A DNA stretch of 64,000 nt. It comes from Candidatus Altiarchaeota archaeon (lineage in GTDB: Archaea > Altiarchaeota > Altiarchaeia > IMC4 > SCGC-AAA252-I15). Of this stretch, positions 1-64,000 are shown in pieces. How positions within the stretch are numbered: position 1 is the first letter of the stretch; the number at the start of each line of letters is the position of its first letter. The stretch covers positions 1 through 64,000 of the forward strand of contig JAZDNF010000010.1 in the NCBI GenBank assembly GCA_043800255.1, read 5' to 3'. A program made the position numbers and the translations under genes. The notes below the pieces were generated by a model that saw nothing but the letters and a program-made list of their open reading frames with translations, did no database searches and was not told the DNA's origin.

Positions 1-1
1 G

Positions 2-1693
2 GATCAGTGTCTAGTGGACTGTTATGCGATTATGGAGTTGAGGAATCCTACTGCGAGCAGTTTCGCGTTGGATGATAGTACGTTGGATTTGTGGTATGAG
101 AAGGCCTCCGGCGCTAAGGATCTGGTCGACCTAAGGCTTCAAATACTTGAGAACGTCTCCTACAATGTCACAGTCAGCGATTATGAGAACATCACCTACA
201 ATCTAACATGCGATGTCACCCTAGATTACGGCCTTGAGAATAAGTCGGCTTCCTGTGTTTCTGAGAGCAAACTAGTGTGGGAGCAGGATTATGAGTCCGT
301 TGACGGCAAGACGGTCTACTGGACTCAAAGAGAAAAAGTCGGCAGCCACCTTGAAGAAAGGACTAAACTGGAGTTTGTGGATTTCGACCCTGTAGACAAG
401 ATGATAGAAAATGGGAAAACATACACTCTGAAGATAGTCGGAAAAAAGAAGCCTACTCTAAGATCTAATAATGTGGATTGGAAAATCCGACTTCTCGGCC
501 AGTATGAGCCTGATTGGGCGTGGTGGAACGATTCCTGGAGCTATCTTAAGCCGATAAACATTTCCCAAACTGGGAGCTCCAGCCTCACTGATTTCCCGGC
601 ATATGTGGTTGTAGACACTCAAAGTCTGATTTCCGCCGGCAAGATGCAGTCAGACTGCGATGACATACGGTTTGTGTCCTCCGACAACACTAGCGAACTG
701 GATTGGGGGTTTGTGAACAAAGGCGACGCCACCTACGGATGCAATACATCAGATACCACGCTTGTAGTTGAAACGGATATCCCCTCTTCTGGCACTACCA
801 TCTACATGTACTACGGCAACCCGAGTGCGAGCGCAGTCGATAATCTGGCCGATGCTTTGGACTCCAATTACGAGCAGGTCATCTTTTTCAAGGAGGGGAC
901 TGGCACATCATTGACTGCGGATTCAAGCTCCAATTCGAGGAATTTTTCGTTCACGAGCATAGAATCCGACGACTGGGTCAGCGGAGAATTTGATTATGGG
1001 TTGGACATGGACGGTGACGGAGAATTCGCGCAATCCACCTATGTTGGCGACAATTCTGATTATTCCATAACAATATGCCTCGATGGTGTAGCCGACCAGT
1101 ACAACTATCTGGTAGCCAACGGAGGAGGCGGTGGTTATCTTGACCTGAAATACATGGGCAGTGGGACGGGGATAAAGATACAGTGTGATGATGGAACAAT
1201 ACAATATGTTAATAATATCAACCTGTCGGACGGTAGTTACCATTGTATCTCACAAGTTTTCGACGATACTGCTAATACCCTAAAAGGATACGGCGACGGC
1301 GTAGAAGATGTTAGTTTCTCACAATCATCCTGCACGGACGCCGGATGGGACACGAACATAGGAGTCCGCTTGGACATTAACACCGCGGAAAGCTTGGACG
1401 GCACGGTTGACAGGTTCTACTTCTCCGGGATAGTTCGTTCAGCAGACTGGGTAAAAAGAGAATACAGGCAGGACCTGTTCAATGTCGGCGCCGAGGAGAC
1501 AGAAACTGGTGGAGGAGCAGACGGTTATATCAAAGCAGATGAGGACATATGCCTACAACCTGGGGGAACAAAGGTTATTATCGGCACGTCCGATAAACCT
1601 ATTAAATTAGAGATGTACAGCCCCGATGGAACAGCACACTGCTGCTACGTTAACAATTCTGCCAGTTGGGTTTGCTCAGCAGGAACTTGTTAG
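2..1693 (+). CDS. Secreted/surface protein with DUF2341-like and LamG/concanavalin-like domains; 5' end probably upstream of the window
   Basis: Frame is open from position 2. WWNDSWSY..., DIRF, IYMYYGNP match DUF2341. GEFDYGLDMDG and GTVDRFYFSGIVRSADWV match LamG-like domains. Confidence 0.7.
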   Translation, partial: DQCLVDCYAIMELRNPTASSFALDDSTLDLWYEKASGAKDLVDLRLQILENVSYNVTVSDYENITYNLTCDVTLDYGLENKSASCVSESKLVWEQDYESVDGKTVYWTQREKVGSHLEERTKLEFVDFDPVDKMIENGKTYTLKIVGKKKPTLRSNNVDWKIRLLGQYEPDWAWWNDSWSYLKPINISQTGSSSLTDFPAYVVVDTQSLISAGKMQSDCDDIRFVSSDNTSELDWGFVNKGDATYGCNTSDTTLVVETDIPSSGTTIYMYYGNPSASAVDNLADALDSNYEQVIFFKEGTGTSLTADSSSNSRNFSFTSIESDDWVSGEFDYGLDMDGDGEFAQSTYVGDNSDYSITICLDGVADQYNYLVANGGGGGYLDLKYMGSGTGIKIQCDDGTIQYVNNINLSDGSYHCISQVFDDTANTLKGYGDGVEDVSFSQSSCTDAGWDTNIGVRLDINTAESLDGTVDRFYFSGIVRSADWVKREYRQDLFNVGAEETETGGGADGYIKADEDICLQPGGTKVIIGTSDKPIKLEMYSPDGTAHCCYVNNSASWVCSAGTC

Positions 1694-1750
1694 ATCAAGG
1701 GAGAGGTGAAGACAGCACATACAGTTGGTGTAAAGCATGGATCCTGATCT

Positions 1751-1783
1751 GGATGGGGGTCTAATCTAGTTAGACCCTTATCC
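1751..1783 (+). terminator. Intergenic stem-loop, possible terminator or RNA structure
   Basis: GGATGGGGGTCTAA-tctag-TTAGACCCTTATCC is a 14-bp stem with two G-T wobbles, downstream of the first CDS. Confidence 0.35.
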
Positions 1784-1848
1784 GGTTAACAAACCGCAGG
1801 CTGACGGGTTTTTATACGTTAAAAGTAAATTATTCTTTGTAACTAAAA

Positions 1849-1995
1849 ATGGCAAGCATTATAGCGTCGTTTGGGATGTCCCTGGTTATTGTGATGAGCA
1901 TAATCTATATTGCAGCCTGCAGCGCGTACATACTGGACTTCTGCGTGAGGCTCGTCTCCAAGGACAGGTACGGCGTAATATCGAGGATGAAGTAG
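1849..1995 (+). CDS. Small 48-aa single-TM protein (MASIIASFGMSLVIVMSIIYIAACSAYILDFCVRLVSKDRYGVISRMK); not in the ORF track
   Basis: ATG at 1849 to TAG at 1995. Hydrophobic helix followed by a basic tail. TTTATA box at ~1811. Its stop abuts the convergent gene's stop. Confidence 0.5.
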   Translation: MASIIASFGMSLVIVMSIIYIAACSAYILDFCVRLVSKDRYGVISRMK

Positions 1996-4900
1996 TCAGG
2001 CTGCGACCGGCAGGCTTATCAGGTTCCAGCCAAGGTACAGGCTCTGCTGCACGCTCCCAGTCCTGTCGTTCGAGGTTCCAGGCGTCAAAGAGGAGCTGTT
2101 GAACGACGCCCAAGTGATGTTGCCGTCCGTGACCCTGCCGAACGAGTAGCCCTGCTGGACTCCGGAGTATGTGATGTTGTCTTTCAGCGCTCCTGAGCTG
2201 TCATAGAGGAATACCGAGTCCTGGGACCCGTTCAACTGTATCCCTGTGGTGCTGTTATACAATAGCAGGTAGCCTGCCTGGGATATTACGGAAGTCATGG
2301 TATAACTGCCTTCTCCAGAGTGGTTCAGAACCCAGCCGCTTATGTTGGCTCTCGTATGCCCCCTGTTGTAGAGCTCGATCCACTGGACGCCGGAGCCTGG
2401 TAGGAGTTCGTTCAAGACGATGTCCGGAGCGCTTACACTGTACCTCAGGATATAATCTCCTGTGCTGTTGTAGCCCCACGTGTTCCCGCATCTGATGTAT
2501 AATGTCACAGTCTGGTTGTTCGACAGACTGGTGATATTCTCCGTGTGGAGCAGGGAGTTGGTTGAGTCGAAGTCGTCCGACATCGAGGTGTAGGATGTTC
2601 CAGACGTGTTCGAGAGCCTGCAGAGGGCGACATCGTCAGTGGTTATGTTGAACGAGAATGAGGTGGTGTACGGTTCCAGCACCGTGTTGTTCGCAGGTTG
2701 CGGGTTCGAGATCACGGGCGCAGATGTGTCTGCTGTTATGGCGTAGATGTCGAATGATTTCACAGTATTGGAGGATGTGTCCGTCACATACACTCTCCCG
2801 TTCTTGTCGACTGCGAGGCCCTCAGGCACCAGCATGCGGCTGCTGTCGTTGAATGTGAAGTTGAAGCTCCCATCCGGATTGAATATCTGGACTCTCCTGT
2901 TGTCTCTGTCTGCGATGTAGATGAGGTCGTTCAGGCCGACAGAGATCTGGTGGGGGTCGTCCAACAATCCCTCGCCGCTGCCGTTCGAGCCGAAGCTGAA
3001 GTTGAAGCTCCCGTTCGGGTGGAACACCTGTATCCTGTGGTTGAACCTGTCTGAGACGTATATTTTGCCGTCTCTGCCGGATGCCACGTCCATCAGAGTG
3101 TTCAGCTGCCCCTCCCCCGAGCCCAGCTCCCCTATGGTGAGGTACGGCACCCAGTTGCTGTAGTAGACTTTCACATTGTTGGCTCCTGTATTCGCCACAT
3201 ACACTTTCCCGTAGTCGTCTACTGCGACGCCCTGGGGGGCGCTCAACGATGATATGGCACCATCATAGTATGTCCCGCCAGAGTACACGTCTATCTCGTT
3301 GTTTATGGTGTCAGCTATGAACACCCTGCTGTTGGAGTCGACGAACACGTCGGATGGCCTGTCAAGGTAGGTTGAGTTTCCAATCGTCTGATAGAGGCTG
3401 CCGTTGTCAGGGTAGTAGACCTCTACTGTGTCGTTGTCCCTGTCTGCAACGTAAAAGAACAGGGAGGAGTCCACTGCCACTCCCTCCGGGCTCGAGAAGC
3501 CTGACACGGAGAGGTTGTAGGCTATCGGGCTGACGGTGACCGTCTTGTTGACTCCGTTGTTGTACTCGTTTATCTCCGTGACGGCGTTGTTGGCGTCGAC
3601 GTTCACGCTTATCCTGTCATATCCCAGGCGGGCAGTCCAGTTTGTAGAGACCCTATGGGTCGACTCTGCCAGTATGCTTATGTTGAACTCCCCCAGCAGG
3701 TTCTGGGTCGCGTTGTTGCCTGCGTAAACCCTTACCGTGAAATTGCCTGCGTCGGAGAAGCCCACATTCCTCACAGTCACGTTAATGTCGACATTATCCA
3801 ATTCTGTCATGGTGTCGGCGCTGAGGTTGATGTCAGACTTTAGCGTGTAAATCTCCGGGATGTACTGTATTGAGAACCCGAATATCTGTATCCTGTTGTT
3901 GCCTGTGTCTGCCACGTATATTCTGCCGAGGGGGTCGACTGCTACAGCCTTCGGTGACGAGAAGTTCCCTGTGTTGTTCCCAGCCCCGCCGAAGCTCGTG
4001 TAGAATGAGCCGTTGGGGTTGAATATCTGTATCCTGTTGTTGCCTGTGTCTGCCACGTATATTCTGCCGAAGGTGTCGACTGCTATGCCCTCTGGCACGG
4101 AAAGCTGGCCGTCCCCGTTCCCAGGGGAGCCGAACTCGAAATCGTAGGTGCCGTTGGGTTGGAAGACCTGCACCCTCCCGTTGTCCATGTCTGCGACATA
4201 GATTTTGTCGAAGTTGTCGACGTCAACAGCCCTCGGATCGTCGAATTTGCCCTCCTCGGATGTCGTGGTATAGCCTCCGAACCTGCTCTTGAAGGTCAAG
4301 TTGGGGTAGAATATCTGGACTCTGCTGCTCGTCGTAGAGTCTGACACTATTATTTCGCCCGCCGAGTTGACGGCGGCGTCTGCTGTAAGCGTGAACTCCC
4401 CGTCTTGGGTTCCGTACTCGCCTATCTGGCCTGCGAAGGCTATGAAGTCCGAGTTGGGGTAGTATGGGTTGTAAATTTTTATCCTGTCGTTCTGCGTGTC
4501 TGCTGCATATACTGTCCTGTCAGGGCCGACTGTGATGCCCTGCGGGCTGTCGAAAACATCCCAGCCGCTGAAGCATCCGCAGTCGTTCAGGAGGATGCCG
4601 CCGAACCTGCCGAACGAGTGGACGTGTGTCCCGTCTATTGTGAAAATCTGTATCCTGTGGTTGCTGGTGTCGGCAACGTATACGTACTCTAATGTCGGGT
4701 CCAGTGCTATCCCCTCCGGGCTGTCGAACCTGCCGTTTGCAGTTCCCGCCGCGCCGAAGCCCACTACCGTTGCCCCTGTGATGTTCGAGCCGTAGGTTGA
4801 GTAATTGTATGCTGGCTTTGTGCCGTAGTCAGAGTCCTGGGCGGTGGGCACGAATACTACCGTATCATAGCCCTGGCCGAAGTCGTAGTAGGTTGACGTG

Positions 4901-6249
4901 CCGAACCTGCTCGGGTTCAGCGTGAAATTTTCCACTATAGTCTGCGAAGAGTTGCTCATGTTCGTCCTTATCACATACGCCCTGAATGTGTGGCTGTTAC
5001 CCCAGAATGACAGGTTCAGGGTGTTGTTCTCAGAGGTTATGAGGAACTTTATGTAGTCCGCAGCCCAGTTGCTCACGTTCGCAGAGGCATTGTTTGTTGG
5101 CATCGGCGAGTGTATCCTGCTGTGGACTTTGCTCGGCTGCACCCTCAGGTTGATGCTGTCGTAGCCGTATCGGCCTGAATAGATTGTTGTGTCGTCGACG
5201 TAGTTGGCTATTGTCCAGTCGTTGAATGCGTCCAAGAAGTTCTGAGAGTAGCCTCTGGAGGAAAGTGTGTTGTTTATCCCAGCTATGCCGTTGCTGCTGT
5301 CGTTGACGAGGGCGGCTGCGGTGACGTTGCCGCCGTACTTCTCAAGGAGATAAAGAATGAACAGGTAAGAGCTCCCGTAGTCTGCTGAGGTCTGCCCCCA
5401 CTGGGTGAGGTCGTCGTCCGGCCTGCTGAGGAAGGAGCTGACGTGGTCCATCATGTGGCCGTAGCCGTTCGCGTACTCCGAGTAGTCTGATAGGCCCTCA
5501 TTCACCCACGTATCCTCGTCTTGGTCGTGGTACCAGTGTATCATGTGCTGGAACTCGTGGGCTACGGTCCCGAAGCTCTCGTTCGCGCCTTCAGGATAGT
5601 AGGAGTCGTTGTGGTTTGCGGATGGAGTGTATGTTGTGGTGCTGCCCCTCTCAATTGACGGGTAGGTGTCGATGTAAATCATCTTCCTCTGGTTGCTGTA
5701 GGGATCCTGTGCGGTGGTCCTCTCGTTTCCAGGGTAGAAATAGCCGAGGACCCATCCGTTAAGCCAGTTCCCGTAGAGGAAGCTGGAGTCTATGTCATAG
5801 AGGAGGATTGTGACGTGGGCGTCGTTGTCAACCCCGGTTGGACGCTCCTCCCCGAACACGCTCCTGGTGACAGGGTAGATGCTGCTGTTGAACTCGTTGG
5901 CTATGGTGTTGACGTCATCCTGCGTTATGTACCCGTCCCAGTAGACTCCGTCGTTCCAGACGTCATAACCTCCGGGGTCCTCATACTGGACGTACACGTA
6001 GGCGTTGCCACTTGCAGCCCTCAGTGTTGCTGTCACCTGCGTGGGCCATCCGTTGTCTACAACCCAGAATGTCCTGTTGTCTCCTAATGAGTCCTGCACG
6101 CTCCTGGAGGCTGGCAGATGCTCCGGGGGATAATTTGAGAGTTCCACCGAAAGATTATGGAACTGCGGCGTCCCGCAGACTCCTCCTCCAGCGGCTGCCG
6201 AACTGGCGAGGAGGAGCAGGCACAGCAGGAGGGCGGCTCGTTTCATCAT
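1996..6249 (-). CDS. Secreted zinc metallopeptidase (M30/M6-like) with NHL propellers, CARDB/Ig-like domain, lamin-tail domain and C-terminal GWNLIS motif
   Basis: Signal peptide; VAHEFQHMIH...WVNEGLSDYSE; many IYVADTGNNRIQIF NHL repeats; VLNELL...WIELYNRG (LTD); ends LYLGWNLISLPVAA. Confidence 0.85.
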   Translation of the reverse strand: MMKRAALLLCLLLLASSAAAGGGVCGTPQFHNLSVELSNYPPEHLPASRSVQDSLGDNRTFWVVDNGWPTQVTATLRAASGNAYVYVQYEDPGGYDVWNDGVYWDGYITQDDVNTIANEFNSSIYPVTRSVFGEERPTGVDNDAHVTILLYDIDSSFLYGNWLNGWVLGYFYPGNERTTAQDPYSNQRKMIYIDTYPSIERGSTTTYTPSANHNDSYYPEGANESFGTVAHEFQHMIHWYHDQDEDTWVNEGLSDYSEYANGYGHMMDHVSSFLSRPDDDLTQWGQTSADYGSSYLFILYLLEKYGGNVTAAALVNDSSNGIAGINNTLSSRGYSQNFLDAFNDWTIANYVDDTTIYSGRYGYDSINLRVQPSKVHSRIHSPMPTNNASANVSNWAADYIKFLITSENNTLNLSFWGNSHTFRAYVIRTNMSNSSQTIVENFTLNPSRFGTSTYYDFGQGYDTVVFVPTAQDSDYGTKPAYNYSTYGSNITGATVVGFGAAGTANGRFDSPEGIALDPTLEYVYVADTSNHRIQIFTIDGTHVHSFGRFGGILLNDCGCFSGWDVFDSPQGITVGPDRTVYAADTQNDRIKIYNPYYPNSDFIAFAGQIGEYGTQDGEFTLTADAAVNSAGEIIVSDSTTSSRVQIFYPNLTFKSRFGGYTTTSEEGKFDDPRAVDVDNFDKIYVADMDNGRVQVFQPNGTYDFEFGSPGNGDGQLSVPEGIAVDTFGRIYVADTGNNRIQIFNPNGSFYTSFGGAGNNTGNFSSPKAVAVDPLGRIYVADTGNNRIQIFGFSIQYIPEIYTLKSDINLSADTMTELDNVDINVTVRNVGFSDAGNFTVRVYAGNNATQNLLGEFNISILAESTHRVSTNWTARLGYDRISVNVDANNAVTEINEYNNGVNKTVTVSPIAYNLSVSGFSSPEGVAVDSSLFFYVADRDNDTVEVYYPDNGSLYQTIGNSTYLDRPSDVFVDSNSRVFIADTINNEIDVYSGGTYYDGAISSLSAPQGVAVDDYGKVYVANTGANNVKVYYSNWVPYLTIGELGSGEGQLNTLMDVASGRDGKIYVSDRFNHRIQVFHPNGSFNFSFGSNGSGEGLLDDPHQISVGLNDLIYIADRDNRRVQIFNPDGSFNFTFNDSSRMLVPEGLAVDKNGRVYVTDTSSNTVKSFDIYAITADTSAPVISNPQPANNTVLEPYTTSFSFNITTDDVALCRLSNTSGTSYTSMSDDFDSTNSLLHTENITSLSNNQTVTLYIRCGNTWGYNSTGDYILRYSVSAPDIVLNELLPGSGVQWIELYNRGHTRANISGWVLNHSGEGSYTMTSVISQAGYLLLYNSTTGIQLNGSQDSVFLYDSSGALKDNITYSGVQQGYSFGRVTDGNITWASFNSSSLTPGTSNDRTGSVQQSLYLGWNLISLPVAA

Positions 6250-6250
6250 C

Positions 6251-9200
6251 TTATATCTCTACAGGGATTGATAACAGGTTCCAGTCTAGGACTAGTGAGA
6301 CGGTGAACGTGACAGCCCCCTCGTTGGACGCTCCGATGCTTGAGTTTCCGAAGAAGGTCCAGTTGTTGACCCCGTCAACTGCCCTGCCGATGCTGTAGTT
6401 GGCTGGGATCTCAGCCCAGGTCATGTTGAAGCTGCCGGCATAGTATGACATGTTGTCAACTACCGTGTCGCTCGAGTTGATCAGGTACAGGTTGCCCTGC
6501 GTCAGGTTGAACTGTATCCCGGTGGCGTTGCCGTAGAGGACAAGGTATCCCCTGTAGTCTGCGGAGCCGTTGAAAGTGTAATTATAACTTGAGAAGCTGT
6601 CGTTGTAGTGCAGCTTCCAGTCTGTCATCCTGACCGAGGTCTGCCCCCTGTTGTAGAATTCGATCCAGGAGGGCCCTGTATCCGGGTCCGGGAGGAACTC
6701 GTTCAAAACGATGTCAGGCGCGTCGATGCTGTAGGTTATCGTGTAATCCTGGGTGCTGTTGTATCCCCATGGGTTGCCGCATCTTACATAGTAGGTGAAT
6801 GTCCTGTTGTTGGACAGGCCTGTCAGGGTCTCAGAGTGGTTATGGTAATAACTCCAGTCGAAGTTGTTGGACATGCTCCCGTATGCCGTGTCTGAGGTGT
6901 TCGATATCCTGCAGAGCGACGGATAGTCTGTTGTCAGGTTTACCATCACCGTTGAGGTGTACGGCGCGAGGACGCTGCCGTTCGACGGCCTCAGGTTGCC
7001 GATTGACGATTCCACGTACCTTCTGACAGGCCACACGTTGTAGGCCTGCACCCTGCTGTTGTTGGTGTCTGCCACGTAGGCCATGCCGTTGTAGTCTACT
7101 GCTATGCCTTCCGGCCTGTTCAGTGTTCCGTTGCCTGTGAAGCTGAAGTTGAAGCTCCCGTCGGAGTTGAATATCTGTATCCTGTTGTTGTTGGTGTCTG
7201 CCACATAGATGAGGCCGTTATAGTCTATGTCGACTGAGTGGGGGTTGTCCAGCTGCCCTGAGGCGTTTCCTGCCGTGCCGTTGCCAATCTGCATGATGAA
7301 GCTGCCGGAGGCGTTGAAGACTTGTATCCTGTGGTTGAGCCTGTCTGCAACGTACACTATCCTGTTGGAATCTACTGCGACGTCCATTGGAGTGTTCAGC
7401 TGTCCTTGCCCGGTCCCGAGCGAACCAAAGATTGTGTACCTGGTCCAGTTCGGGTAGTATATGCTGACTGTGTTGTTGTTTGTGTCTGCCACATAGACTT
7501 GCCCTTCGGAGTCTACTTCGACGCCCTGCGGCTTGTTGAAGCCTGTTATCTTCCCGTAGAAGGTGCCGTTAGCGTGCATCACAGTTACCGTGTCGTTGAA
7601 CGTGTCCGCAACGTATACCTTTTGGGAGCCGTCCACCGCAACGTCGGATGGATTGTAAAGCACAGTCTGGGTTCTCAGGGTCGCGTTTCTGGTCTGCCCG
7701 GAGTACACCATTATGGTATCATTGCTCTTGTCTGCAATGTAGAGGAGGCCGTTCGGGTGTATGAACACTCCCTGCGGGTCTGAGAAGCCTGTTATGGTGT
7801 AGTTCGCCATCAGCGGGTTGACGAGCGTGAACGGCACGGTCCTGTCGTAGAACATGCTGAAAAACTGTATCCTGTTGTTGTTCTTGTCTGCAACGTATAT
7901 GATGTTGAGGTTGGCGTCAACCCCGGACGGCTCGTTGAATCTGCCCCACTCTGTTGTTGAGTAGCTGCCGAAGCTTTGGTAGAACGACCCGTTCGGGTGG
8001 AATATCACTATCCTGTGGTTGTCTGTGTCTGCGACGTGTATCATCCCCGTCGTGTCTATTGCGATATCAAGCGGCTGGGTCATGTTATAGCTTATGCTGA
8101 AGTTGACTGTGCCGTTCTCCATGAACACGGTCACATTGTCGTTGGAGTCTGTCACATAAACCTGGCCGTTGTACACGTCAATGCCATCAGGGTCTAACAG
8201 CAGGGAGTCCCCTATTGTCCTGTTGTAGTCTCCGGTCGAGTTGTAGACCGTTATCCTGTTGTTGTCAGTGTCAGCCACGTAGACGAAATTATTCTCATCG
8301 ACCGCGACATCTCCGGGATTGTTCAAGCCGGTCATTTTCGACTTGAATGTCCTGTTCGGGTAGAACATCTGGATCCTGTCGTTAACGGAGTCTGCCACCG
8401 TTATGTAGCCCATGTCGCTGATGGTGACTCCTCTCGGGTAGTAGAGCGTCCCGTTTTCTGTGTCATCGCCGAACGATCCGATGACTGAGTCGTAGGCTCC
8501 TGCCATGGTGAAACGCTGTATCCTGTGGTTGTCTGTGTCTGCGACGTGTATCCTCGGCAGGAGCACGCTGACCATGTCAAAGTACGCCGTCCCCTGTCCT
8601 GTGTCGTTTTCCATCTCCCCTATTGCAATGGAGTTCGGCGCGGCTGAGCTGAATTGGGCGTAGGTGCCGATGTAAGTCCAGTTGACGTACAGCCTGAAGT
8701 CAGTCTCGTTTATCATGCTCACCTTGATGTTGTACCATCCGTTTGCCGTTAGGTTGACGACGTCGTAAGTCCAGCCACCGTTACCCTTCACGTCCAATCC
8801 GGTGTTGTTGTCCAGCAGCATTATCTCTATCTCGGTGGTGTTCGTCTGATTGGATTGGAGGATGTAAAGGCCTCCGGCGCCTCCTATGCTCGACTGGGAC
8901 GGCACCATCAGCCAGTAGTCTATGATGTACGGGTAATCAAAGGTCAGGTTCCTTATGGCGTAGGCGTAGTCAGTGGGGAGCGAAGTCCTCGTGTATAATG
9001 CGTAAGTGCCTGATACCGTTGCCGTGGTTGCGGTGTCTATGACCCCTGAGCCCCTCCTCACGGTAGTCCAGTTCGTGACATTTGTGGCCTCGAAGTCGTC
9101 TGTGAAGAGTATCCCGGTCGCTCCAACAGAGATGTCAGCCGGGTAGCAGAACTTGCTCGATGCTGGATTCTCAGAGCACTCGACGCTCCCCCACACCCTG

Positions 9201-12200
9201 ACCGGGACCGTCGTGTCAACGTTCACCGTATAGTTTGCCGACGCGAAGGCGGAGTTGTTTACGGTGTCCCAGCATCTTATGTTCCACCTGTACTGGAATG
9301 TGTCCAATGCCACCCTGAACGAGTTCAGGGAGTTGTTGACTGCGAACAGGTCAGTCCTGTTCTCAGACCAGTCCGAGATGTTCAGGTAGAGGGAGCATCT
9401 CTGGAGGTTCACGTTGTCATAGGCTGTGTAGTTGAAGTACACGATGCTGCCGTTGTTTGTTGAGCCGTTGGACGGCGAGACCAGGGTTACAACGGGCGGG
9501 TTCACGTCCACAAAATAGTAGAGCATGTAGCTCTGGGTGTTGTTGTTGCCTAATAAGTCCCTGCACCTTATGTATACGTTGTTAGAGTTGTTCGCTAATG
9601 TAAAAGTCATCGTATGGTTTCTGCCGTAGGTGTTGTTGAATGCGATCATGTTGTCGAAGGTCGTGTTCGTGCTTGAGCGCCTGCACTCGGCCCACTCGTC
9701 TGAGGTCACGTTCACCCAGGTGTAGTTTGAGAGCGGCGCGAAGATTGTGCCGTTGGAAGGCCACGCTGACGTGATGTTGGGGGGGTTCCTCTCGCAGCCA
9801 GGCTCTATGCAGAACAGGTAGTATTCGCCGCTGTTGGTCTCATTCCTGCAATTGCCTGAGAAGTCGCAGGCCGTTATCCAGTACTCGTAGGTGTTGATGT
9901 CATGGGTTCCAGTGTTTATGTCATGCGCTCTCTTGAAAAGGGCTGTCCCTGTTTCGATCCAGATTGTGGAAGTGTTGTAGACCCTGTAGAACACAGTCGC
10001 GTTCACGAACTCATCGGCGTTGAAGTGGACTGTGACGTTCTGCGACGCCGACGGCATGTACGGTGTGAAGCTGATGTTGTATACTGTGGGGGTTGTGTTG
10101 TCCGGTATGCCGTAATAGTAGAATGCGGACCTGTTGGTGTTGCCTGTGGTGTCTGTCGCAATCACCTCGTATATCATGTAAGTCCTGTTGTACAGCGGGT
10201 TCAGGCTCAGACTCCAGTAGTCTGTTATGCTGTTCGACCTTGTGAATGTCGCAATCGTCCAGTTGGAGTCGTCCGTGAAGTTCAGGGTGTAATTGAGGGT
10301 TACGTTGTAGACTGAGAGGCATCTGCCTCCCAGGCACCTGTTGTCTGTCACGTTCGCGAGCACGTTAACCGTCACATTGTTTGCGAACGGCTGGGGCGTG
10401 ACGTTCACCCAGTTTATGGTTGGCGGCGTAGTGTCTGTCTCGCTCACCCACTCTATCGCGTTCAAAGTCCAGTTACTGCTCAGGCTTGTCGCGTACACCG
10501 GGTTTATGCCGAAGAGCGTCATGTTTCCGATGCCGCTCTGGTGGGCTGCCAGCAGCACTTCCGGGCAGGTTCCTGCGCAGCTGGTGTGCGTCGCAAGCGT
10601 CGTGAACAGCGAGGCGTTTATGTCAGCGATTCCGTACGATCCTACGAAGCTGGTGGTGAGCTGCCATGTTGTCGAGGCCGTCAGGTTGCCCACGATGTAA
10701 TGTGAATTTGATATGGTGCCGTTCATGTTTCCGGTGTATTCGTCGCTCAGAAGGTCTACGCCGCCTATGGAGGAGACGTCCAACGCGATTGCGGAGTCGT
10801 TTACGGACTCCCCAAGGAATATTATGCCGTTGCTGAGGTTGTGCCAGTAGTTGACGACTCCTGTTATCAGGTCTTTTCTGGTCACCACGTACCTTGATGT
10901 GCCCCAGAGTTCGCTGGCCATCACGTCCGAAACGTCCAATGTTGAGTACCTTGCCGGGCCCCATCTGCCGTTGATCCATCCCTGGACCGTCGTTTCCGCT
11001 GTCGAGAGGCTGCTCTCGTCGTAGACTACGAGCACGACGTCCTTGGTCTTCTTTCCTGTGACGTTCAGGTTGTCCAGCAGCCACATTATCGACCTGTCAA
11101 ACAGTATGAGGCCGTGGTGTGTGTTGGGTACGAAGCCCATCAGGACGAGCTTTCCGCTGTAGGTCAAATTATTCGAGATGAGAGTGTACCTGTTGGCAGC
11201 GCCGCCGACTTCATTGGGGTCTGCCTCCAGCAGGCCGACGTAGTTGGGTGGCATCGAAGCCCACGTGAAACCTACGGTGCTGCCTGCTCCACAGGAGCTG
11301 CAGACCTGGACTTTAGCCCTGTTCGGGTAGCCGAATGTGGGGTAACTGTGGTTGGAATTGTTGGTTGCTATGACTCCTGTGCCGCCCCACTGCGAGGGTG
11401 TTGAGGCCTCCAGCAGGGTTCCACCCCCGCCATAGGTCGACACGAAAGTGTAGGTTCCGACCCTCGGGAGGAACAGCCCCACTCCACTGTCAAGGAGTCT
11501 TGTCTTATAGTAGCTCCCAGTGTAACCTGGCACAGGAACGACGGCTGCTGATGTGTTAGCGAAGTTGGAGACGTTCACTATCGAAATCTCAACCCTAGTG
11601 TACGTGTAACCTGAGCTGTTCCTTATCCCGTCGAGCCTGCTGCTGTACGTGGCCTCCTCCGAGCTCAGGCTGCCGTTGTTGTAGACTATGAGGGCGACAT
11701 CCCCTGCCGTTACGCCGGTCACGTTAAGGGTTCCGAGAAGCCATTCCACCGTCCTGTCAAACAGCTTCCAATCGTGATACAATGCGCCGTAGGGGCTGAA
11801 GCCGTATGCCGCGGTCCTGAAGCTCTGGTTGCTGTTGTTGTAGTATGACAGGAGACTGTTGCTTATGGTCGTTACCAGGTCTATCCCTCCAATCTGGTCG
11901 TACTGGTATGCATTCTGAAGCACTGTCGTGAACGGTCCTGATCCGTAGTTGAATGCGCAATGGCTTTCGGACGGTATCACCGCCCCCTCCACATACCCGT
12001 TGGTCATCTCATTCCAGTCTGCTGAGGTTATCCGCACGTACTTGTTGCTGGTCGTGTAGAATGCGTTATGCGTTCCCCCATAGTAACCCTGCGTCTCGTT
12101 CAATCCCTCGTAGGCGAAGAGTATCCTGCTGCTGGCGTTCCACTGGGGTATGAGGGAAGAAACTTTTCCGTAGTCGTGTACCACTACCAGCTGGGTCTGA

Positions 12201-13708
12201 TTGTAGTCTGTTATGTTCGCTACCGACAGGTTCACCTTCGAGACGTTTATCGCGCCGTAGTTGGCTATCAGCCTCGTGTACAGGGCGTCTTCTTGGTCTG
12301 TCGGCCCCTCGTTTCCGCCGTATACGGGCAGTGCAATCCTTCTGGCCGTGTCGCCGACGATGTTCAGGTTGTCGGTCAGCCAGTCGTATGCTCTCTCAAG
12401 CAGCAGGTCTCCATGGTATCTGTCGACGGTCGGGTCTATACCATATGCGACGACGTCAGATGAGCCGTTGGTCTGGTTGGTCGAGTTTGTTGTGGAATAA
12501 TAGAGGAGCATAGCCTCTCCTGTGCCGTTGGCTGCGAGCGTCGTTGCATTCTCATAGGAAACGTTAGCAAGGTACCTGGTTCCGCCGTTCTGGAGGTCGA
12601 CGTGGGCGTTCACAGGATAGCCGTATGTTATCTCGCCCCGTCTGTTGCTCATTATGACGTCATCCCACTCGTCGGACTCGTTGCAGAGGTTTTGCCTGTT
12701 CCCGTTGTCAGTCACTGCTGTGACGTTGCCCCCGAAAAGGTATTCTATGTCCTCCATGCCATCATAGATGAAGAAGACATCCTTGCCGGACGCCCTCCAG
12801 CCTGGAAGCAGGGTGGTGACGTAATCTGAGGTGGGGATGATGAATCTCTCGGTCACGCCGTAGCCCCTGAGCGCGGACTCTGATACCGGCACCAGCGTCA
12901 GCGAGCTGCCTATCTCAGGCTGCAGCCAGTTGTAGACGTTAGCCTCTATGGAGGAAAGTTTGTTCGTCCCTCTCGGATCTGAAATCACAAGAACGTCGGA
13001 GGAGGCGTTGACGACGGGAAGCCTGCTCCACAGGTTCTTCTGCCAGAAGATCGCCTTCTCTATCATCCTCCAGGTGTGGAATGGGTCTTCCGAGTTTGTC
13101 GGTATGAAGCCTGTGAGGACGACGTTGGAGCCGCTGCTGTAATTCTTGGAGATGACTGCTGCGCTGTTGTTTGTCAGCTCCCTGAAGGCCTCGGTGAAGT
13201 CTCCTGTGGCTGTCATCCTCCATGAGCCTGAGACCGGAACTGTCGCGTTCACAGGGTAGCCTCTGCCGACGGTGCTGTTGTCTACTGCCTTCACGTTCGA
13301 GAATGATGCGGCAGAGACTTGGACGCTGTCGGTGTTGTTGTAGTCTATTACGGCGTCATCCATCAGAATGATCGAGCCGCCCAAGTTCCTGATGTCCTGG
13401 ACCTTCTGCTGGCCCAATACTCTGTCAACCGCTATCGTGACATTGTATGCGGCGAAGGTCGCGGCGGAGCTGGAGTTGAGGACGCATGTGACGTCCGCAT
13501 TAAGCGGTTGGAGATGGTTGATGATATGCCTCTCGATTGAAGTCGATGTGTAGAGGCACAGTGAGGTGTCGTTCACCGCCAGCGCTATCTCAATGTACTG
13601 CAGATTGTACGGGTTCTCGTAGGCTGCCTGCACGCTGCATGCGAGAAGAAGGAACACGCTAACTGAAAGTATGGTTTTTTTCCCGTGGTTGTCGGATGGG
13701 TCAACCAT
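6251..13708 (-). CDS. Giant 2485-aa secreted/surface glycoprotein: N-terminal tandem alpha/beta repeats, Ig-like domains, NHL propellers, LTD, C-terminal WNLLS motif
   Basis: Signal peptide; NHL repeats (IYVADTNNNRIQIF); IVLNEFLP...WIEFYNRG; dense N-x-S/T sequons; ends LVLDWNLLSIPVEI. Confidence 0.85.
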   Translation of the reverse strand: MVDPSDNHGKKTILSVSVFLLLACSVQAAYENPYNLQYIEIALAVNDTSLCLYTSTSIERHIINHLQPLNADVTCVLNSSSAATFAAYNVTIAVDRVLGQQKVQDIRNLGGSIILMDDAVIDYNNTDSVQVSAASFSNVKAVDNSTVGRGYPVNATVPVSGSWRMTATGDFTEAFRELTNNSAAVISKNYSSGSNVVLTGFIPTNSEDPFHTWRMIEKAIFWQKNLWSRLPVVNASSDVLVISDPRGTNKLSSIEANVYNWLQPEIGSSLTLVPVSESALRGYGVTERFIIPTSDYVTTLLPGWRASGKDVFFIYDGMEDIEYLFGGNVTAVTDNGNRQNLCNESDEWDDVIMSNRRGEITYGYPVNAHVDLQNGGTRYLANVSYENATTLAANGTGEAMLLYYSTTNSTNQTNGSSDVVAYGIDPTVDRYHGDLLLERAYDWLTDNLNIVGDTARRIALPVYGGNEGPTDQEDALYTRLIANYGAINVSKVNLSVANITDYNQTQLVVVHDYGKVSSLIPQWNASSRILFAYEGLNETQGYYGGTHNAFYTTSNKYVRITSADWNEMTNGYVEGAVIPSESHCAFNYGSGPFTTVLQNAYQYDQIGGIDLVTTISNSLLSYYNNSNQSFRTAAYGFSPYGALYHDWKLFDRTVEWLLGTLNVTGVTAGDVALIVYNNGSLSSEEATYSSRLDGIRNSSGYTYTRVEISIVNVSNFANTSAAVVPVPGYTGSYYKTRLLDSGVGLFLPRVGTYTFVSTYGGGGTLLEASTPSQWGGTGVIATNNSNHSYPTFGYPNRAKVQVCSSCGAGSTVGFTWASMPPNYVGLLEADPNEVGGAANRYTLISNNLTYSGKLVLMGFVPNTHHGLILFDRSIMWLLDNLNVTGKKTKDVVLVVYDESSLSTAETTVQGWINGRWGPARYSTLDVSDVMASELWGTSRYVVTRKDLITGVVNYWHNLSNGIIFLGESVNDSAIALDVSSIGGVDLLSDEYTGNMNGTISNSHYIVGNLTASTTWQLTTSFVGSYGIADINASLFTTLATHTSCAGTCPEVLLAAHQSGIGNMTLFGINPVYATSLSSNWTLNAIEWVSETDTTPPTINWVNVTPQPFANNVTVNVLANVTDNRCLGGRCLSVYNVTLNYTLNFTDDSNWTIATFTRSNSITDYWSLSLNPLYNRTYMIYEVIATDTTGNTNRSAFYYYGIPDNTTPTVYNISFTPYMPSASQNVTVHFNADEFVNATVFYRVYNTSTIWIETGTALFKRAHDINTGTHDINTYEYWITACDFSGNCRNETNSGEYYLFCIEPGCERNPPNITSAWPSNGTIFAPLSNYTWVNVTSDEWAECRRSSTNTTFDNMIAFNNTYGRNHTMTFTLANNSNNVYIRCRDLLGNNNTQSYMLYYFVDVNPPVVTLVSPSNGSTNNGSIVYFNYTAYDNVNLQRCSLYLNISDWSENRTDLFAVNNSLNSFRVALDTFQYRWNIRCWDTVNNSAFASANYTVNVDTTVPVRVWGSVECSENPASSKFCYPADISVGATGILFTDDFEATNVTNWTTVRRGSGVIDTATTATVSGTYALYTRTSLPTDYAYAIRNLTFDYPYIIDYWLMVPSQSSIGGAGGLYILQSNQTNTTEIEIMLLDNNTGLDVKGNGGWTYDVVNLTANGWYNIKVSMINETDFRLYVNWTYIGTYAQFSSAAPNSIAIGEMENDTGQGTAYFDMVSVLLPRIHVADTDNHRIQRFTMAGAYDSVIGSFGDDTENGTLYYPRGVTISDMGYITVADSVNDRIQMFYPNRTFKSKMTGLNNPGDVAVDENNFVYVADTDNNRITVYNSTGDYNRTIGDSLLLDPDGIDVYNGQVYVTDSNDNVTVFMENGTVNFSISYNMTQPLDIAIDTTGMIHVADTDNHRIVIFHPNGSFYQSFGSYSTTEWGRFNEPSGVDANLNIIYVADKNNNRIQFFSMFYDRTVPFTLVNPLMANYTITGFSDPQGVFIHPNGLLYIADKSNDTIMVYSGQTRNATLRTQTVLYNPSDVAVDGSQKVYVADTFNDTVTVMHANGTFYGKITGFNKPQGVEVDSEGQVYVADTNNNTVSIYYPNWTRYTIFGSLGTGQGQLNTPMDVAVDSNRIVYVADRLNHRIQVFNASGSFIMQIGNGTAGNASGQLDNPHSVDIDYNGLIYVADTNNNRIQIFNSDGSFNFSFTGNGTLNRPEGIAVDYNGMAYVADTNNSRVQAYNVWPVRRYVESSIGNLRPSNGSVLAPYTSTVMVNLTTDYPSLCRISNTSDTAYGSMSNNFDWSYYHNHSETLTGLSNNRTFTYYVRCGNPWGYNSTQDYTITYSIDAPDIVLNEFLPDPDTGPSWIEFYNRGQTSVRMTDWKLHYNDSFSSYNYTFNGSADYRGYLVLYGNATGIQFNLTQGNLYLINSSDTVVDNMSYYAGSFNMTWAEIPANYSIGRAVDGVNNWTFFGNSSIGASNEGAVTFTVSLVLDWNLLSIPVEI

Positions 13709-13709
13709 T

Positions 13710-14792
13710 CTATCTGCTCAAGCTTCTGACCCTCTTCTGGAATCCCTCTTTGAGCTTGTCGCCTATGAACTCTCCCTTGAAGGCGTCAGCCCTGGCTGCG
13801 ATTGCGAGCTTGGCTGCGAAGGTTCTGGCTAGCTTTCCCCTTATGCTCTTCGGCGCGCCTCTTATCTCAGGCAGCTGGAATATTACGCCATGCTTCGGGG
13901 GCTTATTCCCCGTCCTCAGGAACCTGAAGAACGCGTCCTCAGCCCCCAGTATCTGTATGGTGCCTGCTGGCAGTATCGCCAGCCTCTTCAGGCTGCCTGC
14001 GTATGCTATGAGCCTCGCGCCCAGGACCCCCCCGGCGAGGGCTCTCAGGTTGGGGGCGACGTCCTCCATGACGCCGTCGACGTAGGATTCTATCTCAGTT
14101 GCGCTCTTGTATAGGTCTGTCAGCGGCGCCGTCAGCTTGCGGACCGCGGCAATGTCCTCATCGTCGAACTCTATCCCCAGTGATGAGGTCGAAGCCTCCG
14201 TTATCTTATTCTCGAACTCCCTGTCATACTTTGCCTTCAGTTTTTTGAACGACTCCCGCTTCCCGTTTTCATTAACCAGCGAAGCGTATACGTCGTTCTT
14301 CACGACGATGTGGTCCAGCTCGGGAAAGTGAAGCGAGTACCACTCCCTCAGCCGCTCGACCAGCGTATTCGCAGCGTCCTCGATGTCGTTCAACGAGCCC
14401 ACAGCCTGTATTATCAGCTGGTCCCTCTCGATGATTCTCAGCTTCTCCTTGGTGAGGTAGGCGTTCACCTCTGTTATCAGCCTGACGGCGTCATTCTTGG
14501 AGATGCCTGCCTCGGCAGCTATCTCTATAGGGTCCGAGGCCGACAAGTCTTTCACGAAGCTTATGCCAAGGCCCTGCCCCATGAACCGTTGAGTGTTTCT
14601 GACGCCAACCTCCTTGACGTTGGTCTTAATCAGCCGCCCTATCAGCTCCTTCTCCTCGTCGCAGACAGAGTCGACGGTCTTCGACAGCCTCTTGGCTACC
14701 TCATCAGGCTTTATCGGGAAGTCTATTCTCTCTATTATCTTCCCGTTCTTTGTTGCGAAAACCCCGAAAACGTTAGTCTCGACCCTAATCAT
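13710..14792 (-). CDS. nop5: C/D box sRNP protein Nop5 (Nop56/58 homolog)
   Basis: ERLREWYSLHFPEL, APNL...GARLIAYAGSLKRLAILPAGTIQILGAE and PPKHGVIFQ are Nop-domain signatures. Confidence 0.95.
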   Translation of the reverse strand: MIRVETNVFGVFATKNGKIIERIDFPIKPDEVAKRLSKTVDSVCDEEKELIGRLIKTNVKEVGVRNTQRFMGQGLGISFVKDLSASDPIEIAAEAGISKNDAVRLITEVNAYLTKEKLRIIERDQLIIQAVGSLNDIEDAANTLVERLREWYSLHFPELDHIVVKNDVYASLVNENGKRESFKKLKAKYDREFENKITEASTSSLGIEFDDEDIAAVRKLTAPLTDLYKSATEIESYVDGVMEDVAPNLRALAGGVLGARLIAYAGSLKRLAILPAGTIQILGAEDAFFRFLRTGNKPPKHGVIFQLPEIRGAPKSIRGKLARTFAAKLAIAARADAFKGEFIGDKLKEGFQKRVRSLSR

Positions 14793-14832
14793 GAGTATCT
14801 ATTACAAGATAAGAAATAAAACCAGTCTCCTT

Positions 14833-16923
14833 CTACCTGGGGAAACTGGATTTCCCGGGCTTAAGCATCCTGCTGCCTCCGCCCTTTCTACTGTACACGT
14901 AGTATGCTACGCCGCCTATAATGCCCAATACTATCAATATGGCCAGTATGCCAGCTATCCACCAGAAGCTTACTCCAATGCCTCCCTTGGAGAATGCTAT
15001 CGGCGTGCTGTCGTAGACGTCTGATTTGGCGCTTGCAGTGTAGCTGCCCCTGTCCTCTGCCGCTATCATTATAACGCCGTTATCGTCTGTGAGCGCCTCC
15101 TTCAGGCCTGCCGGCGTCTCGATTGCGATTGTCATGTTCGCGACCGGCTCGCCGTAGCTTGTGGCCTTCAGGATGAGGGTGTCACCTTCGAATTTTGCGT
15201 CCAGTATGAGCTGCTTCGGCTTGACATAAAGCGGCTCCTTCGCGTCGGTGTAGCCTGTCTTTGTAATCGTCACCGTGTGGTTTCCTGCAACGGTCGGCTT
15301 GTACGTCTGGGTTGATACTGCCTGGGTTGTTCCGTCGGGCTTTATTATCACGATGCTGACTCCCTCGACCTTGCTGCCGAGCTTGTCCAAGGCCTCTATT
15401 GTCACGGATTTCCCGAGCTCGATCTCGGGTTCGCTGAGCTTTGCTATGAGCTTGCCGGTCAGCGAGAAGTCCTGCTTCTTGGTGATGAAGCCGTTCTTGC
15501 TGATTGTCAATATGTGCTCTCCAGCGCTTGGTATTGTGAACGTGTACTGCCCTTTGGTGTCCGTTGTTCCGGTCGTGCCGTCGTCCATGGTCACTGTCGC
15601 GGCAACAACGGGATTGCCTGAGCCGTCCTGCACGGTTATCGTAATCTTGTCGCCGACTTTCTTATCGGAGGTTGACGGCATGAGGACGTTGAACGCGCTC
15701 TGCGCTGTGAAGGTTGTGGTGCTCGTGCTGTAGCCTGTCTTCGAGGCGTCGATGCTGTATATGCCTGCAATGGTTGCTGCATAGGTGACTTCGCCGCTGC
15801 CTGACGTCGTGAGCGTAGTGTATGTCCCACCAGGAACAGTTATCGACACGGACGCTCCTGACACTGCGGCGCCGTCTGATATCACCTTTATCTTTACAGT
15901 GTCTCCAATCTTCGGCTGCGCCGGCTCGACTGAGATTTCCAGCGCCGGCTTCTCTGCCACGGTCACTGTCACTATCTTGTCGGGGTATGCGCCGCCGCCG
16001 ATGTTTATCTGATACACTCCCGGGTCGTCTATCTTGAAGCTCGCGACTCCGTCGATGTTCGTGCTCGCCTTGTAGCCTCCCGGGCTGGTGAGCGCTATCA
16101 GGCCTCTGACGCCTTTGCCTGAGCCGTCCTTCGCTGTTATCGTGAAGGACTGCCCTGCTGTCGGGTTCTCGGGCACAGGACCAGTTATGATCAGCTCGTT
16201 GGTTATGGAAACCTCGGTCGTGTACTTGCAGTAGCCGCTCTTGTACACGTCAATCTGGTATGTTCCGAAGTCGTCGTCGCTGAACTTGTCCTCCAGGGTT
16301 ATCTCCATCTCGCCGTTGGAGTCTGTGTTGTCCGTCTTGTATTTGTCGTCCGCATCCCACTCGTCATCGCTCCCTAGGAAGGTGAACTTGACGTCCGCAT
16401 CATCTAGCTCATCGTTGTCCTCGTCTTTCACCGTTACCGTGATGTCCTTGTCCAGGGTCGGGCTGTCTGGGCTGATGTCAACAGACAGGTCGTCACCTTC
16501 TATCTCGAAGGCGTCGTCGTCGTTCGCGTCTGCGGCGTCTCCTCCGATTTCAACCTTTATCACTTTGTCAGCGCCGCACTCGTAGTTCATCAGGTTGTTA
16601 TTGTAGATCTTGTCGCCGTCAACGTCGAAGCTGCTCGAGGTGACAGTGTAGTTATAAAATCCGTCTTCAGGTATGCTGGGGCTTATCTCGTCCTCGTGGA
16701 CTAGCACGTCGTCTATGTAGACTTTTATCTCAAGGTCGTCCGACGTCGTGAAGTCCTCATTGTCCTTATTCTCCAGCTCGACGGTGAGCGTGAAACCGTC
16801 GCCTGCATCAAGATTGTCCTCGCTCAAATAGATTTTGGGTTCTATCTCTACGGCCGCTGAAACACGGGCCGAAAACAATGCAAAAAAAACAAATAAAACT
16901 ACCAGTACGGTTGTTATTCTCAT
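14833..16923 (-). CDS. Membrane-anchored cell-surface protein with tandem Ig-like / carboxypeptidase-regulatory-like domains
   Basis: Signal peptide; repeated TDxxG / ISKxGY beta-sandwich motifs; C-terminal TM helix plus basic tail; GAGGTG SD upstream. Confidence 0.75.
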   Translation of the reverse strand: MRITTVLVVLFVFFALFSARVSAAVEIEPKIYLSEDNLDAGDGFTLTVELENKDNEDFTTSDDLEIKVYIDDVLVHEDEISPSIPEDGFYNYTVTSSSFDVDGDKIYNNNLMNYECGADKVIKVEIGGDAADANDDDAFEIEGDDLSVDISPDSPTLDKDITVTVKDEDNDELDDADVKFTFLGSDDEWDADDKYKTDNTDSNGEMEITLEDKFSDDDFGTYQIDVYKSGYCKYTTEVSITNELIITGPVPENPTAGQSFTITAKDGSGKGVRGLIALTSPGGYKASTNIDGVASFKIDDPGVYQINIGGGAYPDKIVTVTVAEKPALEISVEPAQPKIGDTVKIKVISDGAAVSGASVSITVPGGTYTTLTTSGSGEVTYAATIAGIYSIDASKTGYSTSTTTFTAQSAFNVLMPSTSDKKVGDKITITVQDGSGNPVVAATVTMDDGTTGTTDTKGQYTFTIPSAGEHILTISKNGFITKKQDFSLTGKLIAKLSEPEIELGKSVTIEALDKLGSKVEGVSIVIIKPDGTTQAVSTQTYKPTVAGNHTVTITKTGYTDAKEPLYVKPKQLILDAKFEGDTLILKATSYGEPVANMTIAIETPAGLKEALTDDNGVIMIAAEDRGSYTASAKSDVYDSTPIAFSKGGIGVSFWWIAGILAILIVLGIIGGVAYYVYSRKGGGSRMLKPGKSSFPR

Positions 16924-17003
16924 TCTGGGGCACCTCTGCTTTTAAACGTAAGATATTGAGAATACCCTTATAAATAAGTGTTGCTGGGCTGTTTCCGCCC
17001 TGA

Positions 17004-19010
17004 TCACAAGTCTGATAGGGAGGATCTCTTCGACTTTTTGATGACATCCTCCTTCCTGGTTTTGAAGCCCAGCCTCCTAAGGCCGTCATTCACCAGATAC
17101 AGCTTCTTATGGCCCTCGTGGAGTATGGCTATGGTCGCCAGCGCCAGAGTCAGAACCATGATGACCGGTATCAGCAGAAGCCAGAAGTTGTACCTCTTCT
17201 CAATCTGCTTTATGAGCAGCTTGCTCTCGTAATCCTGTATCACGTTGACCCTGTTCATCTCAAGCTGGTATTCTCCTATGCCGTCTATCTCATACACTAC
17301 CATGCCGTTCTCGTCGGAAATAGCGGTTTTCTCGTTCAATTTCACGGTGACTCCCCTCACCGGGTAGCCTCTGCTGGTCAGCGTCATCTTGAGGGTCTTT
17401 CCGCTGAACTTGAAGTCGATGTCAACCGGGTGCGCTTTCACTATGAGCGTTTGGCTTACGACGTTGTAACCGTCCTTCTTGACCGTTATGTTATAGAGTC
17501 CGGGCTTCGCCGGTGTGAATGTTCCCGCCTCGACTGCGCTGACCTCCTCCCCCAACCGTGATGTGATTTCCGCAGTCAGCTGGGAGCCTGCCGCGTCTGT
17601 TGCCACGATATTGACGCCCTGCCCGAGCTCTATCTCGGAGGCGCTTATGTCTGCTTTCAGCACTCCTAGTGGGGTAACGTCTATGCTGTACTCCCAGAAC
17701 CTTGCCTTGCTGACCTTTATATTGTACGGTTCCATCCTGGTCAGGCTGAAAGTGTAGAATCCTGCAGAGTCTGTGACGCCCGAACCTCCCTCAAAATTTA
17801 TGCTCACGTCCGCGACGGTCGCCCCAAGCTGGTTCCTGATTGTCAGGTTCATGGGGCTGCCAATGTTCGGCTGGGCGGGATTCATGTCAATCTTGAAGGT
17901 GTTCCTCGCGCCGAACTTCTGTTCTACCGTCGTATATCTGCTCTTCTCAGCCTTGATAGTGTAGTCGCCGATGGCCGCCGGCGTGTACACTATCTCCCCA
18001 GAGGTTGATGTGGTGAACGTCTCGAAGCTGTTGTCAGGAGACGTTATGGTAACGACCGCACCGCTTAGTGGAGAGCCTCTTGAGATTATCGTGATCAGTA
18101 TAGACTCCCCGACCGTCGCCTTCTCTGGGGTTATCCTTATCTCAGGGACCGGTTTTTCTCCGATAGTGATGCTGACGTTCCTCGCCCAATAATCGGAACT
18201 CATGTCTCCAAGAGACAGAGTGTAGGTTCCAGGCTGGTTGATTGTGAAGTTCGCGCCGCCGCCTATCGTCGTGTAAGCCGTGAAGACTACCTTACCCGTG
18301 CTGTCAAAACCCTTGAGACCCACCCCTGATGGCAGCGCTATCGTAGTAAGCTCTCCTGCGACAGGGTCCTTAGGGAAGGGCCCGTCTATCACTATGTCCT
18401 TCTTGGCGTAGAAGGTGTACTTGCCGCAGTATTCTCTACTTGATCCTATGGTGAGGTCGTATCTGCCAGATTCTGGCGGCGTGAACGATATCTTGCCGCT
18501 GGCGTCAGACTCCTTCTTGTAGATGTCGCCCTCCCTCACATAGAGTATATCGACGCCGACCGACGCCGCTGCGTCGCCGCTGTCCTCGTCCTTCATTATG
18601 ATCGTCATCGGCTTGCTGGTCGAAGGCCTCTCAGGGTCTAATGAAAACAATGGGAGGTTCCCGACGTTCAGCGTCGTGCTGATGTTGTCAACAATCTTGT
18701 TGTCCCTGGTGAGCTGGGCGTATACTCTGTGCTTTCCGCATTCGATATAATACTTGTCCCACTCTGACTGGCTGTAATCACTCGACCTGACCTCTTCAGT
18801 GCCGGAGCCGACCCTCTTGACTGAGAACATGTGGTCGTCAACGTAGAACCGCAACTCCATGCCAGGCTCAGGGCTGCGGATGTCTGCTGTCGCGTAGAAG
18901 CTCTCCTCCGGGTCTATGGACGTGTCTGAGAGGTCTATGCCAGTAAGGCTTGCAGCCCAGACTTGGGTGCTTAAAGCCAAAAGAACGGCAAATACAAGTA
19001 GTTTGCTCAT
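17004..19010 (-). CDS. Paralogous membrane-anchored Ig-like repeat surface protein (likely start MSKLL at 19010)
   Basis: Signal peptide, the same repeat motifs and a C-terminal TM, as in the neighbouring gene. Confidence 0.75.
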   Translation of the reverse strand: MSKLLVFAVLLALSTQVWAASLTGIDLSDTSIDPEESFYATADIRSPEPGMELRFYVDDHMFSVKRVGSGTEEVRSSDYSQSEWDKYYIECGKHRVYAQLTRDNKIVDNISTTLNVGNLPLFSLDPERPSTSKPMTIIMKDEDSGDAAASVGVDILYVREGDIYKKESDASGKISFTPPESGRYDLTIGSSREYCGKYTFYAKKDIVIDGPFPKDPVAGELTTIALPSGVGLKGFDSTGKVVFTAYTTIGGGANFTINQPGTYTLSLGDMSSDYWARNVSITIGEKPVPEIRITPEKATVGESILITIISRGSPLSGAVVTITSPDNSFETFTTSTSGEIVYTPAAIGDYTIKAEKSRYTTVEQKFGARNTFKIDMNPAQPNIGSPMNLTIRNQLGATVADVSINFEGGSGVTDSAGFYTFSLTRMEPYNIKVSKARFWEYSIDVTPLGVLKADISASEIELGQGVNIVATDAAGSQLTAEITSRLGEEVSAVEAGTFTPAKPGLYNITVKKDGYNVVSQTLIVKAHPVDIDFKFSGKTLKMTLTSRGYPVRGVTVKLNEKTAISDENGMVVYEIDGIGEYQLEMNRVNVIQDYESKLLIKQIEKRYNFWLLLIPVIMVLTLALATIAILHEGHKKLYLVNDGLRRLGFKTRKEDVIKKSKRSSLSDL

Positions 19011-19048
19011 GATTGGTAAGATATCCGCATACTCCAATAAATACTATA

Positions 19049-19507
19049 TTATATGAATCTGACCAGTTGGACTGCGGACTCGCCGTTTCTGGTGTAACCC
19101 TCAAGGACGACCTCTTTCCTGAATTCATTCTCCTCGAAGAACATGATGGCTTCCCTGTTGAACGACTTCACCCTGACGATAACCCTGTGGACTCCGGCCG
19201 CCTTCAGGAGTCTGATCCCCCTGTTGAGGAGCTTCGTCCCCAGTCCCCTCCTCCGGAGTCTCTTGTCAACCACTATGGGCCCGAACTCCGCCCGCCCCAC
19301 GCCCTCGAAGAAGAGGACCCCGGCGAAGCCTACCACCTCCCCATCAGAGTCCGCGACGAAGAATCTGAAGTCAGGCCTCGACGCCGTGATGTGTATGAAA
19401 TCCTCGGACATGAAGCCGTCCTCAAACCACCTGCCGTTCCTCCTGTGAAGCCTGACAAGCGAGGCAGCATCATCAGCATTGAAATCTCTCACCCTTACGG
19501 ATTCCAT
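19049..19507 (-). CDS. GNAT-family N-acetyltransferase
   Basis: Motif A VVDKRLRRRGLGTKLL; NREAIMFFEENEF. Confidence 0.9.
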   Translation of the reverse strand: MESVRVRDFNADDAASLVRLHRRNGRWFEDGFMSEDFIHITASRPDFRFFVADSDGEVVGFAGVLFFEGVGRAEFGPIVVDKRLRRRGLGTKLLNRGIRLLKAAGVHRVIVRVKSFNREAIMFFEENEFRKEVVLEGYTRNGESAVQLVRFI

Positions 19508-19544
19508 GTTTAATAATTTTACCCTAGCTTACTATAATCTTACC

Positions 19545-20744
19545 ATGAAGTTCATCATCCTCTTGTGCGATGGCATGGCAGACCTCCCCATCAAGGAGCT
19601 GAAGGGCCGGACTCCTCTAGAGGTCGCAGAGAAGCCTAACATGGACCATATCGCGGAGAAGGGGAGGAACGGGATGCTGGAGACCATGCAGGACGGCCTG
19701 CCGCTGGACAGCAGCGTAGCCAATCTCGCGATACTAGGCTACGACCCCAAGAAATACTTCCCGGGCAGAGGCCCCCTCGAGGCTGCCAGGCACGGCATCA
19801 AACTCAAGGAGGATGATGTCGCACTGAGGTGCAACCTGATAACTGAGGACAAAGGCCTGATATCCGACTTCACGGCAGGGCATATAACTGACGGAGAGGC
19901 GAGGGAGCTGATGGATGATGTCTCAAAAGCGTTCGGGAATGATGATGTCGAGTTCCATTCCGGAGTCAGCTACAGGAATCTTCTAATCCTCAGGAGGAGA
20001 TTCTCGCACGAGCTCGACTGCAAACTACCTCATGACATAGTGGGAAAGCCATACCCTAAGAACATGGTGAGGCCTCTGACTGCGGAAGCCAAGGAGACCG
20101 CAGACCTGCTCAACGACATCATGATGGAGTCGAGGAATCTTCTCGCCTCCAGCGAGGTGAACCAGAGGAGAATAGGAAAAGGGCTGAAGCCAGCCAACAT
20201 GCTCTGGTTTTGGGGTCCGGGACGGAAGCCTGACATCCCCCCATTCTCATCAAAGTACGGGATAAAAGGCAGCCTCATATCAGCTGTAGACCTTCTCAAA
20301 GGCACTGCGAAAATAATAGGCTTGGACTCCATAGACGTGCCAGGCGCGACAGGCTACCTTGACACCAACTACGAGGGCAAGGCAGATTATGCGCTGAAAT
20401 CGCTGAAGAAGAATGATTTCGTCTTCATCCACGTCGAGTCCACTGATGAGGCAGGCCATGAGGGCAGCTTTGAGAAAAAGATAAATGCGATAGAGGACAT
20501 CGACAGGAGACTGCTGGGCCGCCTGCTTAAGGGCTTGGAAGGCGACTACTCCCTCGGTCTGCTGCCAGACCATCCCACTCCCGTATCCCTCAGAAGGCAT
20601 ACGGCAGACCCGGTGCCGTTCGCAATCTACCGGACTGATTCAGAAGGCGATGCGGTCCGCAAGTTCACCGAAGCCGAGTGCGCGAAAGGATATTACACGA
20701 AAAGGAAGGCAACAGAATTCATAGACTTACTGCTGAAAGGTTAA
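19545..20744 (+). CDS. apgM: Cofactor-independent phosphoglycerate mutase, archaeal ApgM type
   Basis: Starts MKFIILLCDGMAD. Contains TPLEVA, LDSSVANL (catalytic Ser), GRGPLEA, HVESTDEAGHEG and PDHPTP. Confidence 0.92.
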   Translation: MKFIILLCDGMADLPIKELKGRTPLEVAEKPNMDHIAEKGRNGMLETMQDGLPLDSSVANLAILGYDPKKYFPGRGPLEAARHGIKLKEDDVALRCNLITEDKGLISDFTAGHITDGEARELMDDVSKAFGNDDVEFHSGVSYRNLLILRRRFSHELDCKLPHDIVGKPYPKNMVRPLTAEAKETADLLNDIMMESRNLLASSEVNQRRIGKGLKPANMLWFWGPGRKPDIPPFSSKYGIKGSLISAVDLLKGTAKIIGLDSIDVPGATGYLDTNYEGKADYALKSLKKNDFVFIHVESTDEAGHEGSFEKKINAIEDIDRRLLGRLLKGLEGDYSLGLLPDHPTPVSLRRHTADPVPFAIYRTDSEGDAVRKFTEAECAKGYYTKRKATEFIDLLLKG

Positions 20745-21829
20745 AGGCCCTTTATGTCCCAGCTCTCGCCGTCCTTGCTGTAGTATGAATCTCTGGACCC
20801 GTATTCTGCACCAGACCCCAATATGTTAGGCGACTTGATGCCGGTAATAATCGCTATGACCTCCAGCCTGCCTGAGATTCTCGGATTAACCCTCGCACCC
20901 CAAGTTATGTGAGCATTCGGATCCAACCGCTGGGTTATCAATTCTCCAACTTCGTTGGCCTGGCCCAGCGTCATATCCTCCCCGCCTGTGATGTGAATGA
21001 GAGCTCCGGTGGCTCCCTCGTATTCGACGTCCAACAGCGGATGACTTAAGGCGTTCTTCACAGCCATCTCAACCTTGTCAGGGCCATCGCCGTCTCCCAC
21101 CGATATGACCGCGACCCTGCCTCCGCCCATCACAGACTTTATGTCAGCGAAGTCCAGGTTGATGAGTGAAGGCTCCATTATAGTCTCGGTTATCCCCTTA
21201 ACCGCCCTAGCCACAACCTCATCGGCAACCGAGAAGGCCTTATCCAACGGGAGATTAGGAACATACTCGACCAGCTTGTTATTGTCTATGACGATGACTG
21301 TGTCAGCGACCTTCCTCAGCTTGTCAATCCCAATCCTGGCCTTGTCCAGCCTAGCCCTCTCCAAAGCAAAGGGGAAGGTCACAATGGCAACCACTATCGC
21401 ACCCTGCTCTTTTGCGATTTGGGCTATAACCGGCGCAGAACCTGTCCCAGTTCCGCCTCCCATACCGCATGTCAGAAACATCAGGTGAGTGCCCTGCAAA
21501 ACCTCGGCAAGCTCATGATGCGACGCCTCAGCAGCCTTCTCCCCCAGCTCAGGGAAGCCGCCAGCCCCCAGGCCCCTCATCAGCTTCGCCCCAATCAGGA
21601 TTCTAGTAATATCGCCCTGAATCTTAGTAAGGTCCTGCTTGTCAGTGTTCACGGCAATAAGCCTCGCGCCCTCAATTCCAACATGCTGCAGCCTGTTAAT
21701 GGTATTATTACCGCCGCCGCCCGCGCCAAGGACAACGATCTTCAGACTATCAGCCTCAGGGAACTCATCATAAACACGCTTCTCAAGCTTCCCATGCTGT
21801 ATCGCAGCGCTTACAATAGAATCCATCAT
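20741..21829 (-). CDS. ftsZ: Cell division protein FtsZ (archaeal FtsZ2 type)
   Basis: GAGGGGNNTINRL, GMGGGTGTG tubulin signature and INLDFAD. AKEQGAIVV, ERAR and YVPNLP are typical of FtsZ2. Confidence 0.95.
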   Translation of the reverse strand: MMDSIVSAAIQHGKLEKRVYDEFPEADSLKIVVLGAGGGGNNTINRLQHVGIEGARLIAVNTDKQDLTKIQGDITRILIGAKLMRGLGAGGFPELGEKAAEASHHELAEVLQGTHLMFLTCGMGGGTGTGSAPVIAQIAKEQGAIVVAIVTFPFALERARLDKARIGIDKLRKVADTVIVIDNNKLVEYVPNLPLDKAFSVADEVVARAVKGITETIMEPSLINLDFADIKSVMGGGRVAVISVGDGDGPDKVEMAVKNALSHPLLDVEYEGATGALIHITGGEDMTLGQANEVGELITQRLDPNAHITWGARVNPRISGRLEVIAIITGIKSPNILGSGAEYGSRDSYYSKDGESWDIKGL

Positions 21830-21885
21830 CAACAAATAATATATTAGACAGGGTATTTAAAAACCGTTAACCCCCCGAAACATAT

Positions 21886-21916
21886 TCTTTTAACCAATAC
21901 CGCACTATACTCTAAC
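21886..21916 (+). promoter_or_regulatory. Putative archaeal promoter of the SRP RNA
   Basis: TTTTAA box ~25-29 nt upstream and TATACT ~10 nt upstream of the inferred RNA 5' end. Confidence 0.45.
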
Positions 21917-22189
21917 GGTGGGCTAGGCTGGGCTGGCGGGCGTAGTCTGTAACCCTAAAACGTCCTCATGAGGGAGCTGAAAACCTGGAGGCGCTTGTCT
22001 CATAGACAGTTGGTCTGGATTCCAACCATGAGCTCTCGTCTCACAGGATGGTCTGCCTTAGAAACCGGGTCAGATCCGGAAGGAAGCAGCCCTAACTAGA
22101 GCGGACTGTGCTTGTGAGGTCACGGAAGCGAGAAAGAACCCAGAACAAACCAACCGCCTACAAGACAAACCACTTCAGGCCCGTCCACC
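21917..22189 (+). ncRNA. ffs: Archaeal signal recognition particle (7S) RNA
   Basis: 5' GGTGGGCTAGGC pairs with 3' GCCCGTCCACC. Alu-domain TGTAACC. Helix-8 TCAGATCCGGAAGGAAGCAGC (SRP54-binding motif). Confidence 0.9.
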
Positions 22190-22190
22190 A

Positions 22191-22489
22191 CAACCTTTTC
22201 CAAAGGTTGATCAAATGAGCCATCTTCGCTAAGGCTCGATGGCTCTGGATGGAACTGTACAACAGCCGTTTAAGAAACGCGAAGTTGCCAGAGGCAACTT
22301 GCGCCCATCGACCAAAGGTCGATTGGGAGGCTGGCGAAAACATGTGCGGTGCTCGAAATCGCGAAGCGATTTTGGCACGCATGAACGCTTTGCGTTCATC
22401 GCGCATGCGTTCGCTGTCGCTCACTTAGCCGCACTGAACAAGGCCTATCAAAACATGCGCTTGGCGTCGCCTCGCTTAGCAGCACTGAA
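22191..22489. repeat. Cluster of six short inverted repeats plus one imperfect direct-repeat pair (REP-like region)
   Basis: Stems at 22191-22209, 22217-22245, 22282-22300, 22307-22323, 22356-22372 and 22381-22399. Direct repeats at 22404-22438 and 22454-22489. Confidence 0.75.
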
Positions 22490-22504
22490 TAGAGTCTGAT
22501 TTTT

Positions 22505-22672
22505 TTATCCTAGGACGAGGTGGGAGAATATTTCCAACACTATCACAGCAACGACGAGCCCTATCACCATTTTCGGGTCCAGCTTCGGCCCGCCCTCGTC
22601 AACGTCAAAATACCTGAGAAGGCCTGCGCCCCCGAACGGCCCCTGAACCTCCTTCCTCTTCAATGTTGGCAT
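22505..22672 (-). CDS. secG: Preprotein translocase subunit Sec61-beta (55 aa); not in the ORF track
   Basis: Translates to MPTLKRKEVQGPFGGAGLLRYFDVDEGGPKLDPKMVIGLVVAVIVLEIFSHLVLG, with the AGLxRYF...KLDP motif and a C-terminal TM. Confidence 0.9.
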   Translation of the reverse strand: MPTLKRKEVQGPFGGAGLLRYFDVDEGGPKLDPKMVIGLVVAVIVLEIFSHLVLG

Positions 22673-22766
22673 CTTCTAAAGTAATATACACGTGCATCCT
22701 ATAAAAATCCTGCAAACTAATTGTTTACCCTGCGTTCAGTCATGTCGATATGTCTCTGGCCTCTTA

Positions 22767-22988
22767 TTATTCTATGAGCTTTAGGAATTCTTCCTTGGAC
22801 AGGCCAGTGCACTTTATTATAGCTAGTAGTGTGCCTGTCTTCAGTTCATCATGTTTAGGGACTGGAATCGAGTTTGATGGGTCCGTTTTGTGGAGGATTA
22901 TATGGCTGCCTGATTGTCTCCTAACGGTGTAACCGAGTTTGGTTAGCGTTTTAACAACTTTTTTTCAGGATACTACTGGCGTCTTCAC
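22767..22988 (-). pseudogene. hicA: HicA-family toxin interrupted by an in-frame TGA at codon 8
   Basis: GTG-KTPVVS*KKVVKTLTKLGYTVRRQSGSHIILHK...IPVPKHDELKTGTLLAIIK...LSKEEF. The GSH and VPxH motifs are intact. TGA at 22965-22967. Confidence 0.85.
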
Positions 22989-22991
22989 TTT

Positions 22992-23207
22992 CTATACGGC
23001 AACGGTCACGATATCTGGTTTACCGAGTTTTGAGACATCAACGCCCTCATCTTTTAGGTAATCAATGTACAGGGAGATTACGTCTCTGGCATTCTCTATC
23101 GCCTCCTTCTTGGTGTCTCCTTCAGTGAAACAGTTAGGCAGGCCGATAACCTGTACAAAATACCCCCCTTCTGTCTGAGGTTGCAGCGCCACTTTAAAAC
23201 GCTTCAT
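22992..23207 (-). CDS. hicB: Short HicB-family antitoxin
   Basis: EGGYFVQVIGLPNCFTEGDTKKEAIENARDVI HicB signature; directly upstream of hicA. Confidence 0.9.
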   Translation of the reverse strand: MKRFKVALQPQTEGGYFVQVIGLPNCFTEGDTKKEAIENARDVISLYIDYLKDEGVDVSKLGKPDIVTVAV

Positions 23208-23270
23208 ATCAGTTACTACATGCGCTTACTCAATAAAAGCTATAATATTCCCTGTGTTTAATTGTTTATC

Positions 23271-26200
23271 ATGCGTTCAGCCTTTGTCCTGCTATTGCTG
23301 GCATCCTACGCGTCCGCGGTGCCCGCGCTTCCCATACTATATAATATAACCCAGCCTGACGGCACAATCTTCGAGGCGAGGCTGGTGGGGGATGAGAGGG
23401 CCGCCTGGATTGAGACTGCTGGAGGTTACACTGTCCTCAGGAGGGATGACGGATTCTGGGTTTATGCGAAGAGAAGCGGGGATGAGATTCTGCCCACCAG
23501 CTCGGTAGTCGGCTCAACCTCATATCAGACGCTCGGCCTGGAGAAGCACTTGCATGAGAAGTCTCTGAGGGAGTACTCTTATGGGCCGGCTGCCATAACC
23601 AACGGCACCAAAAAGGTGATAGTCCTGCTGCTGAACTTCACCGACAATCCGAGAGTGAACGCATCAGCCTACACCGCAGGCTATTATGACAATCTGCTGT
23701 TCAACGACTCCAACAGCCTGAGCATGAACGCATACTATGATGAGGTCTCCTACGGGCTCCTGAACCTCACCGGAACCGTGGGAGGCAGCAGATGGTACAC
23801 AAGCTCCCACAGCATGAGCTACTACGGGTCGGATACAGGTTCAAATTGTGGTGGCGTAACTAATGATGACGCAAACGTCTGTAGTTATGACATGATCTGC
23901 GAGGCTGCCTCTCTGGCGAACAATGACGTTGACTTCTCACAGTATGACACAGACAATGACACCTACATAGACCATATCATCATCGTGCACGCCGGCTGCG
24001 GGCAGGAGATGGGAGGATTGTGCACGATGACTGACGCTATATGGTCTGTCAGTTGGAGCATTCCCCCACCCTCTGTGCTTTGTGGCTCGTACTTTGATGG
24101 CAAGCTTATCAGCTCCGGCACCATACAGGCTGAGAACTCTCCGGTGGGCGTCTTCGCGCACGAGTTCGGTCATGACTTGGGGCTGCCGGACCTCTACGAC
24201 TCTGGCGGAGGAGACGGCCAGACGTGGGAGGGCATCGGCGAGTGGGGGCTGATGGCGTCTGGAAGCTGGAACGGCCCCGGCGTCCAGTACGGGACAGTGC
24301 CAGCCCACATGAGCGCGTGGAGCAAATACTATCTGGGGTGGGTGAATCCCACCAGAGTTAGCACGACACTCTATGACGAACCAATAAGCCAGGTGGAAAC
24401 CAACGACGACGTCTACCAGATTATGATACCGTTGACTGCTACGCCGGTGAACCCATCAGACGGCGGAACGAGACAGTACTTTCTGATAGAGAACAGACAG
24501 CAGACCGGTTTCGACGCTTACATCCCTGGGAGCGGGCTGCTCATATACCATGTTGACGACAGCAAAAGCGGTAACGCATTAGAGTATGACAAGCACGTGG
24601 ATGTGGAGGAGGCTGACGAGTCAACCCAAGCCAACAGCGGTTTGGACGGCATTTCGCCGACGACCGGCGACAGAGGAACGGCAGACGACCCGTGGAAATC
24701 CAGCTCTTCAGGGTTCACTGACGGTTCAACCCCTAATTCGAAGTCGAAGGCCGGCACCGCAACCTACATCAACGTGACCGACGTCTCAGCATCAGGAGCC
24801 ATAATGTACGTTGACTTCCTCGGTTCCGGGAGCAGGAATCCAATGACTCTTGTAGGCAACGTCACCCCAGCTTTCGGGAACACTTCTACTGTATTCAATT
24901 TCACGGTCAATTACACGCACATCAATAATACCGCCCCAGTTAACATCTCAGTCGTGATAGACGGCGTCTACTATGCTATGAATCAGTCCAACGCGTCAGA
25001 CCTGAACTACTCGCTGGGAAAATGGTATTACTACTCAAATAATCTCTCTTTCGGCTATCACACCCACTACTTTTACGCTCACGATGGGGCATTCAATCAC
25101 TCCTCCAATTCAAGCTCGACTCCTGAAGTGGGCTACACGGGGCCGTTCGCGAACGTCAGCTTCCAACCATTGGAGGACAATGAGGTGAAGTCATCGTTCG
25201 GCGGGACAGTCTACAGCAGCATCGGCAACGTCGACATAGGTTATGACTCGGTGAACGACGGAGTCCAAAGGTATTATGCGAAGTTCAACCTGTCAGCCAT
25301 AGCGAATGAGACCGTGGTCAACGCAGTCCTGACATTGGCGAACGTGAGCACCCAGTTCGAGAACTTCAGCGTCAACTATACAATCTATTATGCGAATGCC
25401 AGCTGGAGCACCGCAACGCTCACATGGAACACCCAGCCTACCGTGAATTCTACGGAACTGGACACCTCCCAGAACAACGGCACATTGACGTTCAACATAA
25501 CATCGCTCGTGCAGTCGTGGGCGAACGGCTCACTCCCCAATTATGGAGTCAGCGTGAGAAAGTTCGACGAACTCCAGAGAGGCTACGGGACCTTCGCAAC
25601 ATTGGACGCATCAGACAACTCCACGCGGCCCCTCCTCATGGTGACCTACCTCAACACCACTCCAGAGGGCATACCGCCTAACGTCACCCTGCTGACACCG
25701 TCGAACGGCTCAATCCTGAACACGTCCAGCGTCTCATTCTCCTATAATGTGAGCGAAGACTATGGCATAGTGAACTGCTCCCTCCACGGGAACTTCTCAG
25801 GCTCATGGGCGCTGAACCAGACCTCAGCCAACATCTCCAACTCCAGCGTCAACTACTTCAACCTGACCGTGGCAGACGGTTTTTACCTGTGGAACATCAA
25901 CTGTTCTGACCCACACAACAACACAGCATTCGCCAACGGCAATCATACTCTCACGGTCGACACAAGGCAGCCGTCGACTCCAACAATCGTCAGTCCAATC
26001 AACTCCACAACCGTTCTTAATGAGACTCCCTCCTTCAACTGGACCGCATCAGTTGACCTGACTTCAGGAGTCGCGAACTACACTCTAGAGGTGAGCAACG
26101 GTTCCTCCTTCACAGCGCTCTACTATAATGTCACAACCAACGGCACCTTGTACATGCCTAACTATTCTGAGGCAATAGCGGACGGCCTCTACTATGTAAG

Positions 26201-26738
26201 GGTCAGAATCGTGGATGTTGCGCAGAACACAGGCAACTGGTCTGAGACGGTCTACTTCTGGCTGAAGACTGTGAGCATAAACGAGTTCCTGCCTAAGCCG
26301 AATTCCACATCCATCGAGTTCATAGAATTGTACAACAGCAGGCAGCTGTCCTACAGTCTGAGCGGCTGGATTCTAGGCAACAGTTACTTGGCAGTCAACT
26401 ACACCCTAAGTTCGAACATCAGCGGGAGAGACTTCCTCATCCTCAACTCCACCCTAACTGGCATCAGCCTCAACGAGTCAGCTGACAGCATATTCCTCTG
26501 GAACCCGTCAGGCCTGCTGGCTGACAACATCAGCTTCTACGACGGCCAAGCATTCGGCAACATCTCCTACAACAGCAGCGCCTATATGAGCATCGGCAGG
26601 AGCTCTGACGGCGGCCTCAACATCACAGCCTACAATGAGACCTCAACGACGCCGGGAGCCTCCAACTTCGGAACCCAGACAGTCTCCACAGCTGTGCTGG
26701 CAGGGTGGAACCTCATCAGCATCCCGTTAGCCAACTGA
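23271..26738 (+). CDS. Secreted M6-family (immune inhibitor A-like) metalloprotease with DNRLRE-like, Ig-like and LTD domains and C-terminal GWNLIS motif
   Basis: Signal peptide; QPDG...GDE prodomain; IIVHAG; FAHEFGHDLGLPDLYD; LMASGSWN; YFLIENRQ; GLLIYHVD; ends VLAGWNLISIPLAN. Confidence 0.9.
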   Translation: MRSAFVLLLLASYASAVPALPILYNITQPDGTIFEARLVGDERAAWIETAGGYTVLRRDDGFWVYAKRSGDEILPTSSVVGSTSYQTLGLEKHLHEKSLREYSYGPAAITNGTKKVIVLLLNFTDNPRVNASAYTAGYYDNLLFNDSNSLSMNAYYDEVSYGLLNLTGTVGGSRWYTSSHSMSYYGSDTGSNCGGVTNDDANVCSYDMICEAASLANNDVDFSQYDTDNDTYIDHIIIVHAGCGQEMGGLCTMTDAIWSVSWSIPPPSVLCGSYFDGKLISSGTIQAENSPVGVFAHEFGHDLGLPDLYDSGGGDGQTWEGIGEWGLMASGSWNGPGVQYGTVPAHMSAWSKYYLGWVNPTRVSTTLYDEPISQVETNDDVYQIMIPLTATPVNPSDGGTRQYFLIENRQQTGFDAYIPGSGLLIYHVDDSKSGNALEYDKHVDVEEADESTQANSGLDGISPTTGDRGTADDPWKSSSSGFTDGSTPNSKSKAGTATYINVTDVSASGAIMYVDFLGSGSRNPMTLVGNVTPAFGNTSTVFNFTVNYTHINNTAPVNISVVIDGVYYAMNQSNASDLNYSLGKWYYYSNNLSFGYHTHYFYAHDGAFNHSSNSSSTPEVGYTGPFANVSFQPLEDNEVKSSFGGTVYSSIGNVDIGYDSVNDGVQRYYAKFNLSAIANETVVNAVLTLANVSTQFENFSVNYTIYYANASWSTATLTWNTQPTVNSTELDTSQNNGTLTFNITSLVQSWANGSLPNYGVSVRKFDELQRGYGTFATLDASDNSTRPLLMVTYLNTTPEGIPPNVTLLTPSNGSILNTSSVSFSYNVSEDYGIVNCSLHGNFSGSWALNQTSANISNSSVNYFNLTVADGFYLWNINCSDPHNNTAFANGNHTLTVDTRQPSTPTIVSPINSTTVLNETPSFNWTASVDLTSGVANYTLEVSNGSSFTALYYNVTTNGTLYMPNYSEAIADGLYYVRVRIVDVAQNTGNWSETVYFWLKTVSINEFLPKPNSTSIEFIELYNSRQLSYSLSGWILGNSYLAVNYTLSSNISGRDFLILNSTLTGISLNESADSIFLWNPSGLLADNISFYDGQAFGNISYNSSAYMSIGRSSDGGLNITAYNETSTTPGASNFGTQTVSTAVLAGWNLISIPLAN

Positions 26739-26769
26739 CTAGGGGATACCGCAGATTTGTATCCCTAGT
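26738..26769 (+). terminator. Imperfect stem-loop right after the M6 protease stop
   Basis: ACTAGGGGATAC...GTATCCCTAGT inverted repeat. Confidence 0.3.
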
Positions 26770-26848
26770 TCATACCCCTACAATCCCCACCAGCTTATAA
26801 CTATGTAGGTCTAAATCAGCCTCTATTTTCTCAGTCTTCTCCAGCCTT

Positions 26849-26883
26849 TTTTCTGCTATAACCTCCTGTAATATAACCGAGAA
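26849..26883 (+). promoter_or_regulatory. Array upstream motif, copy 1 (most divergent)
   Basis: TTTTCTG...AATATAACC-GAGAA-ATG resembles the copies at 27830, 40959 and 53924. Confidence 0.45.
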
Positions 26884-27816
26884 ATGACGGGCACGAAAGT
26901 CATCAAACTGATGCTTGAAGCCGGTGGTAGCGAGAAGCTGCCGGCGCTGAAGGAGACTATAGTGGATGCTGCTATCGCAGCCTATCTAAAGATTGCATCT
27001 CCCGGAGTCGTCCTTCGGACTGGCGATTTGCGGGAAGAATACTTCTCCACTATGAAGGAGGCGACGAGTGATTTGAACGTGAACTCCAGAGACCTGCAGA
27101 GGGTGTATGATGTTATATTCGAATCCCGGAGGGAGGAGCGAGACTTCAGCAAAAAAGCCGGCTTCTTTCTCTCGGCATTAATAGACAATTCCAGTCATAA
27201 TGCATTCGATATAACCTCAGCCGTGCCGTTAGACTTTATCGGGTTCAAACTTGGCGTCAACAAAAAATTAACCCTTGAAGGCGATGTTGGAAAAGATGCT
27301 GGCATGAACCTGGCTGGCGGGGAAATGCACGTGCATGGTAATGCAGGCGAAGAAATTGGGCGGGAGATGAAACTAGGAAAGATAACTGTAGATGGCAGTG
27401 TATCCGGCTTTGCAGGTTATCTGATGGCTGGCGGCGACATTATGATAATGGGTAATGGCGGTGGCGCCACTGGAGACCGCATGAGTGGCGGGAACATACA
27501 CGTTAAAGGAAACACTGGAGTTCAGACTGGGGTAAGCATGACCGGTGGGACCATACGGGTCGAAGGAAATGCTGGAAGGAATACCGGCGACGGAATGAGA
27601 GGGGGAGCGATATATGTAGGTGGCAATATCGAGGACATAAGCAAAGAGTACGTTGACGGCGAAATTTGGGAGGCTGGCGTGCTGAAACGGCCCAGAACCA
27701 TTGACAAAACCCGTAGAATCGCATCAAACATGTTGGAAAAAGGCGGTGATGGCCTTATAGGTGCAGTAGACCTGGTTGGGGGTTCTATTGGGAGAGCCCT
27801 TGACAGATTTTTCTGA
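26884..27816 (+). CDS. Array gene A1: GXGXG (FwdC/GltB3-like) beta-helix protein with an extra C-terminal extension
   Basis: MTGTKVIKLML...LPALKE; AGFFLSALI; beta-helix coils. Confidence 0.9.
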   Translation: MTGTKVIKLMLEAGGSEKLPALKETIVDAAIAAYLKIASPGVVLRTGDLREEYFSTMKEATSDLNVNSRDLQRVYDVIFESRREERDFSKKAGFFLSALIDNSSHNAFDITSAVPLDFIGFKLGVNKKLTLEGDVGKDAGMNLAGGEMHVHGNAGEEIGREMKLGKITVDGSVSGFAGYLMAGGDIMIMGNGGGATGDRMSGGNIHVKGNTGVQTGVSMTGGTIRVEGNAGRNTGDGMRGGAIYVGGNIEDISKEYVDGEIWEAGVLKRPRTIDKTRRIASNMLEKGGDGLIGAVDLVGGSIGRALDRFF

Positions 27817-27829
27817 CATGGTAGCCCCC

Positions 27830-27865
27830 TTTTCTGTATGAACTGTTCTTTATATAATCTGGGAA
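27830..27865 (+). promoter_or_regulatory. Array upstream motif, copy 2
   Basis: TTTTCTGTATGAACTGTTCTTTATATAATCTGGGAA directly before the ATG. Confidence 0.6.
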
Positions 27866-28531
27866 ATGACAGGCACGAAAGTCGTTAAACTCAAGCTGGA
27901 TGATGGCGGCACAGCTGATAGGCTCCCCCAGTTGAGGGGCACTGCCGGGGATAGGGCGGTTCGACTATTCAGCGACACAAAGATGCCCACAGAGATAAAG
28001 GATCTTTCGCCTCTTGAATCTGATTGTCCTTGGGAATACAAGGATAAGATGCTGGAGGAGGGCAGGAAATTGGATGTGACTCCTGAGCAGTTGCGGCTGA
28101 TATTAGCTGAAGTCGAGGACAAGTTCTCAGAGGAGGCTGGCTTCGAGGAGAGGTTGGGCCTGTTTCTAACGGGTTTGGTTGAGGGTTCATCTCATAATGA
28201 ATTCGCCTTGAGGCCGAAGACCAAGTTGAAAGAGTTTGGGTACAGGCTAAGCGCCGATAAGAAGGTAACTCTTGAGGGGAACGTGGATGACGGCTTGTGC
28301 TTTCAGATGAGCGCTGGAGAGGTTCATATAAGGGGGAGCGCTGGTGAGGGCTTGGGCAATAGCATGACTGGCGGTCGTATCATAGTCGACGGCTACGCGG
28401 ACGAGTATTGCGGCATTGGCATGCAAGGCGGCAGGATTGACGTCGCTTTGGGGATAATAAGAAAGCACGACTGCCTCCGGGAAGGCGGAGAGGTCTGGGA
28501 GAAAGGGGTGAGGATATTCCCGAGAATATGA
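27866..28531 (+). CDS. Array gene A2 (PW subfamily)
   Basis: Leader, ERLGLFLTGL and beta-helix coils. Confidence 0.9.
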   Translation: MTGTKVVKLKLDDGGTADRLPQLRGTAGDRAVRLFSDTKMPTEIKDLSPLESDCPWEYKDKMLEEGRKLDVTPEQLRLILAEVEDKFSEEAGFEERLGLFLTGLVEGSSHNEFALRPKTKLKEFGYRLSADKKVTLEGNVDDGLCFQMSAGEVHIRGSAGEGLGNSMTGGRIIVDGYADEYCGIGMQGGRIDVALGIIRKHDCLREGGEVWEKGVRIFPRI

Positions 28532-29319
28532 CCTCTACGAAAATAATCAAACTGAATCTGGAGGATAGCGGTTCTGGCGGGAAACTCCCCGCTCTGAAGG
28601 ACCCTCTGGTCGGGAAGGCTTTTGCACTTTATAGAGCGGCCGAAGAGTTCCAGATTACAGATGAGGATGGTTTTCATGAATATGCTGAGCGGGTTGATAA
28701 AGAGTTTGAAGGTTCTAATCTCACCTCAGACGATATTCAAAAAGTATATGACGCGTTTGGTGAAGAGTTTCAGCTTGACGACGAATATGGAGATCGCCTG
28801 GGAATTATAATAAACGCTCTCATACAGCATTCAAATCACAGGAAGTTTCTGTTGAAAACCAAAAAGTCAATTGGTTATATCGGCTATAAGATGTCGGATG
28901 ATAAGGCTATAACAGTTGACGGCGATGTCGGCCGCTTCACAGGCGAGCTTATGGCAGCAGGTAAGATACATGTGAAAGGAAATGCAGGTGATAATATAGG
29001 TGTGGCGATGTTAGGTGGGTTGATTGAGGTTGATGGGAACGCAGGTAACTTCACTGGAGGTTACATGAATGGTGGGAAGCTTATCATCGGAAGGAATGCG
29101 GGAACCTATACTGGAGAGCATATGGGTGGTGGGGAAATACATGTCGGAGGGGGATGTGGCGAAGCGACAGGCGATAGGATGCGCAAGGGTTTGATAAGAG
29201 TTGCGGGCAAAATAGCCGGCATCTCAACTAATCTGGGAGAGGCTGATCCAAAATTTGCTAAAATCTATCAGGGGGATGAATTACTAGTGGGAAAAGATGA
29301 CAGGCACAAGAGTCGTTAA
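28528..29319 (+). CDS. Array gene A3
   Basis: MTSTKIIKLNLE leader; coils; ATGA overlap with A2. Confidence 0.9.
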   Translation: MTSTKIIKLNLEDSGSGGKLPALKDPLVGKAFALYRAAEEFQITDEDGFHEYAERVDKEFEGSNLTSDDIQKVYDAFGEEFQLDDEYGDRLGIIINALIQHSNHRKFLLKTKKSIGYIGYKMSDDKAITVDGDVGRFTGELMAAGKIHVKGNAGDNIGVAMLGGLIEVDGNAGNFTGGYMNGGKLIIGRNAGTYTGEHMGGGEIHVGGGCGEATGDRMRKGLIRVAGKIAGISTNLGEADPKFAKIYQGDELLVGKDDRHKSR

Positions 29320-30067
29320 GCTGAAGCTGGAGGATGGGCAAAGGTCTGGGAATTTGCCTAATCTAAAGGACCCTCTCGTGGAGAAGGCCCTGAGATTGTA
29401 TGACCTCCGTGAGGGCGTTAGCGTAGATCCGACGGAGGCTGGTTTTTGGGATTATCATAATGATGTTACCTTTGAGGCTGGGGACTTGAATGTCAGCCCA
29501 TCCCAGCTTCAGGAGGTGTACTCTTCTCTGGAGTCAAGGCATGGTGGCGACTCTCAGTTTTCAATCAGGGCAGGGTTACTGATGACCGCTTTAATCCAGA
29601 GTTCAAAAGCCAGTGAGTTCAATCTGACAGTGGCATCGCCCCTCGATTATATCGGCTTCAGTCTGAGAGCAGAGAACAACGCGGATAAGAGGGTCACGAT
29701 AAACGGGAATGTGGGAGACCACACCGGCGACAGGATGAGGGGAGGAGAAATCCATGTCACAGGAGACGCTGGAGACTATAGTGGCTATTCGATGCACGGT
29801 GGCATCATCAGGGTGGACGGCAGCGTGAAAGACGACACCGGGGTTGCGATGGTATCCGGTAAGATAGAGGTTGGCGGGAACGCCGGCCAGCGGACTGCCA
29901 GGCTGATGCGCGGCGGCGAAGTGCACGTTCACGGCAACGCCGGGGACGAGACAGCAGACCAGATTGAGGCCGGAACCCTGAAGGTGGACGGAACAGTCTC
30001 CCATTACGGCGATATTCCACCGACCAGCCCTACGTTAAGAATCTACGAGGGAGGCAAGCTGAGATGA
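29297..30067 (+). CDS. Array gene A4
   Basis: Leader and coils; 5' part nearly identical to A5. Confidence 0.9.
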   Translation: MTGTRVVKLKLEDGQRSGNLPNLKDPLVEKALRLYDLREGVSVDPTEAGFWDYHNDVTFEAGDLNVSPSQLQEVYSSLESRHGGDSQFSIRAGLLMTALIQSSKASEFNLTVASPLDYIGFSLRAENNADKRVTINGNVGDHTGDRMRGGEIHVTGDAGDYSGYSMHGGIIRVDGSVKDDTGVAMVSGKIEVGGNAGQRTARLMRGGEVHVHGNAGDETADQIEAGTLKVDGTVSHYGDIPPTSPTLRIYEGGKLR

Positions 30068-30822
30068 CCGGAACCAAGATTGTCAAACTGAGGTTGGAGG
30101 GTGGGCAAAGGTCTGGGAATTTGCCTAATCTAAAGGACCCCCTTGTTGAGAAGGCCCTGAGATTGTATGACCTCCGTGAGGGCGTTAGCGTAGATCCGAC
30201 GGAGGCTGGTTTTTGGGATTATCATAATGATGTTACCTTTGAGGCTGAGGGTTTGAACGTCAACTCAGAGCAGCTTCAGAAGGTATATCCGTCTCTGGAG
30301 TCAAGGCATGGTGGCGACCCCCAGTTTTCTATACGAGCGGGGCTGCTGCTGACCGCGTTAATCCAGAACTCAGCAGAGAAGGAGTTTAATCTCATCATCG
30401 GCTCTCCCCTGGATTATGTTGGTTTTAACCTGGAGGAGGATAAGAAGGTCACAATCAACGGGAACGTCGGCAATAATGTCTGCGAGCGAATGTTCGCAGG
30501 AACGGTCGAAGTCAACGGCAATGCGGGAAACAATATTGGAAATTGGATGGCAGATGGGAAAATCATAGTCAGAGGGAACGTGGGAGACGAGGCCTGCTGG
30601 GGTATGAAAGGGGGCGAGTTGATTGTAGACGGCAATGCTGGGGAAAGAACCGGAGGATGGCTGGAAAACGGGAGAATATCCGTGAGAGGTGACGTCGGAT
30701 CTGATACAGGCTTTAAGATGTACAGCGGCAGGATCGAGGTTGGTGGCATCGTCGGAGGGATAAGCTCTGCCATCAAAGGCGGCGAAATCTACAACAAAGG
30801 AAAGAAGGTGTGGCCCAAATGA
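30064..30822 (+). CDS. Array gene A5
   Basis: Leader and coils; ATGA overlap. Confidence 0.9.
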   Translation: MTGTKIVKLRLEGGQRSGNLPNLKDPLVEKALRLYDLREGVSVDPTEAGFWDYHNDVTFEAEGLNVNSEQLQKVYPSLESRHGGDPQFSIRAGLLLTALIQNSAEKEFNLIIGSPLDYVGFNLEEDKKVTINGNVGNNVCERMFAGTVEVNGNAGNNIGNWMADGKIIVRGNVGDEACWGMKGGELIVDGNAGERTGGWLENGRISVRGDVGSDTGFKMYSGRIEVGGIVGGISSAIKGGEIYNKGKKVWPK

Positions 30823-31682
30823 CGGGAACAAAAATCGTGAAGTTGAAGTTGGAGGGGGGTGGTGATGAGAAGCTGCCGAAGCTTATGGTGGAGCCTGCCA
30901 TAGAGAAGGCGCTGAAGTTATGCAATTCCCAGGAACTTGGAGTATACTATAAGTTTCGTCAAAGCGTCATAGAGGGTTCCAGGGGTTTTGATTTCGATTC
31001 AAAGCAGGTTCAGAAGCTGATATACGCTCTCGAGGCGCAACATGGGGACGATAAGGACTATACCCAAAAGGCTGGAGTCTTCCTATCAGCCATCATGCAG
31101 GGCTCAACTGTCAAAGAATTTAACATAACGGTGGTGAAGCCGCTTGACTGGCTGTGTTACATGCTGGAAGGGGGCAAGAATGTCACAATCAATGGGACCG
31201 TAGGAGCGAACCTGGGGGACCAGATGAAAGACGGGAAGATAACAGTCAACGGCGATGCCGGGATGAGCGTCGGCAACGAGGCCTTCGGGGGCAGGATTAT
31301 CGTGAACGGCAATGCCGGGGAATTCGTCGGAAACGGGATGGCAGGCGGCAACGTCCTCGTAAAAGGTAATGCAGCCGGCCGCGCAGGCTACAAGATGGAA
31401 GCAGGAGACATCACGATAGCGGGCTCATGCGGTGACGGACTCGGCCAGTGGATGTTGGCTGGGAACATACACGTGAAAAAGAACGCAGGCAATGATACGG
31501 GCCTTGGAATCAAAGGCGGCAAGCTGAAGGTGGACGGAGATGTTGGGGAGAACACCGGCTGGAACATGGAAAAAGGAATCATAGAGCTTGGAGGAGACTA
31601 CAAAAGCTTAAGCGAGGACATCCAAGGCGGCAGAATACTCCACAAGGGCAAACAAATTTGGCCTGTGGAAACCACAAGATGA
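30819..31682 (+). CDS. Array gene A6
   Basis: Start moved to MTGTK at the ATGA overlap. Confidence 0.9.
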   Translation: MTGTKIVKLKLEGGGDEKLPKLMVEPAIEKALKLCNSQELGVYYKFRQSVIEGSRGFDFDSKQVQKLIYALEAQHGDDKDYTQKAGVFLSAIMQGSTVKEFNITVVKPLDWLCYMLEGGKNVTINGTVGANLGDQMKDGKITVNGDAGMSVGNEAFGGRIIVNGNAGEFVGNGMAGGNVLVKGNAAGRAGYKMEAGDITIAGSCGDGLGQWMLAGNIHVKKNAGNDTGLGIKGGKLKVDGDVGENTGWNMEKGIIELGGDYKSLSEDIQGGRILHKGKQIWPVETTR

Positions 31683-32365
31683 CCCGCACCAAGATTGTCA
31701 AGCTGAAGCTGGATGAGAGCGGCACAGCTGACAGGCTCCCACAGCTGAGGGATAACGCTTTAGATGAGGTCGTGGAGAAAGCTGTTCAATTGTTCGGCGA
31801 GACTGAGATGCCTACAGAGTGGAGGAATGACGCCGTCCCCCAGGGCAGGCGGGATTGTCCCTGGAAGTACAAAGACCTGATGCTGGAGGAGGGCAGGAAA
31901 TTGGATGTGACATCTGACCAGTTGCAGACTATTCTTACTGTGGTCGAGAGCAGGTTCTCAGACCAAAAAGGTTTCTCAGAGAGGCTGGGTCTGTTCCTGA
32001 CCGGGTTGATAGAAGGTTCCACTTCTAACGAGTTCAGAATCAAGCCGACAACGTTGATAACAGATTTATGCTATCACCTAAAAGCTGATAAAAAAGTAAC
32101 TGTGGAAGGCGATATTGGGGATGATGTGTGTTTTCAGATGGCGGCGGGGAGGGTTCACATAAAAGGCAATGCTGGGGAAAGTTTAGGTCAATGGATGAAC
32201 GATGGTCACATAATAGTTGACGGCAACGCCGGCAGATACTGCGGCGTAAGCATCAAAGACGGCAAAATTGAGGTCGGCGGCGAAATCGCCGAAAAATACT
32301 ACTGCTCGCGTGAAGGCGGCGAAGTCTGGGAGAAAGGCAAGAGGATATTCCCAAGAGTAAGATGA
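31679..32365 (+). CDS. Array gene A7 (PW subfamily)
   Basis: MTRTK start at the ATGA overlap. Confidence 0.9.
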   Translation: MTRTKIVKLKLDESGTADRLPQLRDNALDEVVEKAVQLFGETEMPTEWRNDAVPQGRRDCPWKYKDLMLEEGRKLDVTSDQLQTILTVVESRFSDQKGFSERLGLFLTGLIEGSTSNEFRIKPTTLITDLCYHLKADKKVTVEGDIGDDVCFQMAAGRVHIKGNAGESLGQWMNDGHIIVDGNAGRYCGVSIKDGKIEVGGEIAEKYYCSREGGEVWEKGKRIFPRVR

Positions 32366-33294
32366 CAGGCACCAAAATCGTGAAGCTGAAGCTGGAGGGG
32401 GGCGGAGCAGCTGACCGGCTGCCTCAGTTGAGAGAGCCTAGCAGGCCTGTGGAAGTCGATGAGTTGGTGAGCCTTTATGATAAGGTGATTGTGCCTGAGA
32501 ATGAGACGTGGAATGTGGGAAAATACTATGAAGGTTATCTTGCTGAGACCAATGGGATGGACACAAATCCCAAGCAGCTTCAGGAGGTGCTTGACAGGCT
32601 TGAGGAAAACTACGGCCAGGAGAGGGACTACTCTGAGAAGGCAGGGTCCCTGCTGACTGCGCTGATGCAGAATTCGCATCACAAGCTCTTCGAGTTGAAG
32701 TCTGAGCTACCCCTGTCTCGTCTCGGTTTCAGGCTTTCTGGGAGAAAGAGCGTCAGCATATCAGGCGATGTCGGGTCTGACGTTGGCAGGGAAATGGAAA
32801 ACGGTTTCATAACTGTCAATGGACACAGCGGAGACGAGCTGGGGATGGAGATGAAAGGCGGCAGGATTGTGGTCGAAAAAACCGCCAAAGACCGTGCAGG
32901 ATACAAGATGGCAGGGGGCACGATTCACGTCAAAGGGGAAGTTAATGAGGAGGCCGGCAGGCTTATGACGGCAGGCACGATCGTGATCGAAAAAAATGCG
33001 GGAGTACTCACCGGCGATGGCATGGAAGGCGGCAGCATCCATGTTAAAGGGGATGCCACAGAAAAGACAGGTTTCATGATGAAAGGCGGCAGCATACTGG
33101 TGGACGGTAATGCTGGTCCAGACACAGGGTGCATGATGAAAGGCGGCTTCATACACGTCAAAGGCAACGCCTACCAGCAGACTGGGCCGCTGGCTGAGGG
33201 CGGCAAAATCATCATAGACAAGTGGGGCATGAGCGGCGGAGGCATCAAAGAAGGGTGCGAACTCTGGATAAACGGAAAAAAGGAGAACCCATGA
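32362..33294 (+). CDS. Array gene A8
   Basis: Leader and long beta-helix. Confidence 0.9.
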   Translation: MTGTKIVKLKLEGGGAADRLPQLREPSRPVEVDELVSLYDKVIVPENETWNVGKYYEGYLAETNGMDTNPKQLQEVLDRLEENYGQERDYSEKAGSLLTALMQNSHHKLFELKSELPLSRLGFRLSGRKSVSISGDVGSDVGREMENGFITVNGHSGDELGMEMKGGRIVVEKTAKDRAGYKMAGGTIHVKGEVNEEAGRLMTAGTIVIEKNAGVLTGDGMEGGSIHVKGDATEKTGFMMKGGSILVDGNAGPDTGCMMKGGFIHVKGNAYQQTGPLAEGGKIIIDKWGMSGGGIKEGCELWINGKKENP

Positions 33295-34076
33295 CAGGAA
33301 CGAAGATAGTCAAGCTCAGGCTGGAAGATGGTGGTGCTGGCGACAAACTGCCGGAGTTGAGGGGCCGGGTTGACGAGTCTGTTCTAGGCAGGGCGCTTGA
33401 GATTTTCGAAACCACAGAGCATCAGGAAGACAGAGCTTATCATCAGCGTCTCGCTGGTGAGATATCGAATGCGGGTTTGGACATTGATAACATTACGCTG
33501 CAGGCGGTGGTTGATACCCTAGAGAAGAAGCATGCTGACGAGAAATACGATTCGACGGCTAATGAAATACACAAGAATATCGGATCGTATCAGAACAGGG
33601 CGGGCCTGCTGTATACTGCCTTGGTTCAGGCTTCCAGCAGGGACGAGTTCAAGATCAAAATGCGGAAGCCTGTTAATTTCTTGGGGCATGTTCTTGATGG
33701 AAAGAAGATCATAGTAGACGGTGATGTCGGCCACAAGGTCGGGTGGGAGATGAAACACGGAGAGATTATCGTTAACGGGAATGCCGGAATGTGGGCTGGC
33801 ATGAGCAAGCTGAATGGGAATATACATATCAAAAAGAATGCTGGGAAGTACGCAGGCAGTTGGGCGAGGGCTGGCGAAATAACAGTAGACGGTGACACTG
33901 ATGCAGGGACCGGACAGTTCCTATGCGGCGGAAGGGTTACCGTAATGGGAGACGCCAAGGGGAGTGAGACCGGTTCCAACTCCTCGTTCGGCACGATCGA
34001 TGTGAAAGGTGTGATAGAGAACATCAGCCCTAAAGTCGGGGCGACAATATACGAAAAAGGAATCAAGAAAAGATGA
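33291..34076 (+). CDS. Array gene A9
   Basis: Start moved to MTGTK at the ATGA overlap. Confidence 0.9.
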   Translation: MTGTKIVKLRLEDGGAGDKLPELRGRVDESVLGRALEIFETTEHQEDRAYHQRLAGEISNAGLDIDNITLQAVVDTLEKKHADEKYDSTANEIHKNIGSYQNRAGLLYTALVQASSRDEFKIKMRKPVNFLGHVLDGKKIIVDGDVGHKVGWEMKHGEIIVNGNAGMWAGMSKLNGNIHIKKNAGKYAGSWARAGEITVDGDTDAGTGQFLCGGRVTVMGDAKGSETGSNSSFGTIDVKGVIENISPKVGATIYEKGIKKR

Positions 34077-34750
34077 CCGGCACGAAGATTATCAAGTTGA
34101 GGTTGGATGATGGTGGTGTCGCCGACAGGCTTCCCCAGTTGAAGGATAACGCTCTGGATGAAGTCGTGGAGAAAGCTGTCGGCTTGTTCGAGAGGACTGA
34201 GATGCCCAGAGAGTGGGAGGAGGGTTTCTCGCCAGGCTGGTCTGAGGAACCGTGGAATTATAAAAAAATCATCTTGGAGGAGGGCAAGAAATTGGATGTG
34301 ACTCCCAGTCAGCTGCAGCTCATACTCACTTCCCTTGAGAGTAGGTTTCCAGACGAAGAAGGTTTCGGGGAGAGGCTGGGCATATTCCTGACCGCGTTGA
34401 TTGAAGGCTCCACTCATGAGGAGTTCACATTGCGGCCTACGACCCTGCTAAGTGATTTCGGCTACCAGCTAGAAGCGGATAAGAATATTACTGTGGAAGG
34501 CGATGTCGGGGACAATAATTTCTACAGGGTGAAGAAGGCGAAGATTCACGTGAAAGGGAACGCAGGTGATGAGATTGGCCATGACCTGGATGGCGGCCAC
34601 ATCCTAATCGACGGAGACTGCGGGGAGGGCTGCGGCCGCAGGATGAAGAAGGGCAAGATCGAGGTCGGCGGGAAGATAGAGAACACGTACGGCTGCGCTA
34701 GATACGGCGGACAAGTCTGGGAAAAAGGCAAAAAAGTGTACCCACTATGA
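34073..34750 (+). CDS. Array gene A10 (PW subfamily)
   Basis: Leader, ERLGIFLTAL and coils. Confidence 0.9.
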   Translation: MTGTKIIKLRLDDGGVADRLPQLKDNALDEVVEKAVGLFERTEMPREWEEGFSPGWSEEPWNYKKIILEEGKKLDVTPSQLQLILTSLESRFPDEEGFGERLGIFLTALIEGSTHEEFTLRPTTLLSDFGYQLEADKNITVEGDVGDNNFYRVKKAKIHVKGNAGDEIGHDLDGGHILIDGDCGEGCGRRMKKGKIEVGGKIENTYGCARYGGQVWEKGKKVYPL

Positions 34751-35382
34751 CAGGAACCAAGGTTGTTAAACTGAAGCTTGATGGGGAGGGGCATGAGAAA
34801 CTTCCCAAGCTGATGGATGACAAGGTCGTAGTGGAGGCGGCTTTGGGAATCTACGGGGGGACGAAGTACCAGGGAGAATGGGGTGAGATTCCCAAGTACC
34901 ATCAGGAGGTGATGCGAAAGGCTGGGGAGTTGAACGTTAACACAATACAATTGCAGAAGATTATTGATATCCTATACGGAGAATTTGGCGGCGGGAAGGA
35001 GCTTGATAAAAAATTGGGGCTTTTCACGACGGCGCTGATACAGGCCTCATCGCACGACAAGTTCAGCATCAAACCTCCCCTGCCCATGTCCTGGCTCGGA
35101 TTTCAGCTCAAAGGCAACAAGAATATTACCGTAGAAGGGGACGCGTGGAATTGGGTCGGATTTGAGATGGAAGGCGGAACGCTGAGGATAGGCGGGAACG
35201 TGGGCGACGATCTTGGTTGGGGTATGAAGGGCGGCAGGATTGAGGTTGGGAAGGAGGCAGGGCACAATGCTGGCAACCAGATGGAAGGCGGGACGATAGA
35301 CGTGAAAGAGAAAATTCGAAGTGTGAGCTCGCTGGTTAAAGGCGGCGAGATAATCATAGCGGGTGTGAAGGTCAGGCCATGA
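34747..35382 (+). CDS. Array gene A11
   Basis: Leader and short beta-helix. Confidence 0.9.
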   Translation: MTGTKVVKLKLDGEGHEKLPKLMDDKVVVEAALGIYGGTKYQGEWGEIPKYHQEVMRKAGELNVNTIQLQKIIDILYGEFGGGKELDKKLGLFTTALIQASSHDKFSIKPPLPMSWLGFQLKGNKNITVEGDAWNWVGFEMEGGTLRIGGNVGDDLGWGMKGGRIEVGKEAGHNAGNQMEGGTIDVKEKIRSVSSLVKGGEIIIAGVKVRP

Positions 35383-36239
35383 CAGGGACCAAGATAGTTA
35401 AGCTGAGGTTGGAGGATGGGCAGGCGGGGAAACTTCCAAACCTGAAGGATTCTGCTGTGGATCAGGCCCTGAAATTGTATAAGGAGATGCCGTGGGTCGT
35501 CCAGACTCAATACTATAATGATACTCTCGAGCATTCGAGAAGGCTTAACCTGAACCAGAACCAGGTTCAGGCTCTGGTTAATGCCATGGAGGAGGGGCCC
35601 CCCAAGGATTCGAACTATGCCGGCTCGGCAGGCCTCTTCCTGTCAGCCATGGTGCAGGGCTCAACCAATAAATGTTTTGAGCTGGCGACGAAGGTGCCAC
35701 TGTCCTATCTCGGCTACCGCCTGGAGGGTGACAAGACCCTCATAGTTGAAGGCGATGTCGAGGACAGGCTCGGCTATGGGATGAAAAGCGGCAGAATCAT
35801 CGTGAAAGGTAGCGCCCGGGACTGGGTGGGCGGCATGATGACTGGCGGAGACATACTAATAGAAAAGGATGCTAGGGATTTCGTCGGAGGGACTATGGAA
35901 GGGGGCAACATACTCGTGAAAGGAGACTCGCGCCAGGCTCCTGGATTCAACATGGCCGACGGTAAAATCATAATAGACGGTTCATGCGCCGAATTGGCAG
36001 GCCGAGGGATGAGGAACGGGTTCCTGCATGTGAAAGGGAATGCTGGCATATGGGCTGCTAAGTGGCTGATTGGCGGGAAGGTGAGAATAGATGGGAATGT
36101 TGGGGCTGAAGCCGCGTTGAAGATGTCAGGCGGAGTCTTGGAAATAGGGGGCAGTATGGAAGGCCTGTCGCCGGAGAAAACAGGGGGGACAGTATTCTAC
36201 AAGGGCAGGCAAATCTGGCCTGTGGAAACCACAAGATGA
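35379..36239 (+). CDS. Array gene A12
   Basis: Leader and coils; ends QIWPVETTR like A6. Confidence 0.9.
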   Translation: MTGTKIVKLRLEDGQAGKLPNLKDSAVDQALKLYKEMPWVVQTQYYNDTLEHSRRLNLNQNQVQALVNAMEEGPPKDSNYAGSAGLFLSAMVQGSTNKCFELATKVPLSYLGYRLEGDKTLIVEGDVEDRLGYGMKSGRIIVKGSARDWVGGMMTGGDILIEKDARDFVGGTMEGGNILVKGDSRQAPGFNMADGKIIIDGSCAELAGRGMRNGFLHVKGNAGIWAAKWLIGGKVRIDGNVGAEAALKMSGGVLEIGGSMEGLSPEKTGGTVFYKGRQIWPVETTR

Positions 36240-37108
36240 CCGGTACAAAGATCATTAAGTTGAAGCTAGAGGAGGGCGGAACGGCTGATAAGCTGCCTAG
36301 TTTGAAGGTTGACGTCGTTGATAAGGGCATGGTGGATAAGGCTTTGGGCGTTTATAGGGAGACGATGCATATGGGCAATTTCACGGCCCATCCTGAGGAG
36401 AAGCATGATGAGTATCATCAGAGTGTTCTGGAGGCGACTAAGGATTGTAATGTCAACTCCGCCACTCTCGGCATGGTAGCTGATATTCTGCAGTCGAAGG
36501 ATTATGTCGAGGAGATGGAGAGGGCTAAGGGTGCCCAATTTAGGTCAGTCGTTTCCGACAAGATGGGGTTCTTTCTGACTGCGCTGATCCAGAACTCAGA
36601 GCACAGTATGTTCAGAATCAAGGCTACGAAAACTATGGACTATATAGGGTACCAGCTCAAGGGGGACAAGACCATTATAGTGGACGGGAATGTTGGGGTT
36701 GCCACTGGTAGCCAGATGGAAGGCGGGACTATCATAGTGGACGGTTCGGAGCAGTCCCATCTCGGTTCTAACATGAGAGGCGGTTTCATACATCTCAAAG
36801 GAAACGCGAGAGACTATGTCGGCACCAGAATGAGCGGCGGGGAGATAATAATCGACGGAAATGTGGGGACTGTTGTTGGGAGGGAAATGACGGATGGCAA
36901 GATAACAATTGGAGGGAATGTCGAGAGCAACGTTGGCATTGAGATGTCTGGCGGCGAAATCCACATCAAGGGCGACGTAGAACGTGACTGGGTTGGCAGT
37001 GAAATGCGCGGCGGCATCATCAGAGTAGATGGAGAATCCAAGGGCGTAAGTCGTTGGTATAAAAGAGGCGAGATCTGGCACAAAGGAAAGAAGGTGCGGC
37101 CGGAATGA
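36236..37108 (+). CDS. Array gene A13
   Basis: Leader and coils. Confidence 0.9.
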   Translation: MTGTKIIKLKLEEGGTADKLPSLKVDVVDKGMVDKALGVYRETMHMGNFTAHPEEKHDEYHQSVLEATKDCNVNSATLGMVADILQSKDYVEEMERAKGAQFRSVVSDKMGFFLTALIQNSEHSMFRIKATKTMDYIGYQLKGDKTIIVDGNVGVATGSQMEGGTIIVDGSEQSHLGSNMRGGFIHLKGNARDYVGTRMSGGEIIIDGNVGTVVGREMTDGKITIGGNVESNVGIEMSGGEIHIKGDVERDWVGSEMRGGIIRVDGESKGVSRWYKRGEIWHKGKKVRPE

Positions 37109-37899
37109 CAAACACGAAAATAGTCAAACTGAAGCTGGATGAGGAGGGCGGCGAGAAGCTGCCGGCATTGAAGGACCCGACAGTCAGAGAGGTTCTGGGC
37201 GTGTACGACGGTATTCAGAGCTCTCGTGAATCAAAATCTGCCAGATATGACCATATGCTGGGCGCAGTCAAAGGTTTTGATGTGACCGAAACTCAGCTGC
37301 ATGATATTGTCAATGCCCTGGACGGAAGACAAAGGACTTTTGACGATAAGGTCAAGGGCGGGTTGTTCCTGACAGCGTTGGCGCAGAATTCATCAACTAA
37401 TGAGTTCAAGATCAAGGTGGGGACACCCTATGTTGCAGTAGGCTGCAAGCTGGGCATAGGGAAGAAGATAACCGTTGTCGGGGATTTGGGAGAGCAGACA
37501 GGGCGTGAGATGGACGGGGGTACAGTGCATGTGATGGGCAATGCTGGGCAGAAGACCGGAAATCGGATGCGTAGGGGAATGATTATCGTCGAAAAAGACG
37601 CTGACACGCATTTGGGTTACAAGATGTCAGGCGGCAAAATCCATGTTAAAGGAAACGCTTCCGTGTTTGCCGGATGTGAGATGAATGGGGGGGAAATCGA
37701 AATAGACGGGGACTCTGCTGGCGACACGGGCTTCTGCATGCAATCCGGCAGGCTCATCGTTCACAAGAATGTTGGATTGCAGACCGGCGGATGGACGTCC
37801 GGCGGGACGATAGTAGTCGATGGCGAGATTGGAAGCGTACACGAGTACCACAATAAGGGTGAGATAATCCACAAGGGAGTGAGGATTCCGCCAAAATGA
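37105..37899 (+). CDS. Array gene A14
   Basis: MTNTK leader and coils. Confidence 0.9.
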   Translation: MTNTKIVKLKLDEEGGEKLPALKDPTVREVLGVYDGIQSSRESKSARYDHMLGAVKGFDVTETQLHDIVNALDGRQRTFDDKVKGGLFLTALAQNSSTNEFKIKVGTPYVAVGCKLGIGKKITVVGDLGEQTGREMDGGTVHVMGNAGQKTGNRMRRGMIIVEKDADTHLGYKMSGGKIHVKGNASVFAGCEMNGGEIEIDGDSAGDTGFCMQSGRLIVHKNVGLQTGGWTSGGTIVVDGEIGSVHEYHNKGEIIHKGVRIPPK

Positions 37900-38753
37900 C
37901 CGGCACAAAGATTGTAAAATTGAGACTGGACGAGGGGGCTGGCGAGAGGCTTCCCTCATTGAAGAGGCATGCTGTCGCCGCAGCGCTTGGCTTGTGGGAG
38001 ACTACAGAGTACAAAGGTTGGGATGATTCTAAAGGATTCTATGAGAAGCTCATGTGGGAGGCGAAAGAGTATCGTGCGACGGCAAAGGACGTCCAGGCGA
38101 TAGCAGACCAGCTGGAGGAGCGTCACTCCAGCGAAGACTGGTACCCGCAGAAGGCGGGCATACTGCTGACTGTGATGATGCAGAATTCCTCCGAGAGCGA
38201 GTTCACTCTCAAGACTGAGACGCATCTGGCCTATGTGGGCTATCGGCTGTTTGGGGGGAAGAAGATAACTGTGGAAGGCGATGTCGCATCCAACGTCGGC
38301 AGGCACATGACCGAAGGGCACATCCACGTGAAAGGGGAGGCCGGTTCAAACGCAGGACATCATATGATGAACAGCACCCTCCGCATTGAAAAGGACGCTG
38401 AAGGCTGGCTAGGCGAGAGCATGGGCGAGAACAGCAGCATCTACGTCGGCGGGAAGGCAGGAGGCAGTGTCGGAGAGGGCATGTGGGGTGGCAAGATAGA
38501 AGTCGTCGGCGACGTGGGCGACAACGCCGGGAAGAGAATGCAGAAGGGAGAACTCATCATAGGAGGGAACGCTGGAAACAATCTCGGGGAGAACATGAGC
38601 GGCGGCCACATCCATGTCAAAGGAAACTGCGGGTGGGGCACTGCCGACTGCATCGGCAGGGGCAGGATAGACATAGACGGGAACGTGAAAAACTTCGGCT
38701 ACATCGGCATAAACAAAGAAGTCTACCACAAAGGCAAGAGGACAAAAGGATGA
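37896..38753 (+). CDS. Array gene A15
   Basis: Leader and coils; close paralog of A23. Confidence 0.9.
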   Translation: MTGTKIVKLRLDEGAGERLPSLKRHAVAAALGLWETTEYKGWDDSKGFYEKLMWEAKEYRATAKDVQAIADQLEERHSSEDWYPQKAGILLTVMMQNSSESEFTLKTETHLAYVGYRLFGGKKITVEGDVASNVGRHMTEGHIHVKGEAGSNAGHHMMNSTLRIEKDAEGWLGESMGENSSIYVGGKAGGSVGEGMWGGKIEVVGDVGDNAGKRMQKGELIIGGNAGNNLGENMSGGHIHVKGNCGWGTADCIGRGRIDIDGNVKNFGYIGINKEVYHKGKRTKG

Positions 38754-39721
38754 CAGGCACGAAAGTTGTTAAACTAAAATTGGAGGATGGCGGCGCTGAC
38801 CGGCTTCCAAGGTTGAAGTCTGTAGTCGGAGAAGCGGTTAACCTGTTCAGCATGATAGAGTATCCCGTGCCTGGGGGTGGCGAGGAGCATGCGTTTTATG
38901 AAAAAGTAATGAAATCAAGCAGAGGATGGAATTTCACATCAGACCAGCTGCAGCAGGTATATGACGGCCTTGAGGGAACCTACTCTCGTGACGACTTCTC
39001 ATACAAGTCGGGCGTCTTTCTCACGGCGTTGATGCAAAACTCGAGCAGCAGTGACTTCACGCTTAAAGTAAGGAGCAGACTGTATTTTCTGGGAATCAAT
39101 CTCACAGAAGGTAAGAGCCTCACTGTCGAAGGCGATGTCGGAGGATTCACAGGAGATAGTATGTCAGGTGGCATAATCCGCGTAAAAGGAGACGTTGAAC
39201 ACTCAACAGGGAATGGCATGACCGGTGGCAGATTAGAAGTTGAAGGCAAAGCCAGAACGTTTGTGGGCTCTTGGATGCGAGGAGGGAGCATACACGTGAA
39301 CTCTGATGCGCAAGATGGGGTAGGCGTGCATATGGAAGAAGGCGAAATAACGATAAATAGAAGCGCTGGAAAAAACGTCGGATCCAATATGAAAGGGGGA
39401 AAAATAACAATCGGCGAGGATGTTGGAGAATCTGCCGGCTGGAATATGCAAGCCGGCAGTATACTAGTGAAGAGAGATGCCGATGATAGTGCTGGAGACA
39501 GCATGCGCGGCGGACACCTTGAGATAGGGCGCAACGCAGGTAACTCGACAGGACATGAGTTAAGAGGCGGCACAGTACACGTCAAAGGAAATGCTGGAAA
39601 CTGGACAGGCGAAAAAATGGAAGCAGGCATCCTAAAAATCGAAGGAAATATACGGGGGATGTCTAAAGACATCAGAGGCGGCGAAATCTGGGAAGGCGAT
39701 AGGCGGGTGTGGCCGAAATGA
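38750..39721 (+). CDS. Array gene A16
   Basis: Start moved to MTGTK at the ATGA overlap; long beta-helix. Confidence 0.9.
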   Translation: MTGTKVVKLKLEDGGADRLPRLKSVVGEAVNLFSMIEYPVPGGGEEHAFYEKVMKSSRGWNFTSDQLQQVYDGLEGTYSRDDFSYKSGVFLTALMQNSSSSDFTLKVRSRLYFLGINLTEGKSLTVEGDVGGFTGDSMSGGIIRVKGDVEHSTGNGMTGGRLEVEGKARTFVGSWMRGGSIHVNSDAQDGVGVHMEEGEITINRSAGKNVGSNMKGGKITIGEDVGESAGWNMQAGSILVKRDADDSAGDSMRGGHLEIGRNAGNSTGHELRGGTVHVKGNAGNWTGEKMEAGILKIEGNIRGMSKDIRGGEIWEGDRRVWPK

Positions 39722-40473
39722 CCGGGACGAAGATAGTGAAATTGAGGCTGGATGGTGGGGGGCAGGCTGAGAGGCTGCCGGTGTTGAAGAACAATCTTAT
39801 CACAACGGAGGAAGCGCTCAGACTCTACAAGGATGTGAGATTCCAGCATGAATTCGCAGATGACCGGACAAAATACTATGAGAGGATAATGGAAGAGCTC
39901 AAGGGGACTGATGTGATGCCAGAGCAGCTTCAGGAGATATACGATGCGATGAGCGGGGATTTCCGCAGCGACACGCGGAACATACCCAAAACAGGCCTCA
40001 TGGTGTCCGCGTTAGTGCAGAATTCCAGTCGAAATGATTTCAGCCTGAAAATCGGAGACTTCATACCCTTCCTCGGTTTCAAGCTTGGGAAAGGCAAAAA
40101 ACTTACGGTGGACGGCGACGTTGGAGACTTCACCGGCGAGCTCATGGACGGCGGAACGGTCCACGTCCTCGGGGAGGCGGGATGGCGTACCGGCGCCTGG
40201 ATGAAAGACGGAAAAATAATAGTCGGCTTGTCCACCAACTCCTATACCGGCTGGAAGATGGAGGGTGGAGAAATCATAGTGGAAGATGATGTTACAAGCT
40301 ACCTTGGAAGCGAGATGAAAGCCGGGAGGGTCCATGTGAAAGGCTCTGCCGGCTCAGAAGTTGGTGACAAGATGGAGGGCGGAACCGTCGAAGTTGACGG
40401 AGGGGCGCAGAATGTGAGCGCAAACTACAAGAGTGGGACCATCATACTACAAGGACTGCAGGTGAAACCATGA
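39718..40473 (+). CDS. Array gene A17
   Basis: Start moved to MTGTK at the ATGA overlap. Confidence 0.9.
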   Translation: MTGTKIVKLRLDGGGQAERLPVLKNNLITTEEALRLYKDVRFQHEFADDRTKYYERIMEELKGTDVMPEQLQEIYDAMSGDFRSDTRNIPKTGLMVSALVQNSSRNDFSLKIGDFIPFLGFKLGKGKKLTVDGDVGDFTGELMDGGTVHVLGEAGWRTGAWMKDGKIIVGLSTNSYTGWKMEGGEIIVEDDVTSYLGSEMKAGRVHVKGSAGSEVGDKMEGGTVEVDGGAQNVSANYKSGTIILQGLQVKP

Positions 40474-40931
40474 CTGGGACGAAGGTTGTTAAGCTGAAAT
40501 TGGAGGCTGATGGTGTGCCCGACAAGCTGCCGACTTTGAGGCCGGATATGAGAGAGTCTTCTAAGGTTGATGCTATTACCGAGCTGTTTGATGGTATGAG
40601 GTTTGAGAGTTATAAGGGCAACCTGCAAAGGAGGTCTGAGGACTACTATCAGGGATGCTGGCACAGACTCGGGGACGCGGGTTTTAATACAGGAGTCAGC
40701 AATCAGGAATTTGGGGAAATACTGCGTGTGCTGGAATCTGACTACTCAAAGCGAAAAGATTTCAGAACCGAAGCCAGCTTGTTCCTATCCGCTCTTCTCC
40801 AGAGGTCAGCCTTCAAAGACTCGGAAATCGGGCAGAAGAGACTGGGTGACATAATCGACACTGTCATAGACTCACCTGAGCGTATGCCTCTGCAGGAGAT
40901 TCTGAATAAAACGTGGGCTGGTATCCAATAA
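40470..40931 (+). CDS. Array gene A18: leader and helical domain only, no beta-helix
   Basis: MTGTKVVKLKLE...ASLFLSALLQ, then an unrelated tail with no GXGXG coils. Confidence 0.8.
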   Translation: MTGTKVVKLKLEADGVPDKLPTLRPDMRESSKVDAITELFDGMRFESYKGNLQRRSEDYYQGCWHRLGDAGFNTGVSNQEFGEILRVLESDYSKRKDFRTEASLFLSALLQRSAFKDSEIGQKRLGDIIDTVIDSPERMPLQEILNKTWAGIQ

Positions 40932-40958
40932 CCGGTTTAGACCCTCCGGTTCGCACAT

Positions 40959-40994
40959 TTTTCTGTCTGTACTGTTCTTTATATAATCAAGAAA
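40959..40994 (+). promoter_or_regulatory. Array upstream motif, copy 3
   Basis: TTTTCTGTCTGTACTGTTCTTTATATAATCAAGAAA directly before the ATG. Confidence 0.6.
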
Positions 40995-41672
40995 ATGACC
41001 GGTACTAGAGTCGTCAAACTCAGGCTGGATGATGGGGGGACAGCGGAGAAGCTTCCGAAACTGAAGGAGGATCCTGTTGAGACTGCGTTGGGATTGTATG
41101 AGATGTTGCGGGATAAGCCTGTGCCTGAGGGCTGTTTTCAGGAGGCTATGGCGTTGACCAAGCATCTGAATGTCAGCTCCGACGAGCTTCAGAGCATCTA
41201 CGACAGGATTGAGGGAAACTATCTTGAAGACAAATCCAGCATCGACGAGGCTGGCGTGTTCCTCTCCGCGTTAATCAACAATTCAGGACATCACACGTTT
41301 GTGCTGAAGCCTAAAGTGCTGCTGCACTACTTCTGCTATAAAATCCAGAAGGGTAAGGATATCACCGTTCTTGGGAATGTTGGTTTGGGCGTCGGCTGGG
41401 AGATGGATGGCGGGAAAATCAAGGTTGAAGGCAACGCAGGAGGCGATGCAGGATATACCATGTATGCCGGAGACCTGCACATCACAGGAGACGTTGAATC
41501 GAGCTGCGGAGCCCATATGAAAGACGGTAACATCTACGTCGGCGGAAATGCGAGAAACAATGCCGGCCATTTCATGGAAGGCGGCAGAATCCACATCCAC
41601 GGCGATTCCGGACCTGAGACAGGCTTCGCCAAGAAAGGCGGCGAACTGATAGTAGACGGCAGAAGAGGATAA
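40995..41672 (+). CDS. Array gene A19
   Basis: Leader and coils. Confidence 0.9.
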   Translation: MTGTRVVKLRLDDGGTAEKLPKLKEDPVETALGLYEMLRDKPVPEGCFQEAMALTKHLNVSSDELQSIYDRIEGNYLEDKSSIDEAGVFLSALINNSGHHTFVLKPKVLLHYFCYKIQKGKDITVLGNVGLGVGWEMDGGKIKVEGNAGGDAGYTMYAGDLHITGDVESSCGAHMKDGNIYVGGNARNNAGHFMEGGRIHIHGDSGPETGFAKKGGELIVDGRRG

Positions 41673-41677
41673 AAAAG

Positions 41678-42583
41678 ATGACAGGCACAAAAGTCGTTAA
41701 GATTAACCTTGAGGGCACTGGAGTTCCCGGCAGTCTGCCTGATCTGAGGTTGAGCGGGCCGTCTGCTGAGGAGGTTATCAACGCCTGCGGTGGGATGGAG
41801 GAAATACATACTGCAAAGTATGACAGTATGTTGGAGAAGACTGCGGGATTTGATGTTAATTCACACCAGCTTCAGAGGATAGTGGATGTTGCGTGCGGCA
41901 TGTGCGAGGATGATGACGCCATGAACCGCGTTGGCCTTCTTCTGACGGCGTTGGTGCAGAATTCAAAATCCAACGAGTTCACGATCACGCCTCCGAAACT
42001 GTTGGATCACATAGGGTCCAGGTTGGACGGCGGGAAAAAGATTGTCATAAACGGTGATGCAGGCCATTTTGCAGGAGATGAGATGATTGAGGGGATAGTG
42101 CACATAAAAGGCAATACGTTGAATATGGCAGGTCAAGGTATGGAAGGCGGCAGACTGATTGTGGACGGCAGCACAGGAGACGAATTAGGCGAGTATATGC
42201 TGGGCGGCGAGATACACGTTAAGGGAAATGCTGGGAAGAATACGTGCGAAAAGATGTCCGGCGGTATTATAACCATAGACAGAAATGTAGGAGCCAATGC
42301 CGGCTGGCTGATGAAGGGAGGCAGCATACACGTTAAAGGCGATGCAATAGAGGGTGTTGGCGCGTGCATGGAAGGAGGCTCTATAAAGGTGGGCGGAAAC
42401 ACAGGCGATAATGCCGGCTGGGAAATGGAAGGTGGCACCCTGCACATAAAAGGAAACGCGGGGGATAACGTAGGCCTTAGAATGACTGGCGGTAAAATAA
42501 GAGTCAACGGTAGAATCCGGAGCATAAGCGAGAACTATGCAGGCGGCGAAATCTGGGAGGGCAGAACACAGGTCAAACCATGA
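41678..42583 (+). CDS. Array gene A20
   Basis: Leader and coils. Confidence 0.9.
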   Translation: MTGTKVVKINLEGTGVPGSLPDLRLSGPSAEEVINACGGMEEIHTAKYDSMLEKTAGFDVNSHQLQRIVDVACGMCEDDDAMNRVGLLLTALVQNSKSNEFTITPPKLLDHIGSRLDGGKKIVINGDAGHFAGDEMIEGIVHIKGNTLNMAGQGMEGGRLIVDGSTGDELGEYMLGGEIHVKGNAGKNTCEKMSGGIITIDRNVGANAGWLMKGGSIHVKGDAIEGVGACMEGGSIKVGGNTGDNAGWEMEGGTLHIKGNAGDNVGLRMTGGKIRVNGRIRSISENYAGGEIWEGRTQVKP

Positions 42584-43257
42584 CAGGCACGAAGATTATC
42601 AAGTTGAGGCTGGATGAGGAGGGTGTTGGGCAGAAGCTTCCGAAACTGAAGGAGGGCACTCTGGAAACCTGCCGGAGAGTGTTCAAGGCGCATGACCCCC
42701 GAATGGGACATCTTGGTTATGATGATATGATAGAGGCGACAAAGGATTTGGACGTCGATTCAGAGCAGCTTGAGAATATCCTCCGGGACTTGCATGTCAA
42801 TCATTCTCAAGACAGAAAATTTGGGGAAATAGCCGGCCTATTGCTGTCTGCGTTGGTTCACAATTCCCGGCAAGATGAGTTCGAAATCGAGACTCCAGTC
42901 CCACTGGATTATGTCGGTCACAGGCTAAGCAAAGGGAAGACTCTCACGATAAAGGGGGATGTGGGAGACAATGCAGGAGATGGGATGGACGGCGGGGTCA
43001 TGAACATAAACGGAAACGCAGGCAGCGCTGTTGGAAACAGCATGTGCGATGGCACAATCAATGTGAGCGGATACTCTGGGAACTACACTGGAAGCAACAT
43101 GCACTCTGGCAGAATAAACGTGAAGAAAGAAACCGGCGGAATGACGGGAGCGTACATGGGCGGAGGAATAATAGCCTGCAAAGGCAAGGTATTAGACTTA
43201 GCCCACACCATCTACGGTGGCGCAATATACAGCAGAGGAAAACAGATATGGCCCTAA
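42580..43257 (+). CDS. Array gene A21
   Basis: Leader and coils; close paralog of A22. Confidence 0.9.
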   Translation: MTGTKIIKLRLDEEGVGQKLPKLKEGTLETCRRVFKAHDPRMGHLGYDDMIEATKDLDVDSEQLENILRDLHVNHSQDRKFGEIAGLLLSALVHNSRQDEFEIETPVPLDYVGHRLSKGKTLTIKGDVGDNAGDGMDGGVMNINGNAGSAVGNSMCDGTINVSGYSGNYTGSNMHSGRINVKKETGGMTGAYMGGGIIACKGKVLDLAHTIYGGAIYSRGKQIWP

Positions 43258-43937
43258 CGAGGAGGACAAAAGTCGTTAAGCTGAAGCTGGAGGGCGGCGG
43301 AGAGGCTGAGCGTCTGCCGAAGCTCATGGAAGGCGATATGAAAACCTGCCGGAAGGTTTTCGAAGCCTATGACCCACACATGGGGGAAGGAGATTACGGT
43401 GACATGCTGAAGGCTACTAAGGGTTTGAATGTCGACTCAAAGCAACTGGAGAACATCCTCCGCGACTTGCACGCCAATTACTCACAGGACAGGAACTTCG
43501 CTGATGGTGCTGGCCTCCTACTTTCTGCGCTGGTGAACAACTCAGAGCATGATGAGTTCGAAATCGAGACTCCAGTTCCATTGAATTATGTCGGTACAGG
43601 TCTGATTGAGGGTAAGACCCTCAGGATAAAAGGCAACGTTGGGGATCATGCAGGCGACAGTATGCAAGGCGGCACCCTGAACATCAAAGGCAACGCCGGT
43701 CACAGCACAGGCGACGGCATGCACGGTGGGGAAATCAATGTGACAGGGTTTACGAGAACATTTACTGGGAGCAACATGAATCATGGCAGTATAAACATCG
43801 GAGAAAGTGCCGGAGCAATGACCGGAGCGTACATGGGTGGGGGGGTAATAGTCTGCAAAGGCAGTGTGTTCGGATTGGCTCACACAATCTACGGCGGCAG
43901 AATATACGGTCAAGGAAAGCAGGTGTGGCCAGAATGA
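43248..43937 (+). CDS. Array gene A22 (variant start MALTRRTK)
   Basis: ATG at 43248 in frame with TKVVKLKLEGGG; start position less certain. Confidence 0.8.
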   Translation: MALTRRTKVVKLKLEGGGEAERLPKLMEGDMKTCRKVFEAYDPHMGEGDYGDMLKATKGLNVDSKQLENILRDLHANYSQDRNFADGAGLLLSALVNNSEHDEFEIETPVPLNYVGTGLIEGKTLRIKGNVGDHAGDSMQGGTLNIKGNAGHSTGDGMHGGEINVTGFTRTFTGSNMNHGSINIGESAGAMTGAYMGGGVIVCKGSVFGLAHTIYGGRIYGQGKQVWPE

Positions 43938-44803
43938 CTGGGACCAAGATTGTTAAGCTTAAGCTGGAAGATGGAGGAGCAGCTGACAGGCTTCCGAAGC
44001 TGAGAACGCATACTGTCGATGCAGCACTTAGTTTGTGGGATAGTATTGAATACAGGTCAACAGATTATTCCAGAGACGTCTATGAGAAGCTGTTAGAGGA
44101 GACCAGAGACTTCAACGTGACAAATGAGGATATTCAGGCTATAGCAGACAGGTTGGAGAAGAATTTCTCAAAAAAAGATGATATCTACTCCCCTCATAAG
44201 GCTGGCATACTGCTGACTGTGATAATGCAGAATTCATCAGAGAATGCGTTCAGGCTTAAGACCAAGACTCCGCTTTCCTATCTCGGCTACAGGCTGTTCG
44301 GCGGCAAGAAGATAACAATTGAAGGCAATGTTGATGAGAATGTTGGGCGTCATATGAGGGACGGCCATATTCATGTGAAAGGAAGTACTGGAATGAATGC
44401 TGGGCATGGGATGAGAAACAGCACAATCAGAATCGATAAATATGGGGGTTACTGGCTTGGGAGGGAGATGGGAGAAGGCGGTGAAATCTACGTCGGCGGC
44501 GATGCATCTCAAAACATTGGTCAAGAGATGACAGGCGGAAAAATCGAAGTAACCGGTAATGTGGACAACTATGCTGGGACTCGCATGGAAGCCGGGCAGA
44601 TTATTATCCACGGGAACGCTCGCCATCATCTGGGAGAGGAAATGCGCGGCGGCAGTATCAATGTCGCAGGAAATACTGGCAAGTATACTGCGGATCGTAT
44701 CACCGGGGGCAGAATCGACATAGGCGGAAAGGTTGAAAGCTTCGGCGACATCTCGGACAGTCGCGGTGAAGTCTACCCCAAAGGCAAAAGGGTGAGACGG
44801 TGA
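43934..44803 (+). CDS. Array gene A23
   Basis: Start moved to MTGTK at the ATGA overlap. Confidence 0.9.
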   Translation: MTGTKIVKLKLEDGGAADRLPKLRTHTVDAALSLWDSIEYRSTDYSRDVYEKLLEETRDFNVTNEDIQAIADRLEKNFSKKDDIYSPHKAGILLTVIMQNSSENAFRLKTKTPLSYLGYRLFGGKKITIEGNVDENVGRHMRDGHIHVKGSTGMNAGHGMRNSTIRIDKYGGYWLGREMGEGGEIYVGGDASQNIGQEMTGGKIEVTGNVDNYAGTRMEAGQIIIHGNARHHLGEEMRGGSINVAGNTGKYTADRITGGRIDIGGKVESFGDISDSRGEVYPKGKRVRR

Positions 44804-45420
44804 CAGGCACGAAAGTCATAAAGCTGAACCTTGAGGGCCAGGATGGGATTGGCAGGCTGCCTGGCCTGAGGGACAGTGTCGTCCCAGAGGCCATACGATT
44901 GTTCGCCGAGAATTTCAACTTGACGAGCGATACCAGCAGATACTACGGGTGGGCGTTGGAGAACACCAAAAAACTTGATGTGAGCTCGTCGGAGGTTCAG
45001 TCCATACTAGACAGTCTGGAAAAGACATTCGGCGACGACCATACATACAGTTGGTTCATGGGATTGTATATGACGGCGCTGATGAGGAACTCCTCCCGCA
45101 AAAAATTCAGGCTGGCGGCGAAGGTGCCGCTGCACTTTCTGGGTTATCACATGGAGGAGGACAAGGATGTGACGGTGGACGGCGATGTCGGAGACTGGGT
45201 CGGAAGCAACATGGCTGCCGGCAGGATAACCGTGAACGGCCGCGCCGGCGATAGTCTGGGAGCGCTCATGGAAGGCGGCAGCATACACGTCAGAGGAGAC
45301 GCTGGAATGGATGTGGGCCGCGGCGCGAGGTCGGGGACGATAGACGTTGACGGAGTCATTGGGGGAGTCGCCCACGATGTCAGGGGCGCGAAGGTCAGGC
45401 AGAAAGGGAGGAGAGTGTAA
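44800..45420 (+). CDS. Array gene A24
   Basis: GTG start in a GTGA overlap; leader and coils. Confidence 0.9.
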   Translation: MTGTKVIKLNLEGQDGIGRLPGLRDSVVPEAIRLFAENFNLTSDTSRYYGWALENTKKLDVSSSEVQSILDSLEKTFGDDHTYSWFMGLYMTALMRNSSRKKFRLAAKVPLHFLGYHMEEDKDVTVDGDVGDWVGSNMAAGRITVNGRAGDSLGALMEGGSIHVRGDAGMDVGRGARSGTIDVDGVIGGVAHDVRGAKVRQKGRRV

Positions 45421-45422
45421 CA

Positions 45423-46001
45423 ATGGAGCCGACCAAAGTAGTAAAGCTGAAGTTGGACGGCGGTGGCACGCCAGAGAAGCTCCCAAAGCTGATGGAGCCA
45501 GGCGAGAAGGAGCCGCTTGAGCTCTACAGGATGACAAGATACTCTGGCAAGGACGTTGAAGCTGCGGGCGAATTCTATGACCTCATATGGGCGAAGACCG
45601 AAGGGTGGGAGCTATCCAACGAGAAAATCCAGAAAACCCTGACGCGGCTGGAGAAGGGATGCGGTCATGAGCCTGACTTCAGGCAGAAGGCTGGAGTCTT
45701 CATCTCAGCATTGCTGAACAGGGCGGAAAACAACGACCTCAGATTGGAGTCGAAGATTCCCCTGGACTTCTTGGGATTCAGGTTCGGGAAGACTGTGCTG
45801 GTAGTCTACGGGGACACGGGAGAATACACCGCAGCCCAGGTGGAGCATGCGACCATACAGGTGAACGGCAACGTTGGGAAATATGCGGGCGACGGCATGC
45901 AAAACGGGATGCTGGACGTGAAAGGAAAGTTCGAGGAGCCATGGGGCGGAATATCTGTGGGAGTTACTGTAAAAGAGGGCGGAAGATACTTGAACCCGTG
46001 A
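45423..46001 (+). CDS. Array gene A25 (short beta-helix)
   Basis: MEPTKVVKLKLDGGG leader; its stop abuts the vWA gene's stop. Confidence 0.85.
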   Translation: MEPTKVVKLKLDGGGTPEKLPKLMEPGEKEPLELYRMTRYSGKDVEAAGEFYDLIWAKTEGWELSNEKIQKTLTRLEKGCGHEPDFRQKAGVFISALLNRAENNDLRLESKIPLDFLGFRFGKTVLVVYGDTGEYTAAQVEHATIQVNGNVGKYAGDGMQNGMLDVKGKFEEPWGGISVGVTVKEGGRYLNP

Positions 46002-48218
46002 TCACCTGGCCTCCTGTTCCGTGACCCTTATGACCCTGTCCCTCACCTGGTTACTGTAGAACTTGCTAACGATAGGTATGATCTGGTCGAATTCCTCATC
46101 CGGGATGAACTGCGCGAAAACGTTGGATTTCTCGCTCGCACGGCCGACAACACCCTCATAAGCTGGTATCACACCCTCAGCGCCAGTTCCGAGACCGAGT
46201 ATCAGCGCCAATACTTGGTCGTCTTCCTGCATCTGCTTGAGAAGAGGTTTTAAAGCATTTGGATCGCCGTAACCGTCTGTAAGCACGACCAGGATTTTCA
46301 CGACATCAGGGTCTCTCAAAGTCAGCTTGTTGTATTGGGCCTTCAAGGCTTTCGCATCCTCTGTCCCGCCCGCGCCCTCGTACAGTCTGGCCAGCATCAC
46401 GATTTTGCTCTCCTCTGTTATGGGAGCGTCAAGGTCCTTCGCAGTCCAAAGTTTTGTGGCGAAGCCTGCGGCGCCCAATTTCAGGGGATTCTCGTCAGGC
46501 CTCAAAAGCTGCTCGCCCTCAAGCTGGTTCTTGCCGCCCTCATGGGCTTCGGCCATGATGACCATGAGCTCTCTACACCTTCTAAGCTTCTCGCCGTTCA
46601 TGCTGCCGCTCCCGTCGACGAGGAAGAACAATTCGGACCTGACGAACCTCGGAGTCTTGACCTCCTGCATCATCGTGGGAGGCTCCATCTCGCCGCGCGC
46701 CATCTCTGAAATGTACTCATACTCGAGGCCTGGGCTTATCTCTCCCTCCCTCTGGGTGTAAGACAGTTCGCCCAGCCTGTTCTCGCGCATGACTTCAACG
46801 ACCTGCGATTGTAAGGAGGATATCTCATCCCTCCTCTTCTCCCTGACCCTGAGATACTCGTCCGTTATCACCGTCCTTACGTCATACCTCTCCGACAGGT
46901 CGCGCGACCTCGAGCCCATGTCCCTGAGCCTCTCCTTGGTGGCATCCGTAATCCTGTCATAGAAGTCCTGGTGGTCCATCTCCTCTATCGGCCGGGCACC
47001 TTCTTCACCCTCCTTGGGTTTGCCTCTTTCGGTGAGAGGTGCCATAGCCTCGGCAGCCTTGAGGAGCTCATCGAGAACCTCCTTCGCCATCGCCTTCATC
47101 TCCTCCCGCTCCTGCCTTGTTGGAGGCGCAGCCCTCGACGGGCCTCTAGGTGGAGCCTGGCCTGGCATGCCTTTCCCAGGTTTGCCTTTGCCTGGCTTCC
47201 CCTTGCCTGGCTTGCCTTTGCCTTGTTTGCCCTCGCCTTCTTGGCTTTCTCCCTCCTGCTCTTCTCCTTGTTCGTCTCCCTCCTGCTCATCGCCCTTCTG
47301 TCCCTCCCCCTTCTGGCTCTGTCCTTTACCGTCTTTCTGCTGGTCTCCTTTCTCACCTTTCTGCTTCTCTTCTTCCTTTTGTTTTTTCCTCTCCTCGCTC
47401 CGCTGTTGGACCTCCTTGTCGACCAGCTCGACGAAATAGGGTATTATCTTCTCATAGGATTCGAACTTCCTCTCAAGCTCTCTCTTCCCTGATTCCTTCT
47501 TTTTGAAGAATTTGCCGTACTGGCCGAGGCTTGCGAAGGGTTCTAGGAGGCCGGCATCCGAGACTTTCTTATAAACTTCTGCAACGTCTTCGTCGACGAG
47601 GTCTGTCAGCGGTTTGCTGGAGGGGTTTATGTATTCTCCGGTGACCAGCTGCCCGAACTGGTCAGGCTTTGTAAGATGCTTGTAACTGTAGTCCAGACCC
47701 GGGGGGGCGCCTAAGGCGTTAATGCACGCTGCAACGTCCTTGTACGGGTATCTGCTCATGTAAGTGTCATCCCACACGTCTACGACGCAGTTCTGAAGGT
47801 ATTTGAGGAATACGTTGTCATCATACCATTCAGGCAGCAGCGGCTTGCTGTCTGCGATGTGCTCGTCTATCCTCTCGTGCAAGGCTTTCACTGGCGGTGC
47901 GTGGTGGCCTGCCTCGTGGGCGAAAAGGCCTAAGACCTTCCTTGGCGTGTCCAGGTAATCCGCGATGTCAGGGCCGAAGAGTATAAGTTTCGAGTCAAGC
48001 ATGGTCGCCCAATTGTATTCCCCCTTAACCGGAGTTGGATTTTCAATGAACCTGTAGCCTGTGCTCTCCGTGATCATCTCGAAAAACGGCTTATGCTCCT
48101 GGAGAAACGCCAACATCTTTTTCCTGCGGTCTTCGTTGACCGTTCCCCGCGTAAGCTTGAACGGCTCAGGAAGTGTTGGGTTTTGGGCGTGTCTTATGGG
48201 GGCCTTAGACTTTTGCAT
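46002..48218 (-). CDS. HEXXH metallopeptidase-like domain + charged low-complexity linker + vWA (MIDAS) domain protein
   Basis: FAHEAGHH; E/Q/K/G-rich linker; FLVDGSGSM, GGTED and LVVLTDG MIDAS motifs. CobT/DUF2201-like architecture. Confidence 0.85.
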   Translation of the reverse strand: MQKSKAPIRHAQNPTLPEPFKLTRGTVNEDRRKKMLAFLQEHKPFFEMITESTGYRFIENPTPVKGEYNWATMLDSKLILFGPDIADYLDTPRKVLGLFAHEAGHHAPPVKALHERIDEHIADSKPLLPEWYDDNVFLKYLQNCVVDVWDDTYMSRYPYKDVAACINALGAPPGLDYSYKHLTKPDQFGQLVTGEYINPSSKPLTDLVDEDVAEVYKKVSDAGLLEPFASLGQYGKFFKKKESGKRELERKFESYEKIIPYFVELVDKEVQQRSEERKKQKEEEKQKGEKGDQQKDGKGQSQKGEGQKGDEQEGDEQGEEQEGESQEGEGKQGKGKPGKGKPGKGKPGKGMPGQAPPRGPSRAAPPTRQEREEMKAMAKEVLDELLKAAEAMAPLTERGKPKEGEEGARPIEEMDHQDFYDRITDATKERLRDMGSRSRDLSERYDVRTVITDEYLRVREKRRDEISSLQSQVVEVMRENRLGELSYTQREGEISPGLEYEYISEMARGEMEPPTMMQEVKTPRFVRSELFFLVDGSGSMNGEKLRRCRELMVIMAEAHEGGKNQLEGEQLLRPDENPLKLGAAGFATKLWTAKDLDAPITEESKIVMLARLYEGAGGTEDAKALKAQYNKLTLRDPDVVKILVVLTDGYGDPNALKPLLKQMQEDDQVLALILGLGTGAEGVIPAYEGVVGRASEKSNVFAQFIPDEEFDQIIPIVSKFYSNQVRDRVIRVTEQEAR

Positions 48219-48271
48219 CGGTTATAATAGAACAACTCTCGTATTTATTCAATACCTTCCCTCTATATACC

Positions 48272-50824
48272 ATGGCTTCCACGAAGACCAAGAGAGATAA
48301 TCCCCTGAAACTGGTTACTGGTGGGATCCACTACGGTACGAAGGATGTTGTAGAGGATATCCCCTCCGAAAAACTCGAGAAACTAATGAGGGGTGCTGAA
48401 AGTGGGAACGACAGGGATAAGGCTCAATTACGAAAGCTAAGGGAGGAAAAGTACCGCGAGAGAAAGAAGGCGATGGATGCGGCTCTCCCGCAGGGTGAGG
48501 AGGTCTGGGACGAGCAGACGATGCTCTCGGTCGTTAACGTCAGACGGTACATCAAAGAGGCTGGGCAGGCTAAAAAGAACCTGATCTCCGCAAAAGATGA
48601 CGAAGAGAGGGAGGCTGCAGCACAGGTCTACGCCTACACCCAGAAGAGGCTGGACGACTTCCTGGACCAGTCTCCACAGTTCTATGACAACGAAACCGGC
48701 GATTTCTTGAAAGAGGGCAAGCCCGGCCAGATGAGGCCTGTGTTCGAGAAAATGCACCGGCTCTTCCTGAAAGAGCAGAGGAATTACGACAAATACGTTG
48801 ATAAACAGGACAGGCTCTCCGAGGTCGAGGAGGAGATTGAAAGGCGGGGCGAGCAGAGGGTTGAAATCGTAAAACGCCAGAAGAAAGGCGAACCCGGGAC
48901 ACTGGACAGTAAGAACATGAAGGCTCTCGCAATCACATCCAGACTTGAAGAAAAGGCCGAAGCGGTTGATTCGGCAGAAGTCCTCGGAAACCTGGAGCGC
49001 ATATACTCGAAAGACAGCAGAGAATACAAGGCGCTTAAGGCAAGGCTGGAGTCGAAGGCCAAGGGCGGTGAAGAAGACCTGAAGAAAATGCATCATAAGA
49101 AGCTGGTAGAGCTCAGAGACGGGCTCAGAAAGGAGATAGCTGACCTGGACGAGGACACGATGATCGAGCACTTCAGGACCGAAGACCTGCGGAAAAAGCT
49201 GATAAAGGACCTTGACGCCGGCAATGACGTCCTCCTGATACCCTACACTGTTGAAAAACTGCAGGAGCTCAGGTTCATAGAGAAGAACAATCCGAACACG
49301 ACCATAGGCTGCGTCGCAGTCGGAGAGCCTGGAACAGGCAAGACAACCGCCATCAGACAGCACATCCACGACACGGGGCGGGAGTTCGCCTACATCGACA
49401 TGTCAGGCGACGTCTCAAGGTTCATGCTATATGGCAGTAAATCAGTCTCAGTCGGCGACCCCATAGAACAGTTCACGAGGCTTACGAAGGCTCTGGAGAG
49501 TTTCGACGTCAAGAAGGTGGGAGCCCTCGTGCAGGCAGGCGTTGACGCTGTCGGGCCGAGCTTCCTGGCCCTGATAGACGAGGAGATAGGGAAGGAGGGC
49601 GCATTGAACGTCAAGAACCCCGAGAACGTGAAAAAGCAGCTGCAGGATATCGTCGAGAAACAGTTCAACAGGGAGCTCGCGACTGAAATCTACAAGTACG
49701 GAAAACAGAACGGGTGGCGTTACGGCTTCCTCGTCGACTGCCTGAGGAAAGGAGTCTGCCCTATCATCGACGAATTCAACAAGTCCAAGGACCTGTCACT
49801 ATTGCACAGCCTGATGACTGCAGTGCCGGCTGCGGACGAGGAGGCGGGCCCGGAGCCTGGCAAAGACGCGGACAACATCAAAAAGTCCCACAGAGGATGG
49901 TGGTATTTCGCAGACAACAACGAGTGGATCAGGGTCCCGAAGGACTGGAGGATGTTCTTCACAGGCAACATCGGCGCAAAGCACAAGGTGCACAGCGTCG
50001 TAGGCGCGCTTGGAAGCAGGATGGAAGGGAAGGTGATATTCTTCGACTACCCGCCTGCTGAGCAGGAGTATGAGGTCATGCAGGCCTCCGTGTCAGACAG
50101 CGACGGAGAAGTCAGGAGGAGCAGGAAGGACATGCAGGACCTTATGGTACTTACCGGCGAGGCAGTGCCAAAGATCAGGAAGGGAATCGCCAAGATGGCG
50201 AATGCAATACCGATATCGTTGAGAAGCACGAGGCAGATTGGCGGCCTACTGTTCAACCGCCAGACGCAGACTCCGAAGGACATCGCCTTAGACAAGGCGG
50301 TGAAATGGGTGCTGGTCGACACTTACGCGATCACAGAGGACAAGGAGCCTGCCAAGCTCGTCGTCGCCGAGCTCACGGCATGCGGCATTCTATTGTCTGA
50401 GGGCATCGGCGAGAAGCTGGTCGAGGACGGCCTCCTAAAGGAGGCTGACCTGGAGAGGAAGAGGGAGTCCCACAAGATAGGATACCGGAGCGTCTCAGTC
50501 GACGACTTCAAGGAGCTGGTGGGAGAGGATGGCACGTTCCTCCTCGACGCCCGCGCGACCGGCGACAAGGTCATAAAGGGGACTCAGACGTCCATACCCC
50601 ACGACAAGCTGCAGAAGAAGGGCGCATCGAAGAAGGATAGCGGGCTTCCGGCAGACAAGAACGCCAAGATTGCAGTCTACTGCGACAGCGACGGCGACTC
50701 AGCCCAGGCTGCGAGAGCCCTGGCAGCAGCAGGCTACAAGAGGATATACACCCTCGAGGGCGGCTTCAGCGCATGGGAGGCTAAAGGATACGACGTAGAG
50801 CAAAAACAGCAGAGCACCCCCTAG
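48272..50824 (+). CDS. MoxR/dynein-related AAA+ ATPase with N-terminal coiled coil and C-terminal rhodanese domain
   Basis: Walker A GEPGTGKT; Walker B PIIDEFN; sensor-1 FTGN; ALGSR; ISLRS. C-terminus LLDAR...IAVYCDS...LEGGFSAW is rhodanese. Confidence 0.85.
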   Translation: MASTKTKRDNPLKLVTGGIHYGTKDVVEDIPSEKLEKLMRGAESGNDRDKAQLRKLREEKYRERKKAMDAALPQGEEVWDEQTMLSVVNVRRYIKEAGQAKKNLISAKDDEEREAAAQVYAYTQKRLDDFLDQSPQFYDNETGDFLKEGKPGQMRPVFEKMHRLFLKEQRNYDKYVDKQDRLSEVEEEIERRGEQRVEIVKRQKKGEPGTLDSKNMKALAITSRLEEKAEAVDSAEVLGNLERIYSKDSREYKALKARLESKAKGGEEDLKKMHHKKLVELRDGLRKEIADLDEDTMIEHFRTEDLRKKLIKDLDAGNDVLLIPYTVEKLQELRFIEKNNPNTTIGCVAVGEPGTGKTTAIRQHIHDTGREFAYIDMSGDVSRFMLYGSKSVSVGDPIEQFTRLTKALESFDVKKVGALVQAGVDAVGPSFLALIDEEIGKEGALNVKNPENVKKQLQDIVEKQFNRELATEIYKYGKQNGWRYGFLVDCLRKGVCPIIDEFNKSKDLSLLHSLMTAVPAADEEAGPEPGKDADNIKKSHRGWWYFADNNEWIRVPKDWRMFFTGNIGAKHKVHSVVGALGSRMEGKVIFFDYPPAEQEYEVMQASVSDSDGEVRRSRKDMQDLMVLTGEAVPKIRKGIAKMANAIPISLRSTRQIGGLLFNRQTQTPKDIALDKAVKWVLVDTYAITEDKEPAKLVVAELTACGILLSEGIGEKLVEDGLLKEADLERKRESHKIGYRSVSVDDFKELVGEDGTFLLDARATGDKVIKGTQTSIPHDKLQKKGASKKDSGLPADKNAKIAVYCDSDGDSAQAARALAAAGYKRIYTLEGGFSAWEAKGYDVEQKQQSTP

Positions 50825-50836
50825 GTTTTCCTGTTC

Positions 50837-51580
50837 ATGGCCGGCACCAAGATAATCAAGCTGAAGCTGGAGGAAGGGTTGGGGGGGAAACTCCCGGCAT
50901 TGAAACCAGGTTCCGTTGATGCAGCTATCCAATTATACGAAGAACTAACCAGAAAATTGGCTTACGATTTTTTACAGTCCAATTATGGCCATGTGCTAGA
51001 TGCTACTAAAGGGCTTAACATACGCTCTGATCAGATGCAGGATGTTGTCTCCGGTCTTGAAAAACTTCGAGAGGGTATCGGACATCCCCACCGTGTTGGC
51101 TTATTCTTGACGGCTCTGATGCAGAACTCGCCTGATGAGACGTTCTTGATTGCTCCGAAAAGGCAGATATCCCATCTTGGTTACCGGTTGGAGGGCGGGA
51201 AAGAGATTACTGTGGAAGGCAGTCTTGACGATTACACAGGTAGTGATATGAAGGATGGCAGGATATACGTTAAGGGTTATGCAGGCTCGTCGACTGGGGA
51301 GGGCATGAAAGGCGGTGAGATAATCGTCGAAAAAAGTGCGAAATTATCGACAGGACGATTAATGGCTGGCGGCAAAGTTCACATTAAAGGCGGGTCTGGA
51401 ACCGGCACAGGAGCCGTCATGAGCGGCGGCGAGATAATAGTCGACGGCACACTCTCCGGCGAGACGGGAGCGGGAATGGAAGGCGGCACTATCCGAGGGG
51501 GGCGCATTCCAATGCTGGGCATAAGCAGCCTTTACAAGTCCGGTACGATCATCAGCGGCGGAGCGCAGTTGAAACCATGA
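50837..51580 (+). CDS. Array gene A26
   Basis: MAGTK leader; starts 12 bp after the AAA gene. Confidence 0.9.
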   Translation: MAGTKIIKLKLEEGLGGKLPALKPGSVDAAIQLYEELTRKLAYDFLQSNYGHVLDATKGLNIRSDQMQDVVSGLEKLREGIGHPHRVGLFLTALMQNSPDETFLIAPKRQISHLGYRLEGGKEITVEGSLDDYTGSDMKDGRIYVKGYAGSSTGEGMKGGEIIVEKSAKLSTGRLMAGGKVHIKGGSGTGTGAVMSGGEIIVDGTLSGETGAGMEGGTIRGGRIPMLGISSLYKSGTIISGGAQLKP

Positions 51581-52548
51581 CCGGCACGAAGATTATCAAG
51601 CTGAAGCTGGATGGGATGGATGCTCTCGAAGGGCTTCCCAAGTTGAGGGATGACTCTGTTGTCGATTCAGCCTACAAGAAGTTTCTCGATATCCTGGGGA
51701 ATGAGAGGATTCCGGAATTCAGGGATGCTGCTAATGATGCTATGAGGGGGTTGAATGTCAGAGGCAGCCAGCTTCAGATGATATACGACCTGCTGGAGGG
51801 CGAATGCTCCCGCGTCAGTGATTTCAACTCGATGGCTGGCTTGTTCCTAACCAGTCTGATGCAGAATTCAACGGATAAGAAGTTCAGGTTGAAGATTAAC
51901 CGGCCGCTTAACTTTCTGGGAAACCCTTTGACTGGCGGGAAGGAGTTGACGATAGAAGGCGACGTTGGCGATGCGACCGGAGCCCACATGGAAGACTGCA
52001 AGATTAGGGTAAATGGCAGTGCGGGGGAATACACGGGCGCGAATATGAAAAGGGGTGTGATAGAGGTTACAGGATACGTTGACAGCAAGACGGGACATAG
52101 GATGGAAGACGGGACAATAAATGTGGGAGGAGATGCTGGCGACTTAACCGGACTTGACATGAAAGGCAACAGCCTGATAGCGGTGGGAGGCTGCTGTGGG
52201 AACAGCACCGGAATGCAGATGAAAGGGGGCAGGCTGACCGTCCGGAAGGGTGTGGGCAATGATACCGGGACGAGGATGTCCGGCGGAGAAATCATGGTCG
52301 GCGGCATATCAGGACAGTCCACTGGACAGTACATGGTGGACGGCAGGATAACAGTACACGGGGATACAGCAGACCAGACCGGCTGCGGAATGAAAGGCGG
52401 GACAATACACGTTATAGGCAGGGCGAGAGGCGAGACCGCGAAAGAAATGGAAGGCGGAAAAATCGAGGTGATGGGCGGAATAGACGAAATCAGCAAAGAA
52501 TACCTCTCAGGGGAGATCTGGGAAAACGGCAATAAGGTGAGAGGATGA
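51577..52548 (+). CDS. Array gene A27
   Basis: Leader and long beta-helix. Confidence 0.9.
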   Translation: MTGTKIIKLKLDGMDALEGLPKLRDDSVVDSAYKKFLDILGNERIPEFRDAANDAMRGLNVRGSQLQMIYDLLEGECSRVSDFNSMAGLFLTSLMQNSTDKKFRLKINRPLNFLGNPLTGGKELTIEGDVGDATGAHMEDCKIRVNGSAGEYTGANMKRGVIEVTGYVDSKTGHRMEDGTINVGGDAGDLTGLDMKGNSLIAVGGCCGNSTGMQMKGGRLTVRKGVGNDTGTRMSGGEIMVGGISGQSTGQYMVDGRITVHGDTADQTGCGMKGGTIHVIGRARGETAKEMEGGKIEVMGGIDEISKEYLSGEIWENGNKVRG

Positions 52549-53888
52549 CCGGCACCAAAGTAATCAAGTTGAAGCTGGAGGAAGGCGGCAGAGACAGCCT
52601 CCCGGAGCTGAAAGACAGTGTTCTCAGAAGGGCTTTGAAAGTCTATGAGGCTGCTCCAAGTTCCGGTTTCGGGTTGGATTCTGACGACGTCCAAGGCGTC
52701 TACGATATGATGGTCCAGGGTACTAGAGGCTTCAACGCCAGCCCCGCACAGGTCGAGCAGGTTCTCACGGAACTTGAGATGGCATATTCCCAGGACGATG
52801 CTTATCCTGAAAAGGTTGGATTGCTCCTCACTGCGCTGGTACATGATTCGTTTCACCGTGAATTTAAAATATCTCTGCAGAAGGACCGACCACTCAATTT
52901 CATCGGGTACAAACTGGGTAAGGGTAAGAAGATAATTATCAATGGTGAGGTGGACGACCTTGCGCCCCACCTGGATGGCGGAGAGGTAGAAGTGTTTGGA
53001 AACGGCGGAAACCACGCAGGCTACGGCATGACTGACGGTAAGGTTCACATCCACAGGGGCGTTGGAGTATGCGCCGGAGAATGCATGCGTGGCGGAACCC
53101 TGATAGTTGACAAAAATGCTGGGGACTGGACTGGAGCCAGGATGGTCGGAGGCGACTTAATAATCAAGGGAAACGCCGGCGAATACACGTGCAACGGCAT
53201 GGAAGGCGGGAGGGTGGATATCGGAGGTAGGATAAAAAACCTGTCAGATGAGATAAAAGGCGGCGAAGTCTACCATAAGGGGGAGAAGATATGGCTGAAG
53301 GAGGGCGAAGCTGGAGCGGTCTCAGTATTCGAGTGGACGAGGATGCCCATGGAAACGACGGGAGGGTTCTCGCCGATGGAATGCGACAGTCCGTGGGATT
53401 ACTACAAGCTGGTATCGGAGAAGACCAAGAGATTCGATTTAAACTCCAATCAAGTGAATTCCGTCATGGGAACGCTGGAGAAGAGGTTTTCAAAACAGAA
53501 GGGCTTCGCTGAGCGGCTGGGTTTGTTCCTGACGGCGTTGATAGAGAATTCATCCTCCAAGGAGTTCACGCTCAAGCCGAAGACACTGTTGACTGACCTA
53601 GGAGACAATCTAAAATCGGATAAGACGATAACCGTGAAAGGCAGCGTTGGAGGGGATATAGGTTTTCTAATGGAGAAGGGCAGAATTCACATCAAAGGGG
53701 ATGCTGGTGACGAGGTTGGCGTGGCCTTGAATGGAGGTCATATCATAATCGACGGAAACTGTGGGGAAGGCTGCGGCCGCAGGATGAAGAATGGCAGAAT
53801 CGAGGTCGGCGGCAAGATAGCTAACAAATACCACGGTTCACGCGGTGGTGGAGAGGTCTGGGAAAAAGGCGAGAGAGTCTATCCCTAG
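52545..53888 (+). CDS. Array gene A28: fusion of two units, the second without a leader
   Basis: Two helical + beta-helix modules. The second matches the A2/A7/A10 subfamily. Confidence 0.9.
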   Translation: MTGTKVIKLKLEEGGRDSLPELKDSVLRRALKVYEAAPSSGFGLDSDDVQGVYDMMVQGTRGFNASPAQVEQVLTELEMAYSQDDAYPEKVGLLLTALVHDSFHREFKISLQKDRPLNFIGYKLGKGKKIIINGEVDDLAPHLDGGEVEVFGNGGNHAGYGMTDGKVHIHRGVGVCAGECMRGGTLIVDKNAGDWTGARMVGGDLIIKGNAGEYTCNGMEGGRVDIGGRIKNLSDEIKGGEVYHKGEKIWLKEGEAGAVSVFEWTRMPMETTGGFSPMECDSPWDYYKLVSEKTKRFDLNSNQVNSVMGTLEKRFSKQKGFAERLGLFLTALIENSSSKEFTLKPKTLLTDLGDNLKSDKTITVKGSVGGDIGFLMEKGRIHIKGDAGDEVGVALNGGHIIIDGNCGEGCGRRMKNGRIEVGGKIANKYHGSRGGGEVWEKGERVYP

Positions 53889-53923
53889 CGGCGGAATCAC
53901 TGATTAGGCTCCTATTTCAGCGT

Positions 53924-53959
53924 TTTTTTGTCTGTACTGCTCCTTATATTATCAGGAAC
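53924..53959 (+). promoter_or_regulatory. Array upstream motif, copy 4
   Basis: TTTTTTGTCTGTACTGCTCCTTATATTATCAGGAAC directly before the ATG. Confidence 0.6.
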
Positions 53960-54730
53960 ATGGCAGGCACGAAAATCGTTAAACTGAGGCTCCAGGGCGG
54001 ATCAGACGATAGGCTGCCCAGTCTGAAGGATTCTATAGTGCCTGAGAACGTGATTGAGGCAGCCTCTACCGCTTTTGAAAAGTCAGTCTGGAGCCCTCTT
54101 ATGGTTGGAATGTACGACGAGGCCGGGCGGCGCATAAAAGAAGCCGATCCTGAGAACGTGCTGTTTGGAAGCCTGAATTCAGGCCAGATTCAAACATTGT
54201 ACCAAAAGCTTGAGGAAAGCTTCAAGGGGGATAAAGAATACGATTACAAGATGGGGACATTCATAACCCAGCTGATGCAGAGGTCAACCAAGAGCGAATT
54301 CAAGCTCAAGGTCAGCTCGCTCCTCCAGTGTTTCGGCATGAACCTGTCAGGCGGCAAGAAGATAACCGTTGAAGGCGACCTCGGGAACTACGCCGGACTG
54401 GAAATGTCAGACGGGCAGTTAATAGTGGATGGCAGCGTTGGGGCGTGGGCCGGGCAGGGCATGACTGGCGGATACCTTGAAATCGGGAATAACGCATCCT
54501 CCTGGCTTGGATTCAAGATGAACGGCGGGAAGATAGTCGTGAAAGGTAATGTGGGAGATTTTGCCGGCGAAAGGATGGACGGCGGAAAAATATTCGTCCA
54601 CGGGAACGCAGGCAAATACGCCGCAAATTTTATGAAAGACGGCCTGATGGACATCAGAGGCGACGTCGAAGAGTTCGGAAAGATCGCCGGAGGCACAGTC
54701 CACCACAGGGGACGGAAGGTGAAAACATGA
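53960..54730 (+). CDS. Array gene A29
   Basis: MAGTK leader and coils. Confidence 0.9.
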   Translation: MAGTKIVKLRLQGGSDDRLPSLKDSIVPENVIEAASTAFEKSVWSPLMVGMYDEAGRRIKEADPENVLFGSLNSGQIQTLYQKLEESFKGDKEYDYKMGTFITQLMQRSTKSEFKLKVSSLLQCFGMNLSGGKKITVEGDLGNYAGLEMSDGQLIVDGSVGAWAGQGMTGGYLEIGNNASSWLGFKMNGGKIVVKGNVGDFAGERMDGGKIFVHGNAGKYAANFMKDGLMDIRGDVEEFGKIAGGTVHHRGRKVKT

Positions 54731-55464
54731 CCGGGACTAAGGTTGTCAAACTGAAATTAGACGACGGTAGTCTCGGCGAGAGGCTGCCCCAAATCAGGGA
54801 AAATACCGCTGAGAAGGCTGTGGAATTGTACCTCACGTTGGGCGAACGCGATCCCATCATCAGCTGCCACAACAGGGCTGTGAGCGCTTTCCAAGAGTAT
54901 GATGCCAGCTCAACACAGCTGCAGAATGTTATCAACACGCTGGAGGAAAACTTCGGCTCCGATGAGGAGTACAGCTGGAGGGCCGGGTTCATAGTCAACG
55001 CCCTGGTCCTGAACTCAAAACACGCGAGGCTGAAAATAAAACCGAAACTGCCTTTGGATTATATAGGCTTCAAAATGGACGCCAAAAAGCACATCACCGT
55101 CGAGGGCGACCTTGGTGATGAAACCGGAGCAGACATGCAAGATGGTAGAATACATGTCGGAGGATCTGCAAAGAATCAGACCGGCAGCGGAATGAAAGGC
55201 GGCAGCATACAAGTTGACGGTAACGTTAACTGGCTTACGGCAGCAAACATGCAAGGAGGCACATTACACATCCGAGGGGATGCTGGAAACGCTCTTGGAT
55301 TTGGCTTGTGCGGTGGCACTATAATCGTGGAAGGCAACATAGGGAATCGTACAGCAGACATGATGCATGGCGGAGTCATCAAAGCCGGGGGGAAGATTGA
55401 GAGCATAGACGAAAATTATCAATCCGGAGAAATCTGGGAATCCGAGATTAAGGTGCGGGGATGA
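54727..55464 (+). CDS. Array gene A30
   Basis: Leader and coils. Confidence 0.9.
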   Translation: MTGTKVVKLKLDDGSLGERLPQIRENTAEKAVELYLTLGERDPIISCHNRAVSAFQEYDASSTQLQNVINTLEENFGSDEEYSWRAGFIVNALVLNSKHARLKIKPKLPLDYIGFKMDAKKHITVEGDLGDETGADMQDGRIHVGGSAKNQTGSGMKGGSIQVDGNVNWLTAANMQGGTLHIRGDAGNALGFGLCGGTIIVEGNIGNRTADMMHGGVIKAGGKIESIDENYQSGEIWESEIKVRG

Positions 55465-56141
55465 ACAGGCAGAAGATCATAAAACTGAAACTGGAGGGAG
55501 GGGCTCCTGACAAGTTGCCGCAGCTGAAGGAGAGTGCGGTGGATACGGCTGTGGCAGCCTATCGGAGTGTGCCGTGGGAGGCGTTGGAGGGCTCCTACTA
55601 CAACAATGTGGTGAGGGCGTTGGATGGTGTCGACGTCCGCCCGGAGAAGCTGCAGGAGGTAATGGACGCGGTCGAGAAGCCTGGAGTCAGAGACAGCGCA
55701 CATAATCTGTTCGCTGGGATTTTCCTATCCGCACTAGTCAACACATCCTCCCGCAAGAAATTCAAGTTCAGGCCGAAGTCGCAGATGGATTGGGTCGGTT
55801 ACAGTTTGGAGGAAGGTAAAGAGCTCACAGTGGACGGGAACGTTGGCATTATGGCTGGGAGAGAAATGACGGGAGGTAGATTACATATCAGAGGCGACGC
55901 GAGAACATACGCGGGATGCGATATTAAAGACGGGGAGATGCTCGTCGATGGGAGCGTTGGAGACTCTGGTGGTCAGGGCATGATAGGGGGTACCCTGACT
56001 GTGAAAGGGGATGCGGGGTCGAATCTTGGGAACTTCCAGTCCGGGGGGAGGATAAACGTTGAAGGGGAGGTCAAGAGTTTCGGCCCGCACATGATGGGCG
56101 GCGAAATCTACAACAAAGGCGAGAGAGTGTGGCCGAAATGA
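55461..56141 (+). CDS. Array gene A31
   Basis: Variant leader MNRQKIIKLKLEGG and coils. Confidence 0.9.
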   Translation: MNRQKIIKLKLEGGAPDKLPQLKESAVDTAVAAYRSVPWEALEGSYYNNVVRALDGVDVRPEKLQEVMDAVEKPGVRDSAHNLFAGIFLSALVNTSSRKKFKFRPKSQMDWVGYSLEEGKELTVDGNVGIMAGREMTGGRLHIRGDARTYAGCDIKDGEMLVDGSVGDSGGQGMIGGTLTVKGDAGSNLGNFQSGGRINVEGEVKSFGPHMMGGEIYNKGERVWPK

Positions 56142-56914
56142 CTAGGACGAAGATCGTGAAGCTGAAATTGGAACGTGGAACTTATGACAAGCTGCCGGAT
56201 TTAAGGGATGGTTATCCAACATTTTTTCTAAATGTTCTCAGGGAGTTGCAAGGTCTTAACATGCCGATGCGGACTAATTCTGAGGCTGATATTGGCGCAT
56301 GCTTCGAGAAGGCGTTTGAAAAGTCGAAGGGGTTGGATCTGAATTCCGAAAGGCTCCAGAGGGTATATGATTCTCTGAAAAATCACATCTCTGATCGCCC
56401 CCATAGTAACCATACATCAAACATTTGGGCAGGGTTATTATTGACGGCGTTGATGCAAGACTCGAGTCATACTGATTTCACGCTTAGTGTGAACAAGCGG
56501 CTGGATTTTATGGGGTTCGGGCTTAATGGAAAGAGGATAACTATGGTGGGGGATGTGGGGGACTATCCCGGCAGTCAAATGAACGGAGGGAGCATAACAG
56601 TGAAAGGAAACGCTGGCGACTATGTTGGCTTCAACATGGGCAGAGGAGAAATCCAAATAGAAGGAAATGCGTCAGATTATGCGGGATCGTGCATGAGAGG
56701 CGGCTACATCCACGTCAAACATGTCGGAGATTATGCAGGTCACGAGATGATCGATGGTGTTATCACAGTATCGGGGGACGCAGGAGAGCACACAGGAAAG
56801 CGGAGCAAGGGGGGAGCAATCCGAGTCGGCGGCATAATCGAAAGCGCATCAAGAGACGGTATGTGCAAGATAGAACCTCTGGAAGACCCAGATGACATAG
56901 GTTTTGACATATGA
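56138..56914 (+). CDS. Array gene A32
   Basis: MTRTK start at the ATGA overlap. Confidence 0.9.
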   Translation: MTRTKIVKLKLERGTYDKLPDLRDGYPTFFLNVLRELQGLNMPMRTNSEADIGACFEKAFEKSKGLDLNSERLQRVYDSLKNHISDRPHSNHTSNIWAGLLLTALMQDSSHTDFTLSVNKRLDFMGFGLNGKRITMVGDVGDYPGSQMNGGSITVKGNAGDYVGFNMGRGEIQIEGNASDYAGSCMRGGYIHVKHVGDYAGHEMIDGVITVSGDAGEHTGKRSKGGAIRVGGIIESASRDGMCKIEPLEDPDDIGFDI

Positions 56915-57759
56915 CGGGCACAAAGATTGTTAAACTGAATCTGGAAGGTGGAGCTAATGTCAAGCTGCCTAGCCTTCGGGAGACTGCCGTTGACCACAAA
57001 GCGGTTGAGAAGGCCATCAGGATATACGAGGAGACTAAGAGCCCGATGATAGACGGTTTCATACCGACTGAGGGGCAAAAACTTCAAGAGCTTGAGGAGG
57101 AATACTACCAGAAGATTATGAAGGCCACTAAGGGATTGAACGTGAACTCCGACCAGCTGCAGGAGGTAGTCGACTATCTGCAGGCTGATTTTGGGAGGGA
57201 GATGCGTTACACCCAGAACGGGTACTTTCTCACGGCGCTGATACGGCATTCGAAGTTCAGCGAGTTCACGATCCGGCCCAAGGAGCATTTGCATGATGTC
57301 GGTTTCAGACTGAACGCGGACAAGACGATCATAATCGAGGGGAACGTTGGCGGAGGCGTTGGAACCGAGATGGAGGCAGGCACGATAATCATCAAAGGTG
57401 ACGCTGGAAGCTATACTGGCTACGGGATGAAAGGAGGGAGAATACATATTCTGGGGAACGCTGAGGATGGAACAGCTGCCAGGATGGAAGCCGGGGATAT
57501 AATAGTGGAGGGTAACAGCGGAAAAAACACGGGCGAGCACATGCATGGCGGAAGCCTCGAAGTTGGAGGCAGTGCCGGAGACTACACTGCTCTAGGAATG
57601 GAGGCCGGGAAAATCTACATAAAGAGGAATTCGGGCGTCGAAACAGCCTATAGCATGGCCGGCGGCACACTCAAGGTTGACGGCAGAATAAAGGACATAA
57701 GCGTCATGTACGAGGCTGGCACCATCATAGAAGCTGGGACGCAGGTGAGACCATTATGA
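56911..57759 (+). CDS. Array gene A33
   Basis: Leader and coils. Confidence 0.9.
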   Translation: MTGTKIVKLNLEGGANVKLPSLRETAVDHKAVEKAIRIYEETKSPMIDGFIPTEGQKLQELEEEYYQKIMKATKGLNVNSDQLQEVVDYLQADFGREMRYTQNGYFLTALIRHSKFSEFTIRPKEHLHDVGFRLNADKTIIIEGNVGGGVGTEMEAGTIIIKGDAGSYTGYGMKGGRIHILGNAEDGTAARMEAGDIIVEGNSGKNTGEHMHGGSLEVGGSAGDYTALGMEAGKIYIKRNSGVETAYSMAGGTLKVDGRIKDISVMYEAGTIIEAGTQVRPL

Positions 57760-58568
57760 CGGGGACGAAAATCGTCAAAGTAAGGCTGGACGGCAACGGA
57801 GCCGGTGACGGACTTCCGAGGCTTAGGGAGGACCCTACCGTCAAGAAGGCGGTCGACCTGTTCGAGTCGTTGCCGTATAATATCTCAGCTTCGGATGACT
57901 CGAAATACTTTGATGGTGTCATTGACGGTTGCGAAGGGTGGAATCTACAGTCCCCGGAAATTCAGAAGACACTGGACACGCTGATAGAAAAACATTCCAT
58001 GAGCGCTGGCTTCATCAAGAGGGCCGGACTCTTCATATCCGCTTTGATAGAGGGTTCAACGCACAGGAAATTCGACTTAGAAGTTCATCAACCCCTGGAT
58101 TATATCGGGTACCATCTGCGAGGCGGGAAGGAGATAACATTGAAGGGAGACGTTGGCAAGGGCTTGGGATTCGGGATGGGCGGCATCGAAGCCAGCAGCA
58201 TAACCTTGGACGGCAACGCAGGATTCGGAGTTGGAGGCTGGATGTGCTCTGGCAAAATCCACGTCAAGGGAGACGCCGGGAACTCGGTCGGCTTCTGCTT
58301 GGGGAAGTTCTTTTTCCCGGACATGGGAGAGCGTGGCATACCCCTGCCGCATACACCGCCCCTGATAATAATAGACGGCAACGCGGGAACCGAGACTGGA
58401 AACGGGATGCGCGAGGGTAAAATCCAGGTGAATGGGGAGATGGGAGAGAATGCAGGTCCTAGTATGGACGGCGGCATCATAGAAGCAGGTAAGGTTAAAG
58501 GGGTGAGCGCACATTTCAAATGGGGGAGAATCTACGAAAATGGAGTGCTTATAGCAGGACGAGAATGA
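57756..58568 (+). CDS. Array gene A34
   Basis: Leader and coils with a loop insertion. Confidence 0.9.
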   Translation: MTGTKIVKVRLDGNGAGDGLPRLREDPTVKKAVDLFESLPYNISASDDSKYFDGVIDGCEGWNLQSPEIQKTLDTLIEKHSMSAGFIKRAGLFISALIEGSTHRKFDLEVHQPLDYIGYHLRGGKEITLKGDVGKGLGFGMGGIEASSITLDGNAGFGVGGWMCSGKIHVKGDAGNSVGFCLGKFFFPDMGERGIPLPHTPPLIIIDGNAGTETGNGMREGKIQVNGEMGENAGPSMDGGIIEAGKVKGVSAHFKWGRIYENGVLIAGRE

Positions 58569-59374
58569 CCGGGACGAAAGTAGTCAAGCTGAGGTTGGAC
58601 GAGGAAGGGTCGGTTGGCAGGCTGCCGAACCTGATGGATGCGGTGGTTGAGAAGGCTGTTAGCGTGTTCGCTCGCAGGAACTATTTCACGTTGGCGAAGG
58701 ATGGGGGTGAGGCGTATGATCATATGCTAAAGGATGTGCAGGGCTTTGACGTCAGTAGGAGTCAGCTGCAGGGCATCCTCGGAATGCTGGAGGAGAAGTA
58801 CAAGCACAGTCCCTGGCGGTTCACGATGATCGGGCCGTTCCTGTCCGCCCTGGTTGAGAAATCGCATGAGAACGAGTTCGAGCTGGTGTTGACCGATAAG
58901 GTGCAGTCCATCGGCTACAGGCTGAGAGACGGCAAGAGGATAACATGCATCGGAGACGTCGGCAGCGCAGGCGACAAAATGTCAGGCGGCCTGATAATGG
59001 TGAAAGGCGACATCGGCGACCTGATGGGGCGGGACATGACCGGGGGAAAAATCATCGTAGCGGGCGGCGCCGGGAACCAGACAGGATATCATATGAGCGG
59101 CGGCGAAATCGAGATCAAAAAATCAGCAAGAGACTATCCAGGATGCAACATGAGCGGGGGAAAAATCAAGATCGGAGAAAATGCCGGCAACTACGCTGGA
59201 TTCAACATGAGCAAAGGCGAAATCCACATCCTGGGAAACGCTAACATCGGCGCAGGCTCAGGCATGAGCGGAGGCAAAATAACCGTGGACGGCAGGATAT
59301 TCGGGCTCATAAGAGACGTCAAAGGCGGCGAGATTTGGGAAGGCGGCACGCAAATCTGGCCGAAACAAAAATGA
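58565..59374 (+). CDS. Array gene A35
   Basis: Start moved to MTGTK at the ATGA overlap. Confidence 0.9.
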   Translation: MTGTKVVKLRLDEEGSVGRLPNLMDAVVEKAVSVFARRNYFTLAKDGGEAYDHMLKDVQGFDVSRSQLQGILGMLEEKYKHSPWRFTMIGPFLSALVEKSHENEFELVLTDKVQSIGYRLRDGKRITCIGDVGSAGDKMSGGLIMVKGDIGDLMGRDMTGGKIIVAGGAGNQTGYHMSGGEIEIKKSARDYPGCNMSGGKIKIGENAGNYAGFNMSKGEIHILGNANIGAGSGMSGGKITVDGRIFGLIRDVKGGEIWEGGTQIWPKQK

Positions 59375-60135
59375 CCGGCACGAAGGTTATCAAACTCAGG
59401 CTTGAGGGAGGCGCTGATAGTAATCTGCCAAAGCTCAGGGAAGGCATTGCAACTGAGTTGTGTGTTCTCTATGAACAGCTTCCCTATACTCTAAGTTTTG
59501 ATGTTACTAACTCTAATATAAGCAAACTGACGGAAACGTTAGGTTTTGATAGGGGGCAGCTTGAGAGCATCGATTCCAGCCAACTTCAGTGCGTGTACGA
59601 TGCACTTGAGGACAGATTCAAGGGAGATGGGAATTTCGGCCACAAGTGCGGCATCCTACTGACGTATCTTATGAGTCATTCAAGGCATAATGAGTTCAAG
59701 CTGAAGGTGAACAAGCCATTAAGCCGTCTCGGGGCATACTTCACGGAGGGTAAGAAGCTGACAGTCGTTGGGGACGTTAAAGATTATGTAGGATATAAGA
59801 TGCGTGGGGGAGAGATAACAGTAAAAGGCTCGGCAGGAGCGTGGTTGGGATATGAGATGGAACAAGGGAGCATACTCCTGGAGAAGAACGCTGATACATG
59901 GGCTGGAAACCAAATGAAAGGGGGAAGACTTCACGTGAAGGGGAATTCAGGAGAATGGACTGGCGAGCGCATGGAAGGCGGCATATTGCAGGTGGACGGT
60001 GACAGCGGCGAGGAAACCGGAAATAATATGGATGGTGGCGTAATAAACGTGAACGGCAAGATTGCGGGTGTTGGGCGCATCTTTGAAGATTCAACGGGTG
60101 AATTACGGCACAGGGGGGTGAAAATAGCACCATGA
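59371..60135 (+). CDS. Array gene A36
   Basis: Start moved to MTGTK at the ATGA overlap. Confidence 0.9.
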   Translation: MTGTKVIKLRLEGGADSNLPKLREGIATELCVLYEQLPYTLSFDVTNSNISKLTETLGFDRGQLESIDSSQLQCVYDALEDRFKGDGNFGHKCGILLTYLMSHSRHNEFKLKVNKPLSRLGAYFTEGKKLTVVGDVKDYVGYKMRGGEITVKGSAGAWLGYEMEQGSILLEKNADTWAGNQMKGGRLHVKGNSGEWTGERMEGGILQVDGDSGEETGNNMDGGVINVNGKIAGVGRIFEDSTGELRHRGVKIAP

Positions 60136-60821
60136 CCGGCACGAAGGTCGTCAAGTTGAGGTTGGAGGATGATGGTAAGGATTTGCCGAAGCTGAAGGGC
60201 AGCGTCATTGATGAGGCTGTCGAGCTGTTCGAGAAAATCGACTGGGAGAATAATCTGGTGGGATACCATGAAAAAGTTCTGAAGAAAACCAGAAGATTGG
60301 ACGCTAACTCGGCTGCGGTGCAGGGTATAGTCTACCAGTTGGAAGACAACTTTGCTAAAGGCGACATGCAGGACAAGTTCTACTTCAAGCGGATGGGAGC
60401 CTTCCTCACAGGGTTGATAGAGAATTCAACCTCAGAGGAACTAGAATTCGAAACCAGGACTCCACTGGACTACATAGGCTACCTGATGAACGCGGAGAAG
60501 ACCATCACAGTAAACGGTGCGGCAGGCGATATGACCGGGTACATGATGAGAAGAGGCCTCATAAGGGTTAAAGGCGACTCAGGGTTCTGGACCGGCTGCC
60601 AGCTTGCAGGCGGAAAAGTCGAAGTCGAAGGCAGCACAGGCGAGTACACCGGCCAGCAGATGGAGACTGGAGAGATAACCGTGAAAAAGGATGCTGGAAG
60701 GAAAACAGGGCTGCGCATGAAAGGCGGCAGAATCGAAGTCGGCGGCAGCATCGGAGACATCGGACCTGTCATCAAAGGCGGCGAAATCTACAACAAAGGG
60801 GAGCGGGTGTGGCCGAAATGA
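60132..60821 (+). CDS. Array gene A37
   Basis: Leader and coils. Confidence 0.9.
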   Translation: MTGTKVVKLRLEDDGKDLPKLKGSVIDEAVELFEKIDWENNLVGYHEKVLKKTRRLDANSAAVQGIVYQLEDNFAKGDMQDKFYFKRMGAFLTGLIENSTSEELEFETRTPLDYIGYLMNAEKTITVNGAAGDMTGYMMRRGLIRVKGDSGFWTGCQLAGGKVEVEGSTGEYTGQQMETGEITVKKDAGRKTGLRMKGGRIEVGGSIGDIGPVIKGGEIYNKGERVWPK

Positions 60822-61567
60822 CGGGAACCAAGGTAATCAAGTTGAGGCTGGAGCAGGGCGGTGCAGCCGAGAGGCTTCCGGACCTTAAGGGCGATGTCAA
60901 AGGCAAGCTTGTCAGAATATTCAACGAGACAGATTATTTCGAGTCAGATGAGGGAGTATCCTGCTATGACCGGTTCGTCCAGCAGACGGAAGGGTTAGGC
61001 GCCGGTCAGGAGCGGATACAGGATGTGTTAGACTTCCTATTGGATGATGAGAATGCAATAGACCAGGTCTACCGTCAAAAAGTCGGATACCTTGTGAGCG
61101 CGCTAATCCATAACTCACGCCAGAGGGAATTCAGGATACGCCTGAAACATCCCGTAGACTGGGTCGGCTACAGGCTTGAAGGCGGGAAAAAGATAACCGT
61201 AGACGGTGATGTGGCATACGGTGTCGGCTCGGAGATGCGCTCTGGGACGATAATCGTCAATGGAAATTCATGGTTGGGAGCCGGCTTTAAAATGGCAGGA
61301 GGAAACGTCATAATACGAGGGAACTCAGGCAGGCTCACCGGGTTGGAAATGACCGGAGGTCGGCTTCTGATTAAAGGGGGCGCGGGAGACGAGACAGGCG
61401 CTAGTATGACTGGAGGAGTACTACACGTAAAAAAGGATGTCGGAGCAGAGACTGGGATAGGCATGGCAGATGGCATAATCAACGTAGGCGGGGACATCAA
61501 GAGCATATCCGACGACACTGGATATGGGAAAATCTACCACAAAGGAGAGAAGGTGCGCCCAAGATGA
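60818..61567 (+). CDS. Array gene A38
   Basis: Start moved to MTGTK at the ATGA overlap. Confidence 0.9.
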   Translation: MTGTKVIKLRLEQGGAAERLPDLKGDVKGKLVRIFNETDYFESDEGVSCYDRFVQQTEGLGAGQERIQDVLDFLLDDENAIDQVYRQKVGYLVSALIHNSRQREFRIRLKHPVDWVGYRLEGGKKITVDGDVAYGVGSEMRSGTIIVNGNSWLGAGFKMAGGNVIIRGNSGRLTGLEMTGGRLLIKGGAGDETGASMTGGVLHVKKDVGAETGIGMADGIINVGGDIKSISDDTGYGKIYHKGEKVRPR

Positions 61568-62277
61568 CGGGAACCAAGGTCGTAAAGTTGAAGCTGGATG
61601 GTAGTGGGAAATCAAAAGAGCTGCCCAGTCTCATGGACGGTGTCGTAGAGAAGGCCGCGGCTATTGTAGGCGAGCTTGAGCCTCTTGTGGGAGGGTGGAA
61701 TCACGTATACGAGCACATAGAAGAAAAAACAAGGCGCATGCATGTCACGCCAAAGCAGTTGCAGGATATGATAGAGATCGGCGAACACCAATACTTGATA
61801 GAGATCGGCGAACACCCATACTCTGAGGTTGAAAAATACAGTTGGAAGATGGGACTCCTCGTGTCCGCATTAATTAACAGTTCCCCCCACGACAACTTCA
61901 CAGTGAAGACTGAGATACCCTTATGCTATCTGGGCTACCGCCTGAAAGAGGGGAAGAAGATTACCGTGGAAAGTAAGGTTGACGAATCTGTTGGCAGGGA
62001 GAACATGGGCGGCCATATTCACGTGAAAAAAAATGCCGGCTGGTATGCCGGCGCCGATATGAGAACAGGGCTGCTGGAAATAGACGGAGATGCCGGGCGT
62101 GCGACAGGCGCCCGGATGAAAGGCGGGGAACTGCACGTCAAAGGAGACACTGAATTTGACACGGCAGTAGAGATGGAGGGGGGAAAACTCATAATAGATG
62201 GGAAAGCGATGGGCGCAGGACATAGTATAAAAGGCGGAGAAATCTGGGAAGCCGGGAAAAAGGTGTTCTCAAGATGA
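61564..62277 (+). CDS. Array gene A39
   Basis: Leader and coils; internal 27-bp duplication. Confidence 0.9.
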   Translation: MTGTKVVKLKLDGSGKSKELPSLMDGVVEKAAAIVGELEPLVGGWNHVYEHIEEKTRRMHVTPKQLQDMIEIGEHQYLIEIGEHPYSEVEKYSWKMGLLVSALINSSPHDNFTVKTEIPLCYLGYRLKEGKKITVESKVDESVGRENMGGHIHVKKNAGWYAGADMRTGLLEIDGDAGRATGARMKGGELHVKGDTEFDTAVEMEGGKLIIDGKAMGAGHSIKGGEIWEAGKKVFSR

Positions 62278-63140
62278 CAGGCACGAAAGTCGTAAAGCTG
62301 AAGTTGGAAGACGGTGGCGCTGAGAGGCTCCCGCATCTGAAGGAGTCTGCTGTCAGTAAATCGTTGGAAGTTTACAAAAAAACCGAGAACATGAGCCTGT
62401 CTGATCACATGCTTATGCTAGATTATCATGAGACAGTGTCTAAGGAATCAAAAGGTTTGGATTTAACTTCAGCAGAGATTCAGGAACTATCTGATCTGCT
62501 TGAGGATAGTGCTTCAGTAGGTTTATCCCACCCGTTTAGACGTGGGATATTCCTGTCAGCTCTGATACAAAGTTCCAGTCAAAAAAAATTCAGACTAAAA
62601 ACCAAAACCCTCTTGCATTGCATTGGATACATGTTGAATGATAAAGAAAAGAAGATTACTGTGGAAGGCGATGCCGGAGATTACACTGGACAGCATATGA
62701 ATGCAGGACAAGTTAGCATTACAGGAAATGCAGGCGATTTTACCGGCTGGAGCATGAGTGGTGGCTCGATAAAAATCGAAAAAGACGCCCGAAATAATCT
62801 CGCAGCATTTATGAGTAATGGTATCATACTCGTAAAAGGAAACGCAAGAGACTACGCCGGGCAGGAGATGGTGGGAGGCAGACTACATATTGGAGGAACA
62901 GCAAGAAACTACCTAGGCAATTCCGTAAAATCAAATGCTACAATACGGGTTGAAAAGGACATAGGAGATCATGCCGCGCTTATGATGAGCGGGGGGACCA
63001 TCGAGGTCAAAGGAAAAGCCGGGAAATATCTTGGATCACATATGGTTGGCGGCACAGTAAAGGTGGCAAAAGGAATCGAGGAGATCAGCAAAGACTTCCA
63101 AGACGGGAGCATACAAGAAAAAGGAGAGTGGGTGAGATAA
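62274..63140 (+). CDS. Array gene A40
   Basis: Leader and coils. Confidence 0.9.
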   Translation: MTGTKVVKLKLEDGGAERLPHLKESAVSKSLEVYKKTENMSLSDHMLMLDYHETVSKESKGLDLTSAEIQELSDLLEDSASVGLSHPFRRGIFLSALIQSSSQKKFRLKTKTLLHCIGYMLNDKEKKITVEGDAGDYTGQHMNAGQVSITGNAGDFTGWSMSGGSIKIEKDARNNLAAFMSNGIILVKGNARDYAGQEMVGGRLHIGGTARNYLGNSVKSNATIRVEKDIGDHAALMMSGGTIEVKGKAGKYLGSHMVGGTVKVAKGIEEISKDFQDGSIQEKGEWVR

Positions 63141-64000
63141 TGACCAGCACTAAAGTCGTTAAGTTAAAGTTGGAGGGTGAGGGCGGCGCTGAGAGGCTCC
63201 CGCATCTGAAGGAGGGAAAAATCAAGCAGGCTTTGGAACTGTTTGACAGCATACCCTACCGCGCCCAGGGTGAAACCAATTTCGACTATGAGGGCTATTA
63301 CCGGAAAGTGCTTGAGGGCGCTGAGATGATAAACGCTTCAGAATCGGAAGTCCAGAAGATTCTCGCAGCGTTGGAGGCCAAGCAGTCTGAAATCGGCGGG
63401 TATCCAGAGCATGTCGGAACCTTCATAACCGCGATGATGCAGGGTTCCAAAGCACGGGAGTTCACCCTCAGGCCGGCATACTACCTGCACCATATCGGTG
63501 AGTACCTGCAAGGTGACAAGAAGATCACAGTATTCGGTGACATGGGCACGGTGGCGAGCCGCATGCGCGGCGGCGAGCTGATAATCAAGGGGAACGTCTT
63601 CGATAACTCAGGTGAGAAGATGTCCGGCGGAAAGCTGATAATAGAAGGGCATGCAGGCGGCGACTTGGGGCGTGAGATGGGTGGCGGCCTGATAGAGGCT
63701 GCAGAGGCTCGGGGCAGGCTATTAGGTTGTTACATGTGGGGCGGCACGATCAGGATCAAGGGAGACGCCGGCGACGAGATAGGAGCGAACATGTCGAAAG
63801 GCGAAATATACGTCGGAGGGAACGCTGGCAAAAAACTGGGCTATAAGATGCACGGCGGAAAGATTGTAGTAGATGGGGAAGCTGGATACAATGTGGGCGA
63901 TTTCGCCGACGGCGGGCAGATCATCGTCGGAAAGAAGATAACGTCGCTTGGATTTGTGTGCTCGCAGTGCGAGGTCATAGTAGCAGGAGAGAAGGTGGCG
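63140..64000 (+). CDS. Array gene A41 (truncated by the window end; not in the ORF track)
   Basis: TAATG overlap; MTSTKVVKLKLEGEGGAERLPHLKE...VGTFITAMMQGS... with coils open to 64000. Confidence 0.9.
   Translation, partial: MTSTKVVKLKLEGEGGAERLPHLKEGKIKQALELFDSIPYRAQGETNFDYEGYYRKVLEGAEMINASESEVQKILAALEAKQSEIGGYPEHVGTFITAMMQGSKAREFTLRPAYYLHHIGEYLQGDKKITVFGDMGTVASRMRGGELIIKGNVFDNSGEKMSGGKLIIEGHAGGDLGREMGGGLIEAAEARGRLLGCYMWGGTIRIKGDAGDEIGANMSKGEIYVGGNAGKKLGYKMHGGKIVVDGEAGYNVGDFADGGQIIVGKKITSLGFVCSQCEVIVAGEKVA

Follow-up and report, generated by a model that had tools for sequence, protein, structure and literature searches.

A 97-gene array of tagged beta-helix paralogs enclosing a MoxR-vWA gene pair in a Candidatus Altiarchaeota genome

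Introduction

Couples of a MoxR-class ATPase and a vWA protein are known as assembly or maturation factors, and the GXGXG beta-helix is represented by FwdC, subunit C of formylmethanofuran dehydrogenase, and by glutamate synthase. Here we analyse a 64-kb stretch of DNA (the window) from the 1.75-Mb genome of a Candidatus Altiarchaeota archaeon, in which a MoxR-vWA pair lies inside a long tandem array of tagged beta-helix genes. As the original prediction of an undescribed system had anticipated, no description of such a system was found in the papers searched, and PADLOC gave no match for any of five proteins tried.

Results

Size and layout of the array

The window holds 41 plus-strand paralogs (26884-64000), 25 upstream and 16 downstream of the vWA/AAA pair. 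Their family membership is far beyond chance, as the family HMM scores them with E-values from about 5e-30 to 7e-138. The original count of 41 co-oriented genes, the last cut by the window edge, is thus confirmed but understates the array, more than half of which lies beyond that edge (56 further paralogs, to contig position 107661). On the full contig 97 genes stand back to back over 80,778 bp (26884-107661), about 4.6% of the genome's DNA, which is an extraordinary copy number. This is by far the largest of the tagged beta-helix arrays in our analysis, where copy number per genome ranges from 1 to 97. Adjacent genes overlap by four bases at 75 of the 96 junctions, in the window as ATGA at 31 of 40. 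The paralogs are old and, as predicted, almost all intact despite their divergence (median pairwise identity 36%). Large secreted-type proteins flank the array on both sides (an M6 peptidase, NHL and LTD giants, subtilases and FG-GAP proteins).

Ahead of the array, the spacer at 26739-26883 (plus strand) contains a T-run and, just upstream of the g01 ATG, the TATA-like box TAATATAACC; from its sequence it may be the promoter. The same TATA-like motif also occurs in internal spacers and ahead of unrelated genes. The first gene, g01 (26884-27816, 310 aa; PF01493 40.6 bits), is followed by a 49-bp spacer (27817-27865) with a T-run and a TTTATATAA box, a possible terminator and promoter. There follow g02 (27866-28531, 221 aa), g03 (28528-29319, 263 aa), g04 (29297-30067, 256 aa) and g05 (30064-30822, 252 aa), the last two with an identical 100-nt stretch in common that we read as local gene conversion. 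The series continues with g06 (30819-31682, 287 aa), g07 (31679-32365, 228 aa), the structure-modelled g08 (32362-33294, 310 aa; PF01493 42.9 bits), g09 (33291-34076, 261 aa), g10 (34073-34750, 225 aa), g11 (34747-35382, 211 aa), g12 (35379-36239, 286 aa), g13 (36236-37108, 290 aa), g14 (37105-37899, 264 aa), g15 (37896-38753, 285 aa), g16 (38750-39721, 323 aa; PF01493 42.0 bits) and g17 (39718-40473, 251 aa). It is closed by a truncated member, g18 (40470-40931, 153 aa; E 4.6e-30, no Pfam match), which consists of tag and helical domain only, and by a 63-bp spacer (40932-40994) again with a T-run and TTTATATAA box.

Beyond this spacer lie g19 (40995-41672, 225 aa), g20 (41678-42583, 301 aa), g21 (42580-43257, 225 aa), g22 with the variant tag MALTRRTKVVKLKLE (43248-43937, 229 aa), g23 (43934-44803, 289 aa), g24 with a GTG start (44800-45420, 206 aa) and the short g25 (45423-46001, 192 aa), which has few coils and a PF01493 score below cut-off (16.4 bits). 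Downstream of the embedded pair we find g26 (50837-51580, 247 aa), g27 (51577-52548, 323 aa) and g28 (52545-53888, 447 aa; PF01493 in two stretches, 53.5 bits), a natural two-unit fusion whose second unit is untagged. After a 71-bp spacer (53889-53959) with a T-run and a CTTATATTA box come g29 (53960-54730, 256 aa), g30 (54727-55464, 245 aa), g31 with the tag MNRQKIIKLKLE (55461-56141, 226 aa), g32 (56138-56914, 258 aa), g33 (56911-57759, 282 aa), g34 (57756-58568, 270 aa), g35 (58565-59374, 269 aa), g36 (59371-60135, 254 aa), g37 (60132-60821, 229 aa), g38 (60818-61567, 249 aa), g39 (61564-62277, 237 aa), g40 (62274-63140, 288 aa) and g41 (63140-64000 in the window, 289 aa), which ends at contig position 64009.

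An array of similar genes in a metagenome-assembled genome, found in part in only one other run, could reflect false expansion of a few genes by the assembler. The paralogs are, however, only 29-41% identical (5th-95th percentile; maximum 82%), and all gene pairs together share just 66 exact runs of at least 20 nt, the longest of 100 nt, which leaves no substrate for collapse or duplication. In addition, short contigs of a related population from the other run, 84-97% identical, reach into 28 of 30 bins of 40001-60000. The chance of an artefact is therefore negligible.

Tag, helical domain and beta-helix

The predicted common layout is borne out, with g18 (no beta-helix) and g28 (two fused units) as exceptions in the window. 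Each paralog is built from a conserved N-terminal tag, a variable four-helix domain, an AG-FL-AL helix and a capped right-handed GXGXG beta-helix of Gly/Met-rich 19-residue coils (about 1 to 12 per protein by anchor count) with a C-terminal cap. The tag follows the consensus M-T-G-T-K-I/V-V-K-L-x-L-E/D ... L-P-x-L-K, and in 96 of the 97 proteins an acidic residue stands directly after VKLxL. Like this amphipathic N-strand, the C-terminal hairpin is conserved (E-I-x-x-K-G-x-x-V-x-P). Elsewhere in the genome the tag occurs in only two genes, neighbours on another contig, one of which encodes an all-alpha protein; the tag is thus portable.

In the AF2 model of g08 (pLDDT 91.2) confidence is low for residues 1-30; helices occupy residues 32-104, and a beta-helix capped at both ends extends over residues 109-308. 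Foldseek matches FwdC (top hit 5t5i_C), FhcC and GltS through the beta-helix only, and PF01493 scores above cut-off in four of six paralogs tested, in agreement with the predicted likeness to FwdC and glutamate synthase.

The PF01493 matches, a TIGR03122 score above cut-off for g16 (160.6 bits against 130.65) and the label FwdC that JGI gives to relatives might suggest true subunit C genes. This identity is ruled out. TIGR03122 stays below cut-off in three of four paralogs and covers only their coil part (within model positions 67-242 of 260), while the genome's real FwdC matches over its full length (212 bits) and lies in a fwdA-C-B-D operon on a different contig. Phylogeny also separates the two: the 6 FwdC rows and the 96 array rows are each set apart from the rest of the tree by a supported branch (SH-aLRT 100 and 96). 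FwdA, FwdB, FwdD and other GltB domains are absent from all 18 window proteins scanned (six paralogs, the vWA and AAA proteins and ten ORFs upstream of the array), as had been noted.

Variability and selection

Across 341 canonical 19-residue coils, positions 0, 2, 4, 11, 14 and 17 are almost fixed and eight of the 19 (1, 3, 8, 9, 12, 13, 15 and 18) have an entropy above 3.2 bits. The invariant residues are Gly, Met, Ile and Val, with Ile and Val facing inward and the variable sites outward. This pattern supports the view, already put forward in the original prediction, of the beta-helix as a constant scaffold with variable surfaces. The repurposing of an enzyme subunit, which that prediction also proposed, may lie behind its origin.

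The paralogs are under purifying selection, with whole-gene dN/dS of 0.13-0.32 in the ten closest pairs. Pooled over 12 pairs, dN/dS is 0.10 in the tag, 0.18 at conserved coil sites and 0.48 at variable coil sites. The value for the variable coil sites is thus below 1 and does not support positive selection. Constraint is strongest on the tag, whose pS of 0.67 indicates that the peptide rather than the DNA is conserved.

The embedded ATPase and adaptor

Convergent with g25 lies the gene of a putative HExxH and vWA/MIDAS adaptor (46002-48218, minus strand, 738 aa; PF00092 31.3 bits), which comprises an N-terminal domain with a HEAGH motif, a charged low-complexity linker and a C-terminal vWA domain whose MIDAS motif reads DGSGS. 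Its AF2 model (pLDDT 65.9) matches the Rea1 MIDAS domain (6qt8, E 5.5e-8) and the NorD VWA domain (9qhd_G, E 1.5e-5) in Foldseek. A 53-bp divergent spacer (48219-48271) with a TATA-like box beside each start codon separates it from the MoxR-class AAA+ ATPase (48272-50824, plus strand, 850 aa), which has a coiled-coil N-terminal region, an AAA_5 core at about residues 316-709 and a C-terminal rhodanese domain (49.8 bits). The core resembles AAA_5/NorQ proteins of the MoxR class: the AAA_5 match stands at 21.8 bits, just under the cut-off of 22, the Atlas feature score to AAA_5 clusters is 0.96-0.97 and the structural TM to NorQ-like clusters is 0.84 (by matched row).

The pair had first been taken for an interruption, and the paralogs might act alone as decoys, buffers or binding proteins around a passenger. 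The vWA gene is indeed on the opposite strand. Yet the AAA gene stops 12 bases (50825-50836) ahead of g26 on the same strand, and the strong constraint on the tag calls for a common partner. Moreover, when metagenomes were searched from the adaptor alone, tandem N-tagged paralogs (1 to at least 12) were immediate neighbours of an adaptor homologue (26-38% identity; 11 homologues found) in 10 of 12 loci, a pattern that chance insertion would not produce. An ATPase homologue is also present in two of these ten; in loci L058 and L067 ATPase homologues lie beside vWA homologues. The paralogs there are all-alpha, unlike the Altiarchaeota beta-helix proteins, and relatives of the pair thus accompany a different client family, as a passenger might. 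Taken together, the context of the 12 loci argues that the pair is a partner of the array.

Array and tag are both absent from the phylum's 60 other genomes. The family nevertheless extends beyond this genome, since arrays of a sister family, which has its own, different tag and includes several natural fusions, occur in Micrarchaeota and further DPANN genomes. Tags are uniform within each genome and differ between lineages. An AAA_5 ATPase adjoins the DPANN arrays in five loci, and an AAA_5 ATPase together with a vWA-type gene in three (L041, L055 and L056); a fourth vWA-type gene, in L057, is next to a partial beta-helix ORF, and no ATPase was seen there. For most DPANN arrays no such hub gene lies within 10 kb, which would suit paralogs that act alone. 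The same applies to the relation between the window pair and the DPANN hub genes, where homology is not established: phmmer gave no match in 43 DPANN loci, BLASTP found motifs only and hhalign probabilities were 20% and 29%. On balance we regard independent action of the paralogs as unlikely.

Discussion

The conserved tag and variable body would also fit export, with the tag serving as a non-classical signal for export or delivery and the paralogs acting as surface or injected effectors, similar to the large N-terminally conserved secreted protein families of some bacteria. Secreted-type proteins flank the array, and the hosts of the sister families are DPANN and probably CPR, organisms that are often episymbionts. 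Against this, none of the 97 proteins has an N-terminal hydrophobic stretch, a signal peptide or a TM segment, as the original prediction had seen in the window; a Kyte-Doolittle mean above 1.6 over 19 residues occurs in one of them, at an internal position. Neither within the array nor next to it is there a gene for a membrane channel or a secretion ATPase, and the CODH/ACS and fwd genes would fit an autotroph more than a symbiont. We consider export very unlikely.

Alternatively, the paralogs could be subunits of a large cytoplasmic filament, sheath or lattice, each N-terminal strand docking on the next subunit's C-terminal hairpin cap and the MoxR-vWA pair serving as assembly chaperone. Conservation of both strand and hairpin, the fusions in g28 and the sister family and the known role of such couples would suit this, and translational coupling would nearly equalise the amounts of all members. 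A fixed structure, however, predicts neither copy numbers of 1 to 97 between genomes, nor about 1 to 12 coils with hypervariable surfaces, nor all-alpha cargo beside the same adaptor family, and in the g08 model both helix ends are capped. A polymer is therefore improbable.

We favour, at a probability of about 0.5, the view that the paralogs are tagged repeat-scaffold clients of the MoxR-vWA machine and form a library, probably a recognition repertoire. In this model array and gene pair would form one system, with the 97 genes expressed from few long, translationally coupled transcripts as soluble cytoplasmic proteins with a floppy N-terminal tag. Most likely the library would supply germline-encoded binding scaffolds that recognise foreign (viral) or partner proteins or act as decoys for them, and the ATPase would switch this repertoire. 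The tag would be the handle by which the machine recognises every member, and the putative HExxH domain may trim it. As in other AAA+/MIDAS couples, the near-invariant acidic residue ending the tag's amphipathic strand may act as MIDAS metal ligand, whereupon the ATPase would remodel, load or release its client.

Extent and organisation of the paralog array

The original prediction had placed 41 co-oriented plus-strand paralogs between position 26884 and the end of the window, 25 before and 16 after an embedded vWA/AAA gene pair and the last cut by the edge, and this count, the coordinates and the layout are all correct. A profile HMM of the 41 proteins, which it had called for, was built and searched against all six-frame ORFs of the genome (1.75 Mb in 17 contigs, 93% complete). 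With E up to 1e-3 the HMM matched 102 ORFs, 97 of them on the same 131-kb contig (C15). Once start codons are assigned, these form one co-oriented run of 97 genes (g01-g97) at positions 26884-107661, so that the window contains less than half of the array, which takes up 80,778 bp, or 4.6% of the genome. The domain scan of the window proteins also identified the archaeal genes Nop5, FtsZ and archaeal-type phosphoglycerate mutase.

Neighbouring paralogs overlap by the four bases ATGA at 31 of the 40 junctions in the window, and four-base overlaps occur at 75 of the 96 junctions of the whole array. Apart from the junction holding the embedded pair, only seven junctions carry spacers of 38-71 bp, three of them in the window. 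A T-run followed by a TATA-like box is found in five of the seven and in the stretch upstream of g01, while the spacers g66/g67 and g69/g70 fit this pattern poorly. Judged from sequence, the motif-bearing spacers probably divide the array into a few long operons, serving as their terminators and promoters. A loose Shine-Dalgarno-like motif precedes 66 of the 97 paralog starts (a raw count without shuffle control) and overlaps the codons of the conserved C-terminal K-V-W-P.

Only about 3-10 bases separate the TATA-like box of the array spacers (TATATAA/TATATTA) from the start codon that follows it (window 26739-26883, 27817-27865, 40932-40994, 48219-48271 and 53889-53959, and near 3662-3712 of L003, the downstream array flank). 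The same close placement recurs at either end of the vWA/AAA spacer and in front of an unrelated subtilase gene downstream. The usual archaeal distance from TATA box to start codon is much longer, and promoters or leaders in this lineage may be arranged in an unusual way.

Opposite the paralogs lie long antisense ORFs, the largest 426 aa (window 33626-34417, 38980-39849 and 51774-53054, all on the minus strand, among others); these are Pro/Ser/Leu-rich mirror images of the Gly-rich coils and almost certainly not genes. Coding-strand GC skew is strong across the array, at +0.24 to +0.30 in most 2-kb bins. Very large secreted-type proteins flank the array on both sides (window 1996-19037 and 23262-26738; L003:3713-19475). 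Those upstream comprise NHL-repeat/LTD proteins of 1417 and 2485 aa, CarboxypepD_reg/Ig-like proteins and an M6 peptidase with CBM96 and LTD domains, and those downstream two subtilases and FG-GAP/CUB proteins.

Architecture of the paralogs

The 97 proteins are 153-447 aa long, with a median of 256. In an alignment of 92 members, in whose consensus x denotes a position without majority residue, the N-terminal tag reads MTGTKVVKLKLE and is followed some seven residues on by LP-x-LK. The consensus further contains a helix with AG-x-FLTAL-x-QNS, coils with the repeated pattern G-x-AG-xxx-G-xx-M-x-GG-x-I-x-V, and a C-terminal cap, GEI-xxx-G-xx-V-x-P. Only two departures from this plan were noted, g18, which lacks the beta-helix, and g28, which is a fusion of two units. 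Signal-peptide-like or TM-like N-termini were found in none of the 97 paralogs.

Structure prediction and mapping of the variable residues, both suggested beforehand, were carried through. The AlphaFold2 model of g08, computed with the family alignment, is a right-handed beta-helix (pLDDT 91.2, pTM 0.87) in which residues 1-30 have low confidence, four helices span residues 32-104 and the beta-helix covers residues 109-308. The coil period is 19 residues, a spacing that occurs 341 times compared to 26 for the next commonest. Within the coil, positions 0, 2, 4, 11, 14 and 17 are nearly fixed as I, V, G, G, M and G, and the entropy exceeds 3.2 bits at each of the eight positions 1, 3, 8, 9, 12, 13, 15 and 18. 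A regular-expression count of the coil anchors gives 0-12 coils per protein. A complex prediction of three g08 copies, run without controls, gave a score of 0.00 and is uninformative either way on self-association.

Relation of the array to FwdC

FwdC/FmdC, FhcC and the C-terminal domain of glutamate synthase (PF01493; 5t5i_C, 6s6y_C, 1ofe_A) are, like the paralogs, right-handed beta-helices of Gly-rich coils. Foldseek with the g08 model matched FwdC (5t5i_C, E 7e-5), FhcC and GltS with probabilities of 1.00-0.97 over the beta-helix only, the match to FwdC having 36% identity over 164 columns of the coil region. Four of six tested paralogs pass the PF01493 cut-off of 32.5 bits (g01 40.6, g08 42.9, g16 42.0 and g28 53.5), g25 stays below it with 16.4 bits and g18 has no match to this family. 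With the FwdC equivalog model TIGR03122 (cut-off 130.65 bits) four paralogs score 129.4, 160.6, 103.8 and 99.1, one of them above the cut-off, and all matches are confined to the coil part, within positions 67-242 of 260.

The genome does hold an FwdC, on contig C8, which scores 212.1 bits with TIGR03122 over positions 1-257. Its gene stands between FwdA-type amidohydrolase, FwdB-type molybdopterin and FwdD-type genes, beside CODH/ACS, within a true formylmethanofuran dehydrogenase operon, fwdA-C-B-D with FdhD (L070:3969-11743, minus strand). This operon and the CODH/ACS delta-subunit genes that adjoin it fit an autotrophic Wood-Ljungdahl lifestyle. None of the 18 window proteins scanned is FwdA, FwdB or FwdD. 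FwdC differs from the array paralogs in lacking the tag, the four-helix domain and the C-terminal cap, and also in copy number, with one FwdC compared to 97 paralogs.

In a tree of 143 sequences, comprising 96 rows of the array family (g18 and g28 were left out), 41 of a sister family from DPANN archaea and six FwdC, each group falls on one side of a supported branch, with SH-aLRT values of 96 for the array, 95 for the DPANN sister family and 100 for FwdC. That the paralogs are themselves FwdC is therefore ruled out by the coil-only TIGR03122 match, the separate clade and the presence of the real operon on C8. Grouping with true FwdC beside a complete fwd operon, which the original prediction had named among the findings that would overturn it, did not occur.

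Divergence, selection and integrity of the array

Pairwise identity among the paralogs has a median of 36% (5th-95th percentile 29-41%, maximum 82%) and shows no drop with distance along the array; the tree is star-like, with 80 of its 140 inner branches unresolved. For the ten closest pairs dS is 0.6-2.3 and dN/dS 0.13-0.32. Pooled over 12 close pairs, dN/dS is 0.10 for the tag, which is the most constrained part of the paralogs, 0.18 for the conserved coil sites, 0.26 for the helical domain and 0.48 for the variable coil sites, and positive selection was not detected. The synonymous sites of the tag are near saturation in these pairs (pS 0.67). Together with the low dN/dS this indicates that the tag is kept by selection on the peptide and not by homogenisation of the DNA. 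Gene conversion is present but rare, with 66 exact shared runs of at least 20 nt among the paralogs, the longest being 100 nt between g04 and g05. Since no reverse transcriptase (PF00078) is found in the 93%-complete genome, a diversity-generating retroelement is unlikely.

Such limited nucleotide repetition, with so few shared runs and so low a median identity, makes it very unlikely that the array is an assembly artefact. One other groundwater DNA run matches the locus, with a share of 0.06, and no RNA run is among the matches listed. Short contigs of a related population (176-602 bp among those listed) touch 28 of 30 bins of positions 40001-60000; in the eight pieces listed, array genes differ by 6-16% and the genes of the embedded pair by 3-5%, and some joints connect non-adjacent paralogs. 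This gap in divergence and the odd joints could come from cross-matching of paralogs at 80% likeness or from unitig jumps at the conserved tag.

The embedded ATPase and adaptor

In the ATPase (window 48272-50824, plus strand, 850 aa) the N-terminal third is charged and predicted to be helical; it is followed by a P-loop core with the motifs GEPGTGKTT and IIDEFN and by a C-terminal rhodanese domain. Pfam AAA_5 matches residues 350-396 only, with 21.8 bits against a cut-off of 22, and phmmer against the PDB finds the rhodanese domain only. In the ESM Atlas the core reaches feature scores of 0.96-0.97 to AAA_5, NorQ and CbbQ clusters, and residues 315-707 align with NorQ-named archaeal clusters at a structure TM of 0.83-0.84 by matched row, evidence that is lead-level, the Atlas model of the ATPase having a pLDDT of 0.63. 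The rhodanese domain (residues 743-838, window 50496-50788) has an acidic active-site loop, C-D-S-D-G-D-S.

The adaptor (window 46002-48218, minus strand, 738 aa) consists of a region with an HEAGH motif starting at residue 101, a long charged low-complexity linker and a vWA domain with DGSGS starting at residue 535 (PF00092, 31.3 bits against a cut-off of 23.8). Its AlphaFold2 model has a pLDDT of 65.9, and Foldseek retrieves the Rea1 MIDAS domain (E 5.5e-8), the NorD VWA domain (E 1.5e-5) and integrin I domains. All matches of the fold search fall on the vWA domain and none on the HExxH domain, and no Pfam peptidase family matches the adaptor even at E up to 5; HEAGH is near-invariant in 12 homologues. 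The linker (about residues 290-425, window 46900-47300) contains E/K/Q/G runs and GKGKP repeats and is predicted to be disordered (pLDDT below 50). On the basis of these models, the embedded pair is a predicted MoxR-class ATPase with a MIDAS adaptor.

A sister family in DPANN archaea

The wider HMM search proposed at the outset gave the copy number and neighbours of the family in 60 other genomes of the phylum and, beyond them, in DPANN loci, with a tagged array in none of the 60. No genome among these has more than four family matches, and most matches are limited to the coils. A few extend over the helical domain; they are untagged proteins, 359-739 aa long, that occur singly and without an ATPase or adaptor gene in the neighbourhood, and these homologues leave the origin of the array unexplained.

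With an E limit of 1e-30, an exhaustive profile search of 1.84 billion cluster representatives gave 923 matches. In the top 150, every match starting at profile position 1 is the genome's own protein, and the tag occurs in no external match. The external matches belong to the sister family, which has an N-terminal motif RFxxYxPExE...R, an KAGLFLSALINNG helix, coils and a GGKIYHKGKLI cap. Using an alignment of 10 sequences we found 43 loci of this family in species-representative genomes, mostly of Micrarchaeota; one locus each comes from MAGs labelled 'Candidatus ainarchaeum', Aenigmatarchaeota, Nanoarchaeota and a Desulfobacterales bacterium. The genes form tandem co-oriented arrays of up to 11 per locus, and five Micrarchaeota genomes of 1.0-1.5 Mb have 18-51 matches each. 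Tags differ among lineages and are uniform inside one genome.

An AAA_5 ATPase adjoins the DPANN beta-helix array in five of the loci examined. Three of these five, L041, L055 and L056, also encode close by a protein of 508-583 aa with DxSxS and weak VWA profile matches. In L057, where no ATPase was seen, a fourth protein of this type (467 aa) adjoins a partial beta-helix ORF. The alignment of these vWA-type proteins contains two invariant His residues, and L041 has a canonical HEIGH motif. Phmmer of the window ATPase and adaptor against the 43 DPANN loci gave no match and BLASTP against the DPANN hub genes, that is the ATPase and vWA-type genes, nothing significant; hhalign reached a probability of 20% for the adaptor and 29% for the ATPase, with only the MIDAS and Walker B regions aligned.

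The DPANN arrays thus resemble the window array in having a lineage-specific N-terminal tag, a helical domain with a KAGLFLSAL helix, GXGXG coils, a GGKIYHKGK cap and tandem order, and in some cases an AAA_5 ATPase and a vWA-type gene beside them. They differ in the tag, which is of the RFxxYxPExE type, and in being scattered over many contigs, whereas the window family is almost wholly one 97-gene array with one further member on contig C10. Moreover, the hub genes have no homology detectable by BLASTP or hhalign to the window pair, and the beta-helix families are separate clades. In the Micrarchaeota locus L037 a 338-aa protein encoded after the AAA_5 gene (14930-15943) has its own lineage's N-terminal tag (..AASRFGRYGP..) and no match to the beta-helix family HMM or to Pfam, which shows that tags are portable between cargo types.

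Adaptor homologues adjoin other tagged arrays

The question whether the embedded pair is a partner or a passenger of the array was approached from the adaptor alone. Eleven adaptor homologues were found at 26-33% identity, and a scan of JGI metagenome contigs with the adaptor gave 12 loci (L058-L069), the adaptor family matching with E values from 2e-74 to 2e-12 in L058-L068. None of the 12 contains a member of the beta-helix family. In the ten whose neighbourhood was examined (all but L063, of 2.0 kb, and L069, of 1.6 kb), the adaptor gene has as its direct neighbours tandem co-oriented genes, from one to at least 12 in number, that encode proteins of 250-300 aa. These share an N-terminal tag (e.g. 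INIKDLVLEEPE..FDPERD), whose form is I-x-x-L-x-h-E/D, and their C-terminus is likewise conserved (..VEITDKGLEI.MP....LPE.KKF).

The largest arrays of these all-alpha proteins have 11 to 13 genes: L059 holds 11 tagged paralogs, L067 12-13 together with an ATPase homologue (E 1e-78) and L058 nine together with an ATPase homologue (E 7e-81). At least two of the metagenome loci are bacterial by their flanks, L065 (Obg, GatB, L25) and L059 (sigma-70 fusion). The arrays of L058-L068 are like the window array in the adaptor family, in the ATPase family at two loci and in their tandem tagged clients. The ATPase homologue of L067 has no rhodanese domain, and its C-terminus resembles the tail motif of its client paralogs (..LPLPDQKQI). 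A Fic/DOC-family gene stands directly beside hub genes in two cases, at L037:12551-13519 in the Micrarchaeota beta-helix array and at L059:12305-13291 in the bacterial all-alpha array, which, with two cases only, may be chance.

The all-alpha clients have no sequence relationship to the beta-helix family (hhalign probability 0.5%), and an HMM of the all-alpha family has no match in the whole genome at E up to 10. The likeness of both families in tag, I-x-x-L-x-h-E/D, and in C-terminal hairpin is one of motif only. An acidic residue ends the tag in 96 of the 97 array members and in 34 of 41 members of the all-alpha family. Outside the array, the tag occurs in the whole genome in only two neighbouring genes, on contig C10 (L071:7052-8958, minus strand), which encode a 219-aa beta-helix member and an all-alpha protein of about 415-416 aa. 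This pair ends an operon with a Sigma70_r4-like repeat protein and several orphan proteins. Taken together, the sequence comparisons suggest that the tag travels with the hub and not with the cargo fold.

Discussion

The MIDAS site of the Rea1, CbbO and NorD systems binds an acidic residue of the client. By analogy, the MIDAS site of the adaptor would grip the tag, the ATPase would then remodel or release the client, and the HExxH domain might possibly trim the tag. The contact between tag and hub, the remodelling and the biological target are all inferred. The model offers a directly testable hypothesis in terms of the tag, its acidic residue, the MIDAS site and the ATPase.

The clients are repeat scaffolds with caps, free to vary in length and in their outward residues, and this is the hallmark of binder libraries. 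In other genomes members of the hub family stand with alpha-solenoid-like clients, the alpha-solenoid being another classic binding scaffold. For these reasons we consider a recognition or decoy repertoire more likely than a structural assembly of fixed composition. More specifically, the locus may represent a new prokaryotic recognition system, in which a germline-encoded library would supply as many as about 100 repeat-scaffold sensors, built as beta-helix or alpha-solenoid, that have a genome-specific N-terminal handle and are read by one MoxR-type ATPase with a MIDAS/HExxH adaptor; we regard this as a tentative proposal with a probability of roughly 0.3. If it holds, an innate-immunity-like receptor repertoire would be common to Altiarchaeota, DPANN archaea and small-genome bacteria. 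PADLOC matched none of five proteins.

Both the beta-helix domain and the MoxR-vWA couple are known already. Literature searches found no description of such a couple with a large array of tagged paralogous clients, and no paper on tagged beta-helix arrays of Micrarchaeota or other DPANN archaea. New here are the 97-gene extreme in an archaeon not labelled DPANN, an independent connection, by way of the adaptor family, with bacterial arrays of all-alpha clients, and the selection profile of the tag. An expansion to 97 tandem genes is among the largest that can be expected in so small a prokaryotic genome, and it has apparently gone unremarked because automatic annotation calls its members 'FwdC' or 'hypothetical'. 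If the model of the tag as a handle is true, it would define a new MoxR-vWA mode, in which one motor serves a large diversifying client library, and would account for a large block of the 'dark' genes found in DPANN archaea and some small-genome bacteria.

The MoxR-vWA-centric ternary conflict systems (Kaur, Burroughs, Iyer and Aravind 2020, eLife, PMC7159879) are described in passages of that paper as having a variable non-enzymatic third component, proposed to be a sensor of invaders. These passages give VMAP, inactive STAND, FtsH or beta-propeller proteins as third components and a fixed order VMAP-MoxR-vWA, mostly in multicellular bacteria. As described there, these systems share with the window system a MoxR and vWA core with a further variable component. 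The window system differs from the types defined in the same passages in that its third component is an array of beta-helix paralogs and its pair is divergent (vWA on the minus, AAA on the plus strand). Neither FwdC nor GXGXG occurs in the main text of the paper, and the passages referred to above describe no tandem client arrays.

The closest parallels to the window pair itself are NorQ/NorD, CbbQ/CbbO and RavA/ViaA, in each of which an AAA_5-type ATPase stands beside a vWA protein with a DxSxS MIDAS, and Rea1 (midasin), whose MIDAS domain resembles the vWA domain of the adaptor by Foldseek. To our knowledge, MoxR-vWA machines have until now been dedicated chaperones of single enzymes. The known couples serve one defined enzyme or particle, whereas the window pair has 97 tagged paralogs as its presumed clients, and compared with them it carries two additional domains, the HExxH domain of the adaptor and the rhodanese domain of the ATPase.

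Follow-up and report, generated by a model that had tools for sequence, protein, structure and literature searches.

A tandem gene array encloses an AAA+/vWA pair

The window, the 64,000-nt stretch of an altiarchaeal contig analysed here, holds the first part of a long array of paralogous genes whose products begin with a common peptide, the tag (Table 1). Forty-one tagged genes begin in the window, 40 of them complete; 25 precede a vWA gene and 16 follow an AAA+ gene, the last starting at 63140 and ending at contig position 64009. With relaxed starts allowed, the contig (C15) carries one array of 97 tagged genes at 26884–107661 on the forward strand (∼81 kb), and two further genes on another contig (C10) bring the total to 99 tagged paralogs. 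Across the entire 1.75-Mb assembly, a motif search in all six frames located the tag core at 94 sites, of which 92 are on the forward strand of C15 and two on the reverse strand of C10, with none on any other contig. ATGA overlaps occur at 76 of the 96 array junctions, genes that lie behind spacers of 40–71 nt are still tagged, and a purine-rich stretch precedes every array start. Genes for large surface-type proteins surround the array. Among listed sequencing runs, none matched positions 56000–63000 of the window, and no RNA dataset did so.

The vWA and AAA+ genes within the array are divergent, with 53 bp between them, so that a vWA domain with a complete MIDAS adjoins an AAA+ gene. In the vWA protein, a low-complexity linker joins an N-terminal zincin-like HEAGHH motif to a vWA domain at the C-terminus, whose MIDAS is intact (DGSGS..T..D). 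The 11 homologues of this protein retain the HEAGHH and MIDAS residues: across the 12 aligned sequences, positions H101–H106, including the HExxH residues H101, E102 and H105, are conserved in at least 90%, D535, S537, S539 and D648 are invariant, and the DGSGS...T...D pattern is conserved. Neither Pfam nor the PDB gave a sequence match to the HExxH domain, whose structural likeness to M48 peptidases (TM 0.43–0.51) lies below the acceptance threshold. The AAA+ ATPase scores 21.8 bits against AAA_5 (cut-off 22), and a profile search of the PDB returned weak Lon/Rpt P-loop matches alone (best E 1e-3).

Table 1. Features of the array and of the gene pair within the window
Feature	Position	Strand	Description
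Array block 1, 25 tandem genes	26884..46001	+	Each with tag, four-helix domain and GXGXG beta-helix; ATGA overlap at most junctions
Truncated member, 153 aa	40470..40931	+	Tag and helical domain; beta-helix absent, no Pfam family
HExxH-vWA protein, 738 aa	46002..48218	-	Between array blocks; N-terminal HEAGHH, C-terminal vWA with MIDAS
AAA+ ATPase, 850 aa	48272..50824	+	Walker A GEPGTGKT; C-terminal rhodanese domain
Array block 2, in-window part, 16 genes	50837..64000	+	Array runs on to contig position 107661
Two-module natural fusion, 447 aa	52545..53888	+	Internal module has helical domain and beta-helix; tag absent
Representative client gene, 288 aa	62274..63140	+	Tag 1–25, helices 26–100, beta-helix 105–288
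Representative tag, codons 1–25 of the modelled gene	62274..62348	+	Unstructured in the AlphaFold2 model

The tag is conserved as a peptide

The original prediction of a conserved N-terminal tag of about 25 residues on the array genes proved correct and extends well past the window, to all 97 array genes and two elsewhere. Alignment of the 97 array products gives the consensus MTGTKVVKLKLExGGxxxxLPxLK, in which a basic, strand-like stretch (TKVVKLKLE) is followed by a turn rich in Gly and by LPxLK. M1, K8, L11 and P20 are invariant, T4, K5, L9, L19 and L22 each occur in 90% or more of the genes, and the acidic residue 12 is near-invariant. No other stretch comes close to residues 1–12 in conservation: column entropy averages 0.59 bit over columns 1–10 and lies at 1.7–3.4 bits (mostly roughly 2.3) in every later block of ten.

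Synonymous codons vary freely. Thr2 is written ACA in 32, ACC in 26, ACG in 14 and ACT in 11 of 94 genes, and third codon positions within the tag reach 1.7–1.9 bit. In 600 of the 4656 array gene pairs, tag codons 2–12 gave a pN of 0.134 against a saturated pS of 0.774, compared with 0.521 and 0.750 in the helical domain and 0.445 and 0.724 in the beta-helix. Whole proteins share a median pairwise identity of 36%, exceeding 50% in only 10 of 4656 pairs. Selection on the tag thus acts on the peptide, as had been proposed, rather than on RNA, and the conservation does not come from gene conversion; it is held at the peptide level despite deep divergence of the bodies.

The absence of export features noted earlier was likewise confirmed: no hydrophobic h-region of a Sec, Tat or class III signal peptide follows the charged N-terminus in the array proteins (Kyte–Doolittle maximum over 15 residues within the first 45 residues: median 0.35, highest 1.61), and the consensus lacks a twin-Arg.

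A flexible tag precedes a folded client body

An AlphaFold2 model of the 288-aa representative, built with 97 alignment rows, reached a mean pLDDT of 91.5. Residues 1–20 have a pLDDT of 55–63 and the first DSSP element begins at residue 26, so in the monomer model residues 1–25 are unstructured ahead of a confidently predicted body. The next ∼75 residues, described at first as barely alignable, are instead a predicted four-helix domain (pLDDT 83–98) with the motif AGxFLTALxQNS. The beta-helix that follows has an FwdC-like GXGXG fold (5t5i_C, E 1.8e-33; Foldseek rmsd 1.6–2.5 Å over 154–180 columns). PF01493 (GXGXG) exceeded its gathering threshold of 32.5 bits in six of the seven array proteins scanned (40.6–57.3 bits), the truncated member being the exception; in block 1 it was found in three of the four genes scanned (26884, 32362 and 38750) and not in 40470. 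A true FwdC/FmdC role was rejected because the scores fall under both equivalog cut-offs (112.2 bits against 130.65 for TIGR03122, 75.6 against 340 for NF042910), and the tag and four-helix domain align to no part of FwdC.

In the model, the beta-helix lies between a helix (86–100) and a terminal hairpin (258–282), which we read as caps from the secondary-structure listing rather than from coordinates. Conservation in the C-terminal strands of the array proteins is far below that of the tag. A three-copy complex prediction of the same client, run with no control complexes alongside, scored 0.00 against a mark of 0.42 and counts neither for nor against such a complex.

The tag appears dispensable for the fold of a client module, since the internal module of the natural fusion, which keeps both bodies and bears a tag at its N-terminus only, retains its body by homology without one. 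Distant homologues of the body also lack the tag, and the only one of their loci available, a 5.7-kb Micrarchaeota contig, has no Walker-A or vWA gene alongside. We thus found neither an obligatory part for the tag in the predicted monomer fold nor its retention in these distant homologues; an obligatory part in the fold and retention in homologues lacking the pair had been named in advance as counting against a separate role.

Against the 2413 other ORFs of the genome, a tag HMM, run as the original prediction had suggested, matched nothing but the two proteins encoded on C10 (E 5e-12 and 1e-10). In P0002, one of these two, the tag sits on an alpha-helical body for which neither GXGXG nor any further Pfam/NCBIfam family was detected and no beta-helix could be aligned. 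As neither C10 gene is located near the AAA+/vWA pair, linkage between tag and pair is not absolute. The genome's own AAA+ is absent from the HMM matches listed, which reach E ∼25 and exclude the vWA region. In five sister genomes the tag profile gave a single unrelated match (E 0.77). On visual inspection, the N-termini of the AAA+ proteins of the sister genomes G038 and G041 (..TVPLQVKDDGERLPPLI..) resemble the tag, but the likeness was not significant (best E 1.9) and was set aside as evidence.

The same pair accompanies other clients

CPR bacteria and the two sister Altiarchaeota G041 and G038 have orthologues of both the AAA+ and the HExxH-vWA protein; the AAA+ shares 31% identity over about 700 aa with CPR AAA+ genes (E 2e-84 and 5e-89). 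In 10 loci with flanking sequence (L020–L028 and L031, L033 being a duplicate of L023), the vWA gene lies among 1–11 tagged paralogs each. All 58 bacterial clients with the N-terminal motif also carry a C-terminal one, and within a locus identity is 0.61 for either tag and 0.20 for the body. Although genes in the bacterial arrays do not overlap, their products are tagged at both ends, and the AAA+ itself bears the C-terminal tag in L020, L022 and L024. Two short contigs, L018 and L019, contain the pair and no tagged genes within the available flank.

No Pfam family is common to the 58 bacterial clients. The model of one of them shows an alpha-solenoid at pLDDT 91.3 whose termini are of low confidence (62–74); Foldseek returned nothing for this model at E ≤ 0.001. 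Matches to an alpha-helical tagged family number 33 in G041, 20 in G038 and none in the genome studied here; these sister-genome clients are scattered over many contigs and not co-translated. Comparison of the archaeal N-terminal module with the bacterial clients by hhalign gave a probability of 1%. The archaeal and bacterial tags are therefore not demonstrably homologous, and the parallel is one of architecture, not sequence. Across lineages, sequence comparison indicates a constant motor, swapped client bodies and terminal tags that persist.

Role of the tag

We consider it probable, judging from sequence and gene context, that the tag serves as a handle for docking or engagement by which the clients are presented to the embedded AAA+/HExxH-vWA machine. 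This reading is favoured because the orthologous pair elsewhere accompanies unrelated clients with conserved flexible terminal tags. Of the three roles first proposed, it is the one that the comparative data favour, whereas export and donor-strand roles are unsupported.

An assembly role is unlikely. The tag strand would add to a neighbouring subunit, some 97 equimolar, coupled products would form a hetero-polymer or lattice, and the AAA+/vWA pair would act only as an assembly chaperone. The alternating hydrophobic and basic pattern of the tag, its flexibility in the monomer model and the frequent ATGA overlaps, which suggest stoichiometric co-production, are all in keeping with such an arrangement. 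However, the putative caps flank the beta-helix at both ends, the weaker conservation of the C-terminal strands leaves no equally conserved acceptor site evident, and the sister-genome clients are dispersed rather than co-translated; the head-to-tail polymerisation suggested at the outset thus found no positive support.

We regard as very improbable that the tag acts within its own gene or protein, either by folding onto its own body or, as a nascent peptide or through its first codons, by aiding re-initiation. Where genes overlap by ATGA, codon 2 must begin with A, purine-rich stretches lie upstream of each start, and an invariant tag leaves AlphaFold2 without covariation by which to place it. 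Against this stand the saturated synonymous sites, the retention of the tag behind spacers, the untagged internal module of the fusion, which folds by homology, and the non-overlapped, doubly tagged bacterial genes. Least probable of all is a signal for a non-Sec export route or a protein compartment, which the N-terminal, conserved, flexible and portable nature of the tag and the surface-type genes around the array would suit, but which is opposed by the missing hydrophobic region, by the 10 related operons, in which ORF motif flags and termini revealed no secretion or shell gene, and by the additional C-terminal tag of the bacterial versions, borne in three loci by the soluble AAA+ itself.

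If the tag is a docking handle, a flexible 25-residue N-terminus would mark about 99 clients for one dedicated AAA+/HExxH-vWA(MIDAS) machine and would be the element that this machine engages. The vWA protein may bind the tag, possibly with the acidic residue 12 at the MIDAS metal, a detail weakened by the G038/G041 tags, which have no fixed acidic counterpart after the strand; alternatively, the AAA+ ring may seize the tag as a free end. After engagement, the HExxH domain may trim it. The variable solenoid surfaces of the clients suggest a repertoire of binding proteins. More tentatively, the array could be a tag-addressed repertoire in which ∼100 diversified solenoids, encoded in one coupled 81-kb operon, are served by a single AAA+/vWA-metallopeptidase hub, as part of an undescribed cross-domain system of protein handling or recognition (CPR bacteria, DPANN archaea and Altiarchaeota) in which tag and motor persist and the client fold is swapped; we think this broader picture possible but doubtful.

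A tag that serves as the machine's address would amount to a simple, testable code of 25 residues, portable between folds, governing 4.6% of the studied genome as well as extensive gene families in numerous uncultured, small-genome bacteria and archaea. Such a code would provide an initial clue to the function of hundreds of proteins left nameless by family libraries, and would add a tag-directed mode to AAA+/vWA remodellers, which to our knowledge have so far been known only with single dedicated clients.

Comparison with known systems

Two-component remodellers composed of an AAA+ ATPase and a vWA protein with a MIDAS include the MoxR-type pairs CbbQ–CbbO, NorQ–NorD and RavA–ViaA. As in these, the AAA+ gene here adjoins a gene for a vWA protein with an intact MIDAS, and the pair presumably acts on separate clients. 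The present system differs in that its vWA partner also contains an HExxH domain that is conserved among homologues, and in its clients, which form sets of dozens to ∼100 diverged paralogs sharing a terminal peptide. Placement of the AAA+ in the MoxR clade is tentative, its AAA_5 score lying just under the cut-off. Among the literature listings searched, none described arrays of tagged genes next to an AAA+/vWA pair.

Effector-associated domains (EADs) are small folded domains. In the available part of their description, they form a shared N-terminal adaptor in vWA-MoxR ternary conflict systems, on up to 22 proteins per genome, and are proposed to couple these to the vWA/AAA+ core, on a protein of which they also sit, by homotypic contact (Kaur et al. 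2020, PMC7159879). The tag resembles them, as far as that part goes, in being a common N-terminal element on many proteins of one genome with a proposed link to a vWA/AAA+ core. It differs in being a 25-residue peptide, predicted to be unstructured, that the tag HMM did not detect on the AAA+ of the studied genome. Arrays, solenoid clients and an HExxH fusion are absent from the available part of the EAD account (PMC7159879).

The client beta-helix has the fold and repeat motif of FwdC/FmdC and of the C-terminal GXGXG domain of glutamate synthase; unlike FwdC, the clients score below both equivalog cut-offs and carry a non-aligning tag and four-helix domain. For AAA+ unfoldases, which act on terminal degrons or engagement tags, and in the MIDAS–UBL contact of Midasin, the handle is a flexible peptide or an acidic residue. 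By analogy, the flexible terminal peptide or its acidic residue could serve here as a handle for the AAA+ or the MIDAS, although the setting differs from those cases in having no protease chamber or ribosome-assembly context and in that the tag is encoded on every client.

A conserved N-terminal tag under purifying selection

As the original prediction had proposed, a shared N-terminal peptide of ∼25 residues (the tag) is present on every array gene: all 97 products carry at their N-terminus a form of MTGTKVVKLKLE-x-GG-x(3-4)-LP-x-L-K. In the 97-protein alignment, M1, K8, L11, and P20 are invariant, T4, K5, L9, L19, and L22 are conserved at ≥ 90%, and residue 12 is acidic (E/D12) in 92 of 94 proteins. 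Mean entropy is lowest in alignment columns 1–10 (0.59 bit), with all later ten-column blocks at ≥ 1.66 bit.

The predicted free variation of synonymous codons was likewise borne out, since third-position entropy at four-fold sites of the tag is 1.7–1.9 bit, scrambled as anywhere else. Computed for 600 of the 4656 array gene pairs, pN and pS are 0.134 and 0.774 in codons 2–12, 0.351 and 0.699 in codons 13–25, 0.521 and 0.750 in the helical domain, and 0.445 and 0.724 in the beta-helix. Pairwise protein identity has a median of 36% and exceeds 50% in just 10 of 4656 pairs; the array family is evidently old. Synonymous scrambling together with deep divergence rules out that the tag is conserved through recent duplication, through gene conversion, or as an RNA signal. 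Because pN is far below pS, third positions are free, and the family is old and diverged, the substitution pattern identifies tag conservation as the product of long purifying selection acting on the peptide.

Array organization

The window makes up the initial 64 kb of a contig 131 kb long, in a 1.75-Mb assembly (17 contigs, 93% complete); MAGs of Candidatus Altiarchaeales/Altiarchaeota encode FtsZ proteins 75–82% identical to the one in the window. Array products measure 153–447 aa (median 256), coding sequence fills 75.9 kb of the 80.8-kb span, and 41 gene starts fall within the window. In most 2-kb bins of the array, GC skew ranges from +0.19 to +0.31, and the divergent vWA/AAA+ pair is the sole interruption. 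Because 4-nt ATGA overlaps occur at 76 of 96 junctions and a purine-rich stretch lies at −14 to −9 of every array start, the layout implies probable translational coupling along an operon of ∼81 kb.

The array also contains a recent segmental duplication, whose gene pairs (82% and 67% identical) are the closest in the family. The neighborhood of the array encodes an M6 peptidase with CBM96 beside two giant NHL-repeat proteins, all three with lamin-tail domains, and 3′ of the array lie four further large ORFs (831–1782 aa); hydrophobic stretches occur near the N-terminus of at least some of them.

Features of the tagged array and the second tag locus
Feature	Coordinates	Strand	Details
Tandem gene array	26884 to contig position 107661	+	97 genes
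vWA protein	46002–48218	−	738 aa
AAA+ protein	48272–50824	+	850 aa; C-terminal rhodanese domain
Fusion gene	52545–53888		447 aa; two complete modules fused
Segmental duplication	63140–64000 with L001:140–2037 and L001:12029–16131		Within array
Array neighborhood	1996–13708; 23262–26738	−; +	NHL-repeat proteins (1417 and 2485 aa) and M6 peptidase with CBM96
Two tagged C10 genes	L005 7051–8957 (G000:C10)		In an operon apart from the array, alongside HEAT-like and multi-HTH proteins

The tag lies outside the monomer fold

The Pfam GXGXG domain scored above threshold in six of seven scanned array proteins, and the 97-protein profile matched FwdC chains (5t5i_C, E = 1.8e-33) only over positions 109–233, the beta-helix. 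An identity as FwdC was rejected because NCBIfam scores fall below both FwdC cut-offs; the likeness to FwdC/FhcC is that of the beta-helix. In an AlphaFold2 model built with the 97-row alignment (mean pLDDT 91.5), four helices at residues 26–100 precede a beta-helix at 105–288, which superposes on FwdC/FhcC at 1.6–2.5 Å (Foldseek).

The original prediction would fall if the tag were obligatory for its own monomer's fold and homologs lacking AAA/vWA kept it equally well; three observations say that it is no part of that fold: it is loose in the model, missing from the second module of a fusion, and missing from distant relatives of the body (the protein beyond the tag). Modeled residues 1–25 have no secondary structure (pLDDT 63 for 1–10 and 55 for 11–20). 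The second module of the fusion retains the helical domain (..LGLFLTALIENSS..) and the beta-helix, with nothing tag-like at its tag position. A search for body relatives among 1.84 billion representative proteins gave 86 matches at E ≤ 1e-10 (84 of the array's own proteins, one C10 protein, and one 82-aa helical domain), with 12 weaker matches also among those listed; the distant relatives lack profile positions 1–22. Within the phylum, the N-terminal module occurs in the source assembly alone among 61 genomes, plus one marginal match (7.4e-4).

Distant metagenome homologs of the body (P0094, P0095, and P0098) have another conserved motif at the N-terminus, ..RFGxFKPEEE.., which in the two-module P0094 recurs ahead of the second module, adjoining an RLPKL motif.

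A tag HMM searched against the 2413 other ORFs of ≥ 100 aa in the source assembly matched only two neighboring genes, on contig C10 (E = 5e-12 and 1e-10; next best E = 0.54). This search had been proposed in the original prediction as a test for a portable signal. In one of the two proteins (416 aa), the tag precedes a long body of alpha-helical appearance, for which GXGXG gave no match and the profile alignment past the tag is of low confidence. The other, of 219 aa, is a short member with a beta-helix.

Conserved motor and adaptor, differing client folds

The vWA protein (adaptor) has 11 homologs at 26–33% identity by BLASTP (29–34% in alignment), with HEAGHH conserved at ≥ 90% and MIDAS residues D535, S537, S539, and D648 invariant. 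Its N-domain has no sequence match in Pfam or PDB; its structure is similar to that of unnamed N-domains from further vWA/CobT-like proteins (TM 0.67–0.75), and its likeness to M48 peptidases is below the bar. Locus scans found the gene in Candidatus Daviesbacteria, Doudnabacteria, and two Staskawiczbacteria, with further loci in two proteobacterial MAGs and 12 metagenome contigs. The archaeal AAA+ (motor) is orthologous to that of the bacterial loci (31% identity, ∼700 aa, E = 2e-84 and 5e-89). Its rhodanese domain (residues 743–838), with an acidic Cys loop CDSDGDS, is missing from five aligned orthologs, some of which have the C-terminal client tag at their end instead.

Across ten loci with flanks (L020–L028 and L031; L033 was left out as a repeat of L023), the vWA gene sits among 1–11 tandem genes for tagged proteins (clients) of 250–300 aa. 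These share an N-terminal peptide, e.g. ..RINIKDLVIEEPE.., and a C-terminal [LIM]P-x-x-[KR]-x-[FY], the latter present in 58 of 58 proteins found by the N-terminal motif and also forming the C-terminus of the AAA+ in L020, L022, and L024. Two short proteobacterial contigs have no tagged gene in the flank present. Identity is 0.61 for tags and 0.20 for bodies within a locus, and 0.41 and 0.18 between loci. One client was modeled as an alpha-solenoid (pLDDT 91.3; 62–74 in the first 20 and last 20 residues), and a Pfam scan of the bacterial-locus clients gave no named family.

Full-length vWA homologs adjoining AAA+ occur in 2 of 60 other Altiarchaeota genomes, G038 and G041 (same family). An alpha-helical tagged family, with an N-tag ..QPLL.PP.. 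and a C-tag ..LPPLK+[FL], has 20 matches in G038 and 33 in G041, scattered over many contigs; the source assembly has none of this family and no ORF with that C-terminal motif. Across lineages, sequence comparison thus places motor and adaptor as the retained parts, client folds differ, and every client family is tagged. A resemblance by eye between the array tag and the AAA+ N-termini of these two genomes (L123 and L124; ..TVPLQVKDDGERLPPLI..) was non-significant (E = 1.9).

The tag as a putative client handle

The best-supported reading, which we consider moderately probable, is that the tag is a putative handle for client recognition by the AAA+/HExxH-vWA pair. The comparative loci favor this part of the original prediction, although archaeal and bacterial tags have no significant sequence likeness. 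AAA+ rings engage free, flexible ends, and the tag may offer the ring such an end. The near-invariant E/D12 may complete the MIDAS site of the vWA protein; the G038/G041 tags have no fixed acidic residue, which counts against this detail. Tag removal by the conserved HExxH motif is possible.

A literature search found no publication on such tagged arrays; in concept, the EAD adaptors known from vWA-MoxR systems (PMC7159879) come closest.

Follow-up and report, generated by a model that had tools for sequence, protein, structure and literature searches.

A rare family of AAA_5 ATPases, together with its vWA partner proteins, was recurrently coupled in genomes to multi-copy families of tag-bearing proteins in two domains of life. 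In the window, a 64,000-nucleotide stretch of a Candidatus Altiarchaeota contig, the two genes lay side by side within a long array of tagged β-helix genes. On balance we favor the explanation that the pair encodes the motor and adaptor of a midasin-like machine directed by the tag, with the array proteins as its partners. The pair probably grips the array proteins, because it also adjoins gene families bearing such a tag, or handle, in distant microbes. We infer the binding itself, any cleavage, the subunit that reads the handle and the direction of the relation, in which the array proteins may be clients or exchangeable recognition subunits; the best analogy for such a machine would be Rea1/midasin pulling handle-bearing factors.

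The ATPase and vWA genes within the array

The array consisted of 97 tag-bearing ORFs at positions 26884-107658 of the contig (81 kb, 4.6% of the 1.75-Mb genome), and the pair, with 25 array genes before it and 72 after it, was the only interruption. Array members were called with an HMM of the N-terminal 110 aa, which detected 98 domains in 97 contiguous ORFs. Apart from the 4827-bp gap holding the pair, no gap in the array exceeded 150 bp, and neighboring genes overlapped by 4 nt at 77 of the 96 junctions. The original prediction, which had seen in the pair the sole non-array genes in 37 kb, thus proved true over a wider range, although it had missed the true size of the array. The layout around the pair was as follows.

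26884..46001, + strand: upstream array block A1-A25, 25 tandem genes (HMM, Pfam GXGXG, NCBIfam FwdC-like)
46002-48218, - strand: HEAGHH and vWA (MIDAS) adaptor gene, 738 aa (ORF list and Pfam)
48219-48271, no strand: divergent spacer of 53 bp, AT-rich with TATA-like runs (read from the sequence)
48272-50824, + strand: AAA_5/MoxR-class ATPase gene, 850 aa (ORF list and Pfam)
50837..64000, + strand: start of the downstream array block, A26-A41, 16 of its 72 genes, the last cut by the window end (HMM; the block runs to 107658)

The ORFs, coordinates and motifs bore out the predicted head-to-head arrangement of an HEXXH-vWA gene and an AAA+ gene across 53 bp, and the spacer, judged by its letters, is the probable promoter region of both. 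The coordinates also confirmed the predicted junctions with the array, since the stop codon of A25 (TGA, 45999-46001) directly adjoined that of the vWA gene (46002-46004) and 12 nt separated the end of the ATPase stop codon at 50824 from the start of A26 at 50837. The GC content of the pair was 0.51-0.56, versus 0.49-0.53 in the adjoining array DNA and 0.56 in the kilobase immediately upstream. As had been expected, a repeat search found no repeats bracketing the pair, and detected just repeats internal to the array and weak pairings attributable to chance. This absence of flanking repeats led us to reject a transposon-like insertion of the pair.

The ATPase was composed of a tag-like N-terminus, a helical N-region of ~330 residues, an AAA core, a lid and a C-terminal rhodanese domain. 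Its conserved elements mapped as follows.

49322..49348, + strand: Walker A, residues 351-359, GEPGTGKTT (G351, P353, G354, G356, K357 and T359 invariant in 24 of 24 homologs)
49769..49783, + strand: Walker B, residues 500-504, DEFNK (D500, E501, F502 and K504 invariant)
50498..50785, + strand: rhodanese domain, residues 743-838 (Pfam PF00581, E 5e-13)

With Walker A, Walker B and two conserved arginines (R583 and R651, invariant in all 24 homologs), the protein contained an AAA+ core. Against Pfam AAA_5 (PF07728) it scored 21.8 bits (cut-off 22, E 2e-4), and all 24 ATPase family members matched this model at E ≤ 1e-3, the best at 3.5e-13, while Pfam gave no AAA_3 match in the ATPase. The structural signature of the MoxR clade is a helix-2 insert combined with a pre-sensor-1 hairpin. 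In the sequence of the present protein, an insert of ~90 residues separated Walker A from Walker B, extending from the D376-G388 block to N480-K504. Weak matches were found to GvpN (NCBIfam, E 0.0065), to phrog_249 (PHROGs, E 1.1e-5) and to CobS-like proteins, and the ATPase profile gave only weak, P-loop-level matches to the PDB sequences of Lon, ClpB and dynein. The rhodanese domain, with a Cys at the active-site loop position, occurred in one of the 24 family members, and at the C-terminus of the window ATPase it replaced the tail present in relatives. Both this domain and the tag-like N-terminus of the ATPase had been overlooked by the original prediction.

The adaptor contained a zincin-like N-domain (residues ~29-290), a disordered linker rich in K, E, G and Q (291-417), a helical stalk and a vWA/MIDAS domain (486-737), and its AF2 model had a pLDDT of 72.7. 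Two motifs were located in its gene.

47901..47918, - strand: HEAGHH codons (residues 101-106), putative zinc site (motif invariance)
46602..46616, - strand: MIDAS codons D535-G-S537-G-S539 (motif invariance)

The vWA domain matched Pfam VWA above the cut-off (residues 530-676, E 3e-7). It showed the D-x-S-x-S...T...D arrangement on a vWA fold, with D535, S537, S539, T619 and D648 invariant in 20 of 20 adaptor homologs, and gave Z scores of 14-20 to solved vWA domains. The top structural matches of the adaptor were the MIDAS domain of Rea1 (Z 19.7, rmsd 2.9, 215 aligned residues), the MIDAS domain of MDN1 (Z 18.9) and NorD (Z 16.7), and Foldseek matched the Rea1/MDN1 MIDAS domains to its vWA domain with an E of 2.4e-7. 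Together, the AAA_5 matches, the intact motifs and the complete MIDAS supported the predicted identity of the pair as a MoxR-type ATPase and its vWA partner.

In the N-domain of the adaptor, H101, E102, G104, H105 and H106 were likewise invariant in 20 of 20 homologs. The AF2 model placed HEAGHH in a helix (92-104) after a three-stranded sheet (strands 56-59, 70-73 and 78-81), so that in the alignment and the model the HExxH lay, as in zincins, on a helix following a β-sheet. D147 (invariant) and E151 (conserved in at least 90%), both on helix 135-154, are candidate third zinc ligands. None of the 20 members matched a Pfam peptidase family at E ≤ 0.01, and TM scores to M48 models of the ESM Atlas reached only 0.44-0.48, a weak fold lead. 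The fold search against solved structures used the whole adaptor model, and its matches were dominated by the vWA domain. The invariant HExxH and this M48-like lead weakly suggest that the N-domain is zincin-like and peptidase-like.

The tagged array proteins and their counterparts at related loci

The array proteins (153-447 aa, with a varying number of turns) followed one plan, namely an N-terminal tag of 24 residues, a 4-helix domain and a GXGXG β-helix. The AF2 model of an array protein had a pLDDT of 92.6 with strands at residues 102-246, and Foldseek identified the GXGXG β-helix fold (5t5i_C, E 1e-4; 6s6y_C, rmsd 2.8 over 158 columns). Pfam GXGXG (PF01493) was matched with E values down to 2.2e-14 and TIGR03122 with E values down to 2.4e-20, but the scores stayed far below equivalog level (TIGR03122, 72.9 versus a cut-off of 130.65; NF042910, 52.4 versus 340), and no Fwd or Glt subunits were found in the locus by the ORF list and Pfam. 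The paralogs were strongly diverged, with a median identity of ~35% and a median identity to the best paralog of 43%.

The tag was the most conserved segment of these proteins, with a top-residue frequency of 0.71 versus 0.40-0.53 elsewhere. Its consensus was M-T-G-T-K-V-V-K-L-K-L-E/D-x-G ... L-P-x-L-K, as exemplified by residues 1-24 of A26.

50837..50908, + strand: tag of A26 (paralog alignment)

K8, L11 and P20 were invariant, M1, T4, K5, L9, L19 and L22 were conserved in at least 90% of 94 paralogs, and position 12 was acidic in 93 of the 94. Residues 1-25 had no predicted secondary structure and the first 20 had a pLDDT of 59-68 in AF2, so the tag is predicted to be disordered and flexible. 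The same tag was carried by a helical, non-GXGXG protein on another contig of this genome. In total, 98 tag domains were found in this genome (G000), while the other 48 genomes of the order contained none except for one marginal match (5e-4). A profile of the tag and the helical domain, searched against 1.84 billion representatives, gave 105 matches, of which ~85 were the paralogs of this genome; the other ~20 were weaker and contained the helical and GXGXG part without this tag. The tag also extended to the motor. The ATPase N-termini of two other Altiarchaeota aligned with the array tag of this genome, and the N-terminus of the window ATPase kept the first half of the tag, without the L-P-x-L half.

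The ATPase family was rare: besides CPR bacteria, three of the 61 Altiarchaeota genomes contained it. We compared 30 loci, 12 from genomes and 18 from metagenomes (L017 and L051 are the same DNA, and L047 and L048 are near-duplicates). A vWA homolog lay near the ATPase at 10 of the 12 genome loci; in the two exceptions, one contig ended 223 bp after the ATPase and L016 had no vWA gene within 10 kb. At 21 of the 30 loci, 1-17 genes of a multi-copy family, X, with a terminal tag motif (hydrophobic-P-x-x-K/R-x-F) lay within 10 kb of the ATPase, and at five of these 21 loci, 4-7 X genes separated the ATPase from the vWA gene. The co-occurrence of the pair with tagged genes across genomes, proposed as a test by the original prediction, was thus observed. 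The ATPase tail shared its motif class with the array tails at all 13 non-redundant loci, and the similarity between them was 16.7 within a locus versus 12.9 between loci (permutation p ~4e-4, with related loci not independent of each other). No array was seen at the other nine loci, seven of which had at least one side cut off no more than ~330 bp from the pair. L053 had unrelated flanks of 5.8 kb and 2 kb with neither a vWA gene nor an array, and L019, L022 and L045 had 4-7 kb of unrelated genes on the intact side.

Family X had no detectable homology to the array proteins of the window (hhalign probability 0.5%), so what links the two domains of life is a short motif and the gene order. Its match to a tagged family of Altiarchaeota, Y, was only suggestive (hhalign probability 49%, E 1.7e-4). 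The Y family had 47 matches in G018 and 26 in G004, both of which contain the pair, but only two weak matches in G016 and one in G013, two congeners that lack the pair; in the present genome it had none, and the 98 tag domains stood in its place. In G004 and G018 the tagged genes were mostly dispersed away from the pair, so embedding in an array is not obligatory. Because the array family of CPR bacteria is not that of the GXGXG proteins, conservation applies to the logic of tag plus machine and not to the client fold. The original prediction had cast the pair as a dedicated engine for the array proteins; the specific tie to tag-bearing multi-copy families supported this view in part, and the client fold was not conserved across arrays.

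A possible mechanism and its alternatives

In the machine that we favor, each array protein would be a rigid β-helix with a small helical domain in front and a flexible N-terminal handle of 24 residues. The handle would dock on the vWA/MIDAS-zincin protein, and its nearly invariant acidic residue 12 is a candidate for coordinating the MIDAS metal. The AAA_5 ring would couple to the same adaptor, and in relatives one terminus of the ATPase bears this handle as well. The ring may spend ATP on pulling or remodelling whatever the handle-bearing protein belongs to or binds, and the HExxH domain of the adaptor may afterwards clip the handle or the bound target. Recognition of an acid by the MIDAS cannot be general, because the tag of the Y family has no acidic residue.

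Immune-like or conflict signalling offers a different role for the same parts. The 97 β-helix proteins would then be hard-wired sensors, the MoxR-vWA hub would relay the binding of a ligand, and the effector would be the zincin domain of the vWA protein, which would make the system kin to the MoxR-vWA "ternary" systems and the Esr pathway. Precedents for such hubs with variable partners or sensors exist. Kaur et al. (2020, PMC7159879) describe MoxR-vWA systems with variable partners, ~9% of them with a peptidase, rarely a metallopeptidase, fused to the vWA component, as well as zincin-processed, fast-diverging proteins with conserved C-terminal peptides. In two further sources, DGR-diversified sensors are proposed to feed MoxR-vWA modules and CPR DGR targets are noted to be often AAA ATPase fusions (PMC10907252), and a signalling pathway of the MoxR-vWA type is reported whose sensor domains are divergent (PMC13622651). 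The deep divergence of the bodies behind a fixed handle, the presence of the handle on another fold and the patchy distribution of the family would all fit such a role. However, VMAP, STAND, TIR, caspase and trypsin effector or adaptor domains were not found in the 81-kb locus, where Pfam on 11 sampled array proteins gave GXGXG only, and none of four proteins tested matched in PADLOC. All 97 neighbors were instead tag and GXGXG proteins, with the proviso that distant VMAP-like regions could escape Pfam and PADLOC. Moreover, no DGR or reverse transcriptase was seen among the window ORFs, and the β-helix of FwdC/GltB has a structural role and is not known to sense ligands. Taken together, we regard this role as rather unlikely.

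The tag may also serve another partner or purpose, such as compartment targeting, secretion or co-assembly of filaments, with the ATPase tagged for the same destination and the pair not reading the tag at all. Co-targeted cargo would be expected to have a tag in common, as the ATPase and array proteins do. Secreted or surface proteins flanked the array, upstream an M6 peptidase that carries an LTD domain and downstream large proteins whose N-termini are hydrophobic, and the weak GvpN match of the ATPase points in the same direction. Nevertheless, only ATPase, vWA and array genes recurred over the 30 loci among unrelated flanks, with no recurring candidate for a receptor or pore gene, and a TM-like window occurred in just one of the 97 array proteins and a signal-peptide-like N-terminus in none, which makes this explanation improbable.

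MoxR-vWA pairs commonly adjoin many different genes, and the pair could in principle be an ordinary chaperone for an unrelated client that was inserted by coincidence in a pre-existing paralog array. The vWA gene lay on the strand opposite to the entire array, and the closest relatives, L013 and L045, had no array beside the pair on their assembled sides. On the other hand, arrays accompanied this rare ATPase family at 21 of the 30 loci in both CPR bacteria and archaea, the ATPase shared the tag, the pair and an expanded tagged family were co-present or co-absent within one genus, and no insertion scars or repeats were found. Such a coincidence is very improbable.

The least credible explanation is a remnant or cargo of a virus or mobile element that carried the MoxR-vWA pair and a fast-evolving multigene family: the adaptor N-domain resembled phage-protein domains, some with CobT/VWA (TM 0.63-0.70 to virus-rich clusters and 0.75 to a bacterial cluster of the ESM Atlas, a lead only), and the weak phrog_249 match and the patchy distribution would fit, but neither protein matched any of 50,697 phage records in tblastn (E ≤ 1e-3), ORFs resembling a capsid, terminase or integrase were absent from the 81 kb and its flanks, the composition was in line with the contig, and the paralogs are old.

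Significance and comparison with known systems

Few of the poorly understood AAA+ modules are as widespread as MoxR-vWA pairs, most of which have no known client. The present genome directly points to partners, as a rare ATPase-adaptor family travels with multi-copy tagged proteins and the motor is tagged too. The tag is short, predicted to be disordered and specific to the genome, and thus offers a testable recognition code, from the handle to the MIDAS/zincin protein or to the AAA ring. The pair may be a prokaryotic two-gene analogue of the handle-pulling mechanism of midasin, and the system recurs in CPR bacteria, organisms of largely obscure biology. Should the bodies be clients, no MoxR system before this one would have had a defined degron-like tag; should they be recognition modules, the locus would represent a novel type of hard-wired diversity system. 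As a tentative extension of the latter case, which we consider possible though doubtful, the 97 deeply diverged β-helix "receptors" could be a germline-encoded recognition repertoire, in which a common short handle connects every receptor to the same midasin-like hub of ATPase, MIDAS and zincin. Such a repertoire would be the hard-wired equivalent of sensors diversified by DGRs, and CPR bacteria and other archaea with small genomes would follow this hub-and-handle logic with other receptor folds, in immunity or in interactions with a host or partner. A literature search outside subscription journals and supplements found no published account that links this ATPase-vWA family to tagged arrays in either CPR bacteria or Altiarchaeota, and none that joined Altiarchaeota with GXGXG or with MoxR.

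In Rea1/MDN1, the MIDAS domain binds an N-terminal handle that is common to proteins with different bodies, via an acidic residue. The present system resembled it in the AAA_5 (dynein-related) type of the ATPase and in the acidic handle residue (here at position 12, in 93 of 94 paralogs). The MIDAS domains of Rea1/MDN1, whose structures were determined in complex with a UBL handle (from Ytm1, Rsa4 or NLE1), were also the best matches of the vWA domain, a resemblance and not a shown orthology, because generic vWA matches lay only ~2 Z units lower. In contrast to Rea1/MDN1, the motor and the MIDAS were encoded by separate genes, the handle was a predicted disordered peptide of 24 residues and not a folded UBL domain, 97 paralogs bore the handle instead of two or three proteins, and the adaptor carried a zincin-like domain.

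With NorQ-NorD, CbbQ-CbbO, RavA-ViaA, GvpN and CobS-CobT, the pair shared the two-gene module of an AAA_5 ATPase and a vWA protein with a complete MIDAS. NorD was among the top structural matches of the adaptor, and GvpN and CobS were weak sequence matches of the ATPase. Unlike these chaperone pairs, which serve one conserved enzyme or structure, the present pair accompanied large, diversified tagged families; its ATPase also differed in the helical N-region of ~330 residues, the insert of ~90 residues and the rhodanese domain, and its adaptor in the HExxH.

The core of MoxR and vWA with variable partners was shared with the "ternary" systems and FxSxx-COOH-type peptide-processing modules (PMC7159879) and with Esr (PMC13622651); in the former, a peptidase is sometimes fused to the vWA protein, and zincins are paired with fast-diverging proteins that have a short conserved terminal peptide. 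The present locus differed from the ternary systems in that VMAP, effector-associated domains, radical-SAM and AP-ATPase were absent, the partners were folded proteins of 150-450 aa in arrays of up to 97, the ATPase shared the tag, and the hosts were CPR bacteria and Altiarchaeota, groups not included in the survey statistics of PMC7159879. Finally, the body of the array proteins had the same right-handed GXGXG β-helix as FwdC/FhcC and the C-terminal domain of GltB. It differed from FwdC/GltB in standing at a locus without the partner subunits of formylmethanofuran dehydrogenase or glutamate synthase, in its variable turns and sub-equivalog NCBIfam scores, and in the addition of the tag and the 4-helix domain.

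Extent of the array and position of the pair

The contig is 131 kb long, the window being its first 64 kb, and the genome (1.75 Mb) is 93% complete. A profile built on residues 1-110 of the array proteins matched 98 domains in 97 contiguous plus-strand ORFs between contig positions 26884 and 107658, and a search of the whole genome agreed with this result. The array spans 81 kb (4.6% of the genome), with 25 genes upstream and 72 downstream of the pair, and the window shows 41 of the 97. Its single gap of more than 150 bp is the one containing the pair, so the original prediction that these are the only non-array genes holds across the full 81 kb. Neighboring array genes overlapped by 4 nt at 77 of the 96 junctions, which probably couples their translation over long stretches. 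Sequence divergence marks the paralogs as old: they have a median pairwise identity of ~35%, a median identity to the best paralog of 43%, and only one pair above 80%. A segmental duplication was observed inside the array (contig 63140-65037 versus 75029-79131), in which the genes at 63140 and 75029 (15 genes apart) share 82% identity and the genes at 64006 and 78097 (18 genes apart) share 67%. The 447-aa member at window 52545-53888 (plus strand) is a fusion of two neighboring genes, containing two complete modules (two helical domains and two beta-helices, with one tag), and a 153-aa member at window 40470-40931 has the tag and the helical domain with nearly no beta-helix.

Genes for Nop56/58, FtsZ, and an archaeal phosphoglycerate mutase are located upstream and show the genome to be archaeal. 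The gene immediately before the array encodes a 1158-aa secreted M6 (InhA-like) metallopeptidase with CBM96/DNRLRE and lamin-tail domains (window 23262-26738, plus strand), and two giant NHL-repeat proteins of 1417 and 2485 aa with lamin-tail domains are encoded farther upstream, at window 1996-13708 (minus strand). Large proteins with hydrophobic N-termini are encoded downstream of the array (contig 107713-123475).

Features of the embedded pair (window coordinates)
46002-48218, minus strand: partner ORF (vWA gene), 738 aa
48272-50824, plus strand: ATPase ORF, 850 aa
50498-50785, plus strand: rhodanese domain of the ATPase, with a Cys in the active-site loop, standing in place of the tagged tail of its relatives

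The two facing start codons are separated by 53 AT-rich bases, and the ATPase stop is followed after 12 nt by the start of A26, the first array gene downstream. The stops of A25 (plus strand) and the vWA gene (minus strand) abut at window 45999-46004 with zero spacer, so transcription of the upstream block must end within the vWA gene or enter it antisense. The ORFs, the head-to-head spacing, the abutting stops, and the gap to A26 had all been described correctly in the original prediction, as had the lack of terminal repeats, since no repeats flanking the pair were found. The base composition of the pair was similar to that of its surroundings.

The ATPase and its vWA partner

The Walker A and Walker B motifs and the conserved arginines of the ATPase were intact, and the protein contained a long helical N-region and an insert of ~90 residues between Walker A and B. 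Its own AAA_5 match was slightly under the Pfam cut-off, and AAA_5 was matched by 24 of 24 family members (best E 3.5e-13). The C-terminal rhodanese domain, overlooked in the original prediction, is unique among the 24 homologs. A stand-alone rhodanese paralog with 38% identity was observed on another contig of the genome (C7, L002).

In the partner, the HEAGHH motif was the same in all 20 homologs, and so was the MIDAS (D-x-S-x-S, T, D), which is complete. The AlphaFold model (pLDDT 72.7) contained an HExxH-bearing sheet-plus-helix N-domain, a disordered charged linker, a helical stalk, and the vWA domain. The best structural match of the vWA part was the MIDAS of Rea1 (Z 19.7, rmsd 2.9, 215 residues aligned), followed by the MIDAS of human MDN1 (Z 18.9) and then by generic vWA domains (Z ~17) and NorD. 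No Pfam family was found for the HExxH domain in any of the 20 members. As leads only, the ESM Atlas gave similar N-domains on bacterial and phage vWA/CobT-like proteins (TM 0.63-0.75) and lower similarity to M48 peptidases (TM 0.44-0.48).

The tag and the tagged families of other genomes

The AlphaFold model of A26, built from 94 paralogs, was confident (pLDDT 92.6). No secondary structure was predicted for residues 1-25 (pLDDT 59-68 for residues 1-20), which were followed by four helices (26-97) and a beta-helix (102-246), the latter resembling FwdC, FhcC, and the C-terminal domain of GltB in structure matches. Conservation in the array proteins is highest over residues 1-24, with a top-residue frequency of 0.71 versus 0.40-0.53 elsewhere; K8, L11, and P20 do not vary, and 93 of 94 paralogs have an acidic residue at position 12. 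Only 1 of the 97 array proteins had a TM-like window. These are the traits of a docking tag, a short N-terminal peptide that is predicted to be disordered and is strongly conserved while the bodies behind it have diverged. The tag also begins two genes on a further contig (C10, L027 6052-7958, minus strand), encoding a 219-aa GXGXG protein and a 416-aa helical protein with neither a GXGXG domain nor a Pfam match, and its presence on the latter indicates that the tag is portable between folds. Both genes stand at the end of a six-gene operon for repeat proteins, among whose products are one of 771 aa and one of 252 aa with the sequence M-P-P-L-K-E-P. Apart from one marginal match (5e-4), the 97 tagged GXGXG genes of the array had no counterpart when the remaining 48 genomes of the order were searched. 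Approximately 20 proteins elsewhere (P0125-P0142) have a helical domain, a GXGXG body, and a similar C-terminal motif without this tag. In several of them the N-terminus bears a different conserved motif, R/K-F-G-x-Y/F-K-P-E-x-E..V-R, which points to the existence of further tag dialects.

In a word-limited search of 5.8 billion clusters, 25 proteins of the ATPase family and 12 of the vWA protein were found, and by this count the ATPase family is rare. Its 30 loci (12 from genome contigs and 18 from metagenome contigs, among which two locus pairs are duplicates or near-duplicates) belong, where named, to two Altiarchaeota and various CPR bacteria, and 10 of the 12 genome loci had a vWA homolog close to the ATPase. 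The co-occurrence and synteny check proposed with the original prediction was positive, with arrays at 21 of the 30 loci. At these 21 loci, between 1 and 17 genes flanking the ATPase belonged to a single multi-copy family, X, whose members have ~270 aa and no Pfam match; at 5 loci, the ATPase and vWA genes were separated by 4-7 X genes, an array-embedded arrangement like that in the window. For 7 of the 9 loci without X, the sequence ends on one or both sides either at the pair or within ~330 bp of it; both flanks of L053 carry unrelated genes, and the intact side of L019, L022, and L045 has 4-7 kb of unrelated genes. The X proteins had conserved N-termini and a conserved C-terminal tag, hydrophobic-P-x-x-K/R-x-F, and the C-terminus of the ATPase was of the same motif class as the X tag of its locus at 13 of 13 non-redundant loci. 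Tag similarity was higher within than across loci (permutation p ~4e-4, a value that overstates the case since the loci are related).

The ATPase was present in 3 of 61 genomes of the Altiarchaeota phylum. The other two carriers, G018 and G004, contained a different multi-copy family, Y (47 and 26 matches), ending in P-P-L-K-K-L or M-P-P-L-K-R-F. Two same-genus genomes without the pair had 2 and 1 weak matches to Y, and the genome studied here had none. Y is a helical-repeat family of ~240 aa, arranged in small tandem clusters scattered on many contigs of both genomes (e.g. L061, L062, L066, L069, and L070), and its similarity to X was weak (hhalign probability 49%). The ATPase N-termini of G004 and G018 align with the array tag studied here, and the ATPase encoded in the window retains the first half of it. 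Large tagged families built on three unlike protein scaffolds thus accompany the rare ATPase-adaptor pair, which shares their tag; this argues strongly for a dedicated functional link rather than chance insertion, with the caveat that related genomes are not independent samples. The functional tie in the original prediction, which had called the pair a dedicated engine recognizing, processing, or assembling the array proteins, is supported by the co-occurrence, the shared tag, and the Altiarchaeota pattern; the engine's action itself belongs to the proposed mechanism.

A proposed tag-directed machine and competing readings

Going past domain content and genomic coupling, we infer with moderate confidence a tag-directed, midasin-like machine with the array proteins as its partners. 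The array proteins would dock via the flexible handle on the vWA/MIDAS-zincin adaptor, possibly by the acidic residue at position 12, and the AAA_5 ring would be coupled to the same adaptor. ATP hydrolysis would remodel or extract the handle-bearing protein, and the handle may be clipped by the HExxH domain fused to the adaptor. The Y-family tags have no acidic residue, so recognition of an acid by the MIDAS cannot be a general rule. Section 24 of PMC7159879 offers a precedent, a zincin processing fast-diverging proteins with a conserved terminal peptide beside MoxR-vWA systems.

The main rival is an immune-like system with the diverged bodies as sensors, the MoxR-vWA pair as transducer, and the zincin as effector. 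The extreme diversification of the bodies versus the fixed handle would fit it, and similar proposals for ternary conflict systems, DGR-diversified sensors, and the Esr pathway appear in PMC7159879, PMC10907252, and PMC13622651; however, no VMAP, effector-adaptor, or DGR genes were found at the locus and PADLOC gave no match for 4 proteins, and we consider this reading rather unlikely. A role of the tag in targeting, or in serving some other partner, is improbable, as no receptor or pore gene recurs with the system. Insertion of the pair by chance is highly improbable given the co-occurrence and the tag common to the motor, and a viral or mobile origin of the locus, with no match of either protein at E<=1e-3 among 50,697 phage records and no hallmark genes, is least probable of all.

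MoxR-vWA pairs and conflict-system variants are already known, and no description of this ATPase-vWA family, of tagged arrays, or of a motor-shared tag was found in the open-access full-text literature. In Rea1/midasin, a dynein-related AAA motor pulls on proteins that differ from one another apart from a conserved N-terminal handle, which its MIDAS grips. For the tag-directed machine favored here, Rea1/midasin is the nearest mechanistic model, the likeness being the structural match of the vWA part to its MIDAS.
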